This document shows, piece by piece, positions 1 through 64,000 of a stretch of DNA of 64,000 nucleotides. This stretch comes from Patescibacteria group bacterium. Lineage in GTDB: Bacteria > Patescibacteriota > Patescibacteriia > UBA9934 > GWF2-40-263. How positions within the stretch are numbered: position 1 is the stretch's first letter; the number at the start of each line of letters is the position of its first letter. A program made the position numbers and the translations under genes. A model generated the notes under the pieces. The model saw only the letters and a list, made by a program, of their open reading frames with translations, had not been told where the DNA came from and did no database searches. Location of the stretch: positions 742,716 to 806,715 of the forward strand of contig SCUM01000001.1 of the NCBI GenBank assembly GCA_004297215.1. Direction: 5' to 3'.

Positions 1-2623
1 CCCCCTCCTTACCACCAGGGACGGCCGGGTGGTGAATGCCGCGTACGGGTTCTCGATGATGCTCGAAAAGATCCTCGAGCAGTTCCGCCCCGATTATGCG
101 GCCGTGGCCTGGGACCTCCCCGGGGACACCTTCCGCCACGAGGCGTATGCGCCGTACAAGGCGCAGCGCAAAAAAAAGGAGCAGGAGCTCTACGACCAGA
201 TCCCGCTCATCCAGGAAATCCTCAGGGCGCACGGCATCCCTTCCCTCTCGGCCGAAGGGTTCGAGGCCGACGACGTGATCGGCACCCTTTCGAAGACGGC
301 GGCGGACGAAGGGATGCAGACGCTCATCGTGACCGGCGACATGGACAGCCTGCAGCTCGTGGATGATTCGACGAAGGTCGTGTCGTTCGTGAAAGGCATC
401 AGCGAGACCAAGACGTACGACGAGGCGGCGGTGAAGGAACGCTTCGGCCTCACGCCTTCGCAGCTCATCGACTACAAGGCCTTCCGTGGCGACCCGAGCG
501 ACAACCTGCCGGGCGTCTCGGGGATCGGAGAGAAGTCGGCCGTGGAGATGCTGCATCAGTTCAAGACGGTGGATGGGGTGTTTGCCGCGCTCAAGGAGGG
601 GAAGGTGCCGGAAAAGTACGCGAAGAAGCTCGAGGGGCACGAGCAGACGGCTTCGCTCATGCGCGAGCTGGTGACGATCCGCCGCGACGTGCCGCTCCCC
701 GGCTTCCGCTTCGAGGACGCCAAGGCCGGCCGGGAGGACCTCACGAAGGTCGTCGAGATGTACCGCGACCTGGAGTTCCGCACGCTTCTCAAGAAGCACA
801 TGTCCGCCGGGGTCGTGGAGGCGCCGCCCATCGGGGCGGTCGGTTCAGGGCGCGACCCCCTGCCTGCCCACCGAAGCTTCAGCGAAGGTGGGTCGTCCCC
901 CTTGAAAAGGGGGACACTCGTCCTCGTGCGGAGCGCGTCCGAGGCGGAGAAATCGATGGACGGGTTGGGTCCGGAGGTCGGCGTTCTCGCGGCCGTGCAG
1001 ATCCAGCAGGCGCTGTTCGGGCCTACGGTGGCGGTGTGCGCCATCTCGGACGGAACGAAGACGGTCGTGTTCCCACGCCCCGCGAAGGAAACGCTCGACG
1101 CGATCCTCGTCGCGCTCGAGAGCGCCAAGCGCGTGGTCACGCACGACCTGAAGGGGCTGATGCACGCCACCGGGTGGAAGCCCGATCAGCGCTGGAGCGA
1201 CCTCATGGTGGGTTCCTACGTGCTGAATCCGGGCAGCCGCGCGCACGACTTGCACAGCGCGCTCGCGCAGCTCGCCGGCGCGAAGCTCCCGGAGTTCACG
1301 GGGTTCAATGGCGACGACGAGCTGCGCGCGTTCGGCGAGGCGGCGTCGCATCTTTCCGCGGCCGCGAAGACGCTATTCGCGAGGCTCGAGGAGACGGGAA
1401 TGAAAAAGGTGTACCTCGACATCGAGCTGCCGCTCGTCCCCGTCTTGTTCGACATGGAAGCCGCCGGCATCGAGCTCGACGTGAAGGCGCTCGGGAAGCT
1501 CCGGAAGACGTTCGCCGCCGACCTCGGCCGCCTGCGCGCCGACATCATCAAGGAGGCAGGCGAGGAATTCAACGTGAACGCGCCCGCGCAGCTCGCCACC
1601 ATCTTGTTCGACAAGCTCCATCTTCCCACGAAGGGCATCAAGCGCACGCAAAGCGGGTTCTCCACGGCCGCCTCCGAGCTCGAGAAGCTCGAGGACGCGC
1701 ACGCAATCATCCCGCTCGTGTCGCAGTACCGCGAGCTCGCGAAGCTGCAGTCCACGTATGTCGAATCCCTTCCCTCGCTGGTGCGACCCGACGGCCGCGT
1801 GCACACCACGTTCAACCAGACGGTCGCCGCGACAGGCCGCTTGTCCTCATCGGACCCGAATCTTCAGAACATTCCGATCAAGACCGAGCTTGGTAACAAG
1901 ATCCGCGAGGCGTTCGTGGCCGGCCGCGGCAAGCGCCTTATCGCCGTGGATTACAGCCAGATCGAGCTGCGCCTGGCCGCCGTCATCGCCAAGGACGAAC
2001 CGTTCGTGAAGGCGTTCCGCGAAGGAGCCGACATTCATACGCGCACCGCGGCCGAGGTGTGGGACGTCCCTGAAGACAAGGTCACGCCCGAACAGCGTCG
2101 CTCCGCCAAGGCCATCAACTTCGGCATCCTCTACGGCATGGGGCCGCGCTCCCTCGCGCGCTCGACCGGCATGAGCATGGGCGAGGCGCAGCAGTTCATC
2201 GAAAAGTACTTCGCCATCCACCACAAGATCCGCGAATACATGGACGCCACCAAGCTCCAGGCGCACGAGAAAGGCTACGTGGAAACGCTGTTCGGCCGCC
2301 GCCGCTACCTGCCGGAGGTCACGTCCGGGGTCCCGATGCTCGTCGCCATGGCCGAGCGCATGGCCGTGAACATGCCCATCCAAGGCACCCAGGCCGACGT
2401 GGTGAAGCTCGCGATGATTTCCGTCGACCATTGGCTGAAGACCAGCGGCTGGCCCGCGCGACTCCTCTTGCAGGTGCATGACGAACTGGTCATCGAGTGC
2501 GACGCGGACGCGGTGAAGGCGGTTTCAAAGGGCGTGAAAGAGTTGATGGAGGGCGTGGCGAACTTCGAGGTGCCGCTTACCGTCGAGGTGGAGGTCGGGA
2601 CCAGCTGGGGGAAGATGAAATAG
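1..2623 (+). CDS. polA: DNA polymerase I, 5'-partial (frame continues upstream of window)
   Basis: ORF 29..2623 in frame to position 2. N-terminal 5'-3' exonuclease motifs (AAYGF, GIPSL...EADDVIGTL, VTGDMDSLQLV, GVSGIGEKSA). C-terminal Klenow polymerase motifs (DYSQIELRLAA, INFGILYG, QVHDELV). Stop TAG at 2621-2623. Confidence 0.95.
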   Translation, partial: PLLTTRDGRVVNAAYGFSMMLEKILEQFRPDYAAVAWDLPGDTFRHEAYAPYKAQRKKKEQELYDQIPLIQEILRAHGIPSLSAEGFEADDVIGTLSKTAADEGMQTLIVTGDMDSLQLVDDSTKVVSFVKGISETKTYDEAAVKERFGLTPSQLIDYKAFRGDPSDNLPGVSGIGEKSAVEMLHQFKTVDGVFAALKEGKVPEKYAKKLEGHEQTASLMRELVTIRRDVPLPGFRFEDAKAGREDLTKVVEMYRDLEFRTLLKKHMSAGVVEAPPIGAVGSGRDPLPAHRSFSEGGSSPLKRGTLVLVRSASEAEKSMDGLGPEVGVLAAVQIQQALFGPTVAVCAISDGTKTVVFPRPAKETLDAILVALESAKRVVTHDLKGLMHATGWKPDQRWSDLMVGSYVLNPGSRAHDLHSALAQLAGAKLPEFTGFNGDDELRAFGEAASHLSAAAKTLFARLEETGMKKVYLDIELPLVPVLFDMEAAGIELDVKALGKLRKTFAADLGRLRADIIKEAGEEFNVNAPAQLATILFDKLHLPTKGIKRTQSGFSTAASELEKLEDAHAIIPLVSQYRELAKLQSTYVESLPSLVRPDGRVHTTFNQTVAATGRLSSSDPNLQNIPIKTELGNKIREAFVAGRGKRLIAVDYSQIELRLAAVIAKDEPFVKAFREGADIHTRTAAEVWDVPEDKVTPEQRRSAKAINFGILYGMGPRSLARSTGMSMGEAQQFIEKYFAIHHKIREYMDATKLQAHEKGYVETLFGRRRYLPEVTSGVPMLVAMAERMAVNMPIQGTQADVVKLAMISVDHWLKTSGWPARLLLQVHDELVIECDADAVKAVSKGVKELMEGVANFEVPLTVEVEVGTSWGKMK
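856..915. repeat. Composite palindromic repeat (CCGAAGCTTCAGCGAAGG + CCCCCTTGAAAAGGGGG) inserted in frame in the polA linker
   Basis: The same motifs recur at 54596-54624, 55450-55508, 36258-36334, 20039-20092 and 11444-11475. Encodes ...PAHRSFSEGGSSPLKRG... between the exonuclease and polymerase domains. Confidence 0.75.
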
Positions 2624-2626
2624 GTA

Positions 2627-3582
2627 TGCTCATCATCGTCTACGGCGACGACTCGTTCCGGGTGCAGGAGAAGGTGCGCCAGCTCACGGACGCCTTCAAG
2701 AAGAAATTCGACCCGACCGGGATGAATCTGGCTTCCTTCGGCGAGAAGGCCGACGTGGGCGAAGTGATGCAGGCCGTCCGTTCCATGCCGTTCATGGGGG
2801 AAAAGCGGATGGTGGTGATCCGCGATCTCGTGTCGAAGTCGAAAAAGGGAGACGAGGACGCATGGGTTGGGCTCAAGGCGACGCCGGACTCCACGATCGT
2901 CGTCCTATGGGAGAGCGATGACGCGAAGGCGCTTGAGAAGAAGGCGCTGTTCAAGTCATTGAAGGATGCGGCGGAGCTGCACCTCTATCCATTCCCCGTC
3001 CTTGAAGGTCCGGCTCTCACGAAGTGGATCACGGAACGCATCACGTCGCAGGGCGGGAAGATCGCCCCTGCCGCGGCAACGGAAATCGCTTCGCGCGTGT
3101 CCGGCGACTTGTGGCAGGCGGACGGCGAGATTCGGAAACTGACCGCGTTTGCCTCTGGTCGCGAAATCACGGCGGACGACGTGCGAGAGCTCGTCCGCCC
3201 GTCGTTCGAGGGGGAAATCTTCGCGTTCATCGACGCGGTGAGCCAGCGCAACGGGAAGGAAGCGTTCCGGCTCCTCGCGCAGGAACGGTCAGCTGGCAGC
3301 GAAGACCATTACCTGCTCGCCATGCTCGCACGCCAGGTAAGGATTTTGCTCGGCGTGCGCGCGATGATGGATGAGGACGTGCGCGTCGCCAAAGACGCGA
3401 TTGCGACGGAACTCGCGCTGCACCCGTTCGTGGCGCAAAAGGCCATGGCGGCCGCGCGCCGCTTCACGCTGTCCGAGCTCATGGCCGCGCACGACGCTTT
3501 GTTCGAACGCGAAGTCGGGGTGAAGTCCGGGATGGATCCCGAGACAGCGGTGGACCTGATGACTGTTCAGATGACGGGATAA
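2627..3582 (+). CDS. holA: DNA polymerase III delta subunit
   Basis: ATG at 2627, 3 nt after the polA stop. Begins MLIIVYGDDSFRVQEK.., typical HolA N-terminus, followed by a helical C-terminal domain. The annotated ORF start at 2497 (GTG) overlaps polA and is unlikely. Confidence 0.8.
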
Positions 3583-3712
3583 GGACCAAGGTCGGAAGGT
3601 TTTGAAAGGACCAAAGGACACGTGAAAGGATTGAAGGACGAAAAGACGAAGGTTTTAAAGCCTTCGTCTTTCAATCCCTTTGACCTTTCACGTGTCCTTT
3701 GGTCCTTGGTCC
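3583..3712. repeat. 130-bp imperfect palindromic element, probable bidirectional terminator (copy 1)
   Basis: Long inverted repeat GGACCAAGG..GAAAGGACCAAAGGACACGTGAAAGG..GACGAAGGTTTTAAAGCCTTCGTC..CCTTTCACGTGTCCTTTGGTCCTTGGTCC between convergent holA and rpsT. Second copy at 61791-61920. Confidence 0.8.
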
Positions 3713-3721
3713 GTTCAACCT

Positions 3722-3991
3722 TTAATCCTTCGAAGCCACATTTACGCGCTTCATGAGGCGGCTCTTTGTGCGGCTCACGGTGTTCAGCTTGAGGATTCCG
3801 CGGGAGACGGCCTTGTCGAGCTTCTTTCCGATCAAGGTCATGAGCTCGGTGGCCTCCTTGGCCTTCTTTGCCTCGAGGAGCTTGCGCAGTTTGACCTGCA
3901 TGGACTCGATCTCGGCCTTGGCGATCTTGTTGCGCAGGGTCCGTTTGACCGTTTGGCGCATCGCTTTTGCGGCACTGGCTTTATTGGGCAT
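3722..3991 (-). CDS. rpsT: 30S ribosomal protein S20
   Basis: 89 aa, MPNKASAAKAMRQTVKRTLRNK.., basic and helical, matches the S20 family. Confidence 0.9.
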   Translation of the reverse strand: MPNKASAAKAMRQTVKRTLRNKIAKAEIESMQVKLRKLLEAKKAKEATELMTLIGKKLDKAVSRGILKLNTVSRTKSRLMKRVNVASKD

Positions 3992-4003
3992 AGTGGGGCG
4001 ATA

Positions 4004-5116
4004 TTAGGATATCTCCGTTTCCCTGTCAATCTCGGGGGATGCAAGCGCCTTCCCCGTCTTCCCTGCGGCAATCTTGAAAATGTCCTTGTCGATTTTCTTC
4101 AGCTCGTTGCTCGACTCTGCATACGCGCGGGCGGTCGTCTCCAGATGCTTCCCGACCTTGCCGTGATACTCCTCGTACGCCTTGAGATGGCGATTGAGAT
4201 GTTCCGCCTGCACCTGGATCTCCTTCACCGAATCCTCGATCTGCAGCGCACGCAAGCCAAGCAGCACCGTCTGCAGGTAGGCGAAGAAGGAGGTGGGCGA
4301 CACGATCATCACCCCCTTCTCGAACGCGTACTCGATGAGATTGCGCGTGTTCACGTTCACGGCGCCGACGCTCGAGGTGATGAGATTGTGATAGACCCCT
4401 TCGGCCGGGACGAACATGAACGAAAAGTTCGTAGTTCCGCGCTCCGGACGGATGTATTTAGATGTCTCATCAATGCGCTTCTTGACGTCACTCTTGAATT
4501 CGCGCTCCAAGGCCTCTCGTCGGAGCGCATCTGTCTCAAGAGAAATTTTGTTGTAGTTCTCTAACGAAAATTTTGCGTCAATTGGTATCAACATTTCCTT
4601 CACGAAGATAACGGCATCTGGAATCAGTTTTGCATTCGTATCTTCGTCTACTCCCAGATCGTATTGCATTTGGTACTGGGTGGGTTGTAATACCTGTCCA
4701 AGAAGCGTTTCAAGCCAATATTCCCCAAGAATTCCTCGCTGCTTTGGATTCTTAAGAATATTTTCCAAGCTCTGTAGCTGTTTGGAGAAGTCCAGTACTT
4801 GCTTATTCGTTTCATCTAGCTTCGTGAGCTTTTCCGTTACATCCCGGACGATGCCAGAGGTATGAGCGGAATGCTTCTGGATCATCTGCATCGAATCATT
4901 CAGGCCTCGTGACATCCGGTCATCGATGCGATCCAGACGCCCCTGGAGTTCGGTTCTTCCCTTGGTTGATACCTCATCCATGTCCCGGCGGATGTCATTA
5001 AGCAGCTGGATCACTGACGAATCCAATGGGGCAGCTCCGACAGACCGCCTGGAATAGAAAAGAAAGGCGATAAGGCCGACAATCACGACAACCATGGCGA
5101 TTTCAATCGAATTCAT
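4004..5116 (-). CDS. rmuC: DNA recombination protein RmuC
   Basis: 370 aa. N-terminal TM helix plus coiled coil. C-terminal RmuC nuclease-like domain (FSFMFVPAEGVYHNLI...MIVSPTSFFAYLQTV). Confidence 0.85.
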   Translation of the reverse strand: MNSIEIAMVVVIVGLIAFLFYSRRSVGAAPLDSSVIQLLNDIRRDMDEVSTKGRTELQGRLDRIDDRMSRGLNDSMQMIQKHSAHTSGIVRDVTEKLTKLDETNKQVLDFSKQLQSLENILKNPKQRGILGEYWLETLLGQVLQPTQYQMQYDLGVDEDTNAKLIPDAVIFVKEMLIPIDAKFSLENYNKISLETDALRREALEREFKSDVKKRIDETSKYIRPERGTTNFSFMFVPAEGVYHNLITSSVGAVNVNTRNLIEYAFEKGVMIVSPTSFFAYLQTVLLGLRALQIEDSVKEIQVQAEHLNRHLKAYEEYHGKVGKHLETTARAYAESSNELKKIDKDIFKIAAGKTGKALASPEIDRETEIS

Positions 5117-5120
5117 ACGT

Positions 5121-5149
5121 TTGACGACTTGCTCGTATCCCCGTAAAAT
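5121..5149 (+). promoter_or_regulatory. Sigma70-like promoter reading toward the tRNA cluster
   Basis: TTGACG, 17-nt spacer, TAAAAT (about 5121-5149), located 110 nt upstream of tRNA-Arg. Confidence 0.45.
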
Positions 5150-5261
5150 GCGCCCACTGGAAGCTTAGTATAGCACGGACATTCACAACCCACCCATCCA
5201 GCACATGTACGTTTTACGACACATAAATGTTTCATGTGAAACAAAATGGGAGTTCGTTAAT

Positions 5262-5336
5262 GCCCTCATAGCTCAACGGATAGAGCAGATCCGTCCTAAG
5301 GATAAGATGGGGGTTCAATTCCCTCTGGGGGCACCA
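5262..5336 (+). tRNA. tRNA-Arg (anticodon CCU)
   Basis: Cloverleaf folds: acceptor GCCCTCA/TGGGGGC, T-loop GGTTCAATTCC, anticodon loop GTCCTAA, encoded 3' ACCA. Confidence 0.8.
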
Positions 5337-5437
5337 GCCTTCGCTCTTGATCGAGCCTAGGCAGACGCGCCAGCCACAGCTCGCTAGTGCGACATGTGGT
5401 AGCAGAGAATGTTTCACGTGGAACAAAATGGAAGTAT

Positions 5438-5513
5438 GGGCCGATAGCTCAGCTGGTAGAGCGCTGCATTCGCATTGCAGAGGTCTGGGGTTCGATTCCC
5501 CATCGGTCCACCA
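5438..5513 (+). tRNA. tRNA-Ala (anticodon CGC)
   Basis: 76 nt. Acceptor GGGCCGA/TCGGTCC with G3:U70, D-arm TAGCTCAGCTGGTAGAGC, anticodon loop TTCGCAT, T-loop GGTTCGATTCC, CCA encoded. Confidence 0.9.
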
Positions 5514-5545
5514 GAGATCACTACGGAAGTAGTGATTTTTGTTTT

Positions 5546-5726
5546 GCTCAGCCCCGACGCTACGCCATCGAGTCTCAAGGCGTAGGTCGGGGGTCCGACC
5601 GAAGCGTCGGACCTGGTAGAGCGCTGCATTCGCATTGCAGCCCAGACGCTTTCTGATGAAAGGTCGGGGTCCCGGACCCATCAGGCGTCGGGAAGGTCTG
5701 GGGTTCGATTCCCCACAGGTCCACCA
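5546..5726 (+). pseudogene. tRNA-Ala-like gene copy disrupted by two palindromic insertions (pseudo-tRNA or unusual tRNA)
   Basis: The 3' two-thirds matches tRNA-Ala(CGC) exactly (CTGCATTCGCATTGCAG ... GGTCTGGGGTTCGATTCCCCACAGGTCCACCA). A 52-nt hairpin (CCCAGACGC..GCGTCGGG) sits in the variable-loop position. The D-arm region GCTCAG / CTGGTAGAGC is split by a second CCCGACGCT..AGCGTCGG palindrome. No intact 5' acceptor strand. Confidence 0.5.
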
Positions 5727-5757
5727 AAAGTCGCCTTGAAAGTGGCGACTTTTGTAT
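5727..5757 (+). terminator. Rho-independent terminator after the tRNA cluster
   Basis: AAGTCGCC-TTGAAAGT-GGCGACTTTTGTATTT hairpin followed by a T-run. Confidence 0.75.
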
Positions 5758-6029
5758 TTCTAAGTCGTAACACTATTTGATTTCAAATATATGGATCCTT
5801 ATCATCTTCCTAGCGGGGGACACTGCGCCTTTGTTGTTGATTAATCGTGCGGATTGATGTCCACGAGATCATGGAAATATATTACTACTTGTCTACAACA
5901 TTGTACACAAACGTGTAATTCATTTTTTGAGCTGTGGATAACATGAGATTTCGAAGAGGATACGCGAGATTCATTTGAAAAACGTACAGTAGTAACAATT
6001 TTCTTTGCTGACGTTAGCAATAAAATGCT

Positions 6030-6058
6030 TTGACCAAAACATGTATTCAAGGTATAAT
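6030..6058 (+). promoter_or_regulatory. Consensus sigma70 promoter of surface locus 1
   Basis: TTGACC, 17-nt spacer, TATAAT. Preceded by AAAATGCTTTGAC, shared with the promoter at 32728. Lies in a 270-bp AT-rich island. Confidence 0.7.
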
Positions 6059-6077
6059 ATGGTCTGTAGCTTAGACT

Positions 6078-6983
6078 ATGCGTTACGCATCGGTCGCCGC
6101 GACAATTGTGGGGATGTTTATCTATGTGCCTTTTGCATTCGCGGAAATGTCCTCCGCGAATTTTGAGATCCGTTGGGATACGTTGAGTTCTGGTGGAGAC
6201 GATACGAGCTCGTCCGCATCGTATCTGCTTCGCGATACAGCGGGAGACGCGGGGATCGGAGATTCGACGAGCGCCAGTTACGAGCTTGCCGCCGGCTATC
6301 GCCAGGGCGTGAACGACCAGGTGATTACGTTCGAGGTGTTCGCCCAGGACAACGGCACGGAGCAGGCAGCCACGGCGCTCGTCTCGACGACCATCACCAC
6401 GAGCACGGCCGGATTGTCCATCGATGACTTCATCCTGCTCGTGCAGGACAAGGGCGCCTCGCAGGTTTCCGCCGTGGGCAGGATCGTTTCGATCGGCGCG
6501 GGAACCATCACGCTCGACGAACTCAAGGACGGCGGGACCGCGCCGACGATCGACGGGACGAACGACTTCGTCTACGCGCTCACGTCTTCGACCGCCGCAC
6601 TCGGTACGCTCGACGTCGCCGCGGTCAACACGTCGGTCGTCGCGTTCGACGTCACGGCCGAGGCGGATGCCGGATACACGGTGCAGATGATGGATGACGG
6701 CAACCTCCGCAACGGCGGCAACGACATCAACGACGTCGCGGACGGCACCGTGACCGCCGGCAGCGAGGAGTATGGCGGCCGTTCGTCCGATACGACGCTT
6801 GCGGGCTCCACGTTCGACACGGCTGACACGGCCGTAACGACGGGCTTCCAGGACGTTGCGGACCGCTCCGTCGCGTCGTTCTCTTCGCGCGATTTCGTGA
6901 CGCTCAAGGCATCGATGACCGGCGCGACCGAAAACCTCGCGTACGCGAACGTCACGAGCTTCGTGATTTCCGGGAACTACTGA
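6078..6983 (+). CDS. Secreted subunit-like protein (signal peptide, three SxNY-type repeats, C-terminal ...FVISGNY)
   Basis: 301 aa. Signal peptide MRYASVAATIVGMFIYVPFAFA. Paralog of 32767..33426 (shared DV(A/S)DG(T/A)VTAGSEEYG and terminal (I/V)(A/S)(T/S)GNY). Ser/Thr/Asp-rich. Confidence 0.75.
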   Translation: MRYASVAATIVGMFIYVPFAFAEMSSANFEIRWDTLSSGGDDTSSSASYLLRDTAGDAGIGDSTSASYELAAGYRQGVNDQVITFEVFAQDNGTEQAATALVSTTITTSTAGLSIDDFILLVQDKGASQVSAVGRIVSIGAGTITLDELKDGGTAPTIDGTNDFVYALTSSTAALGTLDVAAVNTSVVAFDVTAEADAGYTVQMMDDGNLRNGGNDINDVADGTVTAGSEEYGGRSSDTTLAGSTFDTADTAVTTGFQDVADRSVASFSSRDFVTLKASMTGATENLAYANVTSFVISGNY

Positions 6984-6984
6984 T

Positions 6985-7863
6985 ATGAAGCGTCTCGCCT
7001 CCGTCATCGCCATGCTCACGATGCTCACGCCGGTTGCCGCACGCGCTTTTTCCGTTTCTCCGGCGATCATCGACCTCTCCGCCACGCGCGGGACGGTCGC
7101 GTCGACGTCGATCACCATCACCAATGCCGACGCACGGGAGAAGACGTATTACCTGCAGGCGATCGCCTTCGAGCCGCGCGAGGACGCGGACGCGCCGCGT
7201 TTCCTCCCGCGCGAAGAGGGGACGGCGGGATTGTCGGAGTGGATTTCGATCGAGGACCGCGTGCGCGTGCCGGCGGGCGGGAAGCTCACGGTACCGGTAA
7301 AGGCGGCGGTGCCCATGGATGCGCTTCCCGGGACGCACTATGCCGCGATCACCGTGTCGGACGCGCCGTATGACGTGGTGGCTTCCCAAGGCGCCCCGAT
7401 CCAGGCGCGGGTGGCGGTCTTGCTGTTCCTGACGGTAGAAGGAGGGACGGCGAAGGCCGCGCTCCTGGATTTCCTGCCGGATCCCGCCGGAGCCATCCGG
7501 GAGAACACCTCGCACAGGTACGCCCTTCGCATCCAAAATCAGGGAGACGTGGTCGTGATCCCCGTCGGTACGGTAGAGACGAGGGACCTGTTCGGGCGAG
7601 TCGTCGCGTCGGCGCAGGTGAACGGGGAAGGGAAGCGCGTGGTCCCCGGATCGACGCGGACGTTCGAGGTGATCGTGCCGGAGAAGGGACTCGCCCTCGG
7701 CCCGGTGACGGCCACGCTCAAGCTGACCTACGCATCGGACCAGCCCGCCCTGTCTTCGTCCGACTCCTTCTGGGTATTCCCATGGCCGGTCGTCATCCTG
7801 TCGGCCTTCGTCGGCCTGATGGGTCTCATGATCCTGGTCGGCATCGTCCGACGACGCGCCTGA
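6985..7863 (+). CDS. Membrane-anchored PapD-like/DUF916-like beta-sandwich protein (candidate assembly chaperone)
   Basis: 292 aa. Signal peptide. N-terminus FSVSPAIIDLSATRGTVASTSITITNADAREKTYYLQAIAFEP resembles the pilus-chaperone N-domain motif. C-terminal FWVFPW followed by TM helix and RRRA tail. Paralog at 35280..36236. Confidence 0.75.
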   Translation: MKRLASVIAMLTMLTPVAARAFSVSPAIIDLSATRGTVASTSITITNADAREKTYYLQAIAFEPREDADAPRFLPREEGTAGLSEWISIEDRVRVPAGGKLTVPVKAAVPMDALPGTHYAAITVSDAPYDVVASQGAPIQARVAVLLFLTVEGGTAKAALLDFLPDPAGAIRENTSHRYALRIQNQGDVVVIPVGTVETRDLFGRVVASAQVNGEGKRVVPGSTRTFEVIVPEKGLALGPVTATLKLTYASDQPALSSSDSFWVFPWPVVILSAFVGLMGLMILVGIVRRRA

Positions 7864-7864
7864 T

Positions 7865-10800
7865 ATGCCCCATATAAGGAGGAACGTCCATCGTCTCATC
7901 GCCGCCGCGACCATCCTCGCGAGCGTCTTGCCGTTCCTCCCCGCGCGCGCGGCCACGGTCACCTCCGCGAGCGACGTCATGACCACCCTGGAGACGTCGG
8001 CCGCCGCGAACCACGTCATCGCCTTCGTCACCCCATCGGGCGTTTCGGAAGGGGACACGGTCACCATCGAGTTCGACGCGGATTTCGACACGTCGGGCCT
8101 TACCGAAGATGACGTGGACGTGGAGGACGACGGCGTCGACCTTACGACCGCCGCGGATTGCAGCGGCGCGGAACAGGCGTCGGTCATCCTTGCTGCCGAC
8201 ACGTTCACCATCACCATCTGTGCCGGAGACGGGGGCGCGATCGCCGCCACGAGCGAGGTGACGGTGGAAATCGGCACCAATGCCACCGCTTCGGGCACGG
8301 GCACCTCCCAAATCGACAACCCGTCCGCGGCGGGCACCTATTACGTGTCCGTGTCCGGCACGTTCGGCGACGCCGGCTCCATCGCCCTTCCCATCGGAGG
8401 GGATGACACGATCGGCGTGACGGCGACGGTCACCACCGGCGGCGCTGGAGGAGGTGGGCCGCCGGCCCCGCCCGCGGGCGACACCACGCCGCCCGTCATC
8501 AGCAACATCACCGTGAGTTCGATCACGGCCACCTCGGCAATCGTCACCTGGGACACGGATGAGGCCGCGGACAGTCGCGTGGATTTCGGGCCCACCGTCG
8601 CCTACGAGAACGGGAGCGTCACGAGCGGGACCCTCGTCACCAGCCACGCGCTTACCCTCACCGGGCTCACGGGAAGCACCGAATACCACTTCCGCGTGCG
8701 CTCGAAGGACGCGGCGCTGAACGAGCGGATCAGTTCCGACAACACCTTCATGACCACGGACGGCGTCGCGCCGCTCATCTCGGCGATCGTCGTGACGGAC
8801 ATCACGACGACCAGCGCGCGCGTGACCTGGACGACGGATGAGGCCGCCGACAGCGCGGTCGATTTCGGACCCACCGTCGCCTATGGGACGATCGTCACGG
8901 ACGGGAGCCTGGTCGTGAGCCATTCCGTGGTGCTGACCGGACTCACGGAGAACGCCCTCCATCACTTCCGCGTGCGCTCGAAGGACGCGGCGCTGAACGA
9001 AGCCGTGAGCGGCGACGGGACGTTTACGACGCTCGACGATCCCAACCCGGGCAACGTCACCGGACTGTCGGTGACGGCGGGGGACGCGCAAAACCAGCTT
9101 TCATGGACGAATCCCCCGGACGGCGACCTTTCGTCGATCCGCGTCATCGCGTGCACGAACGAAGCGCCGAGCAGCCCGACCGATCCGGATTGCACGGTCG
9201 TGTCCAGTTCGCTCGCTTCCTCTTTCACCCACACCGGCCTTTCCAACGGCACCACCTACTTCTACGGCGTCTTCGCCGTGGACGCCGTTGGGCAGTTCAG
9301 TTCTGGTACGCTCGGGCAGGGTACCCCGAGCGTGCCAGAAGAAGAGCTGCCGCCGGAGGAGCCTCCCCCGGAGCCTCCCCCGGAAGCGCCGCCGGAACCG
9401 CCCCCAGAGGCGGTTCCACCCCCAGCCCTCCCGTCCGGCCAGGCGGGAGGAGCGTGCGGGGACGGCATCTGTTCGGACCTGGAGTCCGGCGCATCTTGCG
9501 CCGTCGACTGCGGTCCGCTCCCGCCCGCGGCCGCGTGCGGGAACGCCGTGTGCGAAGCCGGCGAGGACAGCGCCTCGTGCGCACAGGACTGTCCTCCCGG
9601 CCTCGTGCCGGCCGATGTCCTGCGGCAAGACCTCACGTTCCTTGCGGGAGCCGCCGGGCTCGCGCTCCCCGTGTCCGACCGGGGATCGGTCGCGGTGCTT
9701 TCGCGCCGTGCGCTCGTCGCGCGGCTTTCCGCCATCCACCTTGATCGACCGGTGGATCGCGTCGAACTTGCCCTTGAGGGCGAGACCTACCTCATGGCCC
9801 CAACCTTCTCGGAAGAGGAGGGACAGGGGTTGCGCGCCGCCGCCGTGGGCGACGACGCGTACGAGACCACGATCACGACGCCGGAGACGTCGGGATCCCA
9901 TCCGTTAGCGGTGACCGTCCACTACGGGGACGGCACCGTGCAGGCCGTCGCCTTGCTCCTCGACGTAAAGGGCGACGGATATGCCTATGCGTCCGTCGAC
10001 GATGCCGAACAGCGCGTTTCAGGCGCCACCGCCACGCTTCACGAGGTCAACGGGGGAACGGCCGTATGGGACGGGTCACCCTACGGGCAATCCAATCCGT
10101 TGACGACGGGCGGCAACGGCGCGTTCGCCTGGTACGCGCCGAACGGGACGTACGCCGTGTCCGTTTCGGCCGCCGGGTATGCGCCCGCGCGGACCGCGAC
10201 GTTCTCGGTCACGGACCACATCATCAATCCTCGCGTGCGGCTCGCCCTCGAGGAGGAGCCGCCGCTGATCCCGCCCCCTTCGGCCCCCGTCGCGGCGATC
10301 CTGGACGCGGCCGCCGCCGTCAACGAGACGCTCGAGGCGGTACGCGACCTTCCCGCCGTGCAGACGGCCGCGGACATCTCGGTTCCCGCGCTTGCCGTGA
10401 CCGCCTCCCTCACGGGCGTCACGCTCGCGATCGGGTTCAATTTCGTTCCTTTGCTCCAATATCTCTTCACCGCGCCCGTCCTGCTCGTGGGACGGCGCAA
10501 GCGTCGCGCTTTCGGGATCGTCTACAATTCGATCTCGAAGCTGCCCGTGGACCTTGCCACCGTGCGATTGTTCCGCCTGCCGGATGAGCTTCCCGCCGAG
10601 GGGGTTCCGGAGACCGGGAGGCTGGTGCAATCCCGCGTGACGGACCGCGGCGGACGCTATTTCTTCCTTGCCAATCCCGGCCGCTACCGCCTGGCGGTGA
10701 CGAAGCAGGGATTCGATTTCCCGACGGGCTACCTCTCATCCTCGCGGGAAGACCATGACTTCCTCGACCTCTATCACGGCGAGCCCATCGTCGTCTCCGA

Positions 10801-11329
10801 GGCCGGGGCCGTCATCGCGGCCAACGTCCCGCTCGACCCGTCGCAGGCCGCCGCGTTCCACGCTCCGGCCGCCATCGTCCTCAAGGCGCGCCTGCGGACG
10901 ATCCAACACGTCGTTTCCATCTCCGGCATCATCGCCTCGGTCGCGTTCGCGGTGATCAGGCCGGGCGCCCTGACGGTCGGGATGGTGCTCGTGCAGGCGC
11001 TCGTCTACCTTGCCGTGCGCCGCCTCGCGCGCGCGGCCAAGCCCAAGAGCTGGGGGATCGTGTACGACCAGGGGACGGACAAGCCGCTTGGCCGCGTCAT
11101 CGCGCGCGTGTTCGAGCCGCGGTACAATAAGCTCCTTGAGACGGCCGTCACCGACGGCAACGGCCGCTACAACTTCGTGCTCGGGCCCAACGAGTATTAC
11201 GTGGTGTTCGAGCATGAAGGCTACGACAACGTCGAGATACGCCCGGTGGATTTCACCGGACGCAAAGAGGCATCGGACTGGGGCGTCCAGGTCCGCCTGC
11301 CGCCAAAGCTCCTTCCCGCATCCGCGTGA
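7865..11329 (+). CDS. Large multidomain surface protein (subunit-like N-domain, 3x FN3, Cys-rich modules, TM helices alternating with carboxypeptidase-regulatory-like domains)
   Basis: 1154 aa. N-terminal 190 aa homologous to the 34101 protein (ATxTSAxDxM, NHxIxFxTPxGV, ADCS, IGTNAT, SGTFGDxGxIAL). FN3-like repeats with TEYHFRVRSKDAALNE. Pro/Glu-rich linker. Two CG(D/N)GxC...C..DC modules. TM + GRRKRR + CarbopepD_reg-like (TDRGGRYFF..PGRYRL) + TM + second CarbopepD_reg-like (TDGNGRYNF). Confidence 0.8.
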   Translation: MPHIRRNVHRLIAAATILASVLPFLPARAATVTSASDVMTTLETSAAANHVIAFVTPSGVSEGDTVTIEFDADFDTSGLTEDDVDVEDDGVDLTTAADCSGAEQASVILAADTFTITICAGDGGAIAATSEVTVEIGTNATASGTGTSQIDNPSAAGTYYVSVSGTFGDAGSIALPIGGDDTIGVTATVTTGGAGGGGPPAPPAGDTTPPVISNITVSSITATSAIVTWDTDEAADSRVDFGPTVAYENGSVTSGTLVTSHALTLTGLTGSTEYHFRVRSKDAALNERISSDNTFMTTDGVAPLISAIVVTDITTTSARVTWTTDEAADSAVDFGPTVAYGTIVTDGSLVVSHSVVLTGLTENALHHFRVRSKDAALNEAVSGDGTFTTLDDPNPGNVTGLSVTAGDAQNQLSWTNPPDGDLSSIRVIACTNEAPSSPTDPDCTVVSSSLASSFTHTGLSNGTTYFYGVFAVDAVGQFSSGTLGQGTPSVPEEELPPEEPPPEPPPEAPPEPPPEAVPPPALPSGQAGGACGDGICSDLESGASCAVDCGPLPPAAACGNAVCEAGEDSASCAQDCPPGLVPADVLRQDLTFLAGAAGLALPVSDRGSVAVLSRRALVARLSAIHLDRPVDRVELALEGETYLMAPTFSEEEGQGLRAAAVGDDAYETTITTPETSGSHPLAVTVHYGDGTVQAVALLLDVKGDGYAYASVDDAEQRVSGATATLHEVNGGTAVWDGSPYGQSNPLTTGGNGAFAWYAPNGTYAVSVSAAGYAPARTATFSVTDHIINPRVRLALEEEPPLIPPPSAPVAAILDAAAAVNETLEAVRDLPAVQTAADISVPALAVTASLTGVTLAIGFNFVPLLQYLFTAPVLLVGRRKRRAFGIVYNSISKLPVDLATVRLFRLPDELPAEGVPETGRLVQSRVTDRGGRYFFLANPGRYRLAVTKQGFDFPTGYLSSSREDHDFLDLYHGEPIVVSEAGAVIAANVPLDPSQAAAFHAPAAIVLKARLRTIQHVVSISGIIASVAFAVIRPGALTVGMVLVQALVYLAVRRLARAAKPKSWGIVYDQGTDKPLGRVIARVFEPRYNKLLETAVTDGNGRYNFVLGPNEYYVVFEHEGYDNVEIRPVDFTGRKEASDWGVQVRLPPKLLPASA

Positions 11330-11443
11330 CGTCCCGGGTAACGTCGGGGATGTCACCCTCGGCACATCGTACGCGGCGATGTGCCCCGACCGTCGAGACT
11401 CATCAAGGATGGGTCGCGGCGGTCGGCCAACGGGCCGAATGTA

Positions 11444-11475
11444 CCCCCTCATGCTCCCCCTTTGATAAGGGGGAG
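11444..11475. repeat. Palindromic repeat CCCCCTCATG + CTCCCCCTTTGATAAGGGGGAG upstream of giant gene 1
   Basis: Same family as 20039-20092, 36258-36334 and 55450-55508. Sits 14 nt before the ATG at 11489. Confidence 0.75.
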
Positions 11476-11488
11476 ATAGCTCGTCCGC

Positions 11489-14400
11489 ATGCTCAAGCGG
11501 TTCAAGGACAACCCGGATCACTTTTTCAGGAGGCTGTTCGCCTTCACGGCCTTGGGTCTGGTGATGGCCGGAGCGGTGTCGTACATGCTTACGGACAGTT
11601 ACCTGTCCGTCTTCGCCGTCTCTCCTCCCAACATCATCCCGTACCAAGGCCGCCTGCTCAACGCCAACGGAGTGCCCGACGCTTCCGCTTCCCGCGACTT
11701 CCAGTTCCGTTTGTACGACTCCCTAGCCGCCGGCACGTGCCTGTGGAGCAACGACGACAGCTCCTGCGCCTCCGACGCCGATTTGGCCGTGACCCTCACC
11801 GACGGGTTGTTCTCCGAGAACCTCGGCGACACCGGGGCCGGATACGCCGCCATTCCGGATTCCGTGTTCGCGGATGATGCCTCCGTGTTCCTCGAGGTGG
11901 AGGTGGAAGGGGAGGTGCTTTCCCCGAGGAAGCAGATCGGAGCCGCGGCGTATGCGTTCAATGCCGACACGCTCGACGGGATGGATTCGGCGAGTTTCGC
12001 CCTCGTGGACGACGCGTTCGTGCAGGACGGCAACAGCTTCGGGGCAACGGCCGTCATCGGCACCAACGACACCGAGGATTTCGCGATCGAGACGGACGGG
12101 ACCACGCGCATGACGGTCCTTTCAAGCGGTGAGGTCGGAATCGGCACGGCCACCCCGCTCGACACCGTCAGCATCCTCGGGACGTCGGGTTCGACCGGCA
12201 TCGGCATCGATGACAGCACCGCGGGAGGGAACACCTATCTCATCCTCAACCACATCAGCGCGTCGGATTCGAGCGAGGAGATCCTCATGAACGGCGACGG
12301 AACGATCGGACTCAACATCACCAACCAGAACTCCGGCACGCTGGGCACCGACCTCACCGACATCCCTTCGAGCGCCAACTTCTACACCAACTCCGGGAAT
12401 GCCGGCGGGCTCATCCTCGCTTCCCAGCACGCCACGGCCCCGATGATCTTCGCCACCGGCGGCATCGCCACGGGCGACGAGCGCATGCGCATCGACTCCG
12501 CCGGAAACGTCGGGATCGGCACGACGACCCCCGGCGAGACGCTGGAAGTATCCGGCACCTCGTACGTCTCCGGCCACGCCGCGATCGGCGCGGACGCGGC
12601 CGTGGACGACGGGAGCCTCCTCTATCCCGGCTCGATCTTCTCCAACACGCTCAACGTGTCCGAGCGGAGCACGGACGCGAGCGTGGACTACGTCGAGGGC
12701 ACCACCAACTACCTCCTGTACGACCCGTCGGCGGACGCCTCGGGCATCTGGGCGATCGCCCTTGATTCCGAGGCGGCCACCGAGGCGACGAACGCCGAGG
12801 ATGTCGGCACCCTGTCCGCCGGGTATTTCAACGCGACCCACAACGGGACCGGCGACATCACGAGCTGGATGTCCGGCATCGAGGCGTACGCCTTCACCAC
12901 CGCGACCGGCGGAAGCTCGGTCGAGAGCATTGCCGGATACTTCTCGCTTAGCCTGTCGGATCCCCGTTCCTCAGGCACCGAGAACAACTACGGCGTGTGG
13001 TCGGCCGTGAGCCGCACCGGCGCCACCGGCGGCACCATCAACACCTACGGCGTGTACGTGGATGACACGGGCGTGGGCAACGCGGGAGCGGGCACTTCCA
13101 CCGCCTACGGCCTGTACCTCGAGGATTTTCCGACCGCCGACGCCCAATATTCCATCTACTCCGAGGGCGGCCAAAGCTACCACGCTGGCAACTTCGGGAT
13201 CGGGGCGACCACGCCCGACGCCGACCTCGACATCGAGGCCGCCGAGGACACGGAGCGCGTGAGGCTCACGGACACGAGCAACGCGGACTCGGTCGGTCTC
13301 TATGTCGGCGACGGCACGGCAGGGCTCGACGGGACCCTCTCGGCCCAGGCGGGGAGCCTGTTCCTCGACGAGGACGGGAAGCTGTGGGTGAACATGGACG
13401 GGGCGACCAACTGGGACCAGGTGGCGACCACGGCCGGAGGCGCCCTGGACCTCGACGGGGCGTACGACAACGATTCAGACAAGAAGATGGCCGTGGACAA
13501 CGCCTCGGGCCTCGAGTTCGAGAGCTCCACGGCCGGCAACGTGTTCGTGGACCTGCAAAGCACCGGCGACTTCGTGATCCAGTCGGTTGGCACCGCCTTC
13601 GCCACCTTCAACGACTCGGGGAACGTCCTTTTCGAGAACTCGCTCACGGTCGGTTCCAGCTCCGCCGACGTCGTCCTGTTCAACGCCGACGTGGACAGCC
13701 ACTTCATCCCCGACGACGACGACACCTACGACCTGGGCGCCGACGCCCAGCGCTGGAGGGACCTCTACCTTGGGGCCGCGACCCTCCACGTCGGTTCCCT
13801 TATCGGGGACGAGGGAACCATCTCCTATGACACCGGGGCGAACGCGCTCGTCGTGAACGAGGGTGGGGCCGACACCGACTTCCGCATCGAAGGCGACACG
13901 GAGGCGAACCTCCTCTTCCTCGACGCCGGCAACGGCCGCGTGGGGATTGGTACGGCTAGCCCGACCGCGCGCGTACACGCGACCCAATCGACGGACGGCG
14001 GCGGAGGATACGTCTTCGAGAATTCGAACGCGGGAGCGTCCGCCTTTTCCGAGGTTTCCGTCGTGTCCGATGGCGCGACGGGTTCGTGGAGGTCGTTCGG
14101 CACAGGAAATACGAACCTCGGCTTTGATTCCATTTCATTAGCCGATTCCGTGGCCATCGGCGCGAATACGGATGCGACCCGCATGTTCGTGGCCACCTTC
14201 GGCACCGCACCGCTCCTCATCGGCACCAATCTCAACACGAGCGGGACGCCACCGGGGATATTCATCGACACGTCCAACAACGTTGGGATCTTCGACGAGA
14301 CCCCGTCCGCCAAACTCGACGTAGGAGGGACCTTTGCCGTGCAAGGGAATTCGACCCTCGGCAACGCCTCGGGCGACACAGTCACCTCAAACGCCGCCGC

Positions 14401-17400
14401 CTGGACGTTCGCGAATGACACCACTGTCGCGCTTTCGGGCGGCGTGAACGGCCTCAACTTCGACTCGAACACCCTTTCCATCGACGCCGCCAACAACCGC
14501 ATCGGCATCGGCACCTCGACGCCATCGCACCTCGTGGACATCAGCGCCGGCACCTCCACCGGCTTCTGGCCGCTGCACATCGCCGCGACGGTCACGGACG
14601 GGTTCGCGGGGCTGCGCGCCGACATCACGAGTTCGGACACGATCGGGAACAACCAGCTGGCCGGCCAGTTCGTCCTCGCCGCCGGCGCCACCGGGGCAGG
14701 GTATTACACGGCCCTGGACGTGGAGAACCTGGCGGCCGGCACCGGGAGCGACCTCAAGCTCGATACGTCGTCGAACGCCTCCCTCGGCAACACCGGCCTC
14801 AGCAGCCTCGCCATCGCGACCACCACGGGCCTCAACGTCGGCTCTTACATGGAGGCCGCCAACGGCGCGACGAGCGTGGGCGGGGTGGGGAAGTCCATCA
14901 CGGCCAAGGCCTCGGGGACCAACATCGGCGTCCTGGGCGTGGGCCGCAACACGAGCGTGACGTCCCCCATCGAGATCGGCGGGTACTTCGGCCTGTTCAA
15001 CTCCACCCCCACCTTCGACGCCTCCTCCGGCCTCATCGCGAGCAACGGGTCGACCACCAACAACATCTTCCTCGCCCGCGACAACAACACGACGGTGTTT
15101 TCCATCGTGGACGGGGGGAGCGTGGGCATCGGCGACGCCACCCCCGACGCCCTGCTCGACGTGGCCGGCAGTTTCCAGTTCGACGGCGACGCGACCTTTG
15201 GCGACGCGGCCACGGACAACGTGGTGTTCACGGCCGACGTGAACAGCAACATCCTCCCCAACACCGATGACACGTACACGCTCGGCGACGCGGACCAGCG
15301 CTGGGCGGATATCTTCCTCGGCCCGGCCTCCATCCATATCGGCACCTCGGCCACGAACGAGGGCGTGATCAGCTACGCGGCCGGAACCTCGCTCGATTTC
15401 GGCACGGATTCGACCACGAACGCCGACATCGCCTTTTTCACCGACGACCTCTACCTCGACAAGTCCACGGGGCGCGTGGGTGTCGGCACCGCGGCGCCCG
15501 GTTACCTCCTCGACGTGAACGGCGCCATCCGCGCCGGCACGCCGGGCACGGATGGCCAGATGCGCGTCTACTCCGAGCAGGGAGCCACCGACTACGAGGT
15601 CGTGTTCGATCCCAACGCTGCGATGACCCAGAACGTGACGTATACCCTCCCAGCCAATGACGGCGACTCCGGCCAGTTCCTCACGAGCGACGGCGCAGGC
15701 GCGCTTTCCTGGACCACCTCGGCCGGCTCCGGCGACATCACGGCCGTCGGTTCAATGACGAGCGGCGACGCGTTCGCGGATTCCTCGGCCGATGACGACT
15801 GGCTCGGTCTCGGCGTGGCCGCCGGACGCATCGAGTTCGACGACCTCGCCACCGACGAGGTGAACGTCCTTGGGGCGCGCGTCGGCGTCGGCACCTCCGC
15901 GCCGGACGCGTTGGTTGACGTGGAAGGGAGCGTGAACGGCGAGGTCGCCACTTATGCCACGAATACGAACGCGGGCACGGCGGCCTTCGCCGCCGTCAGC
16001 CTCGTGAACGACCAAGGCAATTCGTTCCGATCCTCGGTGTACATGACCAGCAGCACGTACGTGGGTTCCGGTGAAGGCGCGAACGCGCTCGTGTTGCAAA
16101 ACGGCGTGACCACGGGGCCGATCCGCTTCATGCAAGGGACCACTTCCCGCATGCTCATCGACGGCTCCGGCGACCTCTCCTGGAGCGGGAACGCGACCTT
16201 CGGCGATACCTCGGGGGACGCGATTACCGTGAATGCCGCCACTTGGACGTTCGCGAACGACACCGCGGTGGCGCTCTCGGGCGGCGAGAACGGCCTCAAT
16301 TTCGACAGCAACACCCTTTCCATCGACGCGACGAACGACCGCGTGGGCATCGGGACCGCGTCCCCGGCCGCGATGTTCCATGCGACCCGGTCGGCTCCGG
16401 CCGCCGGCGCCGAGGCCTGGGCCGAAAACACGAGCGCGACCGGCTATGCCGCCATGCTCATCGTGAATGACGCCGGGTCCGGGAGCCGCAGCGGGTTGCA
16501 ATTCGCGGGTTCGGGCTATGCCGACACCATCGTCGGGAACAACGACCTCGCCCTCACGCAGGCCACGGCCAACGACCTCCATTTCGCCACCAGCAACACG
16601 CGGCGCGTGACGCTCGACGCGTCCGGGAACCTGGGGATCGGCGACGCCACCCCCGACTACCTCCTCGACGTGGCCGGCACTCTCGGCGTGGACGGCAGCG
16701 TCACCCTCGGCGACGCGGTCACCGACAACCTCACCGTGGGCGCGGCCATCCAAGGGACGAGCGCGCTCGTGTTCGACGGCTCCACGGATGACGCTAACGA
16801 GACCACCTTCTCCATCACCAACCCCACGGCTGACAATACGATTACCTTCCAAAACGGCACGGGCACCGTGGCGTTCCTTTCTGACATCCCGGCTTCCGGC
16901 GACATCACGGCCGTCGGCTCCATGACCTCGGGCGACGCCTTCGCCGACGCCACGGCCGACGACGACTGGCTGGGCCTCGGCGCCGCGGCCGGCCGCATCG
17001 AGTTCGATGACCAGGCGACCGACGAGGTGAACATCCTATCGTCCCTCGTCGGCATCGGGACCTCGACCCCGTCGGCCATGCTTTCCGTGGGCGCCAGCTC
17101 GCAATTCCAGGTGGATAGCTCTGGAAACATCACGACCTCCGGCACTTTGGCGGTGAACGGCGGGATCATCACGGCGACCGGTTCGCTCGATATCAACTCC
17201 CTTACGACGACCGCGCTTACGCTCGACTCGGGCACGACCGGCGACGTGAATCTCGGGACAGGCGCAAACGCGAAGGCGGTCTTCGTGGGCAACAGCACCG
17301 GTGCGACGAACCTTACGTTCAATGTCGGCACCGGCGGCATCAACTTCGGCGACAACGCGAATACGAAGACGATCGACATCGGCGGGGTCACCAGCAGCGG

Positions 17401-19933
17401 CACGGACACGATCAATCTCGCGACGAACGGGACCGCCGCGGACGTCATCGCGGTCGGCAACAGCAACGCCTCCACCACGCTTGCGCTTACGGGCGGCAAC
17501 GACTGGAGCATCAGCACGGCCGGCCTCATCACTACCGCGGGCGACGTGGCGGTGAACGGCGGGGACATCACCTCCACTGGCGCGATCACCATCACCCCGG
17601 CCTCGGGATCCAACGTTGACGTGGGACTTGCGAGCACCGGTGACTTTAACGTGAATGTCAGTGGAAGCCCGGTGTTCGTCGTCTCCGAAACGGGAGTCGT
17701 CGTCGCAGACTCGAACATTTTCGTCGGCAATGCGAGTTCGTCCAACGACGATTTCCTCTATTTCGACGGCGGGACGACCGAGTCCATCCGTTGGGATGAA
17801 ACAGGGAGCGAATTCGAGGTTTCCGACGACTGGAATATCTTGGGCAACTGCCTTGAGACGGGCGTGGCCTGCGACCTGGCGGAGACGTTCTTCGCGGATG
17901 CCGGGGAGGCGCTTGAGGCGTACGACGTGGTGGTGAGCGATGCCTCTGGAACGAAGAAGGTGAAGAAGTCGTCGATGGCGTATGATTCCGGGCTCATGGG
18001 CGCGGTGTCGCTGCAGCCGGCGATCCTCATGGAAGGCAGCTACGTGGTGGTGGGCAACGACGATGCCGTGGTGGATCCGGAGCGTCCGGCCGTGGTGCTC
18101 TCCGGCGTGGTGCGCGTGAAGGTGAGCGAGGAGAACGGGGTGCCGGCCATCGGCGACATGCTCGCCACCTCAACGGTCGCGGGGCACGCCATGAAGGCCT
18201 CGCAGCCGGGCATGGCGCTTGGCCGCATGGTGGGCGGGTATACCGCGGTCAGTCCCGGCATTGCCACGGCGCTCGTGGACGTGAAGGTGGGCTGGCACTC
18301 CGGCGGCGTGATCGCCACCGACGGCACCATGGCCACGATCAATGACGATGTCGCGTTCACGGCCACTGGCACCGCCGATGGCATTACCCAAGGTTTCGAC
18401 TCCTTCGGCCTCTCCCTTCGCGGCTCGGGCTGGGACGGCGCTGCCGCCCAGGAGCGCGCCATGAAGCTCGTGACCGACGTGACGGACGCCTCCACCTACA
18501 AGCTGTCCATCCGCAACCAGTCCGACGCCGAGGTCGCCTACATCACCGACGACGGGGTGATGAGCGTGGCTTCCGACCTGGTGGTGGGAGGAAAGCTGTA
18601 CCCCTCGGCCCTGGGAGTCGCCCAGACGGACAAGTACGTCTATTACGGAGGCTCCGGCGACGACTACATGCGCACCAACGCCTCGGGCTGGGGGACCGGT
18701 AGCTACGACTTTGCGGAAATGTTCCCCTCAAGCCTGCCTCTCGAACCTGGTGAGGTGGTGGCGTTCGATACGGTTTCCGAACAGGTGAAACGCGCCTCGG
18801 GCGAGGACCGCGCGCGCCTCGCGGGCATCGTGTCCACCAAGCCCGGGTTCGTGGCCGGCAACGTGAAGGCGGGCGACCACCCGATCGCGCTCGCGGGCCG
18901 GGTGCCCACCAAGGTGTCCCTCGAGAACGGCGACATCGCCGTGGGCGACGCGCTTACCGTATCCGAAACGCAGCCAGGCTACGCCATGAAAGCCACCGAG
19001 GCCGGCATGATCATCGGCTACGCGCTTGAACCGTTTGATGGCAGTGGGTCGGTTGATGGCAGTGGGCAGTTGGCAGTTGGCAGTGGGGAAGCGATCATCG
19101 TGTTCGTTCATCTTGGCTACTGGACCGACGGAAGTCAGCCCATGGCCGGCACGGACAACGCGGCGTCCGGCTCGGGCACCGGGAGCCTGTCGGCGCTCAA
19201 CATGACCGGCAACATCTACATGCAGGGGAACCAGATCCTGAACGTCGGCGCGATTGCCGGATTGGGCGGCATCTGGAGCGTGGACGGGGAAGGGACGTTC
19301 CGCACGGAGGCGACCTACAAGACGGTCATCACCAGCTACCAGAACGAGCAGGTGGAAACGATCGCCGTCACGAGTCCGGACGTGCAGATTACGCTTCTCG
19401 GGACCGCGGAACTCGTGAACGGGGAAGCGACCGTCTCGTTCGAGTCCGTCAATCCGTCGTTCAACGACGTCACGTCCACCACGGCCCCGGTGCGCGTGCT
19501 CGTGACACCCAACGGCCCGGTGTCGCTCTATATCGTGAGCAAGGACCACAACGGGTTCACGGTCCGTCAGGTCGGCCCTTCGACAAGCTCAGGGTCTTCG
19601 ACGGATTCGAACGTGACGTTCGACTGGATGGTGAGCGCGTTCAGGAAGGATTATGAAGTGGTTGAGTCGTTGAGTGGTGGAGTGGTTGAGGAAACGGCTC
19701 CAGCCGAGGAGACGGCTCCTTCGACGGAACCGACTGTCGAAAACCCGGCCTCGACGGACACGACGGCCACGGAACCAGCTCCGTCAGAACCCGTCCCAGA
19801 ATCGCTTCCCTCTGAACCTGTCCCAGAGTCCGCTCCCTCGGAAGAACTTCCCCCTGCCGATCCAGCTCCAGCTCCTGAAGAGCCGGCTCCTCCTGCGGAG
19901 GAACCCCCGGCTCCCACGGAACCGGCGCCTTGA
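11489..19933 (+). CDS. Giant surface protein 1 (N-terminal signal anchor, conserved head domain, GIGT-type repeats, two copies of a conserved C-terminal module, Pro/Glu-rich tail)
   Basis: 2814 aa. TM anchor FAFTALGLVMAGAVSYML. Head IIPYQGRLLNANGVPD..FRLYDS..CLWSN..LSPRKQIGAAAYA. Many xVGIGTxxP repeats. C-terminal modules with DxAExF..STKPGF..ALAGRVPTKVSLENGDIAVGD..PGYAMKA..GYALEP. PE-rich end. Confidence 0.85.
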   Translation: MLKRFKDNPDHFFRRLFAFTALGLVMAGAVSYMLTDSYLSVFAVSPPNIIPYQGRLLNANGVPDASASRDFQFRLYDSLAAGTCLWSNDDSSCASDADLAVTLTDGLFSENLGDTGAGYAAIPDSVFADDASVFLEVEVEGEVLSPRKQIGAAAYAFNADTLDGMDSASFALVDDAFVQDGNSFGATAVIGTNDTEDFAIETDGTTRMTVLSSGEVGIGTATPLDTVSILGTSGSTGIGIDDSTAGGNTYLILNHISASDSSEEILMNGDGTIGLNITNQNSGTLGTDLTDIPSSANFYTNSGNAGGLILASQHATAPMIFATGGIATGDERMRIDSAGNVGIGTTTPGETLEVSGTSYVSGHAAIGADAAVDDGSLLYPGSIFSNTLNVSERSTDASVDYVEGTTNYLLYDPSADASGIWAIALDSEAATEATNAEDVGTLSAGYFNATHNGTGDITSWMSGIEAYAFTTATGGSSVESIAGYFSLSLSDPRSSGTENNYGVWSAVSRTGATGGTINTYGVYVDDTGVGNAGAGTSTAYGLYLEDFPTADAQYSIYSEGGQSYHAGNFGIGATTPDADLDIEAAEDTERVRLTDTSNADSVGLYVGDGTAGLDGTLSAQAGSLFLDEDGKLWVNMDGATNWDQVATTAGGALDLDGAYDNDSDKKMAVDNASGLEFESSTAGNVFVDLQSTGDFVIQSVGTAFATFNDSGNVLFENSLTVGSSSADVVLFNADVDSHFIPDDDDTYDLGADAQRWRDLYLGAATLHVGSLIGDEGTISYDTGANALVVNEGGADTDFRIEGDTEANLLFLDAGNGRVGIGTASPTARVHATQSTDGGGGYVFENSNAGASAFSEVSVVSDGATGSWRSFGTGNTNLGFDSISLADSVAIGANTDATRMFVATFGTAPLLIGTNLNTSGTPPGIFIDTSNNVGIFDETPSAKLDVGGTFAVQGNSTLGNASGDTVTSNAAAWTFANDTTVALSGGVNGLNFDSNTLSIDAANNRIGIGTSTPSHLVDISAGTSTGFWPLHIAATVTDGFAGLRADITSSDTIGNNQLAGQFVLAAGATGAGYYTALDVENLAAGTGSDLKLDTSSNASLGNTGLSSLAIATTTGLNVGSYMEAANGATSVGGVGKSITAKASGTNIGVLGVGRNTSVTSPIEIGGYFGLFNSTPTFDASSGLIASNGSTTNNIFLARDNNTTVFSIVDGGSVGIGDATPDALLDVAGSFQFDGDATFGDAATDNVVFTADVNSNILPNTDDTYTLGDADQRWADIFLGPASIHIGTSATNEGVISYAAGTSLDFGTDSTTNADIAFFTDDLYLDKSTGRVGVGTAAPGYLLDVNGAIRAGTPGTDGQMRVYSEQGATDYEVVFDPNAAMTQNVTYTLPANDGDSGQFLTSDGAGALSWTTSAGSGDITAVGSMTSGDAFADSSADDDWLGLGVAAGRIEFDDLATDEVNVLGARVGVGTSAPDALVDVEGSVNGEVATYATNTNAGTAAFAAVSLVNDQGNSFRSSVYMTSSTYVGSGEGANALVLQNGVTTGPIRFMQGTTSRMLIDGSGDLSWSGNATFGDTSGDAITVNAATWTFANDTAVALSGGENGLNFDSNTLSIDATNDRVGIGTASPAAMFHATRSAPAAGAEAWAENTSATGYAAMLIVNDAGSGSRSGLQFAGSGYADTIVGNNDLALTQATANDLHFATSNTRRVTLDASGNLGIGDATPDYLLDVAGTLGVDGSVTLGDAVTDNLTVGAAIQGTSALVFDGSTDDANETTFSITNPTADNTITFQNGTGTVAFLSDIPASGDITAVGSMTSGDAFADATADDDWLGLGAAAGRIEFDDQATDEVNILSSLVGIGTSTPSAMLSVGASSQFQVDSSGNITTSGTLAVNGGIITATGSLDINSLTTTALTLDSGTTGDVNLGTGANAKAVFVGNSTGATNLTFNVGTGGINFGDNANTKTIDIGGVTSSGTDTINLATNGTAADVIAVGNSNASTTLALTGGNDWSISTAGLITTAGDVAVNGGDITSTGAITITPASGSNVDVGLASTGDFNVNVSGSPVFVVSETGVVVADSNIFVGNASSSNDDFLYFDGGTTESIRWDETGSEFEVSDDWNILGNCLETGVACDLAETFFADAGEALEAYDVVVSDASGTKKVKKSSMAYDSGLMGAVSLQPAILMEGSYVVVGNDDAVVDPERPAVVLSGVVRVKVSEENGVPAIGDMLATSTVAGHAMKASQPGMALGRMVGGYTAVSPGIATALVDVKVGWHSGGVIATDGTMATINDDVAFTATGTADGITQGFDSFGLSLRGSGWDGAAAQERAMKLVTDVTDASTYKLSIRNQSDAEVAYITDDGVMSVASDLVVGGKLYPSALGVAQTDKYVYYGGSGDDYMRTNASGWGTGSYDFAEMFPSSLPLEPGEVVAFDTVSEQVKRASGEDRARLAGIVSTKPGFVAGNVKAGDHPIALAGRVPTKVSLENGDIAVGDALTVSETQPGYAMKATEAGMIIGYALEPFDGSGSVDGSGQLAVGSGEAIIVFVHLGYWTDGSQPMAGTDNAASGSGTGSLSALNMTGNIYMQGNQILNVGAIAGLGGIWSVDGEGTFRTEATYKTVITSYQNEQVETIAVTSPDVQITLLGTAELVNGEATVSFESVNPSFNDVTSTTAPVRVLVTPNGPVSLYIVSKDHNGFTVRQVGPSTSSGSSTDSNVTFDWMVSAFRKDYEVVESLSGGVVEETAPAEETAPSTEPTVENPASTDTTATEPAPSEPVPESLPSEPVPESAPSEELPPADPAPAPEEPAPPAEEPPAPTEPAP

Positions 19934-20038
19934 TCGGACCGTTCTTTCTCCCAAGTCAGATCGCAGAGGGCGACCTCGGTCGCCCGCATGCCGTGTCCAT
20001 GAAGGAACCCCACACCTTCACGGCCACACGCATGCGCT

Positions 20039-20092
20039 ACCCCCTCATGCCTGCCTGCCGGCAGGCAGGCTCCCCCCTTTGATAAGGGGGAG
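20039..20092. repeat. Composite palindromic repeat (inverted orientation) upstream of giant gene 2
   Basis: CCCCCTCATG + CCTGCCTGCCGGCAGGCAGG + CTCCCCCCTTTGATAAGGGGGAG, the reverse-complement arrangement of the copy at 55450-55508. Confidence 0.8.
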
Positions 20093-20106
20093 GTAGCGCA
20101 GCCGTT

Positions 20107-23100
20107 ATGGATCTCCTCGAACGCAAGGACCACCCGCTTTGCCGCCTGATGCAGGGGGTGGTTGCGGTCGCGTTGGTGATCACCGGAGGGATCGCCTCGA
20201 CCTGGGTGATGTTCGAGGCTCTCTCCGTCTTTGCCGTCTCTCCCCCGAATATCATCTCGTACCAGGGGAGGCTCCTCAACGCCAACGGCGTGCCGGACGC
20301 TTCCGCTTCCCGCGACTTCCAGTTCCGCTTGTACGACTCGCTGGCCGCCGGCACCTGCCTGTGGAGCAATGACGACAGCTCCTGCGCCTCCGACGCCGAT
20401 TTGGCCGTGACGCTCACCGACGGATTATTCTCCGAGAACCTGGGCGACACCGGGGCCGGGTACGCCGCCATCCCGGATTCCGTGTTCGCCGATGACGCGA
20501 GCGTGTTCCTCGAGGTGGAGGTGGAAGGGGAGGTGCTTTCGCCGCGCAAGCAGATTGGCGCCGCGGCGTACGCCATGAACGCGGATACGCTGGATGGGAT
20601 CAATTCCACGAGTTTCTTCGTCCAAAATGGCAACTCCCTCGGCGCCGCGGCCGTGCTCGGGACCAATGACGGCTTCGGACTTGAGCTGGAGACGGGCGGG
20701 ACGACGCGACTGACGTTAGGGACAAGCGGCGCGATTACCGTTCCCCTTGCCGGCTCTTTCGTATTCGATGACGATGCGACCGACGGGTTGGATGACGACA
20801 TGACCCTCGAAGTCGCCGCGTCGCTGGCGTACCCCGGATTCGACGTCACCGTCATGCATCCGTCCTTCGGATTGCTTGAACTCGTGGATCCCGTGAATAG
20901 CGCCCCGGGAATCGCGTTGCACGGCGACCTCCCAGCATACGCCATCAACGTGGATAACCCTGGAGGGGCGGGGACGGCCTTCTTTCCCATGTCGTTCTTT
21001 CGCGAGGGCGCTTCAAGTTCTCCCTTCTTCTCGATGCAGACCTATCCGGATGACGACGGTTGGGCCATCTACGGACCGAGCGTCGCTGATCCCGGGGTCA
21101 TTCAGATCCTCGAAGCCGGCACGGTGAACGCCGGTGCCTATGCCGCTCGTAGCGACGCTTCGGCGATTCCGATCCTGTGCGCGTCCACGCGGGTCGAGGA
21201 GACCGCCGCGAACCTGGTCCAGGAATCATGCTTCATGGCCGACGGTTCTCTCGACCTCGGGCTCGCGCTCGCGGGCACGGACACGACCGTGGCCCAAGGC
21301 GGCATCGAGCGGTCCAGCGGATCGGACGAGACCTTCGCCTTCGCGAACCAGGGCGCGGGAGTCCTTTCTCTGACCGCGGATGGCACGGTGGACGTCTCCG
21401 GCCACGCCGCCATCGGCGCGGACGCGCTGATTGATGACGGAGGCCTCCTCTATCCCGGCTCCACCTTCTCCAACACGCTCAACGTGTCCGAGCGGAGCAC
21501 GGACGCGAGCGTGGACTACGTCGAGGGCACCACCAACTACCTCCTGTACGACCCGTCGGCGGACGCCTCAGGCATCTGGGCGATCGCCCTCGATTCCGAG
21601 GCGGCCACCGAGGCGACGAACGCCGAGGACGTCGGCACCCTGTCGGCCGGGTATTTCAACGCGACCCACAACGGGACAGGCGACATCACGAGCTGGATGT
21701 CCGGCATCGAGGCGTACGTCTACACCACTGCGACCGGCGGGAGTTCGATCTCGAACATCGGCGGGTATTTCTCGGTCACCGCCCAGGACCCGCGCGCCAC
21801 AGGCACCGAAGACAACTACGGCGTGTGGTCGGCCGTGCACCGCACCGGCGCCACGGGCGGCACCATCAACACGTATGGCATGTACGTGGACAACGACGGC
21901 GTGGACGCGGCCGGGGCCGGTACCTCCACCCTCTACGGACTGTTCCTCGAGAGCATGACCGGCGCGGACACCAACTATTCCATCTACTCCGCGGGCGGCC
22001 AGAGCTACCATGCCGGCAACTTCGGGATCGGGGCGACCACTCCGGACGCCGACCTCGACATCGAGGCCGCGGAGGACACGGAGCGCGTGAGGCTCACCGA
22101 CTCGAGCAACGCCGACTCCGTGGGATTGTACGTGGGCGACGGCACCGCCGGGCTCGACGGCACCCTTTCGGCCCAGGCCGGCTCCCTCTTCCTCGACGAG
22201 GACGGGAAGCTGTGGGTGAACATGGACGGGGCGACCAACTGGGACCAGGTGGCCACCACGGCCGGCGGGGGGACGGACCTCGACGGGGTGTACGACAACG
22301 ATTCGGACAAGAAGATGGCCGTGGACAACGCCTCGGGCCTCGAGTTCGAGAGCACCACCGCGGGCAACGTGTTCGTGGACCTGCAAAGCTCGGGCGACTT
22401 CGTGATCCAGTCGGTTGGCACCGCCTTCGCCACCTTCAACGACTCCGGCAACGTCAGTTTCGAGAACTCGCTCACGGTCGGTTCGAGCTCCGCCGACGTG
22501 GTGCTGTTCAACGCCGACGTGGACAGCCATTTTCTCCCCGACGACGACGACACCTACGACCTGGGCGCCGACGCCCAGCGCTGGAGGGACCTCTACCTCG
22601 GGGCCGCGACCTTGCACGTCGGTTCTCTTATCGGCGACGAAGGGACGCTCTCGTATGACAGCACGCCAAACGACTTCAATTTCGCAAATGGCGGCGCCAC
22701 GCGGATGACCATCCAAAGCGACGGCGACGTGGGAATCGGGGATTCGATGACCTCGCCCACCGCCCAGCTGCACATCAAGCAGACCGCCGCCGAGGACGCC
22801 CTGCGCGTGGACGACGAGGCGGCCGGCACCACCTATTTCGTGGTGGACGACGGCGGCAACGTGGGCATCGGGGTCACCTCCGGCCCGTCCTCCACGCTGC
22901 ACGTGGTGGGCGATACGCGCATCGGCGCCACGGATTACGTCACCATGGCGCAGGACGGCGGCGGGTTCTACGTGGAGCAGATCGGGAGTTCCGACGCGCT
23001 GCGCCCGATTCGCCTGCAGTCGCGCAACGCGGCGACCCAGTACAGCCAGTTCTTCGTGGACCCGGTGAACGGGTTCCAGTTCCTCATCAACGCCACCGGC

Positions 23101-26100
23101 GCCAACAACAACGTGGGCATCGCGGATTCCACGCCGGACAACCTGCTCGACATCCTCTCCGGTTCCGACGCCGCCCTCGCGCTTACCTCGACGGGCACGG
23201 ACACGGACCCGCTCATCAAGTTCGAGCTTGCCGACGGCACGCCTACCTTCACCTTGGGCGTGGACGATTCGGATTCGGACAAGTTCAAGATCTCCACCAC
23301 GGCGCTTGGCACGAGCGACCGCCTGGTCATCGACTCGTCCGGCTTCGTGGGCATTGGCACCTCGACGCCGGACGCGGCGTTCGACGTGGAAGCGGCCGTG
23401 GACGCCAACGGGGCGAATGTCCTGTTCGAAGCCAACGACTCGGGGGTGTCCGGCAGCTACTTCCGCATCGCCGACGGCACCGAGGCGGACACGCATTTCG
23501 TCCCCTACATCATGACGAAGGGGATCGGCACCGGGGCGGCGGACCGCGCCGGGCTGATCATCGACGCGCAGCCGGGCGAGGACGGGAGCGACGACGTCGC
23601 GGTGATCGTCGACGCGCATCTTTCCGGCGCGGCGCTCACGAGCGCGCACCTGTTCGAGGTGCGAAACGACGCGACGCCGCTGCTGCGCGTCGCAGCCAAC
23701 GGCAACCTCGTCTCGTTCGGTTCCGTCGGCATCGGGACGGGAACGCCCGGGGCCAGCCTCGACGTGGATCCCGCCAACGTCGTGGGCGGCGGCACCTCCG
23801 AGCAACCCTCGATCCTCGGATCGAACCAGGTGATTGCGCTTGCCGACGGGACGACCCGGGCGAATCAGCGCCAGTTCAAGTTCCTCGCGCCGACCCTGAA
23901 CGGGGTCGCGGGCGGAGGCACCGAAACGGTCACGGACGCGGCCACCTTCTACGTCTCCGACGCCCCGTCGGGTTCGGACATCACCTTCACCAACGGCCCG
24001 TACGCCCTGTGGGTGGATGCCGGGACGGCGCGGTTCGACGGGGACGCCATCGTGGGCGGCAGCACGTCGATCACGGAGACCCTCGCGAACGCCGGATTCT
24101 CGATTGGCGGCGACGACCTGTTCGTGGCCGGCACCGCGGGCGTGGAAGGGAACGTGTACACGGACGGGTCGTTCATCGCGGGCGCCACCCTCACGCTCGC
24201 GGATTCCGGCATCACCGAGAGCGGCGCGTTCACCTTCACCTCCCAGCTCGCCGCCGGCGGCACCACCTCTTCCGCCTACAACCTGGTCACGAGCAACGAC
24301 CTCGGTTCCGCCGACGAAGTGCTCCAGATCGGTGACTCGACAGGCACCTTCGCGACCGTCCTTGGGAACGGCAACGTCGGGATTGGAGAAGTCGACCCGG
24401 CCACGATCCTACACGTTTCCGGCACCCAGGCTCGCGTCACCATCGAGGACACGGGAAAGGGGACGGGGCCGGCCGTGCTTGGGCACGATTCCGGCATGTT
24501 GTTTCTCGAGAACAACGGCATACGCGTCATCTCCATCAACGACTCCGGCGGTTCCACGGGATTCGGCGACCAGAGCCCGAACGCCATCGTGGAAGTCGAC
24601 CAGGCCGGCGGCAGCGTCGACCCATTCCTCATCTCGAGCAACAACGGCGTGGACGGCGACCTGTTCAACGTGCAGGACGGAGGCGCCGTGGGCGTGGGCG
24701 ACGTTTCTCCGGACGCCAGGTTCGACATTGACGACGGCGCCGCGACCGGGACGATCGTGGGGGTGCTCTCGAACGCCGGGACGCAGGCCGGATCCTTGAT
24801 CGGCCTTTCGCTCGACTTCGACTCGTCGCTCGCCGGCGCCGCCAACCTGGACTTCACCGGCGTGAGGCTCCTCACCCCCAATCTCACGCAATCCACCGCG
24901 GATACCACCGACTACCTCGGGTACGACCTGGCGGCTGGCGCCATCACCCAGGACACGCTTGCCGGGACGATCAATTGGACCGGCGCGCGCATCGCCATGC
25001 CCGTGCAGGTGCAGACCACCGGCATCGTGAACACGAGCGGGCTCACGGTCACGGACAACGGGTCGAGCAACAGCGGGGTGAAGCGCGGATTGTTCGTGGA
25101 TTTCAGCGGCATCCAAAGCGGCGGGACCCTGGTGGGCCTTGACGTGGACAGCATCACAACCGGCGGCGGCAACGGGCTTGGCGTGCGCATCGGGTCCGGG
25201 TTCGACACGGATCTCCAGTTTGTGAACGCCGCCGCCGTCATCCGCGTTCCCAACGCGGGCACGCTCGACTTCCAGGACGCCTCGGAGAACTCCCTCATGC
25301 TGCTTACGGACGCGGGAAGCACGAGCACCCTCGACGTGAACGGCTCCATCCGCGCCGGGACGCCTGGCACGGACGGCCAGTTCCGCCTCTACTCCGAGCA
25401 GGGAGCCACGGACTACGAGGTCGCGTTCAACCCGCATGCGGCCATGACGCAGGCCACCGCCTACACCCTTCCGGCGGACGACGGCGGATCCGGCCAATTG
25501 CTCACCACCGACGGGTCCGGCGCGCTCTCTTGGTCAACCGCCGCTTCGGGCGACATCACGGCCGTGGGCTCCATGACCTCCGGCGACGCCTTCGCGGACT
25601 CCACGGCCGACGACGACTGGCTCGGCCTTGGCGCCAGCGCCGGCCGCATCGAGTTCGATGACCAGGCCACGGACGAGGTGAACATCCTCGGCGCGAACGT
25701 CGGCATTGGCACCTCGACGCCTGGTTCAACCATCGACGCCACGTCCCCGGCGACCCTCACCACGGCCTATCAGCTCCTGGCCGATTCGGTGACGGACGGG
25801 ACGGGATTGGAACTGTCCCTCGACAGCCTGAACGAGGGTTACGGCCTGCTCGTAACGAGCACGGCAGATGCGGATTACGGGTCTGACCTGGCCGGATTCC
25901 AGCAGTTCGCCGTGTCCACGGGTACCGCGACCATGGACGGGAACGTGGAGAGGATCGTTCAGAACCTGGACTCCAGTACCACGGGGACCCTCACGGTGAG
26001 CGGCAACGCGATGCGGATCCAGCGCGCGGTGAACGCCAACAGCGGCACGACCCTGGACGCGACGGGCGCGGTCATGCGTATCAGCGACCAGACCGGCGCC

Positions 26101-27555
26101 GGGACAGGGACCCTCAACTCGAGCTCGGACGTGCTTTCCCTCACCCAATTCATCACGACGAACAGCGGCGACGCGTTGGGCATCCTGCACCAGGGCACAG
26201 GCATCGGGGCCCACATCACCATGAGCACCGTGAGCGCCCCCGCATCCGGTTCCGTGGGCAACCAGGCCTTGGTGCTCGACACCAATGAGACGCAGAGCAA
26301 CGACGACATGTTCATCATCCGCTCCGACGCCGACGGCACTCCGGACACGGAGTTCATCTTCGAGGCCGACGGGGATGCCGTGGCCGACGGCAGCTTCACC
26401 GGCGGCGGGGCCGACTACGCCGAGTACTACCGTGTTTCCGACCAAGGGATTGAGGCCGGCGACGTCGTCTGCCTCGACCAGGAGAACCCTGGCGACGTCA
26501 CTCGCTGCTCCGCTTCCGCCCCTGTCCCCACCGGCGTCATCTCCACCAAGCCCGGGTTCCTCGCCAATGGCCAGGGCAGGGACGTGGCGGCCGACCCCTC
26601 GTTCAAGCCGGTCGGCCTGATGGGTCAGGTCCCGACGAAGGTCAGCCTTGAGAACGGCGACATCGCGGTCGGCGACCCCGTCGTCGCTTCCGTGACCGCT
26701 CCGGGACGCGCCATGAAGGCCGTCGAGGCCGGCCAGATCGTCGGCTACGCGCTCGAGCCCCATACCAGCCAGTCTCCTGACGCGGAGATCCTCGTATACG
26801 TGCGCCCTGGATACCACGCGGCACTCTCCTCCCAGACCGCCGCCGGCACCGACAACCGGGCTTCGGAGATCCCGTCCTCGGGCCTCACCGCGCTCAACAT
26901 GAGCGGCAACATCTACATGGCGGGCAACGGAATCCTCGACGTTGGCGCGATTGAGGGCATCGGCGCGCGCTGGTCGGTCGACGCCGATGGGAAATTCGCA
27001 ACCCAGGCTTCCTACGACGTGGTCATCAAGAGCTACCAGGACGAGGACGTGACCGTGCACGCGGTGCTCGGGCGCGAACACAAGGTGACGCTCGACGGCA
27101 CAGCGACCCTCGAGAACGGGGTCGCGACGGTCGCGTTCGAGACGGTCGACCCGCTCTTCAACGACATCACGTCGACGACGGCCGACATCCGCGTGTCCGT
27201 GACCCCCAACGGCCCCGCCTACCTCTATGTCGTCTCGAAGGACCACAACGGGTTCACGGTGCAGCAGTTGAACGGCAGCGACTCGGGCATCACCTTCGAC
27301 TGGTTCGTGAGCGCGTATCGGAAGGACTATGAGCCGGAGGTGATTGAGGTTGTTGAGGTGACGGAGGAGATGCCGGTCGAGGAATCGGTCCCGACCGAAG
27401 GACCCGTGCCGGAACCGGTCGTCGAAGAACCTGCACCTATCCAGGAGACGGCTCCCGTGACCGACCCGGCACCGACCGAGCCTGCTTCGACGGATTCGCC
27501 ACTGGTTGAAGAACCGGCGCCAGAACCGCCCCCGACAGATGAAACCCCGACATAG
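20107..27555 (+). CDS. Giant surface protein 2 (tandem paralog of giant 1)
   Basis: 2482 aa. The first ~135 aa after the TM and a ~1.3-kb internal block are near-identical to giant 1 at DNA level (20237-20610 vs 11617-11990; 21385-22650 vs 12560-13830). One C-terminal conserved module (26400-26780), conserved C-terminal domain, PE-rich tail. Confidence 0.85.
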   Translation: MDLLERKDHPLCRLMQGVVAVALVITGGIASTWVMFEALSVFAVSPPNIISYQGRLLNANGVPDASASRDFQFRLYDSLAAGTCLWSNDDSSCASDADLAVTLTDGLFSENLGDTGAGYAAIPDSVFADDASVFLEVEVEGEVLSPRKQIGAAAYAMNADTLDGINSTSFFVQNGNSLGAAAVLGTNDGFGLELETGGTTRLTLGTSGAITVPLAGSFVFDDDATDGLDDDMTLEVAASLAYPGFDVTVMHPSFGLLELVDPVNSAPGIALHGDLPAYAINVDNPGGAGTAFFPMSFFREGASSSPFFSMQTYPDDDGWAIYGPSVADPGVIQILEAGTVNAGAYAARSDASAIPILCASTRVEETAANLVQESCFMADGSLDLGLALAGTDTTVAQGGIERSSGSDETFAFANQGAGVLSLTADGTVDVSGHAAIGADALIDDGGLLYPGSTFSNTLNVSERSTDASVDYVEGTTNYLLYDPSADASGIWAIALDSEAATEATNAEDVGTLSAGYFNATHNGTGDITSWMSGIEAYVYTTATGGSSISNIGGYFSVTAQDPRATGTEDNYGVWSAVHRTGATGGTINTYGMYVDNDGVDAAGAGTSTLYGLFLESMTGADTNYSIYSAGGQSYHAGNFGIGATTPDADLDIEAAEDTERVRLTDSSNADSVGLYVGDGTAGLDGTLSAQAGSLFLDEDGKLWVNMDGATNWDQVATTAGGGTDLDGVYDNDSDKKMAVDNASGLEFESTTAGNVFVDLQSSGDFVIQSVGTAFATFNDSGNVSFENSLTVGSSSADVVLFNADVDSHFLPDDDDTYDLGADAQRWRDLYLGAATLHVGSLIGDEGTLSYDSTPNDFNFANGGATRMTIQSDGDVGIGDSMTSPTAQLHIKQTAAEDALRVDDEAAGTTYFVVDDGGNVGIGVTSGPSSTLHVVGDTRIGATDYVTMAQDGGGFYVEQIGSSDALRPIRLQSRNAATQYSQFFVDPVNGFQFLINATGANNNVGIADSTPDNLLDILSGSDAALALTSTGTDTDPLIKFELADGTPTFTLGVDDSDSDKFKISTTALGTSDRLVIDSSGFVGIGTSTPDAAFDVEAAVDANGANVLFEANDSGVSGSYFRIADGTEADTHFVPYIMTKGIGTGAADRAGLIIDAQPGEDGSDDVAVIVDAHLSGAALTSAHLFEVRNDATPLLRVAANGNLVSFGSVGIGTGTPGASLDVDPANVVGGGTSEQPSILGSNQVIALADGTTRANQRQFKFLAPTLNGVAGGGTETVTDAATFYVSDAPSGSDITFTNGPYALWVDAGTARFDGDAIVGGSTSITETLANAGFSIGGDDLFVAGTAGVEGNVYTDGSFIAGATLTLADSGITESGAFTFTSQLAAGGTTSSAYNLVTSNDLGSADEVLQIGDSTGTFATVLGNGNVGIGEVDPATILHVSGTQARVTIEDTGKGTGPAVLGHDSGMLFLENNGIRVISINDSGGSTGFGDQSPNAIVEVDQAGGSVDPFLISSNNGVDGDLFNVQDGGAVGVGDVSPDARFDIDDGAATGTIVGVLSNAGTQAGSLIGLSLDFDSSLAGAANLDFTGVRLLTPNLTQSTADTTDYLGYDLAAGAITQDTLAGTINWTGARIAMPVQVQTTGIVNTSGLTVTDNGSSNSGVKRGLFVDFSGIQSGGTLVGLDVDSITTGGGNGLGVRIGSGFDTDLQFVNAAAVIRVPNAGTLDFQDASENSLMLLTDAGSTSTLDVNGSIRAGTPGTDGQFRLYSEQGATDYEVAFNPHAAMTQATAYTLPADDGGSGQLLTTDGSGALSWSTAASGDITAVGSMTSGDAFADSTADDDWLGLGASAGRIEFDDQATDEVNILGANVGIGTSTPGSTIDATSPATLTTAYQLLADSVTDGTGLELSLDSLNEGYGLLVTSTADADYGSDLAGFQQFAVSTGTATMDGNVERIVQNLDSSTTGTLTVSGNAMRIQRAVNANSGTTLDATGAVMRISDQTGAGTGTLNSSSDVLSLTQFITTNSGDALGILHQGTGIGAHITMSTVSAPASGSVGNQALVLDTNETQSNDDMFIIRSDADGTPDTEFIFEADGDAVADGSFTGGGADYAEYYRVSDQGIEAGDVVCLDQENPGDVTRCSASAPVPTGVISTKPGFLANGQGRDVAADPSFKPVGLMGQVPTKVSLENGDIAVGDPVVASVTAPGRAMKAVEAGQIVGYALEPHTSQSPDAEILVYVRPGYHAALSSQTAAGTDNRASEIPSSGLTALNMSGNIYMAGNGILDVGAIEGIGARWSVDADGKFATQASYDVVIKSYQDEDVTVHAVLGREHKVTLDGTATLENGVATVAFETVDPLFNDITSTTADIRVSVTPNGPAYLYVVSKDHNGFTVQQLNGSDSGITFDWFVSAYRKDYEPEVIEVVEVTEEMPVEESVPTEGPVPEPVVEEPAPIQETAPVTDPAPTEPASTDSPLVEEPAPEPPPTDETPT

Positions 27556-27575
27556 CGTCGGGGTTTTGCTATACT

Positions 27576-29969
27576 GTGGGGACTATGACGCGCTCCTCCG
27601 ACCTGTACCTGCGCCTCGCGCGCGGGTTCCTGTATGTCCTGCTCGGGCTGTTGCCGCTGTTCTATCTCCCCGTGAGCCTGGAGCCCTTGGAGGTGAACAA
27701 GCAGACACTGCTCGTGCTGCTCACTTCCGCCTCGGCGCTCGCGTGGATCGGATCCATGGTGAGCGCGCGCGCCGTGTCCGTGCGCCGCGGGTGGGTGAAC
27801 CTGCTGCCCGTGCCGCTCGTCGCCTTCACGCTCCTTTCCGCGGCGTTTTCCTCGGGCCCGTACCTTTCCTGGGTGGGAACCGCGGGACAGGAATACATGA
27901 GCGCGCTCTCGGTGCTTGCGTACGCGCTGCTGTGGTTCTTGTGCGCCAACCTGCTCGCGCTTCCCGCGCATAGGCGCACGGCCTTTGCCGTGCTGCTTGG
28001 CTCCGGCGCGTTCGCCGGGATCCTGGGCATCCTCGGGATCCTGGGCGTGCGCGCGCTCCCCATCCCCGGCGGGATGCTGGGCAACACCGTGGGGAGCCCC
28101 AACGCCTTCGGGATGTACCTCGCCTCGGTCGCCGCGCTCGCCTGCGCCCTGTTCCTCGTGCACCGGGAGTCCGACGCGGTCATGTACCGGGGCCGCAAGG
28201 GCGCGTTCCAGCACGCCGCCATCTTCCTTGCCTGCGCCGTCGCATTTCTCGCGCTCATGCTGGTGGATTATGCGCCGGTGTGGGCCGCGCTTGAAGCGGG
28301 CGTGCTCGCGCTGTTCGCCCTTTCCATGGCGCGCGCCAAGGACATCGGCCCGGGGAACCGGTTCACGCTCCCGTTCCTCCTGCTGGTATCGAGCGTCCCG
28401 TTCCTGCTCGTGTTCGACCGGCCGCTGCCCGCGAAGATCCCCACCGAGGTCACGCCCGACGCCTCCTCCTCATGGGCGGTGGCGCGCGAGACGCTTTCCC
28501 ATGACGGCGCCTTGCTGGGTTCCGGCCCCGGCACCTTCGTGTACCAGTACGGCCGTTACCGTCCGGAGGAGGTGAACAAGACCGCCTTCTGGAACACGCG
28601 GTTCGACCGCGCGAGCAGCTTCGCGTTCACCGTGCTGCCCACCTTCGGCGTGCTCGGGACGCTCGGCTGGGCCGTCGCGCTCTTGGGCTCGCTCGCCTGC
28701 GGCATCGGCGCGTTCCTGCGCGCGCGCGAACGGGAACGCCTGGTCGCGCCCTTCGTGCTCGTCCCGCCGCTTGCCGCGCTCCTCATCGCCCTGTGCCTGT
28801 ACGGCGGCACCCTCACGCTGCTTACGCTGTGCTTCGCGCTCTCGGGGCTCGTCTGCGGCGCCGCGATGCGCGAGGGCCGCGCCGACCTCGACCGCGCCCC
28901 GCGCCTCTCGCTCGCGCTCTCGGCCCTGTTGGTGCTCGCGGCCACGGCCATCGCCACGGGGCTGTTCGGGAGCCTCATCCGGTACGCCTCGGAGGCCGCG
29001 TTCGCGCATGCCGTGCGCCTTGACCGCGCCGACGCCCCCATGAAGGAGATCGTGGCAAGCCTCGACCGCGCCGCGAGCCTCAACCGCTGGAACGACGTGT
29101 TCTACCGCAACCTCGCGCAGGCGTTCCTGCTCATGACCGGCGAGGAGATCAAGGCGCTTTCCGGCGCCGCGACCCCCATGACCGACGAGCAGCGCGCCTA
29201 CGTGCAGGCGCTCACGGGCGCGGCCGTGAACGCGGGGGTGCGCGCCACCGAGCTCGGGCCCGACAACGCGCTCAACTGGCTCGCGCGCGGGGCGCTCTAC
29301 CGCGAGTTCATCCCGCTCATCGGGAACGCCGGCGAGCACGCGGTGGAAGCCTACCAGCGGGCGATCGCGCTCGAACCCCTCGACCCGGAGAACCGCACCG
29401 AGCTCGGGAAGGCGTTCCTCACGCTCGCCGAGAACAACCGCGCGCTCACGGCCGCCGAGGACAAGGCCGTGGCCGACGAGGCGCTCGCCAAGGTGGCGGG
29501 GTACCTGAAGCAGGCCGAGGAGCAGTTTGACAAGGCGATCGCTCTCAAGGCCGATTACGCCCCGGCGCACTACCAGCTCGGCCTCATCTACGAACGCCAG
29601 GGGAAGATCGGCGAGGCCGTGGGAAAGATGGAATCCGTGTCGCAGTACAACCCGCTCGACGTGGGCGTGTTCTTCCAGCTCGGGATGCTCTACCTGCGCC
29701 GCGGCAGCGAGGGCGACCAGGACCGCGCGGAAAAGGCGTTCCTTTCGGCGATCGCGCTTTCCCCGAGCTATAGCAACGCGCGCTGGTTCCTGGCGAGCAT
29801 CTACGAGCAGAAGCGCGACCTGCCCAAGGCCATCGAGCAGGTGGGGAAGGTGCTCGAATACAACCCGGACAACCAGCTCGTGAAAGCGAAGCTCGACCGC
29901 CTCAAGGCCGGCAAGGTAAGTTCCACCACTCCGGTCCCGCTCACCGACCCCGCGCCCGCGACGCCATGA
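27576..29969 (+). CDS. Polytopic membrane protein with Wzy_C/O-antigen-ligase-like core and C-terminal TPR repeats
   Basis: 797 aa. About 10-12 predicted TM helices over the first 440 aa, including a GSGPGTFVYQY..loop motif reminiscent of the O-antigen ligase family. C-terminal 350 aa are TPR-like (AIALEPLDPEN.., AIALKADYAPAHYQLGLIYERQGK.., AIALSPSYSNARWFLASIYEQ..). Confidence 0.6.
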   Translation: MGTMTRSSDLYLRLARGFLYVLLGLLPLFYLPVSLEPLEVNKQTLLVLLTSASALAWIGSMVSARAVSVRRGWVNLLPVPLVAFTLLSAAFSSGPYLSWVGTAGQEYMSALSVLAYALLWFLCANLLALPAHRRTAFAVLLGSGAFAGILGILGILGVRALPIPGGMLGNTVGSPNAFGMYLASVAALACALFLVHRESDAVMYRGRKGAFQHAAIFLACAVAFLALMLVDYAPVWAALEAGVLALFALSMARAKDIGPGNRFTLPFLLLVSSVPFLLVFDRPLPAKIPTEVTPDASSSWAVARETLSHDGALLGSGPGTFVYQYGRYRPEEVNKTAFWNTRFDRASSFAFTVLPTFGVLGTLGWAVALLGSLACGIGAFLRARERERLVAPFVLVPPLAALLIALCLYGGTLTLLTLCFALSGLVCGAAMREGRADLDRAPRLSLALSALLVLAATAIATGLFGSLIRYASEAAFAHAVRLDRADAPMKEIVASLDRAASLNRWNDVFYRNLAQAFLLMTGEEIKALSGAATPMTDEQRAYVQALTGAAVNAGVRATELGPDNALNWLARGALYREFIPLIGNAGEHAVEAYQRAIALEPLDPENRTELGKAFLTLAENNRALTAAEDKAVADEALAKVAGYLKQAEEQFDKAIALKADYAPAHYQLGLIYERQGKIGEAVGKMESVSQYNPLDVGVFFQLGMLYLRRGSEGDQDRAEKAFLSAIALSPSYSNARWFLASIYEQKRDLPKAIEQVGKVLEYNPDNQLVKAKLDRLKAGKVSSTTPVPLTDPAPATP

Positions 29970-29974
29970 TCGAC

Positions 29975-30001
29975 AAAAAAGCCGCCCGGAGGCGGCTTTT
30001 T
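29975..30001. terminator. Bidirectional rho-independent terminator
   Basis: AAAAAAGCCGCCCGGAGGCGGCTTTTTT, a perfect GC hairpin flanked by an A-run and a T-run, between the + strand CDS and the minus-strand tRNA. Confidence 0.85.
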
Positions 30002-30077
30002 TGGTGGACCCTAACGGGATCGAACCGTTGACCTCTTCCATGCCATGGAAGCGCTCTACCAGCTGAGCTAAGGGCCC
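30002..30077 (-). tRNA. tRNA-Ala (anticodon GGC)
   Basis: Reverse complement GGGCCCTTAGCTCAGCTGGTAGAGCGCTTCCATGGCATGGAAGAGGTCAACGGTTCGATCCCGTTAGGGTCCACCA. G3:U70, anticodon loop ATGGCAT, CCA encoded. Confidence 0.9.
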
Positions 30078-30089
30078 GAACGTGCGGAA

Positions 30090-30118
30090 AGGATAGCGTC
30101 GAATTTGAACCCGGTCAA
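30090..30118 (-). promoter_or_regulatory. Promoter for tRNA-Ala(GGC), minus strand
   Basis: On the minus strand TTGACC, 17-nt spacer, TATCCT, ending about 10 nt before the tRNA 5' end. Adjacent triple GGTTGAACC/GGTTCGACC repeat and hairpin at 30124-30165. Confidence 0.5.
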
Positions 30119-30203
30119 GGGCTTGGGAGGTTCGACCTGGGAGGTTGAACCTCCCAGGTTGAACCTCGACACGCGACCGTTTCTCCGCTAGCATGCGCCC
30201 ATT

Positions 30204-31277
30204 ATGCTCAAAGTCGGCATCGTGGGGCTTCCGAACGTCGGCAAGTCCACCCTGTTCAAGACGCTCACCAAGAAGCAGGTTCCCTGCGAGAATTTCCCGT
30301 TCTGCACGATCGAGCCCAACGTGGGGATCGTGGAAGTTCCCGACGCGCGGCTCGCGGCGCTTGCCAAGGCGTCGAACACGGCGAAGATCATCTCGGCGGC
30401 GATCGAGTTCGTGGATATCGCGGGAATCGTGAAGGGGGCGAGCAAGGGGGAAGGGCTTGGCAACAAGTTCCTCACCAACATCCGCGAGACGGACATGATC
30501 TTGCACGTGGTGCGCGCGTTTGCGGACCCGAACGTCCACCACGTGGACGGGGCCGTGGACCCTAAGCGAGACGTGGAGACGATCGAGACCGAGCTCGCGC
30601 TCGCGGACATCGAGCTGGTCCAGAAGCGCCTCGACGGGGTGCGCGGCAAGATGAAGTCCGGGCGCACCAAGGAGCTTGAGAAAGAGGAGTCGGCGCTCGC
30701 CAAACTGTTTGCCGCGCTCGAGCAGGGGAGGATGGCCAACGCCGTCGAGCTCGACGAAGATGAGGAAAAAGCGGTGAAAGGGCTGCTATTGCTCACGCGC
30801 AAGCCCATCCTCTTTGTCTTGAACGTTGATGAGAAAGCGGCGGCGGATTCGTCCTGGACGAGCCCGCTCGGTCCGGAGCGCCTGTCCATTCCCATCAGCG
30901 TGAAGATCGAGAGCGAGATCATGGAGATGCCGGTCGAGGACCAAAAGGCCTTCCTGACCGAACTCGGATTGTCGATGAGCGGCCTCGACCGCGTGATCGC
31001 CAAGTGCTACTCGATGCTCGGGCTCATCACCTACTTCACGTCAGGGGAGAAAGAGACGCGCGCCTGGACGATCCCCGTGGGGACGAAGGCCCCGCAGGCG
31101 GCCGGCGTGATCCACACCGATTTCGAAAAGAATTTCATCCGAGCCGAGGTCACCGATTGGAAGGATTTCGTCGCGCTCGGCGAAAGCGGCGCGCGCGACG
31201 CGGGAAAACTCCGCATCGAAGGGAAGGACTACGTGATGCGCGACGGGGACACGTGTCATTTCCGGGTGGGGGGATAG
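30204..31277 (+). CDS. ychF: Ribosome-binding ATPase YchF
   Basis: 357 aa. [18 protein letters not shown].., G-motifs, TGS domain C-terminus ..[18 protein letters not shown]. Confidence 0.95.
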
Positions 31278-31294
31278 GCAGGTCGCATAGGCAG

Positions 31295-31370
31295 GAAGGC
31301 CTCAGGCCCCAGGCATGAAGGTTACACATGGCGCTCATGTTTTCCTTAGGCCTTTCCGCCTGAGGCCTTC
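31295..31370. terminator. Imperfect long hairpin between convergent ychF and the methyltransferase gene
   Basis: GAAGGCCTCAGGC ... GCCTGAGGCCTTC arms. The motif CATGAAGGCCTCAGGC recurs at 56050-56070. Confidence 0.5.
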
Positions 31371-32313
31371 ATGCCTTGCGCATCACCACGATCTCCCGCG
31401 CCACCTTTTGCCCCTTGCGTTCGTACAGGAACGTCCGTTCGATCGTGAATCCGATCGGAGCAAGGATGGTGTTCAAGGGGAGGCGCAGCTTCTGGGTGCC
31501 GCGCACGAAGGCCGGGAAGGCGATCGCGGCCCGCGCGCCCGGCTTCATCACGGCATGCACGCCGACGAGCATCTTTGCGTAGGACTGGCCCAAAACGGCC
31601 ATGTTTTTTTGGATCGTCTCAAGCGTTTCGCGGCCGGTCATCGGCGGGCCGAGATACGTTTCACCGGCCACGGCGTCGACGGGATCCTTGAGAATCGCCG
31701 CGAGGTCGGCCGCGTCACAAACGTACACCGACACGCGCGAGGCGCGAGCCTCCGGGAATTCCTTGCGCACCCATTCGAGGTTGCGTCCCGTGTCCGCAGT
31801 CGCCTTTTTCGAGATGTCCGAAGCGATGACCGCCTTGAACCCCATCAGCATCGCCTCCATCGGAACCGTCCCGCTCCCGCAGAACGGATCAAGGAGCACA
31901 AGGCTCGCTACCCCTCTCCTCTCGGAGGAGAGGGCATGGGTGAGGTCCGCGCCCGTGCCCGTGGCGAGGTTCACGAGCGTGCGCGCGAGCTTGGGCGGGA
32001 GCATCCCGCTTTTCGCGTCGCGGCTGGGGCGCCCGAAGTCACGTTTCGACCATGCCTCGAAATCCTGGACCGCCTCGGTGCGCCCGACGAGGATCCCGTC
32101 CTTGGTGGCAACGAGTACGATGTCGCCGGCCTTTGCCTGCGTGGTCACTGCCACGCTCGAGAGCGTGTCGCCCTTCATCGTGACGACACGCACCTTGCGT
32201 CCTTCGGCCTCGAGCGTGCGTTTCACGGTCATCCCGATCTTGCTTGCCTCGCCCTTGAGGTTGCCGAACAGGGGAGCGTTGCCGCCGTCATAGAGCGACA
32301 GGCCAAATGTCAT
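31361..32313 (-). CDS. Putative RNA (guanine-N2) methyltransferase, UPF0020/Trm11-RlmL-like
   Basis: Start MTFGLSLYDGG at 32313. Class I MTase motif I LLDPFCGSGT. The N-terminal region is consistent with a THUMP-associated family. The long ORF extension to 33168 runs through a repeat and is rejected. Confidence 0.7.
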
Positions 32314-32320
32314 TTTTTTC

Positions 32321-32410
32321 CCATCGTCATTGCGAGGAAGGAGCGAAGCGACTGACGAAGCAATCTCGTCGCTCGCGGGGGAACGGGATTGCTTCGCTTC
32401 GCTCGCAATG
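32321..32410. repeat. Palindromic element of the CATTGCGAG / GACGAAGCAATC family
   Basis: TCATTGCGAGGAAGGAGCGAAGCGACTGACGAAGCAATCTCGTCGC...GGGATTGCTTCGCTTCGCTCGCAATGA. Related copy at 49915-50040. Confidence 0.7.
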
Positions 32411-32727
32411 ACGGAACCGGCCTTGACGACTCCAGCCAACCTGTTTATTGCCTCTTTCGGACTCGGACCGGACTCGTCGCACACAAGAACCGTCTCCGAT
32501 GTCGCGACGGCCTTCGCGGACGGGTAAATGGCAAAAAATTCCGCCAATGACAGCGCAGGATTCGAGCCAAGGACGTAGAAGCGCATAAGCGTTTCAAAGT
32601 ATAGCAGATGTGGATAACCGGTGCTTGTGTCGTGGAATAGATGTGCATAGGACGACGGTTTGCTTCGGACAGTCCGAGTTACCCACATGGATTGGTATTT
32701 TTTCGCTAAAATGGCGACCAAAATGCT

Positions 32728-32756
32728 TTGACTGCCCATTCCAAAAAACGTAAAAT
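32728..32756 (+). promoter_or_regulatory. Consensus sigma70 promoter of surface locus 2 (near-leaderless)
   Basis: TTGACT, 17-nt spacer, TAAAAT. ATG at 32767 only about 4-6 nt after the predicted TSS. Shares AAAATGCTTTGAC with the promoter at 6030. Confidence 0.7.
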
Positions 32757-32766
32757 AGCTAAGAAT

Positions 32767-33426
32767 ATGGTCCGAGCCTTCATTTTTGCCGTAGGCGCTT
32801 GTGTTGGAACCCTGTTGCCCGGGATGGTTCTGGCCCAGTCCACCTCCACCAATTACATCCTGTGGGACACCGCGATCAATGCGGGAGGCGGAAGGACTAC
32901 GTCCACGAATTACATCAATTTCAACACGGTGGTGGACGTGGGGAGCGACCGTCTTTCCAGCACCAACTATCGCGCCTACCAGGGGTTCGAAGCGATCACC
33001 GAGGACCCGCGCATCACCATGAGCCTTACCCCCACAACCATCACCCTCTCGCCCAATCCGCTCACCACCGCGTCGGTGAGCACGGGCACCACCACGGCCA
33101 CCGTGAGCACGAACGCGGACTTCGGCTACACGCTCACGGCCACGGAGAACGACGCGTTCAAAAATCAAAGCGCCGATGAGCTCGCGGACGTCTCCGATGG
33201 CGCCGTCACTGCCGGGAGCGAGGAGTACGGCATCGCGGTGAGCGGTTCCGACGCCGCGTTCGGCGACGACCGCAGCGTTTCCGCGACCCCGCGCACGATC
33301 GCGAGCAAAAGCACCTGGGGAGCCGACCGCGCCACCGTCGTCACCGTGAAGGCCGCGATCGCGAGCGTCACGGACTCGGGGGAGTACTCGGGCACGCTCA
33401 CGTTCATCGCCACGGGGAATTATTGA
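32767..33426 (+). CDS. Secreted subunit-like protein (paralog of 6078), C-terminal ...TFIATGNY
   Basis: Start MVRAFIFAVGACVGTLLPGMVLAQS (signal peptide). The ORF-track start at 32728 lies upstream of the promoter. Three S-T-N-Y repeats, DVSDGAVTAGSEEYG, terminal TLTFIATGNY. Confidence 0.75.
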   Translation: MVRAFIFAVGACVGTLLPGMVLAQSTSTNYILWDTAINAGGGRTTSTNYINFNTVVDVGSDRLSSTNYRAYQGFEAITEDPRITMSLTPTTITLSPNPLTTASVSTGTTTATVSTNADFGYTLTATENDAFKNQSADELADVSDGAVTAGSEEYGIAVSGSDAAFGDDRSVSATPRTIASKSTWGADRATVVTVKAAIASVTDSGEYSGTLTFIATGNY

Positions 33427-33428
33427 AT

Positions 33429-33517
33429 AGTGCGTAGTGCGTAGTTGGTAGTACGTAGGAAAGAAAATCTACGCACTACGAACTACGTACTACGAACTAC
33501 GTACTACGCACTACGCA
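33429..33517. repeat. Hairpin built from ACTACGY heptamer arrays (left flank of the four-helix-bundle gene)
   Basis: AGTGCGTAGTGCGTAGTTGGTAGTACGTAGG..loop..CTACGCACTACGAACTACGTACTACGAACTACGTACTACGCACTACGCA. Confidence 0.8.
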
Positions 33518-33532
33518 AACATATGAACAACG

Positions 33533-33888
33533 AAAAAACGGGTTCGTACCAAGACTTGATCGTGTGGCAGAAGGCCATGGATCTTGTGGTCGGTGTTTAT
33601 GAGATTACAAAAGATTTTCCTACAGATGAGCGGTATGGGATCGTGAGTCAGATGAGACGTTCCGCCGTGTCTATCCCGTCGAACATTGCGGAGGGATATA
33701 GGCGAAAAAGCGAGGTGGATTTTCAAAGATTCCTCCGGATCGCCTATGGCTCAGCGTCTGAACTCGAAACACAGCTCCTCATTGCGCAACGGTTACGATA
33801 CGGGCCAGCAAGCTTTGCCCGAACGGATGCTCTCCTGGAAGAAATTCTGAAAATGTTAAACAAGATGACGGAAGGGAAGAGTTCGTAG
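33533..33888 (+). CDS. Four-helix-bundle protein (23S rRNA intervening-sequence protein family)
   Basis: MNNEKTGSYQDLIVWQKAMDLVVGVYEITKDFPTDERYGIVSQMRRSAVSIPSNIAEGYRRKS..FLRIAYGSASELETQLLIAQRL matches the TIGR02436-type family. The annotated upstream start lies inside the hairpin repeat. Confidence 0.8.
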
Positions 33889-33983
33889 TCCGTAGTCCGT
33901 AGTGCGTAGGAAAAACCTACGACTACGAACTACGGTCTAGGAAACCGGTCTACGTACTACGCACTACGTACTACGCACTCCGC
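33882..33983. repeat. Heptamer-array hairpin (right flank of the four-helix-bundle gene)
   Basis: TCGTAGTCCGTAGTCCGTAGTGCGTAGG..CTACGACTACGAACTACGG, followed by further CTACGTACTACGCACTACGTACTACGCAC units. Confidence 0.8.
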
Positions 33984-34100
33984 GCCCCCTAAACCACAAA
34001 GGTCGAGCACAACAGCGTATGGGTCGGGACGGGTGCCGAAGGGTTCGGCGCCGTCGACATCTATCAAGGCCCAGACGCCCATCTAATCCACGAACTTCAT

Positions 34101-35258
34101 ATGAACAAATTCCATTCATTCATCGCGAAAGTGACCATGCTCTCGCTGGTGGTCGCGCTGGTGGCGATCGTCTCCCCGGCGCAGGCGGCCACGATCACCT
34201 CCGCCAAGGACACGATGTCGCGCGTGCAGATCTCGACCCTCTCCAACCACGAGATCCTGTTCACGACCCCGACCGGCGTCGCGAGCGGCGCCACGATCAT
34301 CGTCACGTTCAACACCGACTTCTCGGTCGCGGCCGCGCTCGACTTCACGGATCTCGACCTCTCATCGGACTCGACACCGGATGCCGACTGTAGCGCGGAC
34401 GAAACGGAGGCGACCCTCGCGGCCGCCCCGTCGGGCGCCACGGTGGGCGCCGTGCGCACGTCCGGCACCGTCATCACCTTCACCAACGGCACGACCGTGA
34501 TCGCGGCCGGGTCGGAAGTGTGCATCCAGATCGGCACGAACGCCACGAACCAGACGACCGGCGTCCGACAGGTCACCAACGCCACGACGGACAGCTCGGC
34601 GAGCGCCAAGACCGTCGCTTTGAGCGGCACCTTCGGCGACTCCGGCACCATCGCGTTGGGCATCGTGGACGACGACACGGTAGCCATCTCGGCCACGGTC
34701 ACGTCCGCGCTCACCTTCGACCTCGATACGGTCACCACGGACACATGCAGCACCACCGAGACTGCGGCCGCCTACGCGGTCGCGCTCGGCACTATCACCA
34801 CCACCGACACCCGCGTGTCCGGCGGGACCGACTCGGTGGAATCCATCTGCGTAGACCTCAACACCAACGCCTCCGGGGGCGCCGTGATCACGGTCGTCTC
34901 GGCCAACGGGTCGAGCGGGCTCGTGAGCACCTCGGTGCCGGGCGACACCATCCCGAGCGCCGGAGCCACCATGGCCGACGGCACGGCCAACTACGGCATC
35001 TGCGTGGTGTCGGAAACGTCTTCCGCCGGCACGTTCGACGACGTGGCGCCGTTTGACAACGCCTCGTGCGCGGCCAACACCGAGACCAACGTGGTCGGCG
35101 GCCTCACCACCTCGGCGCAGACCATCCTCGACACCAACACCGACCCGATCGCCACCGGCCGCGCGCAGATCGCCGTGAACGCCGCCATCAGCGGAATCAC
35201 CCCGGCGCACAGCGACTACGCGGACACCCTCACGTTCATCGCGACGGGGACGTTCTAA
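34101..35258 (+). CDS. Secreted subunit-like protein 2 (homologous to the N-domain of the 7865 protein), C-terminal ...LTFIATGTF
   Basis: 385 aa. Signal peptide. ATITSAKDTM..NHEILFTTPTGV..ADCSADE..IGTNATNQ..SGTFGDSGTIALGI. Thr/Ser-rich. The terminal strand resembles those of 6078 and 32767. Confidence 0.75.
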   Translation: MNKFHSFIAKVTMLSLVVALVAIVSPAQAATITSAKDTMSRVQISTLSNHEILFTTPTGVASGATIIVTFNTDFSVAAALDFTDLDLSSDSTPDADCSADETEATLAAAPSGATVGAVRTSGTVITFTNGTTVIAAGSEVCIQIGTNATNQTTGVRQVTNATTDSSASAKTVALSGTFGDSGTIALGIVDDDTVAISATVTSALTFDLDTVTTDTCSTTETAAAYAVALGTITTTDTRVSGGTDSVESICVDLNTNASGGAVITVVSANGSSGLVSTSVPGDTIPSAGATMADGTANYGICVVSETSSAGTFDDVAPFDNASCAANTETNVVGGLTTSAQTILDTNTDPIATGRAQIAVNAAISGITPAHSDYADTLTFIATGTF

Positions 35259-35279
35259 CTCATCCGCAACGACATACAT

Positions 35280-36236
35280 ATGTGGAGGAAACTGTCATTT
35301 GCGGCCATGGTGGCGACCCTGCTCGCCCCGATCATGAACGTGCTTCCGGCCGCGGCGCTCACCGTGAGCCCGGTGGTGATCGAGCATGAGGCCGACCCCG
35401 GCGACGAGATCGTGGGGACCATCAAGCTGCACAACGAAGGGGCCCAGACGGAGACGTATTACCCGACCGTCCAGGACTTCGTGGGTTCCGACGAGTCCGG
35501 TACGCCCCAGTTCATCGGAACGAGCCCCGACCGCTCGCTCGTGGAGTGGGTGTCGTTCGGCCGCAGCTCCATCACCATCGATCCGGGCGACGGGGAGCTC
35601 GTGGTGTACACGCTCAAGGTGCCGAAGGATGCCGCCCCGGGCGGGTACTTCGGCGGCCTGCTGTTCTCGACCTCGCCGGCCAACGCCGCGTTCGGCGTGG
35701 GCACCGTGGGCGTCACGGGCCCGCTCCTGCTTGTGCGCGTGTCCGGCAACGTGGTCGAACGGGCGAGCGTCGCCTCGTTCGCGTCGAGCCAGGACTCGGG
35801 CACCTCGCTCCCGGTGGACTTCAAGCTGCGCGTGCAAAACGAAGGCACGGTGCACGTGAAGCCCACGGGCGTGATCCGCATCACCAACCTGTTCGGCGGC
35901 GTATCCGCCGTCATTCCGGTGAACGCGGGCGGCGGCAACGTGCTGCCTGGCGGTGCGCGCGTCTACTCCGAGAGCTGGGTCAAGTCCGAGCTTCCGGACA
36001 ACGCGAGCGAGCTCATGAAGGAATGGAAGAACTTCGGGTTCGGCCCGTACACCGCCACCCTTATCCTGAACTACGGGGAAGGGAAGCAGGTGATGAGCGC
36101 CTCCGACTCCTTCTGGGTGATGCCGTGGATGCTCATGGTGCTGTTCGTGATCCTCATCGCGGTCGCATTGCTCCTGCTCGCCCAGTACAACAAGTGGGTG
36201 ATCGCAAGGGCGATGATGAGCCAGAAGAAACGGTAG
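35280..36236 (+). CDS. Membrane-anchored PapD-like/DUF916-like beta-sandwich protein (paralog of 6985)
   Basis: 318 aa. Signal peptide, LTVSPVVIEHEADPGDEIVGTIKLHNEGAQTETYYPTVQDF, C-terminal SDSFWVMPW + TM helix + basic tail (QKKR). Confidence 0.75.
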   Translation: MWRKLSFAAMVATLLAPIMNVLPAAALTVSPVVIEHEADPGDEIVGTIKLHNEGAQTETYYPTVQDFVGSDESGTPQFIGTSPDRSLVEWVSFGRSSITIDPGDGELVVYTLKVPKDAAPGGYFGGLLFSTSPANAAFGVGTVGVTGPLLLVRVSGNVVERASVASFASSQDSGTSLPVDFKLRVQNEGTVHVKPTGVIRITNLFGGVSAVIPVNAGGGNVLPGGARVYSESWVKSELPDNASELMKEWKNFGFGPYTATLILNYGEGKQVMSASDSFWVMPWMLMVLFVILIAVALLLLAQYNKWVIARAMMSQKKR

Positions 36237-36257
36237 CTCCTCAGACCCCACCATGCC

Positions 36258-36334
36258 TCCCCTTTCCAAGGGGAGGGTAGCGGAAGCGAGCTATCTCCCC
36301 CTTGGAAAGGGGGAGCATGAGGGGGTCTGCGGCG
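36258..36334. repeat. Cluster of palindromic repeats upstream of giant gene 3
   Basis: CCTCCCCTTTCCAAGGGGAGGG, then CTCCCCCTTGGAAAGGGGGAG + CATGAGGGGGTCTGCGG (parts 1 and 3 of the composite element). Confidence 0.8.
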
Positions 36335-36341
36335 TGGGAGC

Positions 36342-39300
36342 GTGAGTTCCCACGTCCGCCCCGTGTCACGAGCGTCTCGTGGCATGAGGCGGGTGGATTC
36401 CACCCGAACTTTGCACGCCCCCATGCTTGTCGTGCAGCCAGACAAATCCCTCATCCGAAGAGTAAGCGCGAGCGAGCCGTTCGCGCTCGTTGTGGTTTTC
36501 CTCATGATGATTTCCGGGTTCAGCGTGTGGATGCTGCTGTCGCGCGCGCCCGGGGCGGTCGCGACGCTCGACACGCCGATGCTCATCACCTATCAGGGGA
36601 AGCTCACCAACGCGAGCCGCATCACGGTGCCGGACTCGGCGCTCAACATGAAGTTCGCGATCTACACCTCGAGCTCCGGCGCCTCCGGCTGCGTGTGGAG
36701 CGCGGGCGACGACCCGGGCGACGGCGCGGACACTACCTTCTCGCAATCAAGCGACTGTCCGAGCCATGTCCCGTCGACCGCGATTTCCGTGACGCCCAGC
36801 GAAGGGGTGGTCACGGTGATCCTCGGCGCCTCCCCGCAAAACGCCATCCCCGATGCGCTGTTCGACGACAACTCCGCCCTGTACCTCGGCGTCACCGTGG
36901 GGGCTGACAGCGAAATGACTCCGAGGATCCGCCTCACCGCCACGCCCTACGCCTTCCAGGCCGGCGACGCGGACCTGCTCGACGGCCTCGATTCCACGGC
37001 GTTCGCCACCACGAGCACCGCGTTCGTGAACAACGGCAATTCCTTCGCCGCCGCCGGGGTGATCGGCACCAACGACGCGAACTCGCTCTCGTTTGAGACG
37101 AACAACGTTACCTATCTCACCATCGCCTCCGGCGGCGGCTTCACGCTTCCCGTGGACACCGACTGGACGCTCACGGGCGGCACGAACGGGTTGAGCCTCG
37201 ACGGCACCACCTTCTCCGTGGACGCCGCCAACAACCGCATCGGCATCGGCACCGCGGCCCCGAGCCAGACCCTCACGGTGGTCGGCACCGGCGACGTGTC
37301 CGGCCACGTGGCCATCGGCGACGACGCCGCGATCAACGACGCGTCGCTCCTCTATGGCGCATCGACCATCACGAACGTCCTTACCGTCTCCGAGGAGATG
37401 ACGGACGGCGCCTCGGACTACGTGGACGGCATCACCAACCACATCCTGTACAACCCGTCCACCGACGCCTCAACCACGTGGGTCGACGGCATGGACACGG
37501 TCGTGGAGACGGCCGCGGCAAACGCGCAGGACATCGACGTGATCGATGCCGGATATTTCGGGACCACCCATAACGGCACGGGCGACATCGTGGGCTGGCT
37601 CAACGGCGTCTCGGGGGTCGTCAGCACGACGGCGACGAGCGGGAGTTCTATTTCGAACAACGCCGGGTATTTCGCGGTCACCGCGATCGACCCCCGCGCC
37701 ACCGGTACCGAGGACAACTACGGCTTGTGGTCGGCCGTGAGCCGCACCGGCGCCACGGGCGGCACCATCAACACCTACGGCGTGTACGTGCAAAGCAACG
37801 GCATGGACGCTGCCGGCGCCGGTACCTCCACCCTCTACGGCCTCTATATAGAGAGCATGACAGGGGCCGACACCAACTACGCCATCTACTCCGCCGGCGG
37901 CCAGAGCTACCACGCGGGGAACTTCGGGATCGGCGACGCCTCTCCCGCCTCCCTCCTCACCGTGGGCTCGGGCGACCTGTTCCAGGTGACCTCCGCGGGG
38001 AGGATCATCACGACCGTGACCCCCACGGCCGACTCGGGGACCACCAACAACGCGGCGTTCGTGATGCTCACCACCCCGGCGGACACCACCGGCACGAACG
38101 TGCACAACGCCCTGCGCGTGGACGGGAACGTGGGCAACGCCACCGGAGGCACCAACACCGTCAATCTCCTCGAGTTCGACGCTCTGACCGGCGACGCCCA
38201 AGTGACCCTGCGCGGCATCGACATCGGCGCGCTCACCGGCACCGCCGCCACGGAGGACGCCATCCTGGTCGGAAGCGGTTGGGACTGCACGTTCAAGGTG
38301 GGCTCCACCTGCGTGATCGATGGCTCCGGCACGCTCGGTTCCAGCGGCAACGCCTTCGTGAACGGGGGCAACTCCTTCGGCGCCAGCGCCATCCTCGGGA
38401 CGAACGACGCCAACTCCCTTTCGTTTGAGACCAACAACACCACCTACCTCACCATCGCCTCCGGCGGAGGATTCACCCTCCCCGTGGACACCGACTGGAC
38501 GCTCACGGGCGGGGAGAACGGGTTCTCCATCGACGGCACCACCTTCTCGGTGGATGGCTCGGCCAACCGCGTGGGCATCGGCGACGCCACCCCCGACGCG
38601 CTGCTCGACGTGGGCGGGGACGCGTTCATCGACAACGACCTCGTGGTGGGTGCCGCGACCTCGACCACCGAGACGCTCGCGAACGCCGGGTTCAGCTTGA
38701 GCAACGACGACCTATTCGTCTCTGACTCCATCGGCGCCGAGGGCAACGTCTACACCGACGGCTCCTTCATCGCGGGTGCCACCCTCACGCTCGCCGACTC
38801 CGGCATCACCGAGTCGGGTGCCTTCACCTTCACCTCGCAGCTCGCCGCGGGCGGCACTACTTCTTCCGCCTTCAACCTTGTCTCGAGCAACGACCTGGGC
38901 GCATCCGACGAGGTGCTCCAGATCGGCGACTCGGCCGCCACCTTCATGACCGTGCTCGGGAACGGCAGCGTGGGGATCGGGACGGTGAGTCCGTCAGTGA
39001 TTTTAGATATCGCGAAAGTGGGTTCGGGAAGTACCGCGGCCCAAGTGACCATTTCCGGGTATGCGAATGACGCTTCCAGCGGGGCATACATGAACTGGCA
39101 AAAATCACGCGGAACGTCCGTCGGTTCTTTGGTCACGACCGATAGCGGAGATTATCTCGGGGTGATGGGATGGGCGGGCGTTACTTCTTCCAACACGAGC
39201 AGTTATGGCGCGAGGATCCTCGTGCAGCAAGATGCCGCGGCATCAGCGACGCAAGTACCCGGCGCCTTCATCATCAGGACGAGCGATGCCAGCGCCGAGT

Positions 39301-42300
39301 CTGAAAGATTGCGCATCACGAGTTCCGGCAACGTCGGCATCGGCGATACCACCCCCGCCTCGCTGTTCACCGTGGGCGACGGAGATGATTTCCAGGTATC
39401 CTCGACCGGTAACCTCACCTCTCCGGCCGACACCACATGGACGATTGGTGGCGGCGTGAACGGCCTCAACTTCGATTCGGACACCCTTTCGATCGACGCT
39501 ACGAACAATTTCGTGGGAATCGGCACGAGCACCCCGGACTATCTCCTCCAGGCCGAGGCCAGCTCCGCGTCCGTTCAAGCCGCCGTGGTCACGAACACGA
39601 ACACGGCCGGCGCAGGGGTGGTCATGGCGCAGGCGGGAAACGTGACGGCGCGCTATGCGGCGTACGGGACGACGGCGGCGATTAACAACTTCGCGTCCGG
39701 CACGGCGGCCTTCTTCGGAAGCGGCGCCGTCACCTCCGTCCAGATGGTCACGCCGGACGTGGCCGCCCCGTTGGCGTTCGGATACAACGATTTCGTCTCC
39801 ACGAGCCGCGAATTCCTCCGCCTGACGGACGGGACGGCCGGCGCCGTGTTCAACGAGGACAGCCTCGACCGGGATTTCCGCGCCGAGACCGACGGGAACG
39901 TCAACGGCATCTTCCTCGACGCTTCCGCCGAGACCATCGACCTGGTGGGCGGCTCGGGCTCCACGGGCTGCTCCATCAGCTCGGCGGGCGCCCTGGTGTG
40001 CACCGCAGGGGTAGGAGGATGGACCGACGGGGGGACCGACGTCACCCTCACCACCTCCACCGACAACGTGGGCATCGGCGGTGCGTCGCTCGGCAAGCTC
40101 TCCGTGGACGGGGATACCGACGAGATCCAGCTCCTGGTGCAGGGAAACTCCAGCCAGACGGCCAACTACATGACGGTGGAGACGAGCGCCGGCACCGACC
40201 TGTTCCAGATTGACACTTCCGGGAACGTCATCCTCACCAACGACCTTGGCGTGGGCGCCGCCGCCTCCTCCGAGACGCTCGCGAACACGGGTTTCTCGCC
40301 GAATGGCGACGACCTGTTCGTGGCGGACTCGATCGGCGCGGAAGGCAACGTCTACACCGACGGCTCCTTCATCGCCGGCGCCACCCTCACGCTCGCGGAC
40401 TCCGGCATCACCGAATCCGGCGCCTTCATTTTCACCTCCCAGCTCGCTTCCGGCGGCACCACCTCCTCCGCCTTCAACCTCGTCTCGAGCAATGACCTGG
40501 GTGCCGCCGACGAGCTCCTGCAGATCGGGGACTCGGCCGGGACGTTCATGACGTTCCTTGGGAACGGCAACGTCGGGATCGGGACCGTAAACCCCTCGGC
40601 CCCGCTCACGGTGGTCGGGGGAGCGGACGTCAATCTCGCCGCGGACGACAACTTCGTCATCGACGGGAGCACCAACCAGCGCACCATCACGCTCGGAGCC
40701 ATGCGCTTCTTGCACACGCCGGCCATCCAGGGGACGCGCGCCATCAACCTGGTGGTGGACGCCAACAACCAGTCCGACACCTCCGGCATCGTGGTGGATT
40801 ACGCCGCCACCAACTTCGACAGCGACCAGAACGGCACGGCGCTCAAGCTCTCGGTGGATTCCACGAGCGCGACCGGCGGGGAAGTGCGGGCGATCGACGT
40901 CACGAAGACGGCCGGCGGCACCCTCGACGTGTACGCGGTGCAAGCCGGGGTGGGCGTGACCCCCCTGCGCCAGGTCTCGGGCACGTTCGGGAACGTGGAC
41001 ACGGCGCTCATCGAGGCCGGCGGATTCACGGCCGTCACGTCGAGCTTCAACTCCACCGGCACCGACGTGCAGATGTTCGTGGCCAACGGCGACCGCGTGT
41101 ACGTGGGCGCGGACACCACCTTCGGCGCCGTCTCCTTCGTGCTCGCCACCGTCGCCTCCGGCGCCGGAGTGAAGCCAACCTTCGAGTTTTCCACGGGCGC
41201 CGGATGGACGAGCTTCGGTCCCAACGACGGGACCAACGGGATGCGCACCAACGGGAGCATCAGTTGGGACGCCGCCGACCTCGCGACCTGGGCCACCCAG
41301 TCCGTGAACGCCACCACCAAGTACTGGATCCGCATCACGCGCACGCAGGCCGCGCTTACCACGCCGCCCACCGAGGACATCGTGCAATACGCGGCCGCGA
41401 CCAATTACACCTGGGACGTGAACGGCGACCTCGCGATCCGCGACCTCGCGGTCAACGGCGGCGACCTCACCACGAGCACTTCCACCTTCAACCTGGCCGC
41501 GTCGGTCACGACGCTCGCGATGGCCGGCGGCTCCGGCTCCACGGGCTGCACGATTGACTCCTCGGGGAACCTGGCGTGTTCCGGCACGGTGTCAGGGAGC
41601 GGAGCCGTCGGGTTCGTGAACGGGGGCAACTCCTTCGGCGCCAGCGCCATCCTCGGGACGAACGACGCGAACTCGCTCTCGTTTGAGACCAATAACACCA
41701 CCTACCTCACCATCGCCTCCGGCGGCGGGTTCACGCTTCCCGTGGACACCGACTGGACCCTCACGGGCGGCACGAACGGGTTGAGCTTCGACGGCACCAC
41801 CTTCTCCGTGGACGCCACCAACAACCGCATCGGCATCGGCACGGCGGCGCCGACGACGGAGCTTGATATTGTCGGTTCGGGGACCGGCTACAACTTCAAC
41901 GCGATCCGCAGCACGAACGGCAACATCGGCTATTTCTCCCAGAACGACACGGCCGGCACCGCCGCGACATCGCGCATGTGGTTGATTGCTGACGGGGTTT
42001 CGGGCAACAGCGTGCAAGGGAATCTCTGGGCGCTCTCCTCCTCCTATACGGATGCCTTCTGGGGAAGCTACGCGGCGGGCAAGGTCTTGCTTGCGGCTGC
42101 TGGTGAGGCGAGTCGGAAGGACCTGTTGATCGCGGCGGTCGGTTCCGGGACTGGCGGCAAGATCGCATTCCATGTCGGTGGATTGAACGAGGCGCCGTTA
42201 GCCGCCAACGAACGGGCGCAAATCGGCGCGACTGAGTTCGTCGTCAACGACAGCTCCAATAATTACGACTTCCGCGTGGAGGGCGACACCAACGCCAACC

Positions 42301-45300
42301 TCCTGTTCCTCGACGCATCCGCCGACCGCGTTGGCATCGGAGATGCCACCCCCGACCATTTCGTGGACATCGAGGCTGGTTCGCTCGCGAGCGCCGTGAA
42401 CGCGCTTTCCGTGACCGGCACGCTCTCTTCGACGGCCGCGGCCCAGACGGGCGTCTCGGTAGACATCACGGGAGCCGGTAGCGACTCGAATCTCCATGCC
42501 GGCTTGGCAGTCAATCTGGGAGCCGGATATACGGGGGCCGGAGCCTCGGCGGCGATGTATTACACGAACTATTCCGCGGGTACGGCAACCACGCCTGTCG
42601 GGAACGGGAACGGGAATTACGGCGTGTCAGGTTTCGCCTTGGGAACGACGACCGGGACGAACGTCAGCGTGCTCGGTTCCGCAGGCTACGGCGACGTCAA
42701 CTACGGCGTCATGGGGAAGGCCCAGGTCGCCAAGACGAGCGCGAAGAACGTCGCGGTCGCCGGCGTGGCGAATGCCGCCGGCGGTTCCGGCATGACGCTC
42801 CTCGGCGGGTATTTCGGCATCAATTCGACCGCCGGAGACCCGACGCTCGCAAGCGCCGCCCTCATCGCGGACAACGGCGACGTCTCCGCCCCCATCTTCC
42901 TCGCCCGCGACAACGGCACGGTCGTGCTCACGGTCGCCGATGGCGGCTCCGTCGGCATCGGCGACAGCACGCCTGCCTCATTGTTCACCGTGGGCGACGG
43001 GGACGACTTCCAGGTGGGCTCCGACGGCGATCTCGACAGCATCAAGAGCGTCGCGTATTCCTGGCCCTCGGCAAACGCCTCGGGCGTGCTCACCAACAAC
43101 GGCTCCGGCGTCCTTTCCTGGTCCTCGGCCGGCTCCGGCGACATCACGGCGGTCGGCTCCATGACCTCGGGCGACGCCTTTGCCGACGCCACGGCCGACG
43201 ACGACTGGCTGGGCCTCGGCGCCGCGGCCGGCCGCATCGAGTTCGATGACGTGACGAACGACGAGGTGAACGTGCTCGACGCGTACCTCGGCGTCGGCAC
43301 GTCCACTCCGGCCGGGATCTTCCACGTGTCGGCGGCCGACCCGCGCACGCGCGTCACGCACACCTCCACCACCGGGTACAGCGTGTTCGACCTCTACGAG
43401 AACGCCACGGCCCAAGGCTCCCTCACCACCTACGGCTCCGCGGTGGGCGGGGCGATGGCGAACGATTTCGTGATCTCGGGCCGCGGCACCTCGGACCTCG
43501 TGTTCGCGAGCGCCGACGATACCGAGCGCATGCGCATCGCCGCCGGCGGCAACGTGGGCGTGGGGGACGCCACTCCGGACGGGTTCTTCTCGGTGGGCAC
43601 CACTTCCCAGCTCCAGGTCACGAGCGCCGGCAACCTTTCCACTTCCGGCACCGTCACCTCCACGAGTTCCTCGGCCTCCGCGCTCGTGGTCGACACCACC
43701 ACGCTCGTGGTGGATGCGAGCGCCAACCGCGTGGGCGTGGGTACCGCCTCGCCCGCCGCCGACCTGCACGTGTCGGCGGCCGATACGCGCATGCGCGTCA
43801 CCCACACGTCGACCACCGGGTACGGACAGCTCGATTTCTACGAGAGCGGCACCGTCCAGGGCGACATCGTGGCGTATGGCTCCGGCGTGGGCGGGGCGCT
43901 TGAGAACGATTTCGTGATCTCGAGCCGCGGCACCTCGGACCTGGTCCTTGCGAGCAGCGCGGACACCGAGCGCCTGCGCATCACCGCCGCCGGCGCGTTC
44001 TCGCTCCCCGCGGACACCGACTGGACCCTCACGGGCGGGGTGAACGGCCTATCCTTCGACGGCACCACCTTCTCGGTGGACGCCACCAACAACCGCATCG
44101 GCATCGGCGACGCCAGCCCGTCCGCGCTGCTCACCGTGGGCGACGGCGACAAGTTCAAGGTCAACGCCGAGGGCGACATCACCTCCGCGTTCACGACCCT
44201 CGACGGTTCGACGACGGCGAACGGCGCGGGTTCCAACTCGACCACGCTCATCCTTACGAGCGCCACGAACTTCGATGTCGGGAATTACGTCCAGGTGGCC
44301 GCGACCGCCTGCGCCGCCAATCCTTGTTTTGCCAAGATCACGGCCATCGTGACCAATACGTTGACCGTCAGCCCTGCCATCTCCTGGAGCGACCTCGACG
44401 TCGTGACCGAGGTCCACGTCCCCGAGATCGGCGGCCTCGACCTCACCCAGGCGCTCGCCAACCGCTACGGCCGCGGCTACTTCATCGACGGCATCGTGGC
44501 CGGCAACGGCTCCACCTACATCACCGACGGCTCGATCGAGAGCGTCGGCGCGCTTCGCATCAACGCCTCCGGCAACCAGGCCGTGACCTTCGGCACCGGC
44601 ACGGTCACGGTCAACGGCCCGCTCGTGACCGCGGCCGGCAACGACCTCAACGTGGACTCCGGCACCCTGTTTGTCGACTCTACCAACAACCGCGTGGGCA
44701 TCGGCACGGCCACCCCCGGCTACCTGCTCGACGTTGCCGGCGCCATGCGCGTGGGCGTGGCCGGCACCGACGGCCAGATCCGCCTGTACTCCGAGCAGGG
44801 GGCCACGGATTACGAGGTGGTGATCAACCCCAACGCCGCCATGACCCAGAACGTCACCTACACCCTCCCGGCCGACGACGGCACTTCAAGCCAGGTGCTC
44901 ACCACCGACGGCTCCGGCGGCTTGAGCTGGGCCACCGCCGGCGGCTCGGGTGCCAACGTCACACTCTCGAACCTCACCACCGTTGCCCTCAACGCCGACC
45001 TGCTTCCGTCCGCGTCGCCGTCCACCTCCTCGAGCAGCAGGACGACCACGGTGGCGGAAACGACCACCTCCACGGGGACGTATTCGGACATGGCGGTTCC
45101 CGCGGATGGGTTGCCGGTCTTAAGTCATACGGACGCATCCGGTTACCTGCGGGTCAGCAAGTGCAGCGACGCCAACTGCTCTTCCGGTTCGATTACCAAC
45201 ACTATCGTGGATTCCAGTTCAACGTTCCAATACACTTCCGTCGCCATTTCCGCCGACGGGTATCCGGTGATCAGCTATTACGACAGCACGAACCTGGATC

Positions 45301-52486: not shown

Positions 52487-53437
52487 ATGCCCGAACAAGA
52501 ATGGGTCACCCAGGTCACGGCAGATGAGAGCGGGGAATGGTCCGCGCAGGTCGTTTCGGACGTGCCCTCGGGCATGCACACGATCACGGTCCTCGGCGAG
52601 GACGGCACCCGCTCCGACTCGCTCCTGTACGTGGACCGGGAAACGACCGAGGGCGAGGGCCGGCTCCTGTCCGGCGGGCTGTTCGTTTCCCGCACCGACG
52701 CGGTGGTGCCGCCCGCCTTCGCGCTGTCCATGTTCGTGTTCCTCACCGTCATCGTGCTGCTCGCGATCAACGGCGTGCGCCTCGGGCGCAAGACCGATAA
52801 GGCGGAGCGGCGTACGAGGGAAACGGCCCGACATCATCACGGTCGCAACGCCATGGTCGTATGCGTGATCGGCGTGGCCGCGTCGTTCTTCGTGGGCGTG
52901 CTCGTGAACCAGAGCGTGGGGGTGTTCGACCGGTTCTTTCCGGCGCCCGTCGCGCGAACGGTGCGCCTGTCGCTTTCCGGGGCAGTGATCGATCCCATCA
53001 CCTCGAGGCCGGTCGCGGGCGTGGACGTCGCCGCGGGGGACACGGCCGTGCGCACCGACGACGCCGGCCGCTTCGCCTTCTCTGACGTCGACGCCGAGCA
53101 GGGCATGCGCCTCACGCATCCCGCGCTCGCGCGCGCCCTGCGCGTGCGTTTTCCCAAGAGCATCGTCGAGGCCGACCGCTCGCGCGTGAGCGCCTTCCCG
53201 GTGTACGTCCCGTTCGACGCGGCCATGTACAACGCGCTCATCTACGCCGTGGACGCCGATGCCAGGGCGGGCCGCGGCATCTGGAGCCCGGGCGACCTGG
53301 GGGACCAGGAACTCGACCTCGTCGAGGTCACCGCGGACGCCGCCAAAGCAACGGTGGACGCGATCGTCGGCAACGACGGGAACAGCGCGACGTACCGATT
53401 GAGGAAGGAAGGGGACGGATGGAACGTCGTTCCCTAG
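52487..53437 (+). CDS. Continuation: Ig-like domain remainder + TM, basic loop, TM, carboxypeptidase-regulatory-like domain (membrane-anchor module)
   Basis: Same frame as the upstream ORF, separated by TAG + one codon. EWVTQVTADESGEWSAQVVSDVPSGMHTITVLGEDG completes an Ig-like fold. TM helices FALSMFVFLTVIVLLAINGV and AMVVCVIGVAASFFVGVLV. Then SGAVIDPITSRPVAGVDVAAGDTAVRTDDAGRFAF. Confidence 0.6.
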   Translation: MPEQEWVTQVTADESGEWSAQVVSDVPSGMHTITVLGEDGTRSDSLLYVDRETTEGEGRLLSGGLFVSRTDAVVPPAFALSMFVFLTVIVLLAINGVRLGRKTDKAERRTRETARHHHGRNAMVVCVIGVAASFFVGVLVNQSVGVFDRFFPAPVARTVRLSLSGAVIDPITSRPVAGVDVAAGDTAVRTDDAGRFAFSDVDAEQGMRLTHPALARALRVRFPKSIVEADRSRVSAFPVYVPFDAAMYNALIYAVDADARAGRGIWSPGDLGDQELDLVEVTADAAKATVDAIVGNDGNSATYRLRKEGDGWNVVP

Positions 53438-53446
53438 GCCGGGTCC

Positions 53447-53515
53447 CTTGACCCGGCCCTGCCTTGACCCTTGACCCGGCCCTGCCTTGACCCGGCAGAC
53501 GGGATTGATTAAGAT
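53447..53515 (+). promoter_or_regulatory. Tandem CTTGACCCGGCCCTGC repeats (4 TTGACC boxes) and the promoter of the rpsF-ssb-rpsR operon
   Basis: CTTGACCCGGCCCTGC x2 plus CTTGACC plus CTTGACCCGGCAG. The last TTGACC, a 17-nt spacer, then TAAGAT, about 70 nt upstream of rpsF. Confidence 0.55.
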
Positions 53516-53584
53516 GCCCGCGATCATTATTCATCTGTCCATGGCCGAAAAACGGCCGCTCGGTTCCCCCCGGGCCAGACCCAT

Positions 53585-54094
53585 ATGAAGTTTTACGAAT
53601 TCCTCTACATCCTCCCGAGCAAGTACGCCGAGAACGAGATCGACCCCGTCGTGAAGGCCGTGACCGAGATGACACAGAAGGCTGGCGCAGAGGTCGTGAA
53701 GACCACGGTGCTCGGCCGCCTCAAGCTGGCGTATGCGATCGAAGGGTCCCGGTACGGCACGTACGTGCTCACCTATTTCAACGCCGAGCCTGCCGCCTTG
53801 CAGGCGCTCGATCGCGCCTTGTCCCTTTCCGACGAAGTGCTGCGCCACACCATCCTTTCGGCCAAGGCCGGGGATGAGTCGAAGAAGGTCGAGCTCTCCG
53901 CCTACGTCGCGCCTCTCTCCGAGGAGGCCCGCGAGGAGCGCGCTCCCGACCGCCGCCCTGCGCCGCCGCGCGCCGCCGCCCCGGTCTCCGCCGTCGCAGC
54001 CGCGGTGAAGCCCGCCGAGCCCGCCATGTCCATCGAAGAACTCGACAAGAAGCTCGACGAGATCCTAGATTCGGATATTTCAAAAGGAGTTTAA
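53585..54094 (+). CDS. rpsF: 30S ribosomal protein S6 with Ala/Pro-rich C-terminal extension
   Basis: MKFYEFLYILPSKYAENEIDPVVKAV...YGTYVLTYFNAEP. The S6 fold occupies the first ~100 aa, followed by a low-complexity tail. Confidence 0.9.
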   Translation: MKFYEFLYILPSKYAENEIDPVVKAVTEMTQKAGAEVVKTTVLGRLKLAYAIEGSRYGTYVLTYFNAEPAALQALDRALSLSDEVLRHTILSAKAGDESKKVELSAYVAPLSEEAREERAPDRRPAPPRAAAPVSAVAAAVKPAEPAMSIEELDKKLDEILDSDISKGV

Positions 54095-54096
54095 CA

Positions 54097-54177
54097 TGCT
54101 ACGAACCAACGAACGGCTACGAAACTACTAAAATACCTTTTGTTCGTAGTTTCGTAGCCCGTTCGAAGGTTCGTAAC
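54097..54177. repeat. CTACGAA-heptamer hairpin between rpsF and ssb
   Basis: GCTACGAACCAACGAACGGCTACGAAACTAC..loop..GTTCGTAGTTTCGTAGCCCGTTCGAAGGTTCGTAAC. Confidence 0.75.
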
Positions 54178-54184
54178 ACCACCT

Positions 54185-54685
54185 ATGTACTCTCTCAACC
54201 GCGCCACCATCCTCGGCAACGTCACGCGCGACCCGGAGCTGCGTCAGACCGGCTCGGGCCAGAGCGTGTGTTCCTTCTCCGTGGCCACCAACCGCAACTG
54301 GACCGACGCCGCGGGCGCCAAGCAGGAGGCGGTCGAGTTCCATAACTGCGTGGCCTGGGCCAAGCTCGCCGAGATCTGCGGCTCCTACCTCGCCAAAGGC
54401 CGCAAGGTGTACGTCGACGGGCGCCTCCAGACCCGCGAGTGGGACGGCCAGGACGGCCAGAAGCGCCGCACCACCGAGATCGTCGTCGAGAACATGATCA
54501 TCCTCGATCGGGCCGGCACGGTCGCCGGGACCCCGGCAGCCGGCTCCGCCGCGCCTGCTGCGAACCGATTCTCCGCCCCGCCGTCTCCGCCTGTCCCCCG
54601 AAGCTTCAGCGAAGGGGGGAAGGCCAAGGACGACCCGGCCCCGAACCCGGACGACGAGATCAAGGTGGAGGATATTCCTTTTTAA
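54185..54685 (+). CDS. ssb: Single-stranded DNA-binding protein
   Basis: MYSLNRATILGNVTRDPELRQTGSG..VAWAKLAEICGSYLAKGRKVYVDGRLQTREW, OB fold. Acidic tail DDEIKVEDIPF. Contains an in-frame repeat insertion (PRSFSEGG). Confidence 0.92.
   Translation: MYSLNRATILGNVTRDPELRQTGSGQSVCSFSVATNRNWTDAAGAKQEAVEFHNCVAWAKLAEICGSYLAKGRKVYVDGRLQTREWDGQDGQKRRTTEIVVENMIILDRAGTVAGTPAAGSAAPAANRFSAPPSPPVPRSFSEGGKAKDDPAPNPDDEIKVEDIPF
54596..54624. repeat. CCGAAGCTTCAGCGAAGGGGGG repeat inserted in frame in the ssb C-terminal tail
   Basis: Same 18-mer as polA 871-888. Encodes PRSFSEGG in both proteins. Confidence 0.7.
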
Positions 54686-54686
54686 A

Positions 54687-54755
54687 GTGCGTAGGTGGTA
54701 GTACGTAGTGCGTAGGATTTATTTTCTACGCACTACTGACTACGCACTACGTACT
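54687..54755. repeat. ACTACGY-heptamer hairpin between ssb and rpsR
   Basis: AGTGCGTAGGTGGTAGTACGTAGTGCGTAGG..loop..TACGCACTACTGACTACGCACTACGTACT, nearly identical to the arm at 33429. Confidence 0.8.
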
Positions 54756-54768
54756 CCTTCATAAAACT

Positions 54769-55002
54769 ATGCGCAACACCTCCAACAACCCCATGCAGAA
54801 GCAGCGACATTGCCACTTCTGTGCCAACAAGATCGACGAAGTGGACTACAAGGATGTCACCCTCATCCGCCGCTTCCTGTCTTCCTTCGCGAAGATCGTG
54901 GCGCGCAAGCGTTCCGGCGTGTGCATGAAGCACCAGCGCCAGCTCGCGAACGCCGTGAAGCGCGCCCGCATCATGGCGCTCGTCCCGTTCGTGCAGCGTT
55001 GA
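54769..55002 (+). CDS. rpsR: 30S ribosomal protein S18
   Basis: 77 aa, ..CHFCANKIDEVDYKDVTLIRRFLSSFAKIVARKRSGVCMKHQRQLANAVKRAR. Confidence 0.95.
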   Translation: MRNTSNNPMQKQRHCHFCANKIDEVDYKDVTLIRRFLSSFAKIVARKRSGVCMKHQRQLANAVKRARIMALVPFVQR

Positions 55003-55009
55003 GAGAAGC

Positions 55010-56059
55010 ATGCGCCGCGTCCAGGACATCGCTTCTGAACGACAACGATTGAACGACCTCATCCGGTCGTTCTTTCGGTCTAGGGGCTATGCCGAAGTGG
55101 AAACGCCCACGCTGGTCGCGAGCCCAGACCTCGCGCCGAACTTTACCTATTTCGAGACGACGCTCGTCGCCCCGGGAGAGAAGCCGCGGCAGGGGGCGCT
55201 CATCACGAGCCCCGAGTTTTCCATGAAGAAGCTGCTCGGGCAGGGAATGGAAAAGATCTTCACGCTCGCTCGCGTCTTCCGCAACGACGAGGACCTGGGC
55301 GGCACCCCTTCGACAGGCTCAGGGCAGGTGCACAACCCGGAGTTCACCATGCTTGAGTGGTACAAGCAGGGCGCGGACTATCACGAGATGATGGATGAGA
55401 CGGAAGCGTTGGTGCGCGAGGCTTGCGCGGCGTTCTCAAAGCCAGCTACCTCCCCCTTGGAAAGGGGGGAGCCTGCCTGCCGGCAGGCAGGCATGAGGGG
55501 GTCTGCGGGCGCCTTCAGGCGCCTACGCGTCCGCGACCTGTTGCTCGACACCGCCGGCGTGGATCTCGACACGGCCTCCGCTGCCGACCTCGCCGAGGCC
55601 TGCGACCGGCTCGGCCTGCACCGCGACGCGGCAGACACCGAGAGCGACCTGTTCTACCGCCTGTTCCTCGCGAAAGCGGAACCGTCGATCGGCACGGTCC
55701 CCACGTTCGTCTACGACTATCCGCTCTGCCAGGCGGCGCTTGCGGCAAAGACGGCGGACGGGAAATACGCGCAGCGCGTCGAGCTCTATGTCGACGGGGT
55801 CGAACTCGCGAACGGCTTCACGGAACTCACGGACGCGACCGAACAACGCGCCCGATTCGAGGCGGAACGCGCCGAGCGCGTCGCGTCCGGGAAGAGCGCG
55901 TTCCCCGTTGACGAGGAACTGCTCGCGCTGCTACCATCCGTCCGTTCTCCGACGTACGGCAACGCGCTCGGCATCGACCGGCTGCACATGCTGTGCATCG
56001 GCACCAAGGAAATCGGGGATGTCCTGCTGTTCCCGGCAAGTAAATTATTTAAGGCATGA
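55010..56059 (+). CDS. epmA: EF-P lysine-34 beta-lysyl ligase EpmA (PoxA/GenX, class II LysRS paralog)
   Basis: HNPEFTMLEWY, VELANGFTELTDATEQRARFE, GNALGIDRLHMLC match PoxA. About 350 aa with no anticodon-binding domain. Immediately upstream of efp. Confidence 0.85.
   Translation: MRRVQDIASERQRLNDLIRSFFRSRGYAEVETPTLVASPDLAPNFTYFETTLVAPGEKPRQGALITSPEFSMKKLLGQGMEKIFTLARVFRNDEDLGGTPSTGSGQVHNPEFTMLEWYKQGADYHEMMDETEALVREACAAFSKPATSPLERGEPACRQAGMRGSAGAFRRLRVRDLLLDTAGVDLDTASAADLAEACDRLGLHRDAADTESDLFYRLFLAKAEPSIGTVPTFVYDYPLCQAALAAKTADGKYAQRVELYVDGVELANGFTELTDATEQRARFEAERAERVASGKSAFPVDEELLALLPSVRSPTYGNALGIDRLHMLCIGTKEIGDVLLFPASKLFKA
55450..55508. repeat. Full composite palindromic repeat inserted in frame inside epmA
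   Basis: CTCCCCCTTGGAAAGGGGGGAG + CCTGCCTGCCGGCAGGCAGG + CATGAGGGGGTCTGCGG, encoding ..TSPLERGEPACRQAGMRGSAG... Confidence 0.85.
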
Positions 56060-56128
56060 AGGCCTCAGGCGTTAAGGCTTCAGGATTTCCTGCGGCCTTG
56101 TCCGCCTAAGGCCTTGTCCGCCTCCCCT

Positions 56129-56692
56129 ATGTCCCCCAACGACATCAAGAAAGGCACCGTCATCCGTTTCAACGGCGACTTGTGGATCGTGATGGACTTC
56201 CAGCGCGTCTCCCCCGGCAAAGGGAGCTCGTTCGTGCGCACGAAGATGAAGAACCTCAAGACCGGCAAGGCGGTCGAGAACAACTTCAAGTCCGCCGAGA
56301 ACCTGGAGTTCGAGGACGTGCAGTACAAGAAGATGCAGTACCTGTTCACCGATGGGAACCTGTACACCTTCATGGACAACCAGACCTACGAGCAGGTCAC
56401 CCTGTCCGCCTCCGACATCGGGGATGACGTGAAGTACCTCAAGGAAGGGATCGAGGTCACCATCCTCACCTACAACGACCTTCCGCTCACCATCCAGCTC
56501 CCCAAGAAGATCGAGTTCACCGTGAAGGACACCGAACCGGCCGTGAAGGGCGACACCGCCTCCGGCAACGTCACCAAGGAAGCGTTCATGGACAACGGCC
56601 TCATGGTGAAGGTGCCCATCTTCGTCAGCGAAGGCGACGTGATCATCGTGAACACCGAGGACGGCAGCTACGCCGAGCGCGTCGCCAAGTGA
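56129..56692 (+). CDS. efp: Elongation factor P
   Basis: MSPNDIKKGTVIRFNGDLWIVMDFQRVSPGKGSSFVRTKMKNLKTGK.., three OB-like domains. The ATG at 56129 is preferred over the TTG at 56114. Confidence 0.95.
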   Translation: MSPNDIKKGTVIRFNGDLWIVMDFQRVSPGKGSSFVRTKMKNLKTGKAVENNFKSAENLEFEDVQYKKMQYLFTDGNLYTFMDNQTYEQVTLSASDIGDDVKYLKEGIEVTILTYNDLPLTIQLPKKIEFTVKDTEPAVKGDTASGNVTKEAFMDNGLMVKVPIFVSEGDVIIVNTEDGSYAERVAK

Positions 56693-56749
56693 TTCGGCTC
56701 TAGGCCGAATCATCCTGAAGCCCATCAGGGCTGAAGGATCTCGTGAAAG

Positions 56750-56777
56750 AAAAAACCGGCCCGTGAGGGTCGGTTTC
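56750..56777 (-). terminator. Hairpin terminator downstream of the aminotransferase gene
   Basis: AACCGGCC-CGTGAG-GGTCGGTT with a T-run on the minus strand. Same hairpin sequence family as 58153-58180. Confidence 0.6.
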
Positions 56778-56780
56778 GCG

Positions 56781-57710
56781 TCAGAGGGCATCGTCGATGA
56801 CCGCGAGCAGGCGGCGGATCGAGGCCGGCGATACGTCGAGCGGGATGCGGATGAAGTTGCCGGGACAGGAGAGATGCGGGGCTCCATTGATGATGACACC
56901 GTCGTGTCCCAAAAGGGCCATCTCCAGGTTTTCCCGTTCTCCCGTGTGGAGCACGCCGAAGTTGGTTCGGGACGAGCGCCAATCGAGATCCTTCTTGCCA
57001 ACGGCCCACGCCGCGATCGCGCGGTCGTTCGACTGGATCCGTTCGAGGAGTCTGGCGGGAGTCTTCTTGTCTTCGAGCAGGTGTTGGATCTTCCGAAGCG
57101 AACTGATGCCAGGCGTATGCGTGAACAGATGCAGGTCGAGCGGAAAGCATGGCATGACGACATATCCTACACGGTCCACGACTGCCCCGTGCGTCTTCGA
57201 GAACGACCGTACGACGGCCACGGTCTTGCCCGCTCCGGCCTGTCCGAGCCACCTCACCCCCAAGCGCTTCTCGGCGATGAGCGTCTGGTCAATGATGCAA
57301 AGCTGGTCCGCGTCGAGGGAAGCGAATAATCGTTTCAGGTCTCGGGATGGATAGATCGTCCCGAGCGGGTTGTTCGGCAGCGACAGGTAAAGCGCCTGCG
57401 GTTTACATTCCCCAACGAACCGCAGGAAGTCATCAAGCGAGTTCGCGGCGGACTGCGGAGGTCGGATGGTCCTGTGGCCGTGCAGAGCCGCTATCACGTG
57501 GATGTCGTAGTATTCGTACGGCATCGCGGCGATCATGGAGCCTTTCGGCAGTGCTCCGAACAGGAGGTCGATCGCACCGGTGGCCCCGCAGGTCACGGTA
57601 ATCTGGTCGGCCCGGCACCCTTCGTGCCGCGCAATGGCCCTCCGACTTGCCTTCAGGCGTTCCATATACGGGCCGTACCCGTCGCCAAAACGGAGATCGA
57701 CAGTCTTCAT
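56781..57710 (-). CDS. PLP-dependent aminotransferase, class I/II (HisC/CobD-like)
   Basis: 309 aa. PLP-lysine motif SFSKTHG, NNPLGT, fold-type I pattern. Good SD (GGGAGGA) 6 nt upstream of the ATG at 57710. Confidence 0.7.
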   Translation of the reverse strand: MKTVDLRFGDGYGPYMERLKASRRAIARHEGCRADQITVTCGATGAIDLLFGALPKGSMIAAMPYEYYDIHVIAALHGHRTIRPPQSAANSLDDFLRFVGECKPQALYLSLPNNPLGTIYPSRDLKRLFASLDADQLCIIDQTLIAEKRLGVRWLGQAGAGKTVAVVRSFSKTHGAVVDRVGYVVMPCFPLDLHLFTHTPGISSLRKIQHLLEDKKTPARLLERIQSNDRAIAAWAVGKKDLDWRSSRTNFGVLHTGERENLEMALLGHDGVIINGAPHLSCPGNFIRIPLDVSPASIRRLLAVIDDAL

Positions 57711-57836
57711 GCGTCCTCCCGTTACTTGGATTGCATTGGATTGTGAAAGAAGGACGCACCGTAACGGAAAAAGCGCATTCTGTCAATCTCCTATGGGTGG
57801 CACAGAAACGAACAAAGATTCATCCACTTCCGTTCA

Positions 57837-57865
57837 TTGACAGAAGGACGAAATCATGATTGAAT
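57837..57865 (+). promoter_or_regulatory. Candidate promoter with extended -10 in a gene-free interval
   Basis: TTGACA, 17-nt spacer, TGATTGAAT. It would start a plus-strand transcript that meets a terminator 45-90 nt downstream. Confidence 0.35.
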
Positions 57866-57906
57866 GGCAACAGCTGGATGAGGCAACGTGCTCAATCTCC
57901 CGGTGT

Positions 57907-57958
57907 CACGAATAAGACCCACGACCTTCAAAAAGTCGACGGGTCTTATTCGTTTTTT
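57907..57958 (+). terminator. Rho-independent terminator (plus strand)
   Basis: ACGAATAAGACCC...GGGTCTTATTCGTTTTTT. Confidence 0.7.
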
Positions 57959-57959
57959 G

Positions 57960-58150
57960 GCCCCGGGCCGTGTGAGTGAGGAGGGCCTATGGAGGCGACA
58001 CCTCAGTGTCGTCCTGAGGAGTCTCAACGACCAAGGATCTCGAGGTCCTTCGCTCTGCTCAGGATGACACTGACGTGTCGGTTCGACTCCCGCGAGGTCC
58101 ACCAACCTTCGCTCTGCGGAGTTTCGGTTGGCGTAGCCGCGGCCCGGGAC
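57960..58150 (+). ncRNA. Candidate structured small RNA with tRNA-like 3' end (GGTTCGACTCC...GAGGTCCACCA); identity unresolved
   Basis: 190-nt interval between two terminators with no plausible ORF. The ends pair (GCCCCGGGCCG / CGGCCCGGGAC). A 15-bp internal stem (CAGTGTCGTCCTGAG / CTCAGGATGACACTG). T-loop-like GGTTCGACTCC followed by GGTCCACCA. Confidence 0.3.
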
Positions 58151-58152
58151 CA

Positions 58153-58180
58153 AGAAAACCGACCTCTGAGGGTCGGTTTT
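58153..58180. terminator. Bidirectional hairpin terminator
   Basis: AAAACCGACC-TCTGAG-GGTCGGTTTTCG, with an A-run 5' and a T-run 3'. Confidence 0.7.
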
Positions 58181-58208
58181 CGCTTCTGGCCAACACCGGG
58201 CGTTGGAG

Positions 58209-59663
58209 TTAGAACGCATCGTTGAAGACGCGCGCAAGCGCCTCGATCTCCTGCCGCGTTTCGGTGCCGGCACTGATGCGCAAGAACGGCGGAGTCCCTT
58301 CCACGGCGTGGAGAGCGGTGAGATAGACGCGCGTCACGTCGAAGCCGAAGCTGGTGCCGGCCGTGAGGTCGAGTCCTTCTTGCTTGGCTCCGGCGATGGC
58401 GCGGGAGAGGAACCGGCGGGCGAGCTTCACGGTCGATCCCAGGTCGCGGAACGTGACCGTAAGGTTTCCGCCGCAAAATGGCAGGCCGTTCGTCCAAGCG
58501 CGTCCTGGGTAGGAGGGGAGTCCTGGGTAGACGACGGTCCGCGCGGAAGATGGCGCGTCCTCGAGCGCTCGGGCGAGGATGAGCGCGTTTCGTTCGATGC
58601 GGGCGAGCCGCTTGAGGAGTCGCGGTCGGTCAGGTCGGGGGAGCGCATGGACAGACGCGTCGGGGAGCACGGTGCCGCCGTGCATGCGGGCCGACCACAA
58701 TCTCCTCGTGCTGCCGATCGGTCCCCACACGATGCCGCCCGTGACCCGGTCGAACCCGTGCTCGTGGTACTTGTTCAGGCTCTCTAGGACGAGCAGTTTC
58801 GCGTGCCCGAGCACGGGAAACACCCTGAGCGGTTGGCATGCGGGGCCCAGCGCGCTGTTGTCGAGCACGAGACAGGCGTCTTTGGGCAGGGCGCGGCAGA
58901 GCCCGGGTACGAGCGTTTTGAGGTCTGGGAGCGGCAGGTCTGGCGCGTTGCACAGCGTGTCGAGAAACACGGCATGCGGCTGGATCGCCTTGGCGCGCGC
59001 GACGACTCCGACGGCATCCATCTCGTCCGCTTCCACGATGCGGCCAGGGAACAGCCCCTTAAGCAGCGTGCGGTTCTCGAAATAGGATCGCCGCCCAACG
59101 AGGATCGGGCCGCACGCGAGCGTGCCGCGCATCATGAGCGCCATCACCACGGTGGAAAGCGCCGCCATCCCGCTTACGGTGGCATACGCGGTTACGGGGA
59201 CGAGCGCCGAGCCGTCCACGTAGGCCTTCACGAACGCGCGCTCGTACGCGGCGGCGTCCATGTGGTGGTCGCGCTTGTAATCGTTGACCGTGCCGCGGAT
59301 GCGTCCCTCCTGCAGTCCTGCCTGTGAGCGCCGCGCGTGCATGAACGACGGCGACTGCCAGTCGGGCGCGGCTCGCGCGCCGGCGAACCGGCCATAGAGC
59401 GAGCGAAGGCGGTCGTGCGCGGTCGCCTTGAGTTCGCGCAGGCGCGGGATGTCGTCTTGCGTCCACCGCGGACGGCCCGCAAGCGCCGGCTCGAGTTCGC
59501 TCGACAGGAGTCCGCATGCCTGGGCAAGCGCCGCGCCCTCCATGCGCCCATCGAACTCCTTGAGACGGTCCCTCAGGTCCGACATGAGCGAGAAACGCTC
59601 CTCGAGGTCGGCCTGGAGGTCATTGAGCGTCTCGTCCGCCTGTGCTTCCCCGCGCGTGGTCAT
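58209..59663 (-). CDS. PLP-dependent enzyme of the Cys/Met-metabolism (cystathionine gamma-synthase/beta-lyase-like) family with N-terminal extension
   Basis: YATVSGMAALSTVVMALMMRG..LVGRRSYFENRTLL, DNSALGPACQ, LESLNKYHEHGFDRVTGG (PLP-lysine context). About 140 aa of extra N-terminal sequence. Confidence 0.6.
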   Translation of the reverse strand: MTTRGEAQADETLNDLQADLEERFSLMSDLRDRLKEFDGRMEGAALAQACGLLSSELEPALAGRPRWTQDDIPRLRELKATAHDRLRSLYGRFAGARAAPDWQSPSFMHARRSQAGLQEGRIRGTVNDYKRDHHMDAAAYERAFVKAYVDGSALVPVTAYATVSGMAALSTVVMALMMRGTLACGPILVGRRSYFENRTLLKGLFPGRIVEADEMDAVGVVARAKAIQPHAVFLDTLCNAPDLPLPDLKTLVPGLCRALPKDACLVLDNSALGPACQPLRVFPVLGHAKLLVLESLNKYHEHGFDRVTGGIVWGPIGSTRRLWSARMHGGTVLPDASVHALPRPDRPRLLKRLARIERNALILARALEDAPSSARTVVYPGLPSYPGRAWTNGLPFCGGNLTVTFRDLGSTVKLARRFLSRAIAGAKQEGLDLTAGTSFGFDVTRVYLTALHAVEGTPPFLRISAGTETRQEIEALARVFNDAF

Positions 59664-59685
59664 GCCATGTTAGGATGGGCTCGTT

Positions 59686-60597
59686 ATGGGTTCGCCGTTC
59701 CGTCTTGTCCGCGTCGACCTCGGGGCCGCCAAGGCGCGCATTCCCGTTTCCGAGTTCGGTTCGGGCACGGGAAAACGTTTCCTGGTGACCGCCGGCATGG
59801 ACGGGGACGAATACGCCGGCATCGAAGCCGCCTATGCCCTGGCCCAACGCCTGGACACGGAGGAAATCCAAGGTCGCGTCACGGTGATCCCTATCGTAAA
59901 CGTTCCTGGGTTCGAAAGCGAGACGAGCGCGAATCCCCTGGACGGACGGCTCCCGAAAGCGTTTTTTCCAGGAAAGGCGACAGGGACGCCGACGGAGCGA
60001 CTCGTTGACTGGTTGGCCCGGACCTATGCGCTTCAGGCCGACGCGTGGCTGGATCTGCACGACGGGGCGTTCGCCGAACGGCTGCGTCCGTTCGTGTGGA
60101 CCTGGGAGACGGGAGCGGCCGCGGCCGACGCGTTCACGGCCGCATGCCTTGCCAAGCTCCCTTGCGAACGGTTTGTCCGCGAGAAGGCCGCGCGCGGCTC
60201 CAAGCCGTCCCGCCTTGCCGAGGTCGGGTGCGCGTATGTCCTGTCCGAATCCGGGGAGCGGGGGAGGCGCGATCCCGAGGCGATCGCACGGCACCTCTGC
60301 GTCGCGGAGGGGATCATGGCGATCCTGGGCCTGTCGCGCACCCCGACCCCCGATCCCCGACCCCTGACGCCAAGGACCTTCAGGCGCCTGTCCTATCTTT
60401 CGGCTCCCGCGGACGGCCTCTGGCGTCCGGTCCCCCTGTCAGGGACCCTGAGAAAGGGAGACCTGCTTGGCCATGCCGTCTCCGTCGACGGAAAGGCCCG
60501 CCCGCTGCGCTCTCCGGCGACCGGCGTCCCGCTGTGGTGGAAGGAAACGATGCGCATGCGTAAGGGAGAGGTGTTGTGCGCGATCGGCGTTGAGTAG
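59686..60597 (+). CDS. Succinylglutamate desuccinylase/aspartoacylase-like (M14-related) protein, possibly non-catalytic
   Basis: FLVTAGMDGDEYAGIEAAYALAQ and VIPIVNVPGFE match the AstE/AspA family arrangement. The usual His of HGxE appears replaced (MDGDE). Confidence 0.5.
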   Translation: MGSPFRLVRVDLGAAKARIPVSEFGSGTGKRFLVTAGMDGDEYAGIEAAYALAQRLDTEEIQGRVTVIPIVNVPGFESETSANPLDGRLPKAFFPGKATGTPTERLVDWLARTYALQADAWLDLHDGAFAERLRPFVWTWETGAAAADAFTAACLAKLPCERFVREKAARGSKPSRLAEVGCAYVLSESGERGRRDPEAIARHLCVAEGIMAILGLSRTPTPDPRPLTPRTFRRLSYLSAPADGLWRPVPLSGTLRKGDLLGHAVSVDGKARPLRSPATGVPLWWKETMRMRKGEVLCAIGVE

Positions 60598-60634
60598 CAA
60601 AGCCGGCCCCTGCGGGCCGGCTTTGGTCCGTGTC

Positions 60635-61702
<1,068 letters not shown>

Positions 61703-61790
61703 AAGGGGGAGGGGGTAGGGGGTAGGTGGTAGTGGGTAGGGAACGGCTAGTAGCCTAGCAGACGGGTAGGGGCGCGCAAGCGGAAAAAAG

Positions 61791-61920
61791 GACCAAGGCC
61801 GAAAGGCTTTGAAAGGACCAAAGACGACGTGAAAGGATTAAAGGATGTAAAAATAAAGGCTTTTAAAGCCTTCGTCTTTTTCCTTTTAATCTTTCACGTC
61901 TCCGTTGGTCCTTGGCCCTT
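61791..61920. repeat. 130-bp palindromic element (copy 2), terminator downstream of the rodZ-like gene
   Basis: GGACCAAGGCCGAAAGGCTTTGAAAGGACCAAAGACGACGTGAAAGGATT...GCTTTTAAAGCCTTCGTCTTT...CTTTCACGTCTCCGTTGGTCCTTGGCCC. About 80% identical to 3583-3712. Confidence 0.8.
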
Positions 61921-62629
61921 AGATCCTCGGTTCTTCTCGTACGGCATCTGCCGTCTTTTCGCCTTCTTGGTCCAGGATCACGCGGCGGTAGAGCGAAGCG
62001 GTCTTGGAATACCGCTTGGCCCCCTCTACGGTTATGACGTTCAGCCCGCGCTCGAGCATCACGTCGGTCGCGAACGTCCCGTCGTCTTGCAGGAGCATGT
62101 GCACCCCGTTCACCAGCACCTTGGCGTCCGGATCGGCCTCGCCCGAAACGCGCACGCTCGCCTCATCGGTGGTGAATCCGTCCGAGGGCGAGGAGAGGGC
62201 GATGTCCGGGGCCGACACGATCCGGCGGACTTCGAGGCCGAGGTAGCCGCATAAGGCGAGCGCCACCGCCGCGAACCCTGCCGCCTTGAGGAGACGGCTT
62301 CCCACGAAGAGCTGCCTCGCGCTGGTGCGGCCGATGGGAAGCCGGGTGGCGCCGAGGAAATCGCAGGTGCCGCGTTCGGCATCGAAGCGGTGCAGGAAGT
62401 ATTCCGGGTCGCCGCCGAGCGCTTTGGCGTACACCTTGAGGTATTGGCGGGCGTAGAGCGGGGCAGGGAGCTTGTCGTGGGCGTCTTTCTCGATCGCGTC
62501 AAGGACCGTCTTCGGGATCTTGGTCTTCGCGGCGAGTTCGGACAGCGTCCAGCCAACCGCCTTGCGCATCGCGTGCAAGGTGGCCCCAACGGTCCCGTTC
62601 TCATTGAGTTTTCGGATGACGAAACTCAT
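61919..62629 (-). CDS. RodZ-like membrane protein with N-terminal XRE-type HTH
   Basis: 236 aa. HTH ..AVGWTLSELAAKTKIPKTVLDAIEKD.., single TM (AAGFAAVALALCGYLGL), extracytoplasmic C-domain. Immediately downstream of ftsK. Confidence 0.55.
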   Translation of the reverse strand: MSFVIRKLNENGTVGATLHAMRKAVGWTLSELAAKTKIPKTVLDAIEKDAHDKLPAPLYARQYLKVYAKALGGDPEYFLHRFDAERGTCDFLGATRLPIGRTSARQLFVGSRLLKAAGFAAVALALCGYLGLEVRRIVSAPDIALSSPSDGFTTDEASVRVSGEADPDAKVLVNGVHMLLQDDGTFATDVMLERGLNVITVEGAKRYSKTASLYRRVILDQEGEKTADAVREEPRI

Positions 62630-62640
62630 GCCCCGATCGG

Positions 62641-64000
62641 CTACTCCTTCTTATTCTGCTCCTCTTCCCCCTCTTCTACAACCGTTGTGCCGTCCCCGTC
62701 TTCCTCCCCTCCGTCTTCATCGCTTTCCTCTTCGGAAGGTTCCTCCGCGTCCGCCTTCTCAAGCTCCGTCTCGACCTCCCCGCCCGGGGGCCATTCGTCG
62801 ATCAGGATTTCCCGCGGCTTGGCCCCTTCGCCCGCGCCGATCACCCCGCGTTCTTCCATGAGGTCCATGATGCGGGCCGCCCGGCCGTAGCCCACCTTGA
62901 GCCGGCGTTGCAGCAGGGAGGTGGACGCCTTTCCGGATTGCAGGACCACCGCGACCGCGTCGTCGAGCAGCGGGTCGTCGTCGCCCTCGCCGTCGAAGGC
63001 GCTTCCTCCGCCCGGGGCGGGCTTCGTGATCGCCATGTTGTAATCCGGGACCCCCTGTTTCTTGAGGAACGCCACCACCCTGGCGCACTCGTCTTCGGAC
63101 ACGTACGCCCCCTGCAGGCGCCTGGGCTTGGACAGTTCGGCGCAGGTGAACAGCATGTCGCCGCGCCCGAGCAGCTTCTCGGCCCCGGAGGCGTCGAGGA
63201 TGGTGCGCGAGTCCATCTGGGAGGCCACGGCGAAGGCCACGCGCGCCGGGACGTTGGCCTTGATGAGCCCGGTGATCACGTCCACGCTCGGCCGCTGGGT
63301 GGCGAGCAGGAGGTGGATGCCCACGGCGCGCGCCATCTGGGCGATGCGCACCACGAGCGCTTCCACCTCGCGGCCGCTGGTCTGCATGAGGTCGGCCAGC
63401 TCGTCGATGATCACCACGACCTTGGGCATCTTCTCCTCCGTCCTGGCGTTGAAGGAAGCGATGTCGCGCGCGCCGAACTTCGCGAGCACGTCGAGGCGGC
63501 GGTCCATCTCGCGCACGGTCCACTTGAGCGCGTTCACGGTGTCCTCGCCCTTGGTGATGGGCGGGACCAGCAGGTGCGGGATCCCTTCGTAGATCCCCAT
63601 CTCGACGCGCTTGGGGTCCACGAGGATGAGCTTGAGGTCGTCCGGCCCGTTCTCGTACAAGAGCGAGATGATGAAGGTGTTGAGCGCGACCGACTTGCCC
63701 GAGCCCGTGGCGCCGGCCACCAGCATGTGCGGCATCTTGTCGAGCGCGACCACCGAGACGTTGCCGGACACGTCCTTCCCGAGCGGGAGCGCGAGGTTGG
63801 AGGCGCGGGCCTGGAACGGGCGGCTTTCCAGGAGTTCCCGCAGCGAGACCGTGGCCACGGTCTGGTTGGGCACCTCGATGCCCACCAGCGCCTTGCCCGG
63901 GATGGGCGCTTCGATGCGGATCGGGTGGGCGGCGAGCGCGAGCGCCAGGTCGTTCGTGAGCCCGACGATGCGCGCGAGCTTCACCCCCTGGGCCGGCCGG
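62641..64000 (-). CDS. ftsK: DNA translocase FtsK/SpoIIIE, C-terminal motor + gamma domain (N-terminus beyond window)
   Basis: Walker A VAGATGSGKSVALNT, ..LLLATQRPSVDVITGLIKANVPARVAF.., winged-helix gamma domain SGKASTSLLQRRLKVGYGRAARIMD. The ORF is open at the window end. Confidence 0.92.
   Translation of the reverse strand, partial: RPAQGVKLARIVGLTNDLALALAAHPIRIEAPIPGKALVGIEVPNQTVATVSLRELLESRPFQARASNLALPLGKDVSGNVSVVALDKMPHMLVAGATGSGKSVALNTFIISLLYENGPDDLKLILVDPKRVEMGIYEGIPHLLVPPITKGEDTVNALKWTVREMDRRLDVLAKFGARDIASFNARTEEKMPKVVVIIDELADLMQTSGREVEALVVRIAQMARAVGIHLLLATQRPSVDVITGLIKANVPARVAFAVASQMDSRTILDASGAEKLLGRGDMLFTCAELSKPRRLQGAYVSEDECARVVAFLKKQGVPDYNMAITKPAPGGGSAFDGEGDDDPLLDDAVAVVLQSGKASTSLLQRRLKVGYGRAARIMDLMEERGVIGAGEGAKPREILIDEWPPGGEVETELEKADAEEPSEEESDEDGGEEDGDGTTVVEEGEEEQNKKE

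Follow-up and report, generated by a model that had tools for sequence, protein, structure and literature searches.

The question raised by this locus is why an intact tRNA-Ala(CGC) gene should be followed, on the same strand, by a second and interrupted copy of most of its sequence. The window is the whole stretch of DNA that was analysed, 64,000 nucleotides in length. The host is a bacterium (Patescibacteria), and the T-loop of the tRNA is of bacterial type, with CCA encoded and intrinsic terminators present. The original prediction of a tRNA-Ala copy carrying two inserts proved to be real. When both inserts were removed in silico and the remainder was aligned with the intact gene, positions 10-76 of tRNA-Ala(CGC) were recovered from 5546-5726 as three collinear pieces, 65 of 67 nucleotides being identical. 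The features of the locus were as follows.

5438..5513, plus strand: intact tRNA-Ala(CGC) (ARAGORN; Rfam tRNA 68.6 bits), the functional partner of the broken copy
5512..5541, plus strand: intrinsic terminator of the intact tRNA (terminator scan: 13-pair stem and T-run), its T-run abutting the broken copy
5546..5551, plus strand: broken copy segment 1, GCTCAG, tRNA positions 10-15, 6/6 identical to the intact gene
5552..5612, plus strand: hairpin element 1, 61 nt, at tRNA position 15/16 (CM R1, ssDNA fold, L003 ortholog)
5613..5640, plus strand: broken copy segment 2, tRNA positions 16-43 (rest of the D-arm and the anticodon arm, anticodon CGC), 28/28 identical
5641..5693, plus strand: hairpin element 2, 53 nt, at tRNA position 43/44 (CM R1, ssDNA fold, L062 subtype)
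5694..5726, plus strand: broken copy segment 3, tRNA positions 44-76 (variable loop, T-arm, 3' acceptor strand CAGGTCC, ACCA), 31/33 identical
5725..5754, plus strand: second intrinsic terminator, of the broken copy (terminator scan: 11 pairs and T-run)

The locus lies among genes for RmuC and hypothetical proteins in conserved synteny, and the intact tRNA-Ala(CGC) was found with the same sequence in two relatives (L002 and L003). The 32-33 nt between the intact and the broken copy are taken up by the terminator alone. tRNA positions 1-9 are absent, GCTCAG directly abutting the T-run of the first terminator, as expected of the truncated duplicate without a 5' acceptor strand that had been described. 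The sole mismatches between the copies lie at positions 66 and 67, where TC is replaced by CA (window 5716-5717). Insert 1 interrupts the D-loop between G15 and C16, immediately after GCTCAG as predicted. Insert 2, which had been read as a 52-nt replacement of the variable loop, is 53 nt long and lies between positions 43 and 44, with AGGTC kept after it. Both insertions are clean and without a duplicated flank, and in this they differ from a classical MITE.

Having tRNA homology and lost essential parts, the broken copy was classed as a tRNA pseudogene (truncated duplicate). It was not called as a tRNA by ARAGORN, with or without intron models, or by Rfam, and no promoter-like site was found on the plus strand within 5149-5777. 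The broken copy is not expected to give a tRNA and would be transcribed at most through read-through. Its terminator, aligned with that of the intact gene, has the same architecture, with compensatory changes in the stem. GGACCTG (5609-5615) is a perfect complement of CAGGTCC (5716-5722) in the displaced 3' acceptor. The end of hairpin 1 was considered as a substitute 5' acceptor strand and was rejected as not general, the complementarity being absent in L003 and at two further loci (L127 and L129).

The two inserts are related, as a comparison of insert 1 (CCCCGACGC..GGTCGGGGGTCCGACC..GCGTCGGAC) with insert 2 (CCCAGACGC..GGTCGGGGTCCCGGACC..GCGTCGGGA) indicated. Insert 1 is a double hairpin, CCCCGAC..GTCGGGG followed by GTCCGAC..GTCGGAC, while insert 2 is a long imperfect hairpin of the same family, either degenerate or of a long-hairpin subtype common to it and the second hairpin of L062. 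That subtype (CTGATG..CATCAG, ending in GCGTCGGG) also occurs at position 42/43 of the broken tRNA-Pro of L062. When folded as ssDNA against shuffled sequences, the two strands gave z -5.4 and -5.5 for insert 1 and z -3.7 and -4.3 for insert 2; the RNA fold of the whole region gave z -4.3. The double-hairpin family was defined (model R1) by at least two units of NNCCGAC-loop-GTCGGN'N' with the conserved ends CCCCGACG..CGTCGGRN, a definition that both inserts of the window fit. Hairpin 1, which was in the training set, scored 54.2 bits with CM R1, and the model built without insert 2 recovered insert 2 at 32.7 bits (E 3e-4); scores at other loci were 30-68 bits. These scores, together with the ~22 copies listed, uphold the predicted relationship of the inserts and their membership of a dispersed hairpin family.

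Among the NNCCGAC/GTCGGN'N' unit pairs 33/37 were perfectly complementary, with five covarying NN variants. In the double-hairpin structure 98.8% of cells pair and four pairs are changed on both sides, and its covariation score was reached by none of 500 shuffles; the alternative fold with an outer stem had no covariation. Comparative covariation thus speaks for a pair of adjacent hairpins rather than for the single outer CCCGACGC/GCGTCGGG palindrome that had been drawn originally. The 117 chance matches listed by the contig pattern search in GC-rich genomes were reused as a negative control, and these unrelated seed matches (892 kb) held no full element; three Uhrbacteria matches were informative. 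The genome of the window did not appear among the matches listed. Rfam, searched at permissive thresholds with the window region and seven related loci, returned no family for the hairpin.

A search for other copies of the hairpin, which had been proposed as a check, gave none further in the window and several at other Patescibacteria loci. Within the 64 kb no other CM R1 match fell below E 0.05, and exact and gapped patterns, blastn-short and a filter-free CM search returned the two inserts alone. A borderline CM match at 27485-27563 was rejected as a family member, being the terminator of a 2482-aa ORF. Beyond the window, members were found at L003, L014, L025, L062, L127-L131, L134, L141, L143 and L144, which brings the family to at least about 22 hairpin copies at 14 Patescibacteria loci. 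A metagenome scan for the hairpin pattern gave two loci only, and a viral scan gave none.

Nineteen of the ~22 hairpins lie inside fragments of tRNA genes, at positions 10/11, 15/16 or 39-44. They affect nine tRNA species, and an intact copy of the same tRNA was adjacent every time. At L062, from another Uhrbacteria genome, tRNA-Pro(TGG) is followed by TGGCGCAG, a hairpin, positions 16-42, a second hairpin and positions 43-76 (69/69 identical). At L014 a 5' fragment of tRNA-Ile with a hairpin lies 17 nt upstream of the intact gene. Both of these loci came from a search without any tRNA requirement. The insertion context was YAG as the 5' flank followed directly by the hairpins, with no target duplication, and none of the 14 loci showed a transposase gene alongside. 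Three hairpins (L025, L128 and L141 146-184) lie outside recognisable tRNA fragments, so the hairpins can also exist or move independently.

The orthologous locus was compared among relatives. In L003 (RmuC 84%) the same broken copy is present, carrying hairpin 1 alone, four substitutions and a 1-nt deletion; it is decaying, a base having been lost from the anticodon loop and mismatches having arisen in the T-stem. Only a relic remains in L002 (82%), and the site is empty in L004 (77%). Hairpin 1 is common to the window and L003, and hairpin 2 at 43/44 occurs in the lineage of the window only. Presence/absence polymorphism among relatives and indel polymorphism between samples were both seen. 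The tRNA segments are near perfect in the window (65/67) though the L003 ortholog has decayed, a difference that calls for gene conversion by the adjacent gene, for chance or for some selection.

A nuclease gene accompanies the same layout elsewhere. L127, found through the hairpin pattern alone, consists of tRNA-Val, a terminator, a GIY-YIG ORF, and TAGCTCAG followed by a hairpin and positions 16-76. All eight sampled GIY-YIG loci (L127, L129, L130, L131, L134, L141, L143 and L144, fetched via distinct GIY-YIG proteins or the hairpin) had hairpins in tRNA fragments, with the tRNA in question also present intact alongside. The ORF is flanked either by the intact copy on one side and the hairpin-broken copy on the other, or by hairpin-containing direct repeats of 70-87 nt (70 nt in L144, about 87 nt in L141). 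The arrangement of intact tRNA, ORF and broken copy was found at Ala-TGC, Val, Arg, Phe and Asn genes across Patescibacteria. In two loci the broken fragment diverges from the intact copy (32/39 identical in L131; 73% in L141) with compensatory changes in the T-stem and anticodon stem, which implies that there the cassette brought its own tRNA. The displaced copies of L127 and L129 score 37-38 bits as tRNA, above the Rfam tRNA threshold.

The nuclease is a GIY-YIG protein (PF01541) of 86-99 aa, UPF0213-like, with the catalytic domain only and no DNA-binding domain. Residues corresponding to Y15, Y26, R36, H40 and E72 were invariant in 20 members, and identity was 51-79% across Uhr-, Giovannoni-, Nomura-, Kaiser- and Moraniibacteria; judged from such comparisons, the nuclease family is under selection. 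The closest solved structures were UPF0213 proteins, and in PHROGs and PADLOC the only matches were weak and N-terminal, to phage homing endonucleases. No GIY-YIG homolog was found in the 64-kb window by tblastn, and none of the 120 homologs listed came from the contig of the window. Because the window has no GIY-YIG gene, its link with the nuclease rests on homology of the hairpin and the layout. Hairpin 1 lies at 15/16 of the fragment with an intact tRNA-Ala(CGC) adjacent, as in a cassette, but there is no GIY-YIG ORF between the intact and the broken copy. With no ORF there and no homolog in the 64 kb, the locus was filed as an ORF-less derivative and not as a complete cassette.

Several other explanations were weighed. 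A working tRNA gene that contains two intervening sequences, or one that is split or permuted and has its 5' half elsewhere, would suit canonical D-, anticodon- and T-arm sequences that are intact from position 10 on, and inserts at loop or stem-junction positions that could extrude as separate helices. This reading, which the original prediction had kept in play, is very unlikely: the 5' acceptor strand and U8/A9 are missing, neither ARAGORN with introns nor Rfam calls the copy, excision in silico gives no true acceptor stem, and an intact identical isoacceptor lies 32-33 nt upstream. Its orthologs are decaying or lost (decay in L003, a relic in L002, nothing in L004), and the same inserts occur at non-tRNA sites. 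A group I intron, recognised by complete 5' and 3' exons and a ribozyme of at least 200 nt in the anticodon loop, was rejected on the missing positions 1-9 of the 5' exon, the far smaller inserts of 53-61 nt at 15/16 and 43/44, and the lack of an Rfam intron match. Archaeal bulge-helix-bulge (BHB), split or permuted tRNAs were rejected on the bacterial host, the failure to find a 5' half and the inserts outside tRNAs; to our knowledge bacteria have no archaeal BHB splicing endonuclease. A Y RNA-like or other tRNA-like ncRNA was also set aside, there being no Rfam match and no Ro-type neighbour. Integrative elements do leave partial 3' duplicates of tRNA genes, and the copy might then be an attR-type remnant of an integrase island in the tRNA 3' part that was later deleted. 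That origin and an assembly artefact are both hardly credible. An attL/attR pair was rejected on the absence of an integrase, the distance of only 32-33 nt between the copies and the RmuC and hypothetical-protein neighbours; moreover the duplication begins at position 8-10, whereas att cores usually lie far downstream. Against an artefact, the layout is present in more than 10 independent assemblies, including the complete genomes CP066687.1 and CP060230.1 and an orthologous contig from another sample.

A plain pseudogene deserves more attention, that is, a chance partial tandem duplication of tRNA-Ala and its terminator that became redundant and then received two insertions of a small, autonomous, palindromic (MITE/REP-like) element with no relation to the GIY-YIG gene. 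Tandem duplication of positions 10-76 plus terminator gives the exact layout, the window has no ORF, hairpins occur at non-tRNA sites too, and the orthologs decay. We nevertheless regard this account as unlikely. The truncated-copy layout recurs at the same tRNA positions in nine tRNA species and unrelated lineages, it accompanies every one of the sampled GIY-YIG genes (8/8), and 19 of the ~22 hairpins sit in tRNA fragments; independent chance duplications would not be so stereotyped. The original verdict of a decaying duplicate hit by mobile hairpins therefore holds for the truncated duplicate and the dispersed hairpins and fails as a one-off accident. Random decay with chance hits is too weak an explanation for a layout that recurs at many tRNA genes, usually with a GIY-YIG ORF. 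The fragment might otherwise be kept for a function, as a DNA site at which circular GIY-YIG cassettes attach or land, or as a tRNA-like ncRNA with two extra arms, acting for example with the nuclease. Its conserved tRNA segments (65/67), a terminator maintained by compensatory changes, the GGACCTG/CAGGTCC match that is perfect in the window and the tRNA scores of the displaced copies of L127 and L129 would agree with this, and at L141 and L144 the ORF lies between fragment-plus-hairpin direct repeats as recombination there predicts. We consider such a function distinctly improbable, however, since L003 has lost an anticodon-loop base and gained T-stem mismatches, L002 is a relic, the fragment has no promoter of its own, and the acceptor-like complementarity is absent in L003, L127 and L129.

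The explanation that we prefer, and hold to be probable, is that the sequence at 5546-5726 is a tRNA-Ala(CGC) copy, truncated at its 5' end and non-functional, which remains as the ORF-less footprint of a family of tRNA-targeting nuclease/hairpin cassettes. It draws on the observed anatomy, the family membership of both inserts, the nuclease association, the presence, decay or absence of the copy among relatives, and the recurrence of the layout in a sample of about 14 loci. A complete cassette would consist of a gene for an 86-99 aa UPF0213-like GIY-YIG nuclease, at least one GC-rich double hairpin in the invaded tRNA gene at 10/11 or 15/16 (D-arm), and an intact or completing copy of the same tRNA; some cassettes would have a hairpin also at 39-44, on the 3' side of the anticodon stem. 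Because the cassette holds that copy, the cell would still have a working tRNA gene after all or part of the resident one had been displaced as a fragment interrupted by hairpins. At the window locus the outcome would be the intact tRNA and its terminator, then the displaced fragment 10-76 with the ancestral D-loop hairpin and the lineage-specific second hairpin.

The nuclease may be structure-specific, acting on extruded or single-stranded hairpins or on D-arm DNA, and the breaks so made would prompt the cassette to be copied or recombined into tRNA genes, the hairpin-bearing fragments being putative junction or attachment sites. The presumed target sequence is still present in the intact tRNA copy, which a simple homing model does not explain. 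The ORF has presumably been lost at the window locus; ORF-less forms could instead be ancestral, with tandem duplication and the hairpin coming before and the ORF invading later.

The proposed cassettes were compared with known systems. Free-standing GIY-YIG homing-endonuclease cassettes carry a partial duplicate of the invaded gene, one example being the mobile ORF of atp6 in fungal mitochondria; comparable duplications of 3' ends occur in fungal mitogenomes. As here, the ORF sits in an essential gene, a replacement part is supplied, the displaced fragment persists as a downstream pseudogene and the ORF is often lost later. In Patescibacteria, however, a tRNA gene of a bacterial chromosome is the target, the nuclease consists of a bare UPF0213-type domain of about 87 aa without a DNA-binding domain, the junction is marked by a double hairpin, and some cassettes have a whole xenologous tRNA. 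Rickettsia palindromic elements are selfish palindromic insertions inside genes, RNA genes included. They are tolerated in functional genes, whereas here the copy that is hit is non-functional and an intact copy is always adjacent. The integron attC is an imperfect palindromic site that folds as a hairpin and is paired with a single ORF in a cassette; the ORF of L141 and L144, between two copies of the site, resembles this arrangement. Unlike attC, the site is embedded in tRNA fragments and has no tyrosine recombinase and no R/L box consensus. REP/RAYT elements and PATEs (IS200/IS605-derived) are likewise hairpin-defined, without usual terminal inverted repeats or target-site duplication, and insert immediately 3' of a short motif (here YAG), plausibly being handled as single-stranded DNA. 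They differ in that no HUH/Y1 transposase or TnpB was seen next to the 14 loci, where there is a GIY-YIG nuclease instead, and in that the target preference here is for the tRNA D-arm and anticodon-stem junctions.

Among mitochondrial hairpins are the double-hairpin elements of Allomyces, the GC clusters of yeast and the GC-rich PstI palindromes that flank tRNA genes in Neurospora. Sponge mitochondria have repetitive hairpin-forming elements (RHEs) (PMC2800124). Such elements are also short, GC-rich single, double or multiple hairpins, dispersed and apparently mobile, with conserved stems, near or in RNA genes and mobile ORFs; they are organellar, whereas those described here lie in a bacterial chromosome of free-living type, at precise tRNA positions, and are tied to partial tRNA duplications. 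Phage T4 SegB is a GIY-YIG homing endonuclease in a tRNA gene cluster (PMC13096335). It likewise ties the selfish spread of a GIY-YIG nuclease to tRNA genes. SegB is a larger phage enzyme with a DNA-binding region, and it is not known to split tRNA genes by hairpins or to duplicate them.

We propose more tentatively, with slightly less than even confidence, that bare-domain UPF0213-type GIY-YIG nucleases and CCGAC/GTCGG double hairpins form a new class of mobile element in Patescibacteria. Such elements would specifically invade the tRNA D-arm and survive via a carried or regenerated replacement tRNA, with hairpin-bearing fragments as recombination or attachment sites, and the window would be a solo site. 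No published description was found in the literature on CPR tRNA introns and insertions, on GIY-YIG proteins with tRNA, Patescibacteria or palindromes, or on COG2827/UPF0213/YhbQ, and a selfish element of this kind targeting tRNA genes has apparently not been described so far. Genome assemblies break at these fragments, many cassette contigs being 0.5-3 kb long, and annotation may mistake the fragments for tRNAs.

In the tiny genomes of Patescibacteria, most tRNA genes probably occur only once. Disruption of tRNA genes by an element that always leaves or brings a functional copy would be a case of a selfish element paying for its own damage, and would offer a route for horizontal tRNA gene replacement. 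Two long-standing orphans, the UPF0213 domain-only GIY-YIG proteins and GC-rich hairpin repeats of mitochondrial type, would be linked as a testable nuclease-substrate pair. If true, the proposal would assign a concrete, testable role to the UPF0213 family, long without a known function, and would account for tRNA gene turnover and xenologous replacement in these ultra-small genomes.

The locus comes from a GC-rich (about 65%) genome of Patescibacteria near Candidatus Uhrbacteria, the group that supplied the best RmuC relatives.

Features of the rmuC-tRNA locus (window positions)
4004-5116, minus strand: rmuC, divergently transcribed from the tRNA pair
5262-5336: tRNA-Arg(CCT), called by ARAGORN and Rfam
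5438-5513: intact tRNA-Ala(CGC), called by ARAGORN and Rfam
5512-5541: terminator of the intact tRNA-Ala, its T-run directly before the broken copy
5546-5551: broken copy, segment 1, GCTCAG, tRNA positions 10-15
5552-5612: insert 1 (hairpin 1, hp1), 61 nt
5613-5640: broken copy, segment 2, tRNA positions 16-43, 28/28 identical to the intact gene
5641-5693: insert 2 (hairpin 2, hp2), 53 nt
5694-5726: broken copy, segment 3, tRNA positions 44-76, 31/33 identical to the intact gene
5725-5754: second terminator, 3' of the broken copy

With both inserts excised in silico, the broken copy was identical to the intact tRNA-Ala(CGC) at 65/67 bases, the sole differences being TC to CA at tRNA positions 66-67. 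As single-stranded DNA of either strand, both inserts folded far better than shuffled controls (z -3.7 to -5.5). The original prediction of a tRNA-Ala copy carrying two palindromic inserts was thus borne out, as was its missing complete 5' acceptor strand, tRNA positions 1-9 having no counterpart. Insert 2, which had been taken as 52 nt replacing the variable loop, is 53 nt long and is placed between tRNA positions 43 and 44, with the variable loop retained. An intron-containing gene had also been entertained; the copy was not called as a tRNA by ARAGORN, run with and without intron models, or by Rfam.

GGACCTG (5609-5615; the end of hp1 plus D-loop CTG) is the exact complement of CAGGTCC (5716-5722) in the displaced 3' acceptor strand, a 7-bp pairing to which both substitutions of the broken copy (tRNA positions 66 and 67) contribute the last bases; the complementarity was absent from L003, L127 and L129. 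The 16-nt palindrome TGTTTCAYGTGRAACA is located at 5228-5243 and 5410-5425, ~12-18 nt upstream of tRNA-Arg(CCT) and tRNA-Ala(CGC), and is conserved upstream of the same tRNAs in relatives L002, L003 and L006. A second conserved motif, CGTTTTACGAC(A/G)CAT, was found further upstream (5210-5224), and both look like promoter/operator elements of the tRNA genes. Upstream of tRNA-Ala(GGC) (30002-30077), repeated GGTTCAACCTCCCAGG motifs (30100-30180, minus strand) form a perfect hairpin, CCTGGGAGG-TTCAA-CCTCCCAGG, with a T-arm-like loop just upstream of this second Ala tRNA gene.

The search for other hairpin copies that had been proposed found none further within the 64-kb window and family members at other Patescibacteria loci. 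A pattern scan of species-representative genomes gave at least 117 single matches in unrelated GC-rich genomes, mostly noise, and the full element was absent from all 117 of these; the matches listed also included three in the Uhrbacteria genome GCA_943354165.1. A metagenome scan added two loci, L127 and L128. No hairpin element was found in the viral contigs scanned, and no Rfam family matched it. The architecture of the window recurred at tRNA-Pro(TGG) in L062, where the intact gene is followed by a 24-nt spacer, TGGCGCAG, a hairpin, positions 16-42, a hairpin, positions 43-76 and a terminator; all 69/69 tRNA bases of the broken copy match the neighbouring gene. In L014 a tRNA-Ile(TAT) 5' fragment (positions 2-15) precedes a hairpin located 17 nt upstream of the intact gene. 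Three hairpin copies were outside a tRNA context; the hairpin of L025 is inside a GTAG-rich repeat and that of L128 in an AT-rich spacer. Genome GCA_943354165.1 has (A/T)GTAG-rich tandem-like repeats (L014 2900-3010, L025 3330-3370), and one of its hairpins is inserted after GTAG of such a repeat, not in a tRNA fragment.

Seventeen to twenty hairpin copies were compared; the analysis as a whole covered about 14 loci. The element consists of units NNCCGAC-loop-GTCGGN'N', usually two adjacent ones (CCCCGAC..GTCGGGG then GTCCGAC..GTCGGAC), and in some copies further units are nested within. Unit pairs were perfectly complementary in 33/37 cases, with five covarying NN/N'N' combinations. In a 12-sequence alignment the double-hairpin structure was 98.8% paired with four pairs changed on both sides, and its covariation score was reached by 0/500 shuffles; an alternative fold (outer CCGACGC/GCGTCGG stem with a central GGTCGG/CCGACC hairpin) was compatible but without covariation. 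The elements are GC-rich (0.46-0.80) even within AT-rich hosts. The elements are cleanly inserted without duplicating the target and follow a 5' flank of YAG (CAG, TAG, AAG); within tRNAs they occupy positions 10/11, 15/16, 16/17, 39/40, 42/43 or 43/44, which places them at the edges or in the loop of the D-arm, or at the 3' edge of the anticodon stem. Loci L131 and L132/L133 encode one and the same nuclease protein but come from different samples, and a 46-nt indel between GTCGGGG repeats distinguishes their right-hand hairpins (L131 1765-1856; L132 1586-1628; L133 1766-1808), which indicates rapid turnover of the elements by slippage or recombination within them.

The conserved hairpin core AGGTCGGGGGTCCG (window 5584-5597 and 5661-5674) resembles the tRNA variable-loop/T-arm sequence AGGTCTGGGGTTCG (5481-5494 and 5694-5707) at 12/14 positions, a hint that the family may have originated from a tRNA T-arm. 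A 2482-aa ORF (20107-27555) has at its end a terminator hairpin, CCCCGAC-ATAGC-GTCGGGG followed by TTTT (27543-27567, plus strand). The 7-bp stem of this terminator is identical to that of a mobile-family unit (20 bits, E 0.05, with R1, the covariance model of the double-hairpin family), and the resemblance may be fortuitous or may reflect domestication of one unit.

In L127 the hairpin was accompanied by a gene. An intact tRNA-Val(GAC) and its terminator are followed by an 87-codon ORF, TAGCTCAG, the hairpin, tRNA positions 16-77 (62/62 identical to the intact copy) and a terminator. The ORF product is recognised as the catalytic domain of GIY-YIG nucleases (PF01541, E 3e-17), and among solved structures it is closest to the UPF0213 proteins BH0048 and EF2693; its match to phage homing endonucleases is limited to the N-terminal motif. 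All source-named taxa among its 168 homologs (E<=1e-5) are Patescibacteria lineages. Among twenty representatives, identity is 51-79% and the residues at the GIY, YIG, Arg, His and Glu positions never vary. For seven other members, selected irrespective of context, the loci were fetched, and 7/7 carried same-family hairpins within tRNA fragments adjoining an intact copy of that tRNA.

Loci of the seven further nuclease-family members
L129: Ala-TGC, hairpin in tRNA fragment
L130: Ala-TGC, second hairpin at position 39/40
L131: Val-GAC, hairpins flank intact tRNA plus ORF on both sides
L134: Arg-GCG, hairpin at position 16/17, upstream of ORF
L141: Val-CAC, complete genome CP066687.1
L143: Phe-GAA, complete genome CP060230.1, hairpin-bearing fragments on both sides
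L144: Asn-GTT, hairpin in tRNA fragment

Direct repeats flank the ORF in L144 (70-nt) and L141 (about 87-nt, enclosing the intact tRNA and another ORF besides the nuclease ORF), each consisting of a tRNA 5' fragment, the hairpin and the next few tRNA bases. In four cassettes (L127 332-334; L129 1762-1764; L130 1762-1764; L141 962-964) the nuclease ORF is closed by the TAG that forms U8-A9-G10 of a tRNA copy. In L127 this copy is the broken one, and in L141 the ORF extends over the first 10 nt of the functional tRNA-Val. The broken fragments of L131 and L141 match the intact gene at 32/39 positions and 73%; compensatory T- and anticodon-stem changes imply that they were once functional alleles and that the intact gene is a replacement brought by the cassette. 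In L134 (1067-1260) the tRNA-Arg(GCG) 3' end and flank (GCCGAGGGCATTTGAGCGAAGCGAAAATGTCCGAGAG) are repeated about 150 nt downstream, separated by another GC-rich structured insert, a second kind of partial tRNA duplication.

Orthologous rmuC-tRNA neighbourhoods were retrieved via RmuC homologs. In L003 (RmuC 84% identical, independent sample) the arrangement is that of the window: intact tRNA-Ala(CGC), terminator, then TAGCTCAG, insert and CTGGTAGAGC up to ACCA. The ends and core of this insert are as in the window (CCCCGACGC .. GGTCGTGGGTCCGACC .. GCGTCGGAT) and its internal arms differ; the hp1-bearing broken copy therefore predates the split of the two lineages. An hp2 counterpart was absent from the L003 broken copy, and hp2 is specific to the window lineage. 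The tRNA part of L003 has four substitutions and a 1-nt deletion, so that its anticodon loop is reduced to 6 nt and its T-stem is mismatched; in L002 (RmuC 82%) nothing but a recognisable relic of the ends of the insert survives, and L004 (RmuC 77%) has nothing 3' of the terminator. The broken copy is therefore not conserved as a tRNA and was lost in other relatives. Gene conversion from the neighbouring intact gene would be the simplest answer to why the window fragment is nearly undecayed, unlike that of L003. In L006 (RmuC 84%) a duplicate of tRNA-Ala positions 1-9, GGGCCGATA, precedes a 155-nt multi-hairpin insert of an unrelated sequence family and then the full gene (L006 1-240, minus strand), within which the contig breaks off.

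The broken tRNA copy is best explained as a footprint, lacking the ORF, of the GIY-YIG/hairpin tRNA cassette family. The ORF-less L003 junction, TTTTTGA-A-TAGCTCAG, corresponds to the L129 sequence TTTTTGA-promoter-ORF-TAGCTCAG minus the ORF module, a correspondence compatible with either ORF loss or an ORF-free ancestral state. Under the footprint reading the intact tRNA gene stays functional, and it is the displaced or duplicated part (positions 10-76) that bears the hairpins. The domain-only nuclease would recognise DNA structure, not sequence, its candidate targets being hairpins in extruded or single-stranded form, or the tRNA gene's D-arm. The resulting breaks would promote copying or recombination into tRNA genes, which would supply short homology arms conserved between species, and hairpin-bearing fragments would serve as junction or attachment sites.

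In its logic the present cassette is similar to those free-standing GIY-YIG homing cassettes in fungal mitochondria that carry a duplicate of part of the gene they invade. Its hairpins recall the double-hairpin and GC-cluster elements of mitochondria (PMC2800124) and, in mechanism, hairpin elements of the REP/IS200 type. Targeted literature searches returned no description of the whole combination, namely a bacterial chromosomal tRNA target, fixed D-arm sites, a UPF0213-type bare nuclease, a conserved CCGAC/GTCGG double hairpin and a replacement tRNA, and the cassette is therefore a candidate for an undescribed form among known kinds of selfish element.

Displaced tRNA 3' fragments of L129 (1829-1889, 38.4 bits) and L127 (192-261, 36.7 bits) pass the Rfam tRNA gathering score and one of them is called by ARAGORN, so annotation of Patescibacteria genomes is likely to mistake hairpin-displaced relics for tRNA genes. 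The window locus itself, though ordinary-looking, is an informative relic.

Follow-up and report, generated by a model that had tools for sequence, protein, structure and literature searches.

What kind of surface structure, if any, is encoded by the six-gene array between positions 6030 and 29969 of the window, a 64,000-nucleotide stretch of a patescibacterial genome related to Candidatus Uhrbacteria (a MAG with locus tags EPO34_03845/03850)? The original prediction saw in this array, here called locus 1, a candidate chaperone-assisted fibre or adhesin system and held it to be undescribed. An analogous system, the Pam pilus, has been described in Candidatus Mycosynbacter amalyticus and other CPR bacteria (Troman et al. 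2026, bioRxiv 10.64898/2026.03.03.709456). According to the same preprint, it comprises the TM-anchored chaperones PamC/PamD, the major pilins PamA/PamB, the tip protein PamT and PamR, an FnIII membrane tether of about 33 kDa with an N-terminal strand donor. PamA/PamB were resolved by cryo-EM and consist of a 9-strand N-domain, a donated linker strand and a C-domain; the position of the PamT tip was modelled only. Since this pilus was described in 2026 and NCBIfam models exist for it, the word 'undescribed' is no longer apt for locus 1.

The six open reading frames and the signals that accompany them are the following:

6030..6058, + strand: sigma-70-like promoter TTGACC-17nt-TATAAT (11/12 consensus), about 19 nt before the start codon (ATG) of ORF6078
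6078..6983, + strand: ORF6078, 301 aa, PamT-like cap or subunit
6985..7863, + strand: ORF6985, 292 aa, membrane-anchored chaperone-like protein
7865..11329, + strand: ORF7865, 1154 aa, putative base or tether
11456..11475, + strand: leader hairpin CCCCCTTTGATAAGGGGGAG, ahead of giant 1 (ORF11489)
11489..19933, + strand: ORF11489, 2814 aa, giant MAT-like fibre protein
20073..20092, + strand: the leader hairpin again, identical in sequence, ahead of giant 2 (ORF20107)
20107..27555, + strand: ORF20107, 2482 aa, paralogous giant MAT-like fibre protein with a different central shaft
27576..29969, + strand: ORF27576, 797 aa, polytopic in the membrane, TPR domain at the C-terminus
29975..30002, bidirectional: A6-GCCGCC-CGGA-GGCGGC-T6 hairpin resembling an intrinsic terminator, common to locus 1 and a convergent tRNA-Ala

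The gaps between the six ORFs are, in order, 1, 1, 159, 173 and 20 nt, so that coupling is tight for the first three genes only; the proposed tight array stands as to its six genes on one strand, not as to their close spacing throughout. The 1-nt gaps suggest translational coupling of ORF6078, ORF6985 and ORF7865. The consensus promoter claimed for the start of the array is present in near-consensus form, and a promoter scan gave four promoter-like sites in the region versus 1.1 expected. The 3' arm of the leader hairpin at 11456..11475 overlaps the likely Shine-Dalgarno sequence of giant 1. The terminator placed at 29975 was also confirmed: direct reading of the sequence gave the GCCGCC-CGGA-GGCGGC hairpin at 29981-29996 with an A-run before it and six T after it, adjoining the convergent tRNA-Ala (30002-30077). 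The automatic terminator scan missed the hairpin at 29975-30002. The locus is flanked by polA-holA-rmuC-tRNAs and ychF, a site that is constant across dozens of species.

ORF6078 begins with a signal peptide (residues 1-22). Then come a segment (residues 23-80) containing three S-x-[NS]-[YF]-x-[ILV] strands, an inserted beta-barrel of about 90 residues (~81-170), and lastly an Ig-like C-terminal domain of the Pam-pilin type (~171-301), which ends in ..SGNY. Residues 23-80 are the most conserved part of the protein and are disordered in the monomer model. The NCBIfam model CPR_pilus_PamT (NF058579) matches ORF6078 with an E-value of 3.2e-15 and 56.2 bits, over profile positions 7-114 only, and Pam_pilin_C (NF058581) with an E-value of 2.7e-4 and 21 bits, both far below the curated cutoffs of 240 and 55 bits. 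Judged by its sequence, ORF6078 is a PamT homologue below the cutoff and not a PamT equivalog; the earlier statement that the locus bears no known pilin signature was wrong. An exhaustive profile search gave 1311 cluster representatives of the ORF6078 family, many of which are 215-240 aa long and consist of the N-segment and C-domain alone. These short relatives match the PamT model with E-values of 1e-15 to 1e-17, and one of them (P0211) aligns over the full 241-position profile with 64 bits.

In ORF6985 a signal peptide precedes two beta-sandwich domains of Ig-like type, after which come a TM helix (residues 267-291) and an RRRA tail. The two sandwiches and the helix are present in its AF2 model (pLDDT 87), for which the top Foldseek match was the Enterococcus WxLIP 9i25_C (E 1.7e-12), followed by CfaA (E 6e-10) and then by CsuC, FaeE, CupB2, Caf1M and EcpB; matches to chaperone-usher chaperones ranged from 6e-10 to 1e-7. 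In the PDB, the ORF6985 family profile matched EfmWxLIP1 (E 4e-4; 1.6e-7 with a wider profile). The Pfam family WxLIP_PGBD (PF06030, DUF916) matched 11 of 35 family members, at best with 9e-9, and ORF6985 itself with 0.058. These data support the assignment of ORF6985 to WxLIP/DUF916 at the superfamily level, and the PapD/DUF916-like beta-sandwich with a C-terminal TM helix that had been predicted is thus upheld.

Likeness to the chaperone-usher chaperones is at fold level only, with no Pfam PapD_N, PapD_C or fimbrial match in the six proteins. Locus 1 differs from chaperone-usher pili (Pap, Fim, Csu, CFA/I) by the lack of an usher and of an outer membrane, by the membrane anchoring of its chaperone and by its putative donor, which lies in a linker between domains and not in an N-terminal extension. 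As for sortase pili, no LPxTG-like motif was found in any ORF and no sortase match in Pfam, in agreement with the claim that the locus lacks both usher and sortase.

The WxLIP match bears on a reading in which ORF6985 would be the permanent tether of ORF6078 by strand insertion, within a WxL/Csc-like, non-filamentous complex with neither strand exchange nor polymer. WxLIP is a TM-anchored DUF916-DUF3324 protein whose beta-hairpin binds the WxL domain (Hassan et al. 2023, PMC10599100), and PDB entry 9i25 (see also 9i1y) is annotated as WxLIP 'bound to long WxL'. It is the closest solved structural relative of ORF6985, with sequence-profile homology in the N-domain and the same succession of signal peptide, two Ig-like domains and TM helix. 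Locus 1 also resembles WxL/Csc loci in having small and large partner proteins, one tethered Ig-like protein and a monoderm envelope, and it lacks a polymerising pilin. Against this reading, no WxL motif was found in ORF6078, ORF6985, ORF7865 or ORF20107 and no WxL match in Pfam; the partner proteins of locus 1 carry Pam-type pilin domains instead, and ORF6078 is homologous to PamT, a filament component.

The same window holds a second Pam-like locus (locus 2, 32728-53437), which is more canonical than locus 1 and includes the following genes:

32728..33426, + strand: short PamT-like paralog, 232 aa, N-segment and C-domain without insert, ending in ..ATGNY
34101..35258, + strand: ORF34101, 385 aa, pilin-like, with N-domain, linker strand and C-domain, ending in ..ATGTF
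35280..36236, + strand: TM-anchored chaperone-like paralog, 318 aa, 28-32% identity to ORF6985
36342..49241, + strand: third giant MAT-like paralog, 4299 aa

The short PamT-like paralog matched the NCBIfam models PamT (E 7e-14) and Pam_pilin_C (E 2e-7). ORF34101 has a PamA/B-like architecture and no NCBIfam match even at E<=10.

No major pilin of the NTD-linker-CTD (PamA/PamB) type was found within 6030-29969, the candidate being ORF34101 of locus 2; by itself, locus 1 may therefore form no filament. ORF7865 carries a signal peptide, then a pilin-type N-domain with the linker strand DDTIGVTATVT (residues ~30-190), a Gly/Pro spacer, three FnIII domains, and Cys-rich and CarboxypepD_reg-like domains (Pfam: fn3 three times, CarboxypepD_reg). 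The TM scan marked two stretches as hydrophobic, ~838-878 and ~1013-1054, whose flanks are rich in Arg and Lys. The N-domain is 39% identical to that of ORF34101 (hhalign 99.7%), and together with the strand D[DS]x[GA]V[ST]A[TN]V it is kept in 55 sequences, followed by poly-Gly and FnIII. It also occurs in proteins with a Pam_pilin_C-type end, namely ORF34101 and a 766-aa protein of locus L059 (Pam_pilin_C, E 5.8e-8). ORF7865 has no acceptor C-domain, so that its donor strand would place it only at the end of a chain.

The arrangement of these genes was followed in 53 species-representative loci, each count being referred to the loci long enough to show the gene. The chaperone-like gene is adjacent to the ORF6078 homologue in 49-50 of 50 loci, the ORF7865-type anchor comes next in all of 46, and after it a giant in all of 43; the TPR protein is present in all seven loci that reach far enough. 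The conserved synteny on which the original prediction depended was thus found, and the arrangement is far from chance. Other CPR lineages have the same set of components in varying order, and in one locus (L064) a PamT-like protein, pilin, chaperone, anchor and giant lie in a single array. A contig from another CPR bacterium (L063) encodes a 933-aa protein that joins the N-segment of ORF6078 (E 1.3e-23) to the FnIII stalk/anchor membrane module (E 2.7e-99), without the C-domain and without the anchor N-domain. A giant and a TPR protein are encoded downstream of the fusion gene, no chaperone gene was seen on this contig, and P0257 is a second fusion of the same kind. This natural fusion suggests that ORF6078 and ORF7865 are parts of one structure.

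Along with the N-domain and linker of ORF7865, the fusion favours a joint between ORF6078 and ORF7865 over a lasting one between ORF6078 and ORF6985, and in both L064 and locus 2 the same chaperone family has NTD-linker-CTD pilin-like proteins at its side; we regard the WxL/Csc-like complex as unlikely. The conservation data also bear on the view that the six genes are co-regulated but encode physically independent surface proteins, their common operon reflecting no more than a shared service at the cell surface. ORF6078 would then be an abundant protein of a coat or S-layer-like kind, and ORF6985 a membrane protein with an Ig-like fold; ORF7865 and the giants would each act as adhesins on their own, and the TPR protein would count as an envelope factor. 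Ig-like and FnIII folds are generic, an interaction of the products is something that we infer, and ORF6078, the first gene after a strong promoter, is 50-65% identical across Uhrbacteria versus ~40% for ORF6985. This view is hard to reconcile with a gene order that is invariant in 43-50 species-level loci, with the recurrence of the set, reordered, in other CPR lineages, with the fusion of the ORF6078 N-segment to an ORF7865-type anchor and with the coupling suggested by the 1-nt gaps, and we consider it quite improbable.

ORF11489 starts with a hydrophobic segment with a possible cleavage site between SVFA and VSPPNII, followed by a conserved N-domain of ~130 aa, a shaft of (G)IGT..P repeats, a C-terminal module that is likewise conserved, and a tail rich in Pro and Glu. 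In BLASTP it is 74% identical to ORF20107 over the first ~215 aligned residues, which include a long near-identical run, and 50-65% identical in further blocks; that the giants are paralogs, as had been supposed, is thereby confirmed. The NCBIfam model Bdello_MAT_N (NF053851) matched ORF11489 with 20.7 bits (E 2.8e-4), ORF20107 with 24.8 bits (E 1.5e-5) and a homologue from L059 with 34 bits (E 1.8e-8), all below the cutoff of 60 bits, and in the PDB the shaft matched bd2133 (8ond_A, E 2.8e-4), a further match of ORF11489 being 8ojn_C (E 0.011).

As far as can be read from their sequences, the giants are Bdellovibrio-MAT-like fibres, putatively trimeric. Like the MAT proteins (Caulton et al. 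2024, PMC10769870; PDB 8ond, 8ojn), they have a beta-rich N-domain of ~130 aa after an export signal and a repetitive fibre shaft, the sequence matches being weak but recurrent, and the carriers on both sides are bacteria that need to recognise other bacteria. They differ in size (2482-4299 aa versus ~1000), in their scores below the NCBIfam cutoff, in the undetected S74 domain, in a distinct C-terminal module and in being encoded within a Pam-like operon. Profile comparison detected no domain common to the giants and the pilin, chaperone or anchor; for this reason, and because they have their own N-terminal hydrophobic segment, they may be independent of these proteins. The idea that the 'increasingly large' surface proteins are subunits of the fibre had to be given up for these MAT-like giants, in which a pilin domain was undetected.

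Tail-fibre-like repeats, a PHROG match (to a family of unknown function) and the PDB matches to fibre proteins give the giants the look of phage tail fibres and would suit a prophage or tailocin-like remnant. Capsid, terminase, tail-tube and integrase genes are absent, the polA-holA-rmuC-tRNAs/ychF site is fixed in dozens of species, and the ORF6078 family has no member in 2.9 million viral contigs, all of which makes such an origin exceedingly improbable. The conserved last gene of the cassette, ORF27576, has ~11-12 hydrophobic segments within residues 1-465. The Wzy_C label that it had been given was not sustained: no match to PF04932 was found in Pfam at E<=5-10 for ORF27576 and three orthologues, in which only TPR repeats were detected, and the PDB profile search with ORF27576 gave TPR proteins only.

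Locus 1 has in common with the Pam system a CPR host, predicted Sec-exported subunits and the lack of usher and sortase. ORF6078 shows homology to PamT, and the C-domains are of the Pam_pilin_C type; ORF6985 has two Ig domains and a C-terminal TM helix as do PamC/PamD, compared by architecture and fold class, and ORF7865, compared by architecture, would be an FnIII membrane tether with a putative N-terminal donor element like PamR. A co-located tail-fibre-like protein is also reported in the preprint (bioRxiv 10.64898/2026.03.03.709456). The differences lie in the lineage (Uhrbacteria relatives versus the Saccharimonadia/Microgenomatia stressed in the preprint), in scores that are all far under the NCBIfam curated cutoffs, in the ~90-aa barrel inserted in ORF6078, and in the tether, whose 1154 aa comprise a complete N-domain of the pilin type together with three FnIII domains and a polytopic module, versus ~33 kDa for PamR. 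The locus 1 cassette has the polytopic TPR protein as a constant member, and the neighbours are polA/holA/rmuC versus ATP synthase or CorB.

On balance we favour, as rather likely, the interpretation that locus 1 encodes a divergent, Uhrbacteria-type form of the CPR Pam pilus machinery together with giant host-recognition fibres. The chaperone-assisted fibre or adhesin system first proposed is retained with respect to the subunit, which proved to be homologous to PamT, and the tethered chaperone, and donor-strand assembly is the part that we infer. All products of the locus would be exported by Sec. The ORF6985 chaperone, held by its C-terminal helix on the outer face of the cytoplasmic membrane, would transiently complete the incomplete Ig-like C-domain of the ORF6078 cap, and its strand would then be swapped for the ORF7865 linker strand that follows the pilin-type N-domain. 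The FnIII stalk and hydrophobic module of ORF7865 would fasten the chain to the membrane, in the manner suggested for PamR. The product would be a capped stalk, or a pilus if ORF34101 of locus 2 polymerises in between, with the N-terminal segment and inserted barrel of ORF6078 at the distal end. ORF11489 and ORF20107 would form trimeric MAT-like adhesin fibres on the same surface, possibly docked to the stalk, and the polytopic TPR protein ORF27576 would be a conserved accessory. The likely role of such a structure would be host-cell attachment, the giant adhesins probably allowing these tiny epibiotic bacteria to grip the host cell.

A bolder and rather doubtful extension is that the Pam-type strand-exchange machinery would serve chiefly as a docking platform for the giants, the N-segment of the PamT-like cap, with its three amphipathic strands, being the receptor for the trimeric MAT-type N-domain of these fibres. 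It draws on the high conservation of the ORF6078 N-segment, on its lack of structure when alone and on its fusion to the anchor in some CPR bacteria. If true, it would reveal which 'surface element' keeps MAT fibres in place on predatory or epibiotic bacteria; Pam chaperones of CPR bacteria and WxLIP proteins of Firmicutes would, moreover, belong to one ancient family of monoderm chaperones that are tethered to the membrane and complement strands.

All six consecutive plus-strand ORFs that had been proposed for locus 1 are present, with exactly the proposed coordinates. Named by their start positions in the window, they are listed here with the putative roles assigned to them:

6078, plus strand: ORF6078, cap/subunit protein
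6985, plus strand: ORF6985, chaperone-like protein
7865, plus strand: ORF7865, anchor/tether protein
11489, plus strand: ORF11489, first giant protein
20107, plus strand: ORF20107, second giant protein
27576, plus strand: ORF27576, TPR membrane protein

These genes are separated by 1, 1, 159, 173 and 20 nt, in a window with a G+C content of about 65%. A promoter near the consensus (TTGACC-17-TATAAT) lies at 6030-6058, and a GC hairpin with a tail of six T (29975-30002) is found immediately 3' of the final stop codon, abutting a convergent tRNA-Ala. This hairpin was missed by the automatic terminator scan, because runs of A and T lengthen its stem. The two longer spacings contain neither promoter-like nor terminator-like sites. 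The locus is preceded by polA, holA, rmuC and two tRNAs and followed by ychF.

No Pfam match was obtained for ORF6078 or ORF6985 at E<0.01. In NCBIfam, residues 5-116 of ORF6078 match CPR_pilus_PamT (E 3.2e-15) and residues 169-284 match CPR_Pam_pilin_C (E 2.7e-4), both below the curated cutoffs; PamT is the predicted tip protein of the CPR pilus Pam. At E<=1e-3, an exhaustive HMMER search with the ORF6078-family profile yielded 1311 cluster representatives. Many are 215-240 aa long, with matches confined to the first ~85 and last ~135 positions. These short relatives match the 241-position PamT profile with E values of 1e-15 to 1e-17, one of them (P0211) covering it entirely; ORF6078 is therefore a PamT homologue carrying an insertion of ~90 residues. 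The insertion is absent from ORF32728, elsewhere in the window, and reaches ~440 residues in a relative on the CPR contig L062, which makes the junction of N-segment and C-domain a 'payload' position of variable content. On that contig (L062:600-4200) a few kb separate the PamT-like gene from a type IV pilus gene set comprising PilO, several N_methyl pilins and the prepilin peptidase; the filament systems may adjoin each other there.

The AlphaFold2 model of ORF6078 (pLDDT 79) contains confident beta domains at residues ~80-170 and ~180-300. Residues 12-79 are unstructured in the model; this N-terminal segment, with three amphipathic strands (S-x-[NS]-[YF]-x-[ILV]), is as conserved as the folded parts. 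Foldseek gave no match to the model under E 1e-3, and the family profile found no PDB sequence at E<=10 in a copy that apparently lacks Pam pilin structures. A scan of viral contigs returned no relatives of the family. ORF6078 and ORF6985 correspond to identical hypothetical proteins at NCBI, EPO34_03845 and EPO34_03850, from a 'Patescibacteria group bacterium' MAG whose contig measures 842 kb. ORF6078 is deposited there as 285 aa, 16 residues shorter than the 301-aa reading; starting at 6078 gives the protein back a normal signal peptide and a length that agrees with most orthologues, and this M1 is >90% conserved in the alignment.

ORF6985 was modelled (pLDDT 87) as a signal peptide, two beta-sandwiches, a C-terminal TM helix and a basic tail. 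Its top Foldseek match is the Enterococcus faecium WxLIP (9i25_C, E 1.7e-12), followed by chaperones of class 5, archaic and classical chaperone-usher systems (CfaA, CsuC, FaeE, CupB2, Caf1M and EcpB), whose target-normalised TM-scores are 0.5-0.6. At the sequence level, the family profile matches EfmWxLIP1 with E 4e-4 (1.6e-7 with a broader alignment), and 11/35 family members match Pfam WxLIP_PGBD (DUF916), the best of them at E 9e-9; ORF6985 alone reaches only 0.058. The fold, the TM helix and these matches therefore bear out the original prediction of a PapD/DUF916-like, TM-tethered protein. PamC and PamD are described with the same architecture in the Pam preprint, in which WxL and DUF916 are not mentioned (bioRxiv 10.64898/2026.03.03.709456).

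A second, more canonical Pam-like locus was observed at 32728-53437. It comprises:

32728-33426: short PamT-like protein (ORF32728)
34101-35258: NTD-linker-CTD pilin-like protein (ORF34101)
35280-36236: TM-anchored chaperone-like paralog
36342-49241: MAT-like giant, 4299 aa (ORF36342)
49243-49908: ORF
49910-52483: FnIII/Big_5-like ORF
52487-53437: ORF with 2 TM and CarboxypepD_reg

Between its first two genes, the ORF at 33445-33888 matches the 23S rRNA-intervening-sequence protein family (E 1.4e-39); its bAvd-like match is weak (E 1.7e-4). Proteins of the bAvd type go with diversity-generating retroelements; no reverse transcriptase was found among the window ORFs annotated with Pfam. The ORFs at 31315-32355 and 56072-57163 (-), respectively 346 and 363 aa long, remained without a Pfam match at E<=1e-3.

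The N-terminal part of ORF7865 comprises a signal peptide, a ~160-residue domain and a conserved alternating strand (D-[DS]-x-[GA]-V-[ST]-A-[TN]-V). Beyond this strand, a poly-Gly/Pro spacer leads to three FnIII domains; the remainder contains domains of Cys-rich and CarboxypepD_reg-like type, together with a hydrophobic module flanked by Arg/Lys-rich stretches. The N-domain and strand share 39% identity with the first half of ORF34101 (hhalign 99.7%), and the C-domain of ORF6078 aligns with its second half, with the common terminus ..TG[NT][FY]. These links, of the anchor N-domain with that of ORF34101 and of the ORF6078 C-domain with the ORF34101 C-terminus, were the only two real ones in an all-against-all hhalign comparison of domain profiles. 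Having the N-domain and strand and no acceptor domain, ORF7865 thus carries the 'donor half' of a Pam-type pilin, and it is embedded in the membrane. The same logic was proposed for PamR, which combines an N-terminal strand, FnIII domains and a TM helix (bioRxiv 10.64898/2026.03.03.709456). On another CPR contig, L059, which carries a MAT-like fibre, a PamT-like protein, a large pilin and a chaperone, an N-domain of the ORF7865 type occurs in a 766-aa protein whose C-terminus matches Pam_pilin_C (E 5.8e-8). A further locus, L064, holds in one array a PamT-like protein (240 aa), a pilin (386 aa), a chaperone (324 aa), an anchor (1099 aa) and a giant.

Segments of the cap and the anchor are joined in a single 933-aa protein with an FnIII stalk on a Logan contig (SRR17737360; L063:1641-4442). 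The ORF6078 N-segment forms the N-terminus of this protein (E 1.3e-23) and the ORF7865 membrane module its C-terminal third (E 2.7e-99); both the pilin C-domain and the anchor N-domain are missing. The fusion gene is followed by a giant and a TPR protein, and neither a chaperone gene nor a pilin C-domain gene is visible on the contig. A similar N-terminal fusion occurs in an FnIII protein of Candidatus Liptonbacteria (P0257, MFH0890459.1). As a Rosetta-stone indication, the L063 fusion suggests that ORF6078 and ORF7865 build one structure; if so, the C-domain, the N-domain-linker and the chaperone would exist for making the non-covalent joint between them. This natural gene fusion offers a concrete, testable pairing of cap and anchor.

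ORF11489, ORF20107 and ORF36342 are paralogs. The N-domains of the giants match NCBIfam Bdello_MAT_N weakly (E 1.5e-5 and 2.8e-4), and the L059 homologue does so with E 1.8e-8. The shaft of ORF11489 matches the Bdellovibrio mosaic adhesive trimer (MAT) fibre bd2133 (8ond_A, E 2.8e-4). In all MATs the signal peptide is followed by a beta-rich domain of ~130 aa, which presumably attaches to an unidentified surface element (PMC10769870), and a protein resembling a tail fibre is central to pam neighbourhoods (bioRxiv 10.64898/2026.03.03.709456). The giants share no domain detectable by hhalign with pilin, chaperone or anchor, and the idea that they are oversized pilins was ruled out, their N-domain being unrelated to the pilin and chaperone domains. 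A PDB sequence search found no match for their C-terminal module or for any of giant 2, and a PHROGs search with the giants matched a single family, of unknown function. A prophage origin of locus 1 was considered and rejected. The sequence of ORF27576 shows ~11-12 hydrophobic segments, with TPR repeats at the C-terminus; the Wzy_C domain once assigned to it was not found there or in three orthologues, and its profile matched only TPR proteins in the PDB.

Both longer spacings of locus 1 contain an exact copy of a stable 20-nt hairpin, CCCCCTTTGATAAGGGGGAG (11456-11475 and 20073-20092). Variants lie at 36257-36315, ahead of the third giant, so every giant-fibre gene has a hairpin immediately upstream. 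Folding z-scores are -2.0, -4.4 and -6.3. The 3' arm overlaps the likely Shine-Dalgarno sequence, and the element, which is not conserved among 61 relatives' loci, may serve in translational control.

Scanning a single genome for each GTDB species with the ORF6078 family gave 53 loci, all from Uhrbacteria or Patescibacteria-type MAGs; the relatives bearing names are Candidatus Uhrbacteria. Counting for each gene the loci long enough to show it, the chaperone-like gene is directly downstream of the ORF6078 homologue in 49-50/50 loci, the FnIII/anchor gene comes next in 46/46 and a giant gene follows in 43/43, so that the synteny on which the original prediction depended is clearly present. A single giant precedes the TPR membrane protein in 7/7 loci; the giant pair in the window is therefore a lineage-specific duplication. 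Many third-party-annotation (TPA) MAG records titled 'uncultured Gammaproteobacteria bacterium' (L007, L010, L011, L015, L018, L020 and others) carry the Uhrbacteria-type cassette with complete synteny and 50-63% identity to ORF6078; their titles look like taxonomic mislabels. In Uhrbacteria, strongly diverged Pam-type components make up a cassette of five genes that is almost invariant and has a fixed position in the chromosome.

From homologies, folds, architecture, synteny and fusion, usher-free Pam-type assembly is the best-supported account of locus 1. The tethered chaperone ORF6985 would hold the incomplete C-domain of the cap ORF6078 until the chaperone strand gives way to a linker strand, donated by the anchor or by pilins of the ORF34101 type from locus 2. 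The anchor ORF7865 would terminate the chain and secure it at the membrane, ORF6078 would display its conserved N-segment and inserted barrel distally, and the MAT-like fibres would recognise the host. The main rival, a WxLIP-like permanent tether that forms no filament, stays plausible because locus 1 contains no polymerising pilin; locus 2 may supply it. Under Pam-type assembly, locus 1 would work like the Pam system, to which it is distantly homologous, but it falls under the curated PamT and Pam_pilin_C thresholds and differs in composition. New are the Uhrbacteria-wide cassette, a PamT-like cap that bears an insertion, an oversized tether that is polytopic and includes a pilin N-domain, and the constant association of these with MAT-like giants and a TPR membrane protein. 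Also new are the evidence from fusion and the sequence link of the chaperone-like proteins to Firmicute WxLIP/DUF916.

A large share of bacterial diversity belongs to the CPR/Patescibacteria, whose members are believed to live in attachment to other microbes. To our knowledge, their attachment machinery is almost unknown beyond a few Saccharimonadia. The present results widen the range of Pam-type components to Uhrbacteria, link them genetically with giant MAT-like fibres and give names to >1000 'hypothetical' protein clusters, and the sequence link between CPR chaperone-like proteins and Firmicute WxLIP/DUF916 suggests a shared monoderm route to usher-free surface assembly.

Follow-up and report, generated by a model that had tools for sequence, protein, structure and literature searches.

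Candidate loci for Pam-type pili, with chaperone-like proteins homologous to WxLIP, in a relative of Candidatus Uhrbacteria

The Pam pilus was described in 2026 in one cultivated saccharimonadial parasite, Candidatus Mycosynbacter amalyticus, where it comprises the pilins PamA, PamB and PamE, the tip protein PamT, the chaperones PamC and PamD, and the tether PamR (bioRxiv 10.64898/2026.03.03.709456). The filaments were solved by cryo-EM, and the strand donated in PamA and PamB is the linker between their two domains. That linker and its binding site in the C-terminal domain (CTD) are among the best-conserved parts of PamA and PamB, and PamB has three sets of paired cysteines (bioRxiv 10.64898/2026.03.03.709456). 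In the proteome ordered by abundance, PamA ranks 2nd, PamB 9th and PamT 768th (bioRxiv 10.64898/2026.03.03.709456); the low rank of PamT fits a minor tip subunit. Homologues were found mainly in Saccharimonadia and Microgenomatia, a tail-fibre-like protein occurs in pam neighbourhoods, and CPR bacteria are treated there as having no outer membrane (bioRxiv 10.64898/2026.03.03.709456). The second system of interest here is the WxL/Csc cluster of Firmicutes. WxL proteins have been described as bound to peptidoglycan and not as filaments, and an AF2 prediction has a strand of WxLIP completing the β-sandwich of its partner (PMC10599100).

Here, we analyzed a 64 kb stretch of DNA, referred to as the window, and we name its genes by their start coordinates. 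NCBI entries exist for its proteins (EPO34_03845, EPO34_03900), with Ca. Uhrbacteria as the named relatives. The host is a high-GC Patescibacterium related to Ca. Uhrbacteria. Judged by sequence and predicted structure, the genes most likely belong to two loci that encode donor-strand-exchange pili of the Pam kind. When the window was scanned with HMMs, the matches were exactly two chaperone-like proteins, two T-type proteins, one pilin CTD, and two proteins in which a pilin-type N-domain is joined to the linker. See Table 1 for all features.

Table 1. Features of the two loci, in coordinates of the window
Feature	Coordinates	Strand	Support
T1, PamT-like protein of apparent acceptor-only (tip) type, 301 aa	6078..6983	+	PamT HMM, AF2
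T1 N-terminal module, residues 24-78	6147..6311	+	three S-x-N/S-Y/F repeats, 19-20 aa each
T1 inserted small β-barrel, residues 83-167	6324..6578	+	barrel absent from 32767
T1 CTD, residues 172-301	6591..6980	+	homologous to CTDs of 32767 and 34101
T1 conserved C-terminal strand YANVTSFVISGNY	6942..6980	+	AF2 strand 293-299, family consensus
Chaperone-like protein 1, 292 aa	6985..7863	+	WxLIP homologue; PamC/D analogue by layout
Membrane anchor, putative PamR analogue, 1154 aa	7865..11329	+	similarity to 34101, HMM, Pfam
Anchor pilin-type N-domain and linker (...GSIALPIGGDDTIGVTATV), then poly-Gly	7946..8440	+	BLAST, HMM
Two giant fibre-like proteins, 11489-19933 (2814 aa) and 20107-27555 (2482 aa)	11489..27555	+	conserved operon
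TPR-repeat protein, operon end in several relatives	27576..29969	+	TPR matches in Pfam and NCBIfam
T2, PamT-like single-domain subunit, 219 aa from ATG 32767	32767..33426	+	PamT and Pam_pilin_C HMMs
T2 conserved C-terminal strand YSGTLTFIATGNY	33385..33423	+	sequence
Two-domain pilin, 385 aa	34101..35258	+	AF2 mean pLDDT 94.2, 539 homologues
Pilin linker GIVDDDTVAISATVTSA, putative donor strand	34659..34709	+	AF2, conservation, analogy to PamA/B
Pilin conserved C-terminal strand DYADTLTFIATGTF	35214..35255	+	AF2 strand 377-383, pLDDT 98
Chaperone-like protein 2, 318 aa, C-terminal transmembrane helix	35280..36236	+	similarity to 6985, HMM
Giant fibre-like protein, 4299 aa, downstream of chaperone-like protein 2	36342..49241	+	regions common with 11489 and 20107

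The initial annotation had noted that three signal-peptide proteins, 6078, 32767 and 34101, end in a common motif, and direct reading of the ORFs bears this out. The C-termini are YANVTSFVISGNY, YSGTLTFIATGNY (in an ORF whose longest version starts at 32728) and DYADTLTFIATGTF, respectively, and all three have signal-peptide-like N-termini (AFA/EM, VLA/QS and AQA/AT). The strict form of the C-terminal pattern occurs in only two of the window's ORFs of at least 80 aa, and 6078 is a relaxed match. By BLASTP, 6078 aligns with 32767 across the last 110 residues (E 2e-11) and across the N-terminal repeats (E 1e-4), and 32767 aligns with 34101 over the last 29 residues (E 3e-4). When the profile of the 6078 family (91 sequences) was aligned by hhalign to that of the 34101 family (105 sequences), the match had a probability of 92.6% and an E-value of 4.4e-7, and its ~130 columns ran to the C-terminus. 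By these sequence comparisons the likeness among the three is beyond chance. According to the alignments and models, the common region is the whole ~130-residue CTD, a predicted β-sandwich, and more than one strand. The C-terminal consensus is Y-x-[QH]-x-L-[ST]-[FL]-I-x-S-G-N-[FY]-COOH in the 91 homologues of 6078 and D-Y-T-D-T-L-T-F-I-A-T-[GA]-T-[FY]-COOH in the 105 of 34101. Pfam has no match to the three subunits, nor to any of the 105 pilin-family sequences.

Protein 34101 has the layout of a two-domain pilin, with a signal peptide, an N-terminal β-sandwich, a linker and the CTD, and its homologues are found in Parcubacteria-type CPR. The AF2 model contains β domains at residues 30-186 and 204-383. 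Residues 187-203 between them are essentially unpaired: DSSP assigns a strand at residue 189 only, between strands 180-186 and 204-211, and pLDDT here is 95-97. The linker blocks (191-210) carry 3.5-3.6 bits, among the highest of the family, and the most conserved block is the C-terminal strand (371-385) at 3.8 bits. The protein has six cysteines (97, 141, 216, 250, 301 and 323), enough for three pairs, the number in PamB. None of the NCBIfam Pam models matches 34101, Pam_pilin_C included, and its tie to the Pam family runs solely through the hhalign match to the 6078 family given above.

The T-type proteins 6078 and 32767 are built differently. Each has a signal peptide followed by three short repeats, of the S-x-N-Y/F type in 6078 and STNY in 32767; the CTD comes next in 32767 and follows the inserted β-barrel in 6078. 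The PamT HMM (NF058579) matches 6078 with 56.2 bits (E 3.2e-15) and 32767 with 51.8 bits (E 7e-14, model positions 4-168 of 241). For Pam_pilin_C (NF058581) the scores are 21 bits (E 2.7e-4) and 31.1 bits (E 2.1e-7). All of these fall far beneath the curated cut-offs, which are 240 bits for the PamT equivalog and 55 bits for Pam_pilin_C. Because the HMM matches are significant, we regard both proteins as PamT homologues, though they score far under the equivalog cut-off. The HMMs T_Nrep (E 1e-7) and T_CTD (E 3e-22) also match 32767, and the N-domain-plus-linker HMM finds no match in either T-type protein. Both therefore look like acceptor domains with no linker, that is, tip-type subunits, as far as sequence and models indicate. 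Homologues of 6078 number 345, chiefly from Ca. Uhrbacteria, and its AF2 monomer (mean pLDDT 81.6) has a confident CTD that includes the C-terminal strand.

Since donor and acceptor elements occur together only in 34101, only this protein looks like a polymerising subunit. The earlier suggestion of subunits that polymerise by strand exchange holds for the kind of system, on the Pam HMMs, synteny and folds, and not for the polymerisation of every member. Fold searches returned donor-strand pilins, and the best compact fold match of 6078 was TLP-1b.

The N-terminal repeats, also pointed out initially, lie directly behind the signal peptide in 6078 and 32767 as described, save that the first copy in 6078 ends in F, not Y. 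They read SANF, SASY and SASY in 6078 (residues 26, 46 and 65) and STNY three times in 32767 (residues 40, 59 and 78 in the numbering of the 232-aa ORF), with a period of 19-20 residues in both. In 6078, the module starts two residues past the predicted signal-peptide cleavage site. A six-frame scan of the 64 kb for three motifs within 60 residues found 6078 and 32767 only, and 34101 has no such module. At least three S-x-[NSTA]-[YF] motifs lie in the first 95 residues of 79 of the 91 members of the 6078 family. The module is conserved at 2.8-3.4 bits per column, yet has a pLDDT below 50 in the monomer model of 6078. Positions 7-114 of the PamT model align to it, and its conservation extends from Uhrbacteria to that model. 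Neither this module nor the C-terminal motif is described in the Pam preprint (bioRxiv 10.64898/2026.03.03.709456). Our preferred guess is that the repeats form strands only upon binding a partner at the distal tip. The module is a candidate for host contact or for the nucleation of assembly.

The same module could instead be a donor. In this case 6078 and 32767 would polymerise or nucleate, with the S-x-N-Y strands inserting into the groove of another subunit, in the manner of N-terminal extensions in chaperone-usher pilins, TasA/TapA or the TLP-1 fibril. Its position at the mature N-terminus, its conservation at the level of the folded domain despite disorder in AF2, and the alternating hydrophobic residues of the repeats all speak for such a role. 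The fold match to TLP-1b does so too, and the TLP-1 donor strand was likewise modelled as disordered (PMC11494351). However, PamT is of low abundance in M. amalyticus, the repeats look unlike the donor sequence of the linker, and one donor strand would suffice, so three are unexplained. We consider a donor role for the repeats unlikely.

The subunit genes are accompanied by chaperone-like proteins, 6985 and 35280, which share 32% identity (E 4e-34). Each starts with a signal peptide and continues with two Ig-like domains; at the C-terminal end comes a hydrophobic helix with basic residues behind it. The suggestion that they are the cognate partners of the subunits stands, as a chaperone-like gene directly follows the T1 orthologue in all 50 loci compared. 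Neither protein matches any NCBIfam Pam model. The family profile finds EfmWxLIP1 in the PDB (E 1.9e-7) and does not find PapD or FimC there. An hhalign comparison with Firmicutes WxLIP (DUF916/DUF3324) gives 98.8% (E 7.5e-17) over 230 columns that span both domains. In Pfam, the WxLIP_PGBD model picks up 42 of the 108 family members, and the two window proteins themselves reach only E 0.058 and 0.17. These profile comparisons make the chaperone-like family a homologue of Firmicutes WxLIP, a relationship that is new here.

The next gene, 7865, encodes a protein that begins as a pilin and ends as a membrane protein. Its layout is a pilin N-domain, the linker strand, a Gly/Pro spacer, three Fn3 domains (Pfam, E 2.9e-20), CarboxypepD_reg domains and transmembrane segments. 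Residues 9-183 align with residues 5-194 of 34101 at 39% identity (E 1e-24), and the HMM Pil_NTDlink matches with E 1.9e-38. The pilin N-domain and linker are thus kept and the CTD is absent, with Fn3 domains and transmembrane segments in its place.

Gene order is conserved around these proteins. In the run from T1 through the chaperone-like gene to the anchor gene, each stop-to-start gap is one base. The anchor is present in 43 of 45 loci, and a giant-protein gene comes after it in every locus with enough sequence (36/36). The three giant proteins 11489, 20107 and 36342 have in common ~170 N-terminal aa as well as C-terminal regions. By tblastn, a TPR gene follows the giant gene in six relatives (L035, L039, L043, L045, L047 and L050). 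The order T-like, pilin, chaperone recurs in three other Parcubacteria loci (L062, L064 and L066), and none of 53 relatives has a donor-plus-acceptor pilin at the 6078 locus. The contig scan used one very specific peptide pattern and returned orthologues from Uhrbacteria only, with none from Saccharimonadia. Among the operon genes scanned, Pfam and NCBIfam gave no usher, PapD or BAM component.

[quoted passage not shown] The mechanism is modelled on the PamA/PamB cryo-EM structures and on chaperone-usher pilins. After Sec export, a strand of the chaperone-like protein would fill the open groove of a subunit CTD, and the linker of the next subunit would then replace it. The acceptor-only 6078 or 32767 would form the distal end, 34101 would polymerise, and 7865 would donate the last linker and tie the fibre to the membrane. 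The C-terminal strand (Y-x-x-T-L-T-F-I-A-T-G-N/T-Y/F) would be the last strand of the CTD and the groove wall that pairs with the incoming strand, and such pairing would account for the joint conservation of this strand and the linker. With no polymerising pilin at the 6078 locus in the relatives examined, this locus may build only a short stalk of anchor plus tip, possibly linked to the giant fibre proteins of the same operon.

A complex that never polymerises would also account for part of the data. Here, the membrane-anchored WxLIP-like protein would keep the small and large subunits on the envelope, one to one, its strand permanently completing each CTD, in a WxL/Csc-type surface complex with no filament. 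The true homology of the chaperone-like family to WxLIP, the gene order common with WxL/Csc clusters, and the want of a donor-plus-acceptor subunit at the 6078 locus in 53 relatives agree with it. Against it, cryo-EM of M. amalyticus shows that related subunits do assemble into filaments. Furthermore, the conserved, unpaired linker of 34101, kept in 7865 where there is no CTD, is hard to explain if no strand is donated. Homology of the CTD to the WxL domain is not supported. The CTD was tried as a WxL domain and rejected as demonstrated homology, and we keep it as a lead: full-length hhalign gave 1.5-2%, a greedy domain-only alignment was collinear with both C-terminal motifs paired (E 0.23), and the WxL HMM with filters off was marginal against the CTDs in a 121-sequence database (E 0.016-0.4). 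PF13731, the WxL domain with its two W-x-L motifs, does not match the subunits or the pilin family, and the tryptophan is replaced by F/Y. A permanent, filament-free complex is thus rather improbable.

Returning to the donor-strand pilus, the part played by the C-terminal strand can be considered. The initial annotation linked it to strand exchange. In the type V pili of Bacteroidia, the groove of one subunit is filled by C-terminal strands from its neighbour, and a strand that is amphipathic, highly conserved and placed at the extreme C-terminus with an aromatic last residue would suit that role. However, AF2 confidently packs it into its own chain's CTD (pLDDT 92-98), no lipoprotein cysteine follows the signal peptide, the solved Pam filaments donate the linker, and anchor 7865 keeps the linker and has no C-terminal strand. 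Exchange of the C-terminal strand is therefore very unlikely. From the models and the Pam analogy, we infer that it is a wall of the groove and not a swapped strand; docking of the strand on the chaperone strand, as in classical pilins, is plausible. In 45 paired loci, covariation between the C-terminal tail and the anchor linker placed 6 pairs in the top 1%, where 2 were expected, and the whole T1 CTD was 1.5-3 fold enriched against the linker. We do not count this as evidence, because the linker columns are more variable and phylogeny was uncontrolled. Docking into a membrane pore, also proposed initially, or a signal for insertion of outer-membrane β-barrels, is hardly credible: the motif does resemble the β-signal of outer-membrane proteins, which ends in F/Y after alternating hydrophobic residues, but the AF2 models are soluble β-sandwiches and not barrels, no usher or BAM component is among the operon genes scanned, and CPR bacteria, to our knowledge, have no outer membrane.

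If these assignments hold, the window loci extend the logic of Pam to the Parcubacteria group, that is, Uhrbacteria and relatives. Given hundreds of homologues and an operon conserved in ~50 species, Pam-type systems are probably far more widespread in CPR than searches with PamA and PamB showed. The natural variants found here, a tether that has the N-domain and linker with no acceptor, and an operon of tip plus tether with no rod subunit, make the assembly model testable.

Compared with the Pam system itself, the window encodes a two-domain pilin with an inter-domain linker (34101), a single-domain acceptor-only subunit (32767), two-domain chaperone-like proteins with a C-terminal membrane helix (likened to PamC/D by layout), and an Fn3-containing membrane tether comparable to PamR in a variant architecture. 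Further likenesses are the paired cysteines, the CPR host and a neighbouring giant protein that resembles a tail fibre. Filaments have been seen in M. amalyticus; the Uhrbacteria system is predicted from genes and models. The systems also differ in several respects. The window host belongs to the Parcubacteria group, another lineage than Saccharimonadia. Tether 7865 carries a complete pilin N-domain and linker, whereas PamR has just an extra N-terminal strand. Protein 6078 has an inserted β-barrel and its locus has no major pilin, and none of the window genes examined was noted to encode ATP synthase.

Other strand-complemented fibres are more distant. Unlike the chaperone-usher pili (Pap, Fim, CFA/I and Csu), the window system has no usher or PapD-family match, its chaperone-like protein is membrane-anchored in a single-membrane host, and its putative donor is an internal linker, not an N-terminal extension. 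The TLP-1a/b fibrils from pond water (PDB 9ikj and 9ikk) and TasA fibres have no detectable sequence similarity to the window proteins. In TLP-1, whose closest predicted-structure match is a Flavobacteriales protein, the donor is the N-terminal strand of protomer n+4 (PMC11494351). Type V pili of Bacteroidia differ as well, as the window subunits have no cysteine at the signal-peptide cleavage site and AF2 folds their C-terminal strand into its own domain.

The WxL/Csc clusters of Firmicutes are closer. WxLIP is homologous to the chaperone-like proteins over both domains, with the same signal peptide, two Ig domains and transmembrane segment (PMC10599100; PDB 9i25 and 9i1y). The gene order is the same, a small subunit gene, a WxLIP-like gene and a large surface protein, and the Y-x-x-T-L-T-F-I-A at the C-terminus of the subunits is similar to Y-x-x-T-L-T-W-x-L, the distal WxL motif. 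However, the partner domains have no significant similarity to the WxL domain, both tryptophans are replaced, and no LPXTG protein was noted. It is possible, though doubtful, that Pam pili and WxL/Csc clusters are two branches of one ancient single-membrane system in which a chaperone completes an unfinished subunit. By analogy, WxLIP could then be the equivalent of PamC/D, a membrane-anchored two-domain chaperone, and the C-terminal strand could be the counterpart of the distal WxL motif. Sequence comparison supports the chaperone half of a common origin and does not support the subunit half. If the common origin were true, WxL proteins might assemble by strand complementation or exchange and not merely stick to peptidoglycan, and the S-x-N-Y module would be a tip element, so far undescribed, of the superfamily. 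Through the WxLIP homology, the CPR system is linked to the WxL/Csc clusters that enterococci, listeriae and lactobacilli carry, and both fields gain a concrete hypothesis.

We translated the window and recovered the three ORFs of the initial annotation (6078, 32767 and 34101, named by start position), with the C-terminal ends it described and a signal-peptide-like segment at the start of each. For 32767, the longest ORF runs from 32728, and the ATG at 32767 yields a normal signal peptide. The proposed C-terminal pattern, T(L/S)(T/F)FI(A/S)(T/S)G(N/T)(Y/F), occurs in its strict form in only two window ORFs, and 6078 is a relaxed match. The S-x-N/S-Y/F triplets noted after the signal peptide of 6078 and 32767 are indeed there, and a six-frame scan found the triple cluster nowhere else in the window.

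Coordinates of the features discussed, in order along the window
Position	Feature	Length (aa)	Details
4004-5116	rmuC		minus strand
5262-5336	tRNA-Arg(CCT)
5438-5513	tRNA-Ala(CGC)
6078-6983	T1, PamT-like subunit	301	C-terminal end YANVTSFVISGNY
6985-7863	chaperone-like protein
7865-11329	membrane anchor	1154
11489-19933	giant protein	2814
20107-27555	giant protein	2482
32767-33426	T2, PamT-like subunit		C-terminal end YSGTLTFIATGNY
33445-33888	23S rRNA-intervening-sequence protein		PF05635, E 1.4e-39
34101-35258	two-domain pilin	385	C-terminal end DYADTLTFIATGTF; linker, residues 187-203, GIVDDDTVAISATVTSA
35280-36236	chaperone-like protein
36342-49241	giant protein	4299
~45040-47200	tandem repeats inside 36342-49241		at least 13 repeats of ~51 aa, each with K-C-G-N-A-A-C-S-S-G-N and ...DG(Y/L)PV(I/V)SYYD...
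49243-53437	three secreted or membrane proteins	second, 857	first, C-terminal dockerin-like aspartate-rich repeats; second, Fn3-like segment; third, CarboxypepD_reg domain and transmembrane segments
55010-56059	EpmA/GenX-type EF-P lysine aminoacylase		TIGR00462, 297.6 bits, above cut-off

Judged by sequence, the likeness among the subunits extends beyond one strand. By BLASTP, 6078 and 32767 align over their final 110 residues at 34% identity (E 2e-11) and over the N-terminal repeats at E 1e-4; 32767 and 34101 share 48% identity across their final 29 residues (E 3e-4). A profile-profile comparison of the 6078 family (91 sequences) with the 34101 family (105 sequences) gave 92.6% probability and E 4.4e-7 over ~130 columns reaching the C-terminus. 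The C-terminal motif is kept across both families, and the N-terminal repeats are likewise kept across homologues. The pilin 34101 has six cysteines and, in its AF2 model (mean pLDDT 94.2), two beta domains, residues 30–186 and 204–383, joined by a linker that is nearly strand-free (only residue 189) though modeled with high confidence. In 6078 and 32767, the C-terminal domain (CTD) is present, and the N-domain and linker are absent; the AF2 model of 6078 shows an additional ~85-residue beta-barrel. The N-terminal region of the anchor 7865 is 39% identical to the N-domain plus linker of 34101 (E 1e-24), followed by a Gly/Pro spacer, three Fn3 domains, CarboxypepD_reg domains and transmembrane segments. 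It has therefore kept the donor and swapped the acceptor for a membrane anchor.

Two models of NCBIfam (release 20) take their names from a "Pam" pilus of CPR bacteria, and matches to both lie far under the curated cut-offs: PamT with 6078 (E 3.2e-15) and 32767 (E 7e-14), and the Pam pilin C-terminal domain with the same two proteins (E 2.7e-4 and 2.1e-7, respectively). In Ca. Mycosynbacter amalyticus, cryo-EM of the filaments identified the pilins PamA and PamB, in which a subunit's linker occupies the open CTD of the adjacent subunit (bioRxiv 10.64898/2026.03.03.709456). Further products of the operon are PamT, the proposed tip, which consists of one truncated Ig domain and lacks a linker; PamC and PamD, which are PapD-like chaperones carrying a membrane helix at the C-terminus; and PamR, the proposed tether, which combines two Fn3 domains with a membrane helix and has an additional strand at the N-terminus (bioRxiv 10.64898/2026.03.03.709456). 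Foldseek searches used a PDB set without PamA and PamB. The 6078 model had no match at E 0.001, and its list was still rich in chaperone-usher pilins (CfaB, FimA, PapA, CsuA/B and the PapG pilin domain), while the 34101 model matched tandem Ig adhesins in general. The best PDB sequence for the 6078 family profile was CS17 pilin, on its last strands (E 0.074).

The C-terminal strand was modeled confidently within the protein's own CTD in both 6078 (residues 293–299) and 34101 (377–383). Among the best-conserved blocks of the pilin family are linker residues 191–210 (3.5–3.6 bits) and the final 15 residues (3.8 bits). In pilins of the classical chaperone-usher kind, the C-terminal strand borders the groove; the chaperone holds it, and the donor strand pairs with it. 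[quoted passage not shown] Because the strand sits in its own CTD and is co-conserved with the linker, as in PamA/B and with the chaperone-usher precedent, we infer that the motif would form a groove wall and not the exchanged strand. When the C-terminal region was tested for covariation with the anchor linker in 45 paired loci, the signal was only weak, and it was confounded.

Three S-x-N/S-Y/F repeats at 19–20 residue spacing would open the mature proteins of 6078 and 32767. The module begins two residues past the predicted signal-peptide cleavage site, is as conserved as the folded parts, is the portion of 6078 aligned to the PamT model (positions 7–114), and has a pLDDT <50 in AF2. PamT ranks 768th in the abundance-ordered M. 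amalyticus proteome (bioRxiv 10.64898/2026.03.03.709456), which fits a minor subunit. The module is possibly a tip element that orders upon partner or host contact. It could instead supply donor strands, as in TLP-1, TasA or TapA: TLP-1 is a pond-water filament whose cryo-EM structure shows donor-strand exchange assembly, and its N-terminal donor strand is disordered in the AF2 model (PMC11494351). A connector to the giant fiber proteins of the same operon is another possibility.

We surveyed 6078 orthologues using one genome per species, which gave 53 loci, all from Uhrbacteria or Patescibacteria MAGs. The chaperone-like gene lies directly 3' in all 50 loci with room, the anchor gene comes next in 43/45, and the gene after the anchor encodes a homologue of the giant proteins 11489 and 20107 in 36/36; rmuC is upstream in 42/42. 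A 34101-type CTD within 10 kb is absent from all 53 loci. In the window, stop and next start are one base apart throughout 6078-6985-7865, and the two tRNA genes lie between this operon and the divergent rmuC. In three loci of other Parcubacteria that carry 34101 homologues, the pilin gene is preceded by one for a T-like protein and followed by one for a chaperone-like protein. The C-termini of the T-like proteins read ...TLTFIGTGNF, ...TITFIATSTF and ...DIIYTITATF, and one of these proteins has N-terminal S-T-N-F repeats. Between 32767 and 34101, the intervening-sequence protein gene has a third-position G+C of 0.53 versus 0.8–0.9 in its neighbors, suggesting that it was inserted from a foreign source.

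G+C in the window is 64.7%, and its proteins are recorded as hypothetical proteins EPO34_03845 and EPO34_03900 ("Patescibacteria group bacterium", 842-kb contig). Named homologues of 6078 are mostly from Candidatus Uhrbacteria (Parcubacteria group), and those of 34101 from Parcubacteria or Paceibacteria. Many MAG records with the Uhrbacteria-type operon (L002, L005, L006, L010, L013, L015 and others) bear the title 'uncultured Gammaproteobacteria bacterium', apparently through bulk mislabeling, as their gene content matches Uhrbacteria.

The first and last parts of the three giant proteins (~170–220 and ~600 residues) are common to all three. The tandem repeats in 36342 matched no Pfam family. 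C-termini similar to those of the proteins at 49243-53437 (...DFSILA(F/Y)YWTG) are found 3' of the chaperone-like gene in L064 and L066, loci of other Parcubacteria. The EF-P lysine aminoacylase would be unexpected for a reduced CPR genome. A tail-fiber-like protein is common near pam operons (bioRxiv 10.64898/2026.03.03.709456), and the giant proteins may be of this kind.

The chaperone-like proteins 6985 and 35280 are 32% identical (E 4e-34). Both carry a signal peptide and, at the C-terminus, a hydrophobic helix with basic residues behind it. Searched exhaustively with HMMER, 6985 matched 4134 cluster representatives (E ≤0.001), and a profile built from 108 of them matched Enterococcus faecium EfmWxLIP1 in the PDB (9i25_C, 9i1y_A; E 1.9e-7), and 42 of the 108 matched Pfam WxLIP_PGBD (DUF916). 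Against aligned WxLIP proteins from eight WxL clusters of Firmicutes plasmids, it gave 98.8% probability and E 7.5e-17 over 230 columns across both domains. These profiles indicate homology of the chaperone-like proteins to WxLIP, a relationship previously unreported: the Pam preprint (bioRxiv 10.64898/2026.03.03.709456) mentions neither WxL nor DUF916, and the top-ranked papers of a literature search combining WxL/DUF916 with CPR contained no WxL/DUF916 term. WxLIP shares the layout of signal peptide, two Ig-like domains and membrane helix. In AF2 predictions, a strand from WxLIP completes the WxL partner's beta-sandwich (PMC10599100), and PDB 9i25 contains a WxL protein together with WxLIP. 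In the plasmid clusters (L054-L061), a small WxL gene lies directly upstream of the WxLIP gene, just as a T-type subunit gene directly precedes the chaperone-like gene in the CPR loci.

WxL proteins end in Y-x-x-T-L-T-W-x-L-x-x-x-P, strikingly similar to the subunit Y-x-x-T-L-T-F-I-A-T-G. The subunit profiles had no significant profile-profile similarity to an alignment of 22 WxL sequences, a domain-only greedy alignment was collinear with motifs paired at E 0.23, and HMM searches with filters off were marginal. Homology of the CTD to the WxL domain is thus unsupported, and we keep a possible kinship only as a lead.

Taken together, 6078, 32767 and 34101 most likely belong to a system of strand-exchange subunits with a chaperone-like partner, a kind known since 2026. 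The initial annotation was right about the kind of system; its exchanged C-terminal strand is better read as the groove wall. Neither the S-x-N-Y module nor the conserved motif at the C-terminus is described in the preprint (bioRxiv 10.64898/2026.03.03.709456). By HMM inventory, the window holds the same set of parts as Pam, partly in two copies. Relative to Pam, the window encodes a distant variant from a different CPR lineage, with a tether carrying the pilin N-domain and linker, an operon without a rod subunit, and an inserted barrel.

Follow-up and report, generated by a model that had tools for sequence, protein, structure and literature searches.

Two membrane-tethered, PapD-like proteins of the PamC/PamD type in paralogous pilin-type cassettes of a CPR bacterium

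Bacteria of the candidate phyla radiation (CPR), which may account for a large part of bacterial diversity, live attached to host cells, and the way in which they assemble their surface appendages is only beginning to emerge. The stretch of DNA analysed here (the window; 64 kb, 64.7% G+C) comes from an Uhrbacteria-like member of this group and encodes two proteins that raise the question of how pilus-type subunits might be handled on a single membrane. An earlier note on this DNA had proposed that both carry a pilus-chaperone (PapD-like) N-terminal domain and are held at the outer face of the membrane by a C-terminal transmembrane (TM) helix. Below we ask to which family these proteins belong, which partners are encoded beside them, and whether a tethered chaperone is the best description of them. 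We favor the reading, with a probability of roughly 0.7, that the products of both genes are Sec-exported, PapD-like proteins of two domains that belong to the PamC/PamD family, are tethered through their C-terminal TM helix to the outer face of the cytoplasmic membrane, and would act as strand-donating chaperones.

Two paralogous loci and their tethered proteins

The two genes belong to two loci of the window that are paralogous to each other (Table 1). In locus 1, the gene for a 301-aa PamT-like protein is followed by the chaperone-like gene, a gene for a 1154-aa membrane protein, and the genes of two giant proteins (2814 and 2482 aa). The order in locus 2 is a 232-aa PamT-like protein, an inserted gene, a 385-aa pilin, the chaperone-like protein and a giant protein of 4299 aa; the inserted gene encodes a four-helix-bundle protein (23S rRNA IVS protein). 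The chaperone-like protein of locus 1 (292 aa) is identical to NCBI EPO34_03850 from a Patescibacteria group bacterium and is a paralog of its counterpart in locus 2 (318 aa), with 32% identity from end to end (BLASTP, E = 4e-34). The coordinates and peptides given in the earlier note were correct for both reading frames, FSVSPAIIDLSATRGTVASTSITITNADAREKTYYLQAIAFEP being residues 22–64 of the 292-aa protein and LTVSPVVIEHEADPGDEIVGTIKLHNEGAQTETYYPTVQDF residues 27–67 of the 318-aa protein.

Table 1. Coordinates of the genes of the two loci and of the segments of the 292-aa protein, numbered from the first position of the window.
Feature	Residues	Position	Strand	Length	Remarks
PamT-like subunit, locus 1		6078–6983	+	301 aa	
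Chaperone-like protein, locus 1		6985–7863	+	292 aa	
Signal peptide (292-aa protein)	1–21	6985–7047			precedes 7048
Domain 1 (292-aa protein)	22–151	7048–7437			includes hairpin of F-strand, loop and G-like strand at 116–151
Domain 2 (292-aa protein)	158–264	7456–7776			
FWVFPW motif (292-aa protein)	262–267	7768–7785			
TM helix (292-aa protein)	268–287	7786–7845			followed by RRRA tail
Membrane protein, locus 1		7865–11329	+	1154 aa	
Giant protein, locus 1		11489–19933	+	2814 aa	N-terminal TM anchor
Second giant paralog, locus 1		20107–27555	+	2482 aa	
PamT-like subunit, locus 2		32728–33426	+	232 aa	length of the ORF
Two-domain pilin, locus 2		34101–35258	+	385 aa	
Paralog of chaperone-like protein, locus 2		35280–36236	+	318 aa	architecture as in the 292-aa protein
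Third giant paralog, locus 2		36342–49241	+	4299 aa	directly 3' of the locus 2 chaperone gene

By sequence inspection and hydropathy, both proteins begin with a signal peptide, which ends at ARA/FS in the 292-aa protein and at AAA/LT in the 318-aa protein. The FWV(F/M)PW motif, TM helix and basic tail that the note had read at their C-termini are present in both: the 19-residue segments of highest hydrophobicity are 269–287 and 283–301 (Kyte-Doolittle hydropathy of 2.7 and 3.1, respectively), and they are followed by the tails RRRA and KKR. This arrangement is general in the family, with a C-terminal TM segment in 155 of 164 sequences and a basic tail in 159 of 164.

A word-indexed search retrieved only 18 relatives, all of them from CPR. 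An exhaustive search with a profile built from these 18 homologs gave 15,744 cluster representatives (E ≤ 1e-3), of which 9,002 remained at E ≤ 1e-10 and 2,008 at E ≤ 1e-30. The matches have their length in common, as well as the motif at the N-terminus, the FW.PW motif, and the TM helix with its basic tail.

The N-terminal consensus of the family reads (L/F)(T/S)VSPxx(I/L)(E/D)L...PG. Among 142 family members, the motif residues P26 (137 of 141), G36 (134), N47 (all 142) and F62 (139) are the most constant, followed by T54 (99), Y56 (94) and Y55 (86). In the same 142 sequences, the aromatic motif before the TM helix, whose conservation the note had suggested checking, is kept at F262 in 116, W263 in 105, P266 in 137 and W267 in 122. 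The TYY and FW.PW positions are therefore occupied by majority residues, and both the N-terminal and the FW.PW motif are signatures of the family rather than chance resemblances. In 142 of the best family matches, N47, W86, G153, N185, G187 and G239 are invariant, and P26, G36, F62, P110, G116, L146, P193, R225 and P266 are conserved in at least 90%.

Two further conserved features bear on a possible chaperone function. One is a hairpin in domain 1, the first strand of which (residues 116–125, with the pattern [HY][YF]AA[IV]x[VFW]S at 118–125) leads into a variable loop of low pLDDT and then into a second strand of the pattern V137-x-I139-x-A-K/R142-x-G-x-L146-h-h-h-x-V151-x-G153, in which the basic residue 142, found in 73% of the members, stands just before the conserved hydrophobic strand of the domain. 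The other is a pair of arginines in domain 2, R225 (99% of the members) and R182 (82%).

Predicted fold and pilin-type partners

The AlphaFold2 (AF2) model of the 292-aa protein, built from the 18-sequence alignment (pLDDT 87.1, pTM 0.72), consists of the signal helix, two beta-sandwiches (about residues 22–151 and 158–264) and a helix at 267–291, with low confidence in the loop at 133–138. When the PDB was searched with Foldseek, WxLIP from Enterococcus faecium ranked at the top (9i25_C, 3.5e-12; 9i1y), followed by the chaperones CfaA, CsuC, CupB2 and FaeE; RbmA and ASH/PapD-like ciliary proteins were also found. The fold matches to chaperones comprised EcpB (12.1, 163 residues aligned), CfaA (11.9), CupB2 (11.8), YadV (11.5), CsuC (11.4), FimC (11.1), SafB (11.1) and PapD (9.9), and the chaperone-usher chaperones aligned across both domains, over 146–164 residues. 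The model has the two-domain, Ig-like fold of PapD/FimC-like chaperones. However, the Pfam families PapD_N (PF00345) and PapD_C (PF02753) had no match at E ≤ 1 in the two window proteins or at E ≤ 0.01 in 142 relatives. The PapD-like character claimed in the earlier note thus holds for the predicted fold (EcpB, CfaA and others) and is not detectable in the sequence.

In PapD-like chaperones, the invariant cleft residues Arg8 and Lys112 bind the C-terminus of the subunit. The position of PapD Arg8 is taken by a conserved Ser-Pro in the family studied here.

The PamT-like neighbors are pilin-type proteins. The 301-aa protein begins with a signal peptide and, besides SxN[YF] repeats and an inserted domain, contains a C-terminal domain of the pilin type, in which the motif DG.V.AGSEEYG occurs and which ends in ...ISGNY. 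With NCBIfam (release 20) it matched PamT (3e-15) and Pam_pilin_C (2.7e-4), both below the cut-off, and with our own PamT-like HMM it matched at 2.6e-56. The 232-aa protein, which is 88% identical to a protein from Candidatus Uhrbacteria RIFCSPHIGHO2_01_FULL_63_20 and ends in ...TLTFIATGNY, likewise matched PamT (7e-14) and Pam_pilin_C (2e-7) below the cut-off; homologs suggest that its real start lies near Met14, giving about 219 aa. These pilin-like neighbors score 52–56 bits against a PamT cut-off of 240, and 31–32 of 35 homologs match these two NCBIfam models, PamT and Pam_pilin_C, as well. AF2 modelled the C-terminal domain of the 232-aa protein (residues 96–230) with a pLDDT above 90, and its best fold matches are CfaB, CsuA/B, FimF/G, the pilin domain of PapG, Caf1 and PapH (E from 1.5e-3 to 0.2). 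The pilus classes agree on the two sides: those of the pilins that best match the PamT-like model are also those of the chaperones that best match the chaperone-like model (CfaA and CsuC).

In the 385-aa protein of locus 2, an N-domain is joined by a linker or donor strand (about DTVAISATVTSALTF) to a C-domain whose last residues are ...TLTFIATGTF. The protein is 30–35% identical over its full length to pilins of 349–377 aa from other CPR loci, which sit between PamT-like and chaperone genes. The subunits share an aromatic C-terminus, TGN[YF] or TGTF here and TATF in the canonical operons discussed below. A sequence search of a PDB set that evidently lacks the PamA/PamB entries 25PZ and 25QA gave no useful match for the 385-aa and 232-aa proteins.

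In locus 1, residues 1–183 of the 1154-aa protein are homologous to the N-domain and linker strand of this pilin (39% identity). They are followed by a Gly/Pro linker, three fn3 domains, Cys-rich and Pro-rich segments and CarboxypepD_reg domains, with TM segments near residues 840–860 and 1013–1054; an acceptor C-domain is absent. The 1154-aa protein is therefore a candidate for a stalk or anchor bearing a donor strand, which would be analogous to PamR in function and is not a member of its sequence family. The three giant proteins are paralogs of one another, the 2482-aa and 2814-aa proteins being 74% identical at the N-terminus and 50% at the C-terminus. The 2814-aa protein looks like a fibre or tail-fibre protein and has a weak Bdello_MAT_N match.

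The arrangement of locus 1 recurs elsewhere. In all six of six diverse loci, the order is a PamT-like gene, the chaperone gene, a gene for an fn3/CarboxypepD_reg membrane protein of about 1.0–1.16 kaa directly downstream of it, and, as the fourth gene, a giant protein. An RmuC gene often lies upstream of these cassettes, as it does in the window.

Linkage was also followed from the side of the pilins, by scanning GTDB with the pilin motif alone (D-G-x-V-x-A-G-x-E-E-[YF]-G), which gave at least 120 blocks of 8 kb. Among the matches listed, our HMMs found a PamT-like ORF in 92 blocks and a chaperone ORF in 81 of these 92, directly downstream and on the same strand in 77; 10 of the 11 blocks without a chaperone ORF were truncated by the block edge. 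The linkage of the chaperone to pilin-type genes is thus near-obligate, and the genes are adjacent. The lineages represented include Uhr-, Magasanik-, Falkow-, Komeili-, Morani-, Nomura-, Parcu- and Peregrinibacteria, WWE3, Dojkabacteria and Saccharimonadales. Blocks from Streptomyces, Acidobacteria and similar sources had no HMM match and were dismissed as chance matches to the pattern.

Membership in the Pam system and proposed assembly

The filaments of the Pam pilus of Candidatus Mycosynbacter amalyticus have been solved (Troman et al., bioRxiv 10.64898/2026.03.03.709456). Its pilins, PamA and PamB, consist of an N-domain, a linker donor strand and a truncated Ig C-domain, and the same work defined the tip protein PamT, PamE, the RbmA-like anchor PamR, and PamC/PamD, which are PapD/FimC-like with a C-terminal TM helix (10.64898/2026.03.03.709456). 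In AlphaFold complexes, strands of these chaperones enter the C-domain of the pilin, and PamC/PamD were proposed to drive donor-strand exchange without a trans-envelope machine; Pam pilins were found mainly in Saccharimonadia and Microgenomatia, and ATP synthase genes were described alongside pam operons (10.64898/2026.03.03.709456).

Since no NCBIfam model matches the chaperone family, its membership was established through canonical pam operons. Two of these from Saccharimonadia (L129 and L130, the latter from Saccharimonadales) were reached via homologs of the protein of L083, a Saccharimonadales member of the family. They encode PamT (285.5 and 247.7 bits, respectively; cut-off 240), three to four pilins (Pam_pilin_C, 117–162 bits; cut-off 55) and PamR (346 bits in L129 and, below the cut-off of 300, 213.8 bits in L130), and ATP synthase genes adjoin them, as the preprint describes. 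Between the pilins and PamR, each operon has a gene for a TM-anchored protein that matches the profile of the window family (18-sequence HMM, 2e-61 and 1.4e-53). In BLASTP comparisons over the full length, the canonical-operon chaperone is 31% identical to the 292-aa protein (E = 6e-27) and that of L129 is 33% identical to the 318-aa protein (E = 4e-40), the alignment taking in the FWVIP(Y/W) motif and the TM helix. Therefore, the window proteins belong to the PamC/PamD-type membrane-anchored chaperones, a kind already described in the 2026 preprint. PamC (WP_260763277.1) and PamD (WP_260763284.1) of M. amalyticus themselves were compared by description, the sequence link running through the genes of L129 and L130.

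The suggestion of the earlier note that a tethered chaperone would suit a monoderm cell is borne out, in that the same role has been proposed for PamC/PamD and the canonical pam operons hold full-length homologs; the chaperone activity of the window proteins is what we infer from them. New here are the size of the family, which is very large and reaches Uhrbacteria, Magasanikbacteria and other CPR lineages, and a cassette variant, that of locus 1, without a polymerising pilin. The tethered Pam chaperone is thus not confined to a few Saccharimonadia, being a core part of pilin-type cassettes in many lineages of CPR.

Taken together, we hypothesize that the tethered chaperone, with its basic tail in the cytoplasm, captures newly exported subunits whose Ig-like C-terminal domain is incomplete, namely the PamT-like proteins encoded at 6078 and 32728 and the two-domain pilin encoded at 34101. 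The chaperone would lend a beta-strand of the conserved domain 1 hairpin and so complete the fold of the subunit, the C-terminal aromatic carboxylate of which (...TG[NT][YF]) might be held by R225 and R182 as candidate anchors. The donor (linker) strand of whichever subunit comes next would then take the place of the lent strand. For locus 2, this subunit could be the 385-aa pilin, which may be able to polymerise; for locus 1, the 1154-aa protein, which, having a donor strand and no acceptor domain, would cap and anchor the assembly. Because locus 1 combines an acceptor (the 301-aa protein) with a donor-only, membrane-anchored protein (1154 aa), it may make a capped two-part stalk. An usher would be dispensable since there is no outer membrane, and no usher-like gene was found in the cassettes of the window and six related loci.

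Relation to WxLIP and other known systems

The earlier note had likened the topology to that of the DUF916/DUF3324 proteins of WxL loci. The membrane tether supports this comparison, and for the first domain the family profiles do so more clearly than the window proteins themselves. Against PF06030 (DUF916/WxLIP_PGBD), the two window proteins score below the gathering score (E = 0.058 and 0.17); PF06030 matches occur in 47 of 142 relatives, with a best value of 2.9e-7, and one member, L083 from Saccharimonadales, exceeds the gathering score (28.6 vs. 27.3 bits). EfmWxLIP1 was matched by the 18-sequence profile at 4e-4 and, over domain 1, by the 142-sequence profile at 4.7e-6, and some family members are already named 'DUF916 domain-containing protein' in NCBI and UniRef. 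By contrast, no resemblance to DUF3324 was detected in the second domain: PF11797 (DUF3324/WxLIP_HBD) had no match in the two proteins (E ≤ 1) or in 142 relatives (E ≤ 0.01). The WxLIP motif NQIDKxxxYFDLK is absent from the window family. We conclude that the window proteins are distantly related to WxLIP of Gram-positive bacteria. The Pam preprint makes no mention of WxL or DUF916 (10.64898/2026.03.03.709456), and no paper found in the literature that we searched links the PamC/PamD type to WxLIP, so that this connection by sequence and structure is new.

WxLIP is characteristically encoded together with two or more WxL-domain proteins; the partners here gave no sign of a WxL domain. No Pfam match to it was found in the neighbor proteins of the window, no WxL chain in the PDB was matched by the PamT-like profile, and the WxL chains of 9i25 were not among the best 50 fold matches of the PamT-like model. 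The possibility that the C-terminal domain of the pilins (...TLTFIATGNY, GYTL) might itself be a WxL domain was also considered and found to be unsupported, since it had no match in Pfam or by PDB profile and its best 50 folds are chaperone-usher pilins.

WxLIP has been proposed to display WxL proteins on the Firmicute membrane surface and is predicted to insert a strand of a beta-hairpin into its WxL partner; it was described as a stable binder and anchor of WxL proteins and not as a transient chaperone (Hassan et al. 2023, PMC10599100). The window proteins might, by analogy, be permanent anchors or adaptors that bind a subunit stably, whether through strand insertion or in another way, and display it without handing it on. 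WxLIP is their best match in the PDB in both sequence and structure, WxLIP and WxL form a stable complex in 9i25, the PamT-like partner lacks a membrane anchor, and cassettes of the locus 1 type do without a polymerising pilin. However, the cassette always includes a gene whose product has the N-domain and linker strand of a pilin, and such a product would have no purpose if the chaperone kept the groove of the subunit. Homologs of the window proteins are encoded in operons that build real PamA/PamB filaments, in which no chaperone density was reported (10.64898/2026.03.03.709456), and no WxL or DUF3324 domain was found in the window proteins and relatives searched. On balance, we regard permanent anchoring as unlikely.

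Much less probable still is that these are generic Ig-like surface proteins, such as adhesins or envelope spacers, which resemble chaperones only through a common beta-sandwich fold. The fold searches did return unrelated Ig-like proteins (transglutaminase, GH123, C5a peptidase and RbmA), and weak Pfam and NCBIfam matches to fn3_5, FixG_C and choice-of-anchor-D could be read in the same way. Yet a common fold of this kind would hardly explain why chaperone-usher chaperones align over both domains of the model, why the genes are nearly always adjacent to pilin-type genes, why the hairpin and the arginines are so strongly conserved, or why a homologous chaperone gene stands in canonical pam operons. 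A tethered, strand-donating chaperone thus seems to us the best description of both proteins.

A broader scheme can be offered tentatively, although we are inclined to doubt it as a whole. The PamC/PamD-type proteins of CPR might, with the Firmicute WxLIP (DUF916) proteins, make up a single ancient and very large family, whose members would be membrane-tethered chaperones that donate strands and need no usher, and WxL display in lactobacilli, enterococci and Listeria might then be a chaperone-subunit system related to the Pam pili of CPR and, more distantly, to chaperone-usher pili. The locus 1 cassette, which is common in Uhrbacteria-like CPR, might build a minimal two-part surface organelle, in which a PamT-like tip is complemented by the donor strand of a membrane-anchored stalk of 1.1 kaa, beside a giant fibre protein, rather than a polymeric pilus. 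How WxLIP works in Gram-positive commensals and pathogens remains a matter of debate; should the link hold, findings on each system could inform studies of the other, and usher-free donor-strand assembly on a single membrane would be widespread.

Of the systems with which the window proteins can be compared, the chaperone-usher chaperones (PapD, FimC, CfaA, CsuC, EcpB and Caf1M) differ in being soluble rather than TM-tethered, and they work with an usher and an outer membrane, neither of which applies to the window proteins, in which the Arg8 equivalent is not conserved. The hairpin of the window family nevertheless recalls their F1-G1 hairpin, its basic residue and conserved hydrophobic strand recall Lys112 and the G1 donor strand, and the partners resemble the pilins of these systems, with an incomplete Ig domain and a conserved C-terminal aromatic residue.

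The WxLIP proteins of Firmicutes (DUF916, DUF3324 and TM helix; PDB 9i1y and 9i25) have the topology of the window proteins (signal peptide, a pair of Ig-like domains and a TM helix at the C-terminus), and the domain 1 hairpin of the window family recalls the one predicted to enter WxL. Their partners are WxL-domain proteins, whereas those of the window proteins are pilin-type subunits, and they reside under a thick Firmicute wall, whereas the window proteins belong to the CPR envelope.

With PamC/PamD, the window proteins share the signal peptide, two PapD/FimC-like beta-sandwiches and C-terminal TM helix, as well as adjoining genes for PamT-type proteins and for pilins built of N-domain, linker and C-domain. 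Compared with the Pam system as described, however, the organism is Uhrbacteria-like and lies outside the Saccharimonadia and Microgenomatia emphasised in the preprint, the pilins are distant relatives of the NCBIfam Pam models, and one type of cassette has no polymerising pilin. PamR (NF058578) had no match in the window proteins searched, and the 1154-aa multi-domain membrane protein, with its pilin N-domain and linker, stands in the place of PamR, while giant fibre-like proteins are fixed members of the cassette in the window type.

Terminal repeats and possibly fused modules in the cassette proteins

The PamT-like proteins open with three conserved, strand-like S-(S/T)-x-N-[YF] repeats (e.g., STNYILWD, STNYINFN, and SSTNYRAYQGFE), which in the NCBIfam PamT model align with its N-terminal portion. 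These repeats were predicted with low confidence (AF2, pLDDT about 45–50), and could act as self-complementing or partner-binding strands. In the 1154-aa membrane protein, two short modules rich in Cys (GACGDGICSDLESGASCAVDCG and AACGNAVCEAGEDSASCAQDCP) come after a Pro/Glu-rich spacer (PEEELPPEEPPPEPPPEAPPEPPPE).

In a few related loci (L025, L111, and L116), a far longer ORF of 830–992 aa has the chaperone-family match at its beginning, suggesting either that the chaperone-like module is fused to further domains, or that stop codons or frameshifts were missed.

Features of the two loci, their flanks and related loci (window positions, except for L-numbered loci)
Feature	Position	Strand	Remarks
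RmuC-family gene	4004-5116	-	upstream of locus 1
tRNA-Arg/tRNA-Ala genes	5262-5513	+	just upstream of locus 1
PamT-like repeats, locus 1	6078-6983		residues 24-75
Spacer and Cys-rich modules, 1154-aa protein	7865-11329		residues about 495-590
Giant, 2814 aa	11489-19933	+
Giant, 2482 aa	20107-27555	+
PamT-like repeats, locus 2	32728-33426		residues 37-90
Four-helix-bundle "23S rRNA-intervening sequence protein" gene	33445-33888	+	PF05635, 1.4e-39; TIGR02436
Giant, 4299 aa	36342-49241	+	repeat array at roughly residues 2870-3700
Three secreted or membrane proteins	49243-53437	+	221, 857, 316 aa
Long ORF, L025	600-3089		chaperone-family match
Long ORF, L111	2-2977		chaperone-family match
Long ORF, L116	2238-4934		chaperone-family match

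Genomic neighbourhood

A short way ahead of locus 1 are tRNA-Arg/tRNA-Ala genes and an RmuC-family gene. Of six related loci, four (L003, L005, L006, and L008) have RmuC at the corresponding upstream site, suggesting that this chromosomal neighbourhood is conserved. In locus 2, the PF05635 gene separates the PamT-like gene from the pilin gene, and it looks like an insertion, because in other loci the two genes lie side by side at this spot, or a pilin gene comes immediately next. Downstream of the 4299-aa gene, three closely packed genes encode proteins that might be the source of the anchor function of locus 2; among these, the 857-aa protein has a transmembrane segment (residues 55–73) and a weak fn3-like match, while the 316-aa protein has two transmembrane segments and a CarboxypepD_reg domain.

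The CPR-type cassette of PamT-like and chaperone genes was also found, with strong HMM scores, in many GTDB records that bear the title "MAG TPA_asm: uncultured Gammaproteobacteria bacterium" (among the matches listed, L010, L012–L014, L017, L019, L021, L024, and at least about 35 more). Those titles probably misname the organisms, which are likely Patescibacteria.

Giant proteins

All three giant paralogs carry an N-terminal transmembrane anchor and share N- and C-terminal regions (74% and 50–56% identity, respectively). A weak match to the N-domain of the Bdellovibrio mosaic adhesive trimer fibre was also obtained. The array in the 4299-aa giant comprises about twenty tandem, Cys-containing modules of roughly 40 aa each, of the form ...YYD.(T/S)NGDLKV(L/V)KCGN(A/S)ACSSGNTTTT(V/L)DS.G.VG.Y(T/S)SIA.... 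In cassettes elsewhere, the conserved fourth gene likewise encodes a giant protein, with Peptidase_G2 or LVIVD matches. A "tail fibre-like protein" has been linked to pam operons (Pam preprint, bioRxiv 10.64898/2026.03.03.709456), and the giant protein of the cassette may be its counterpart.
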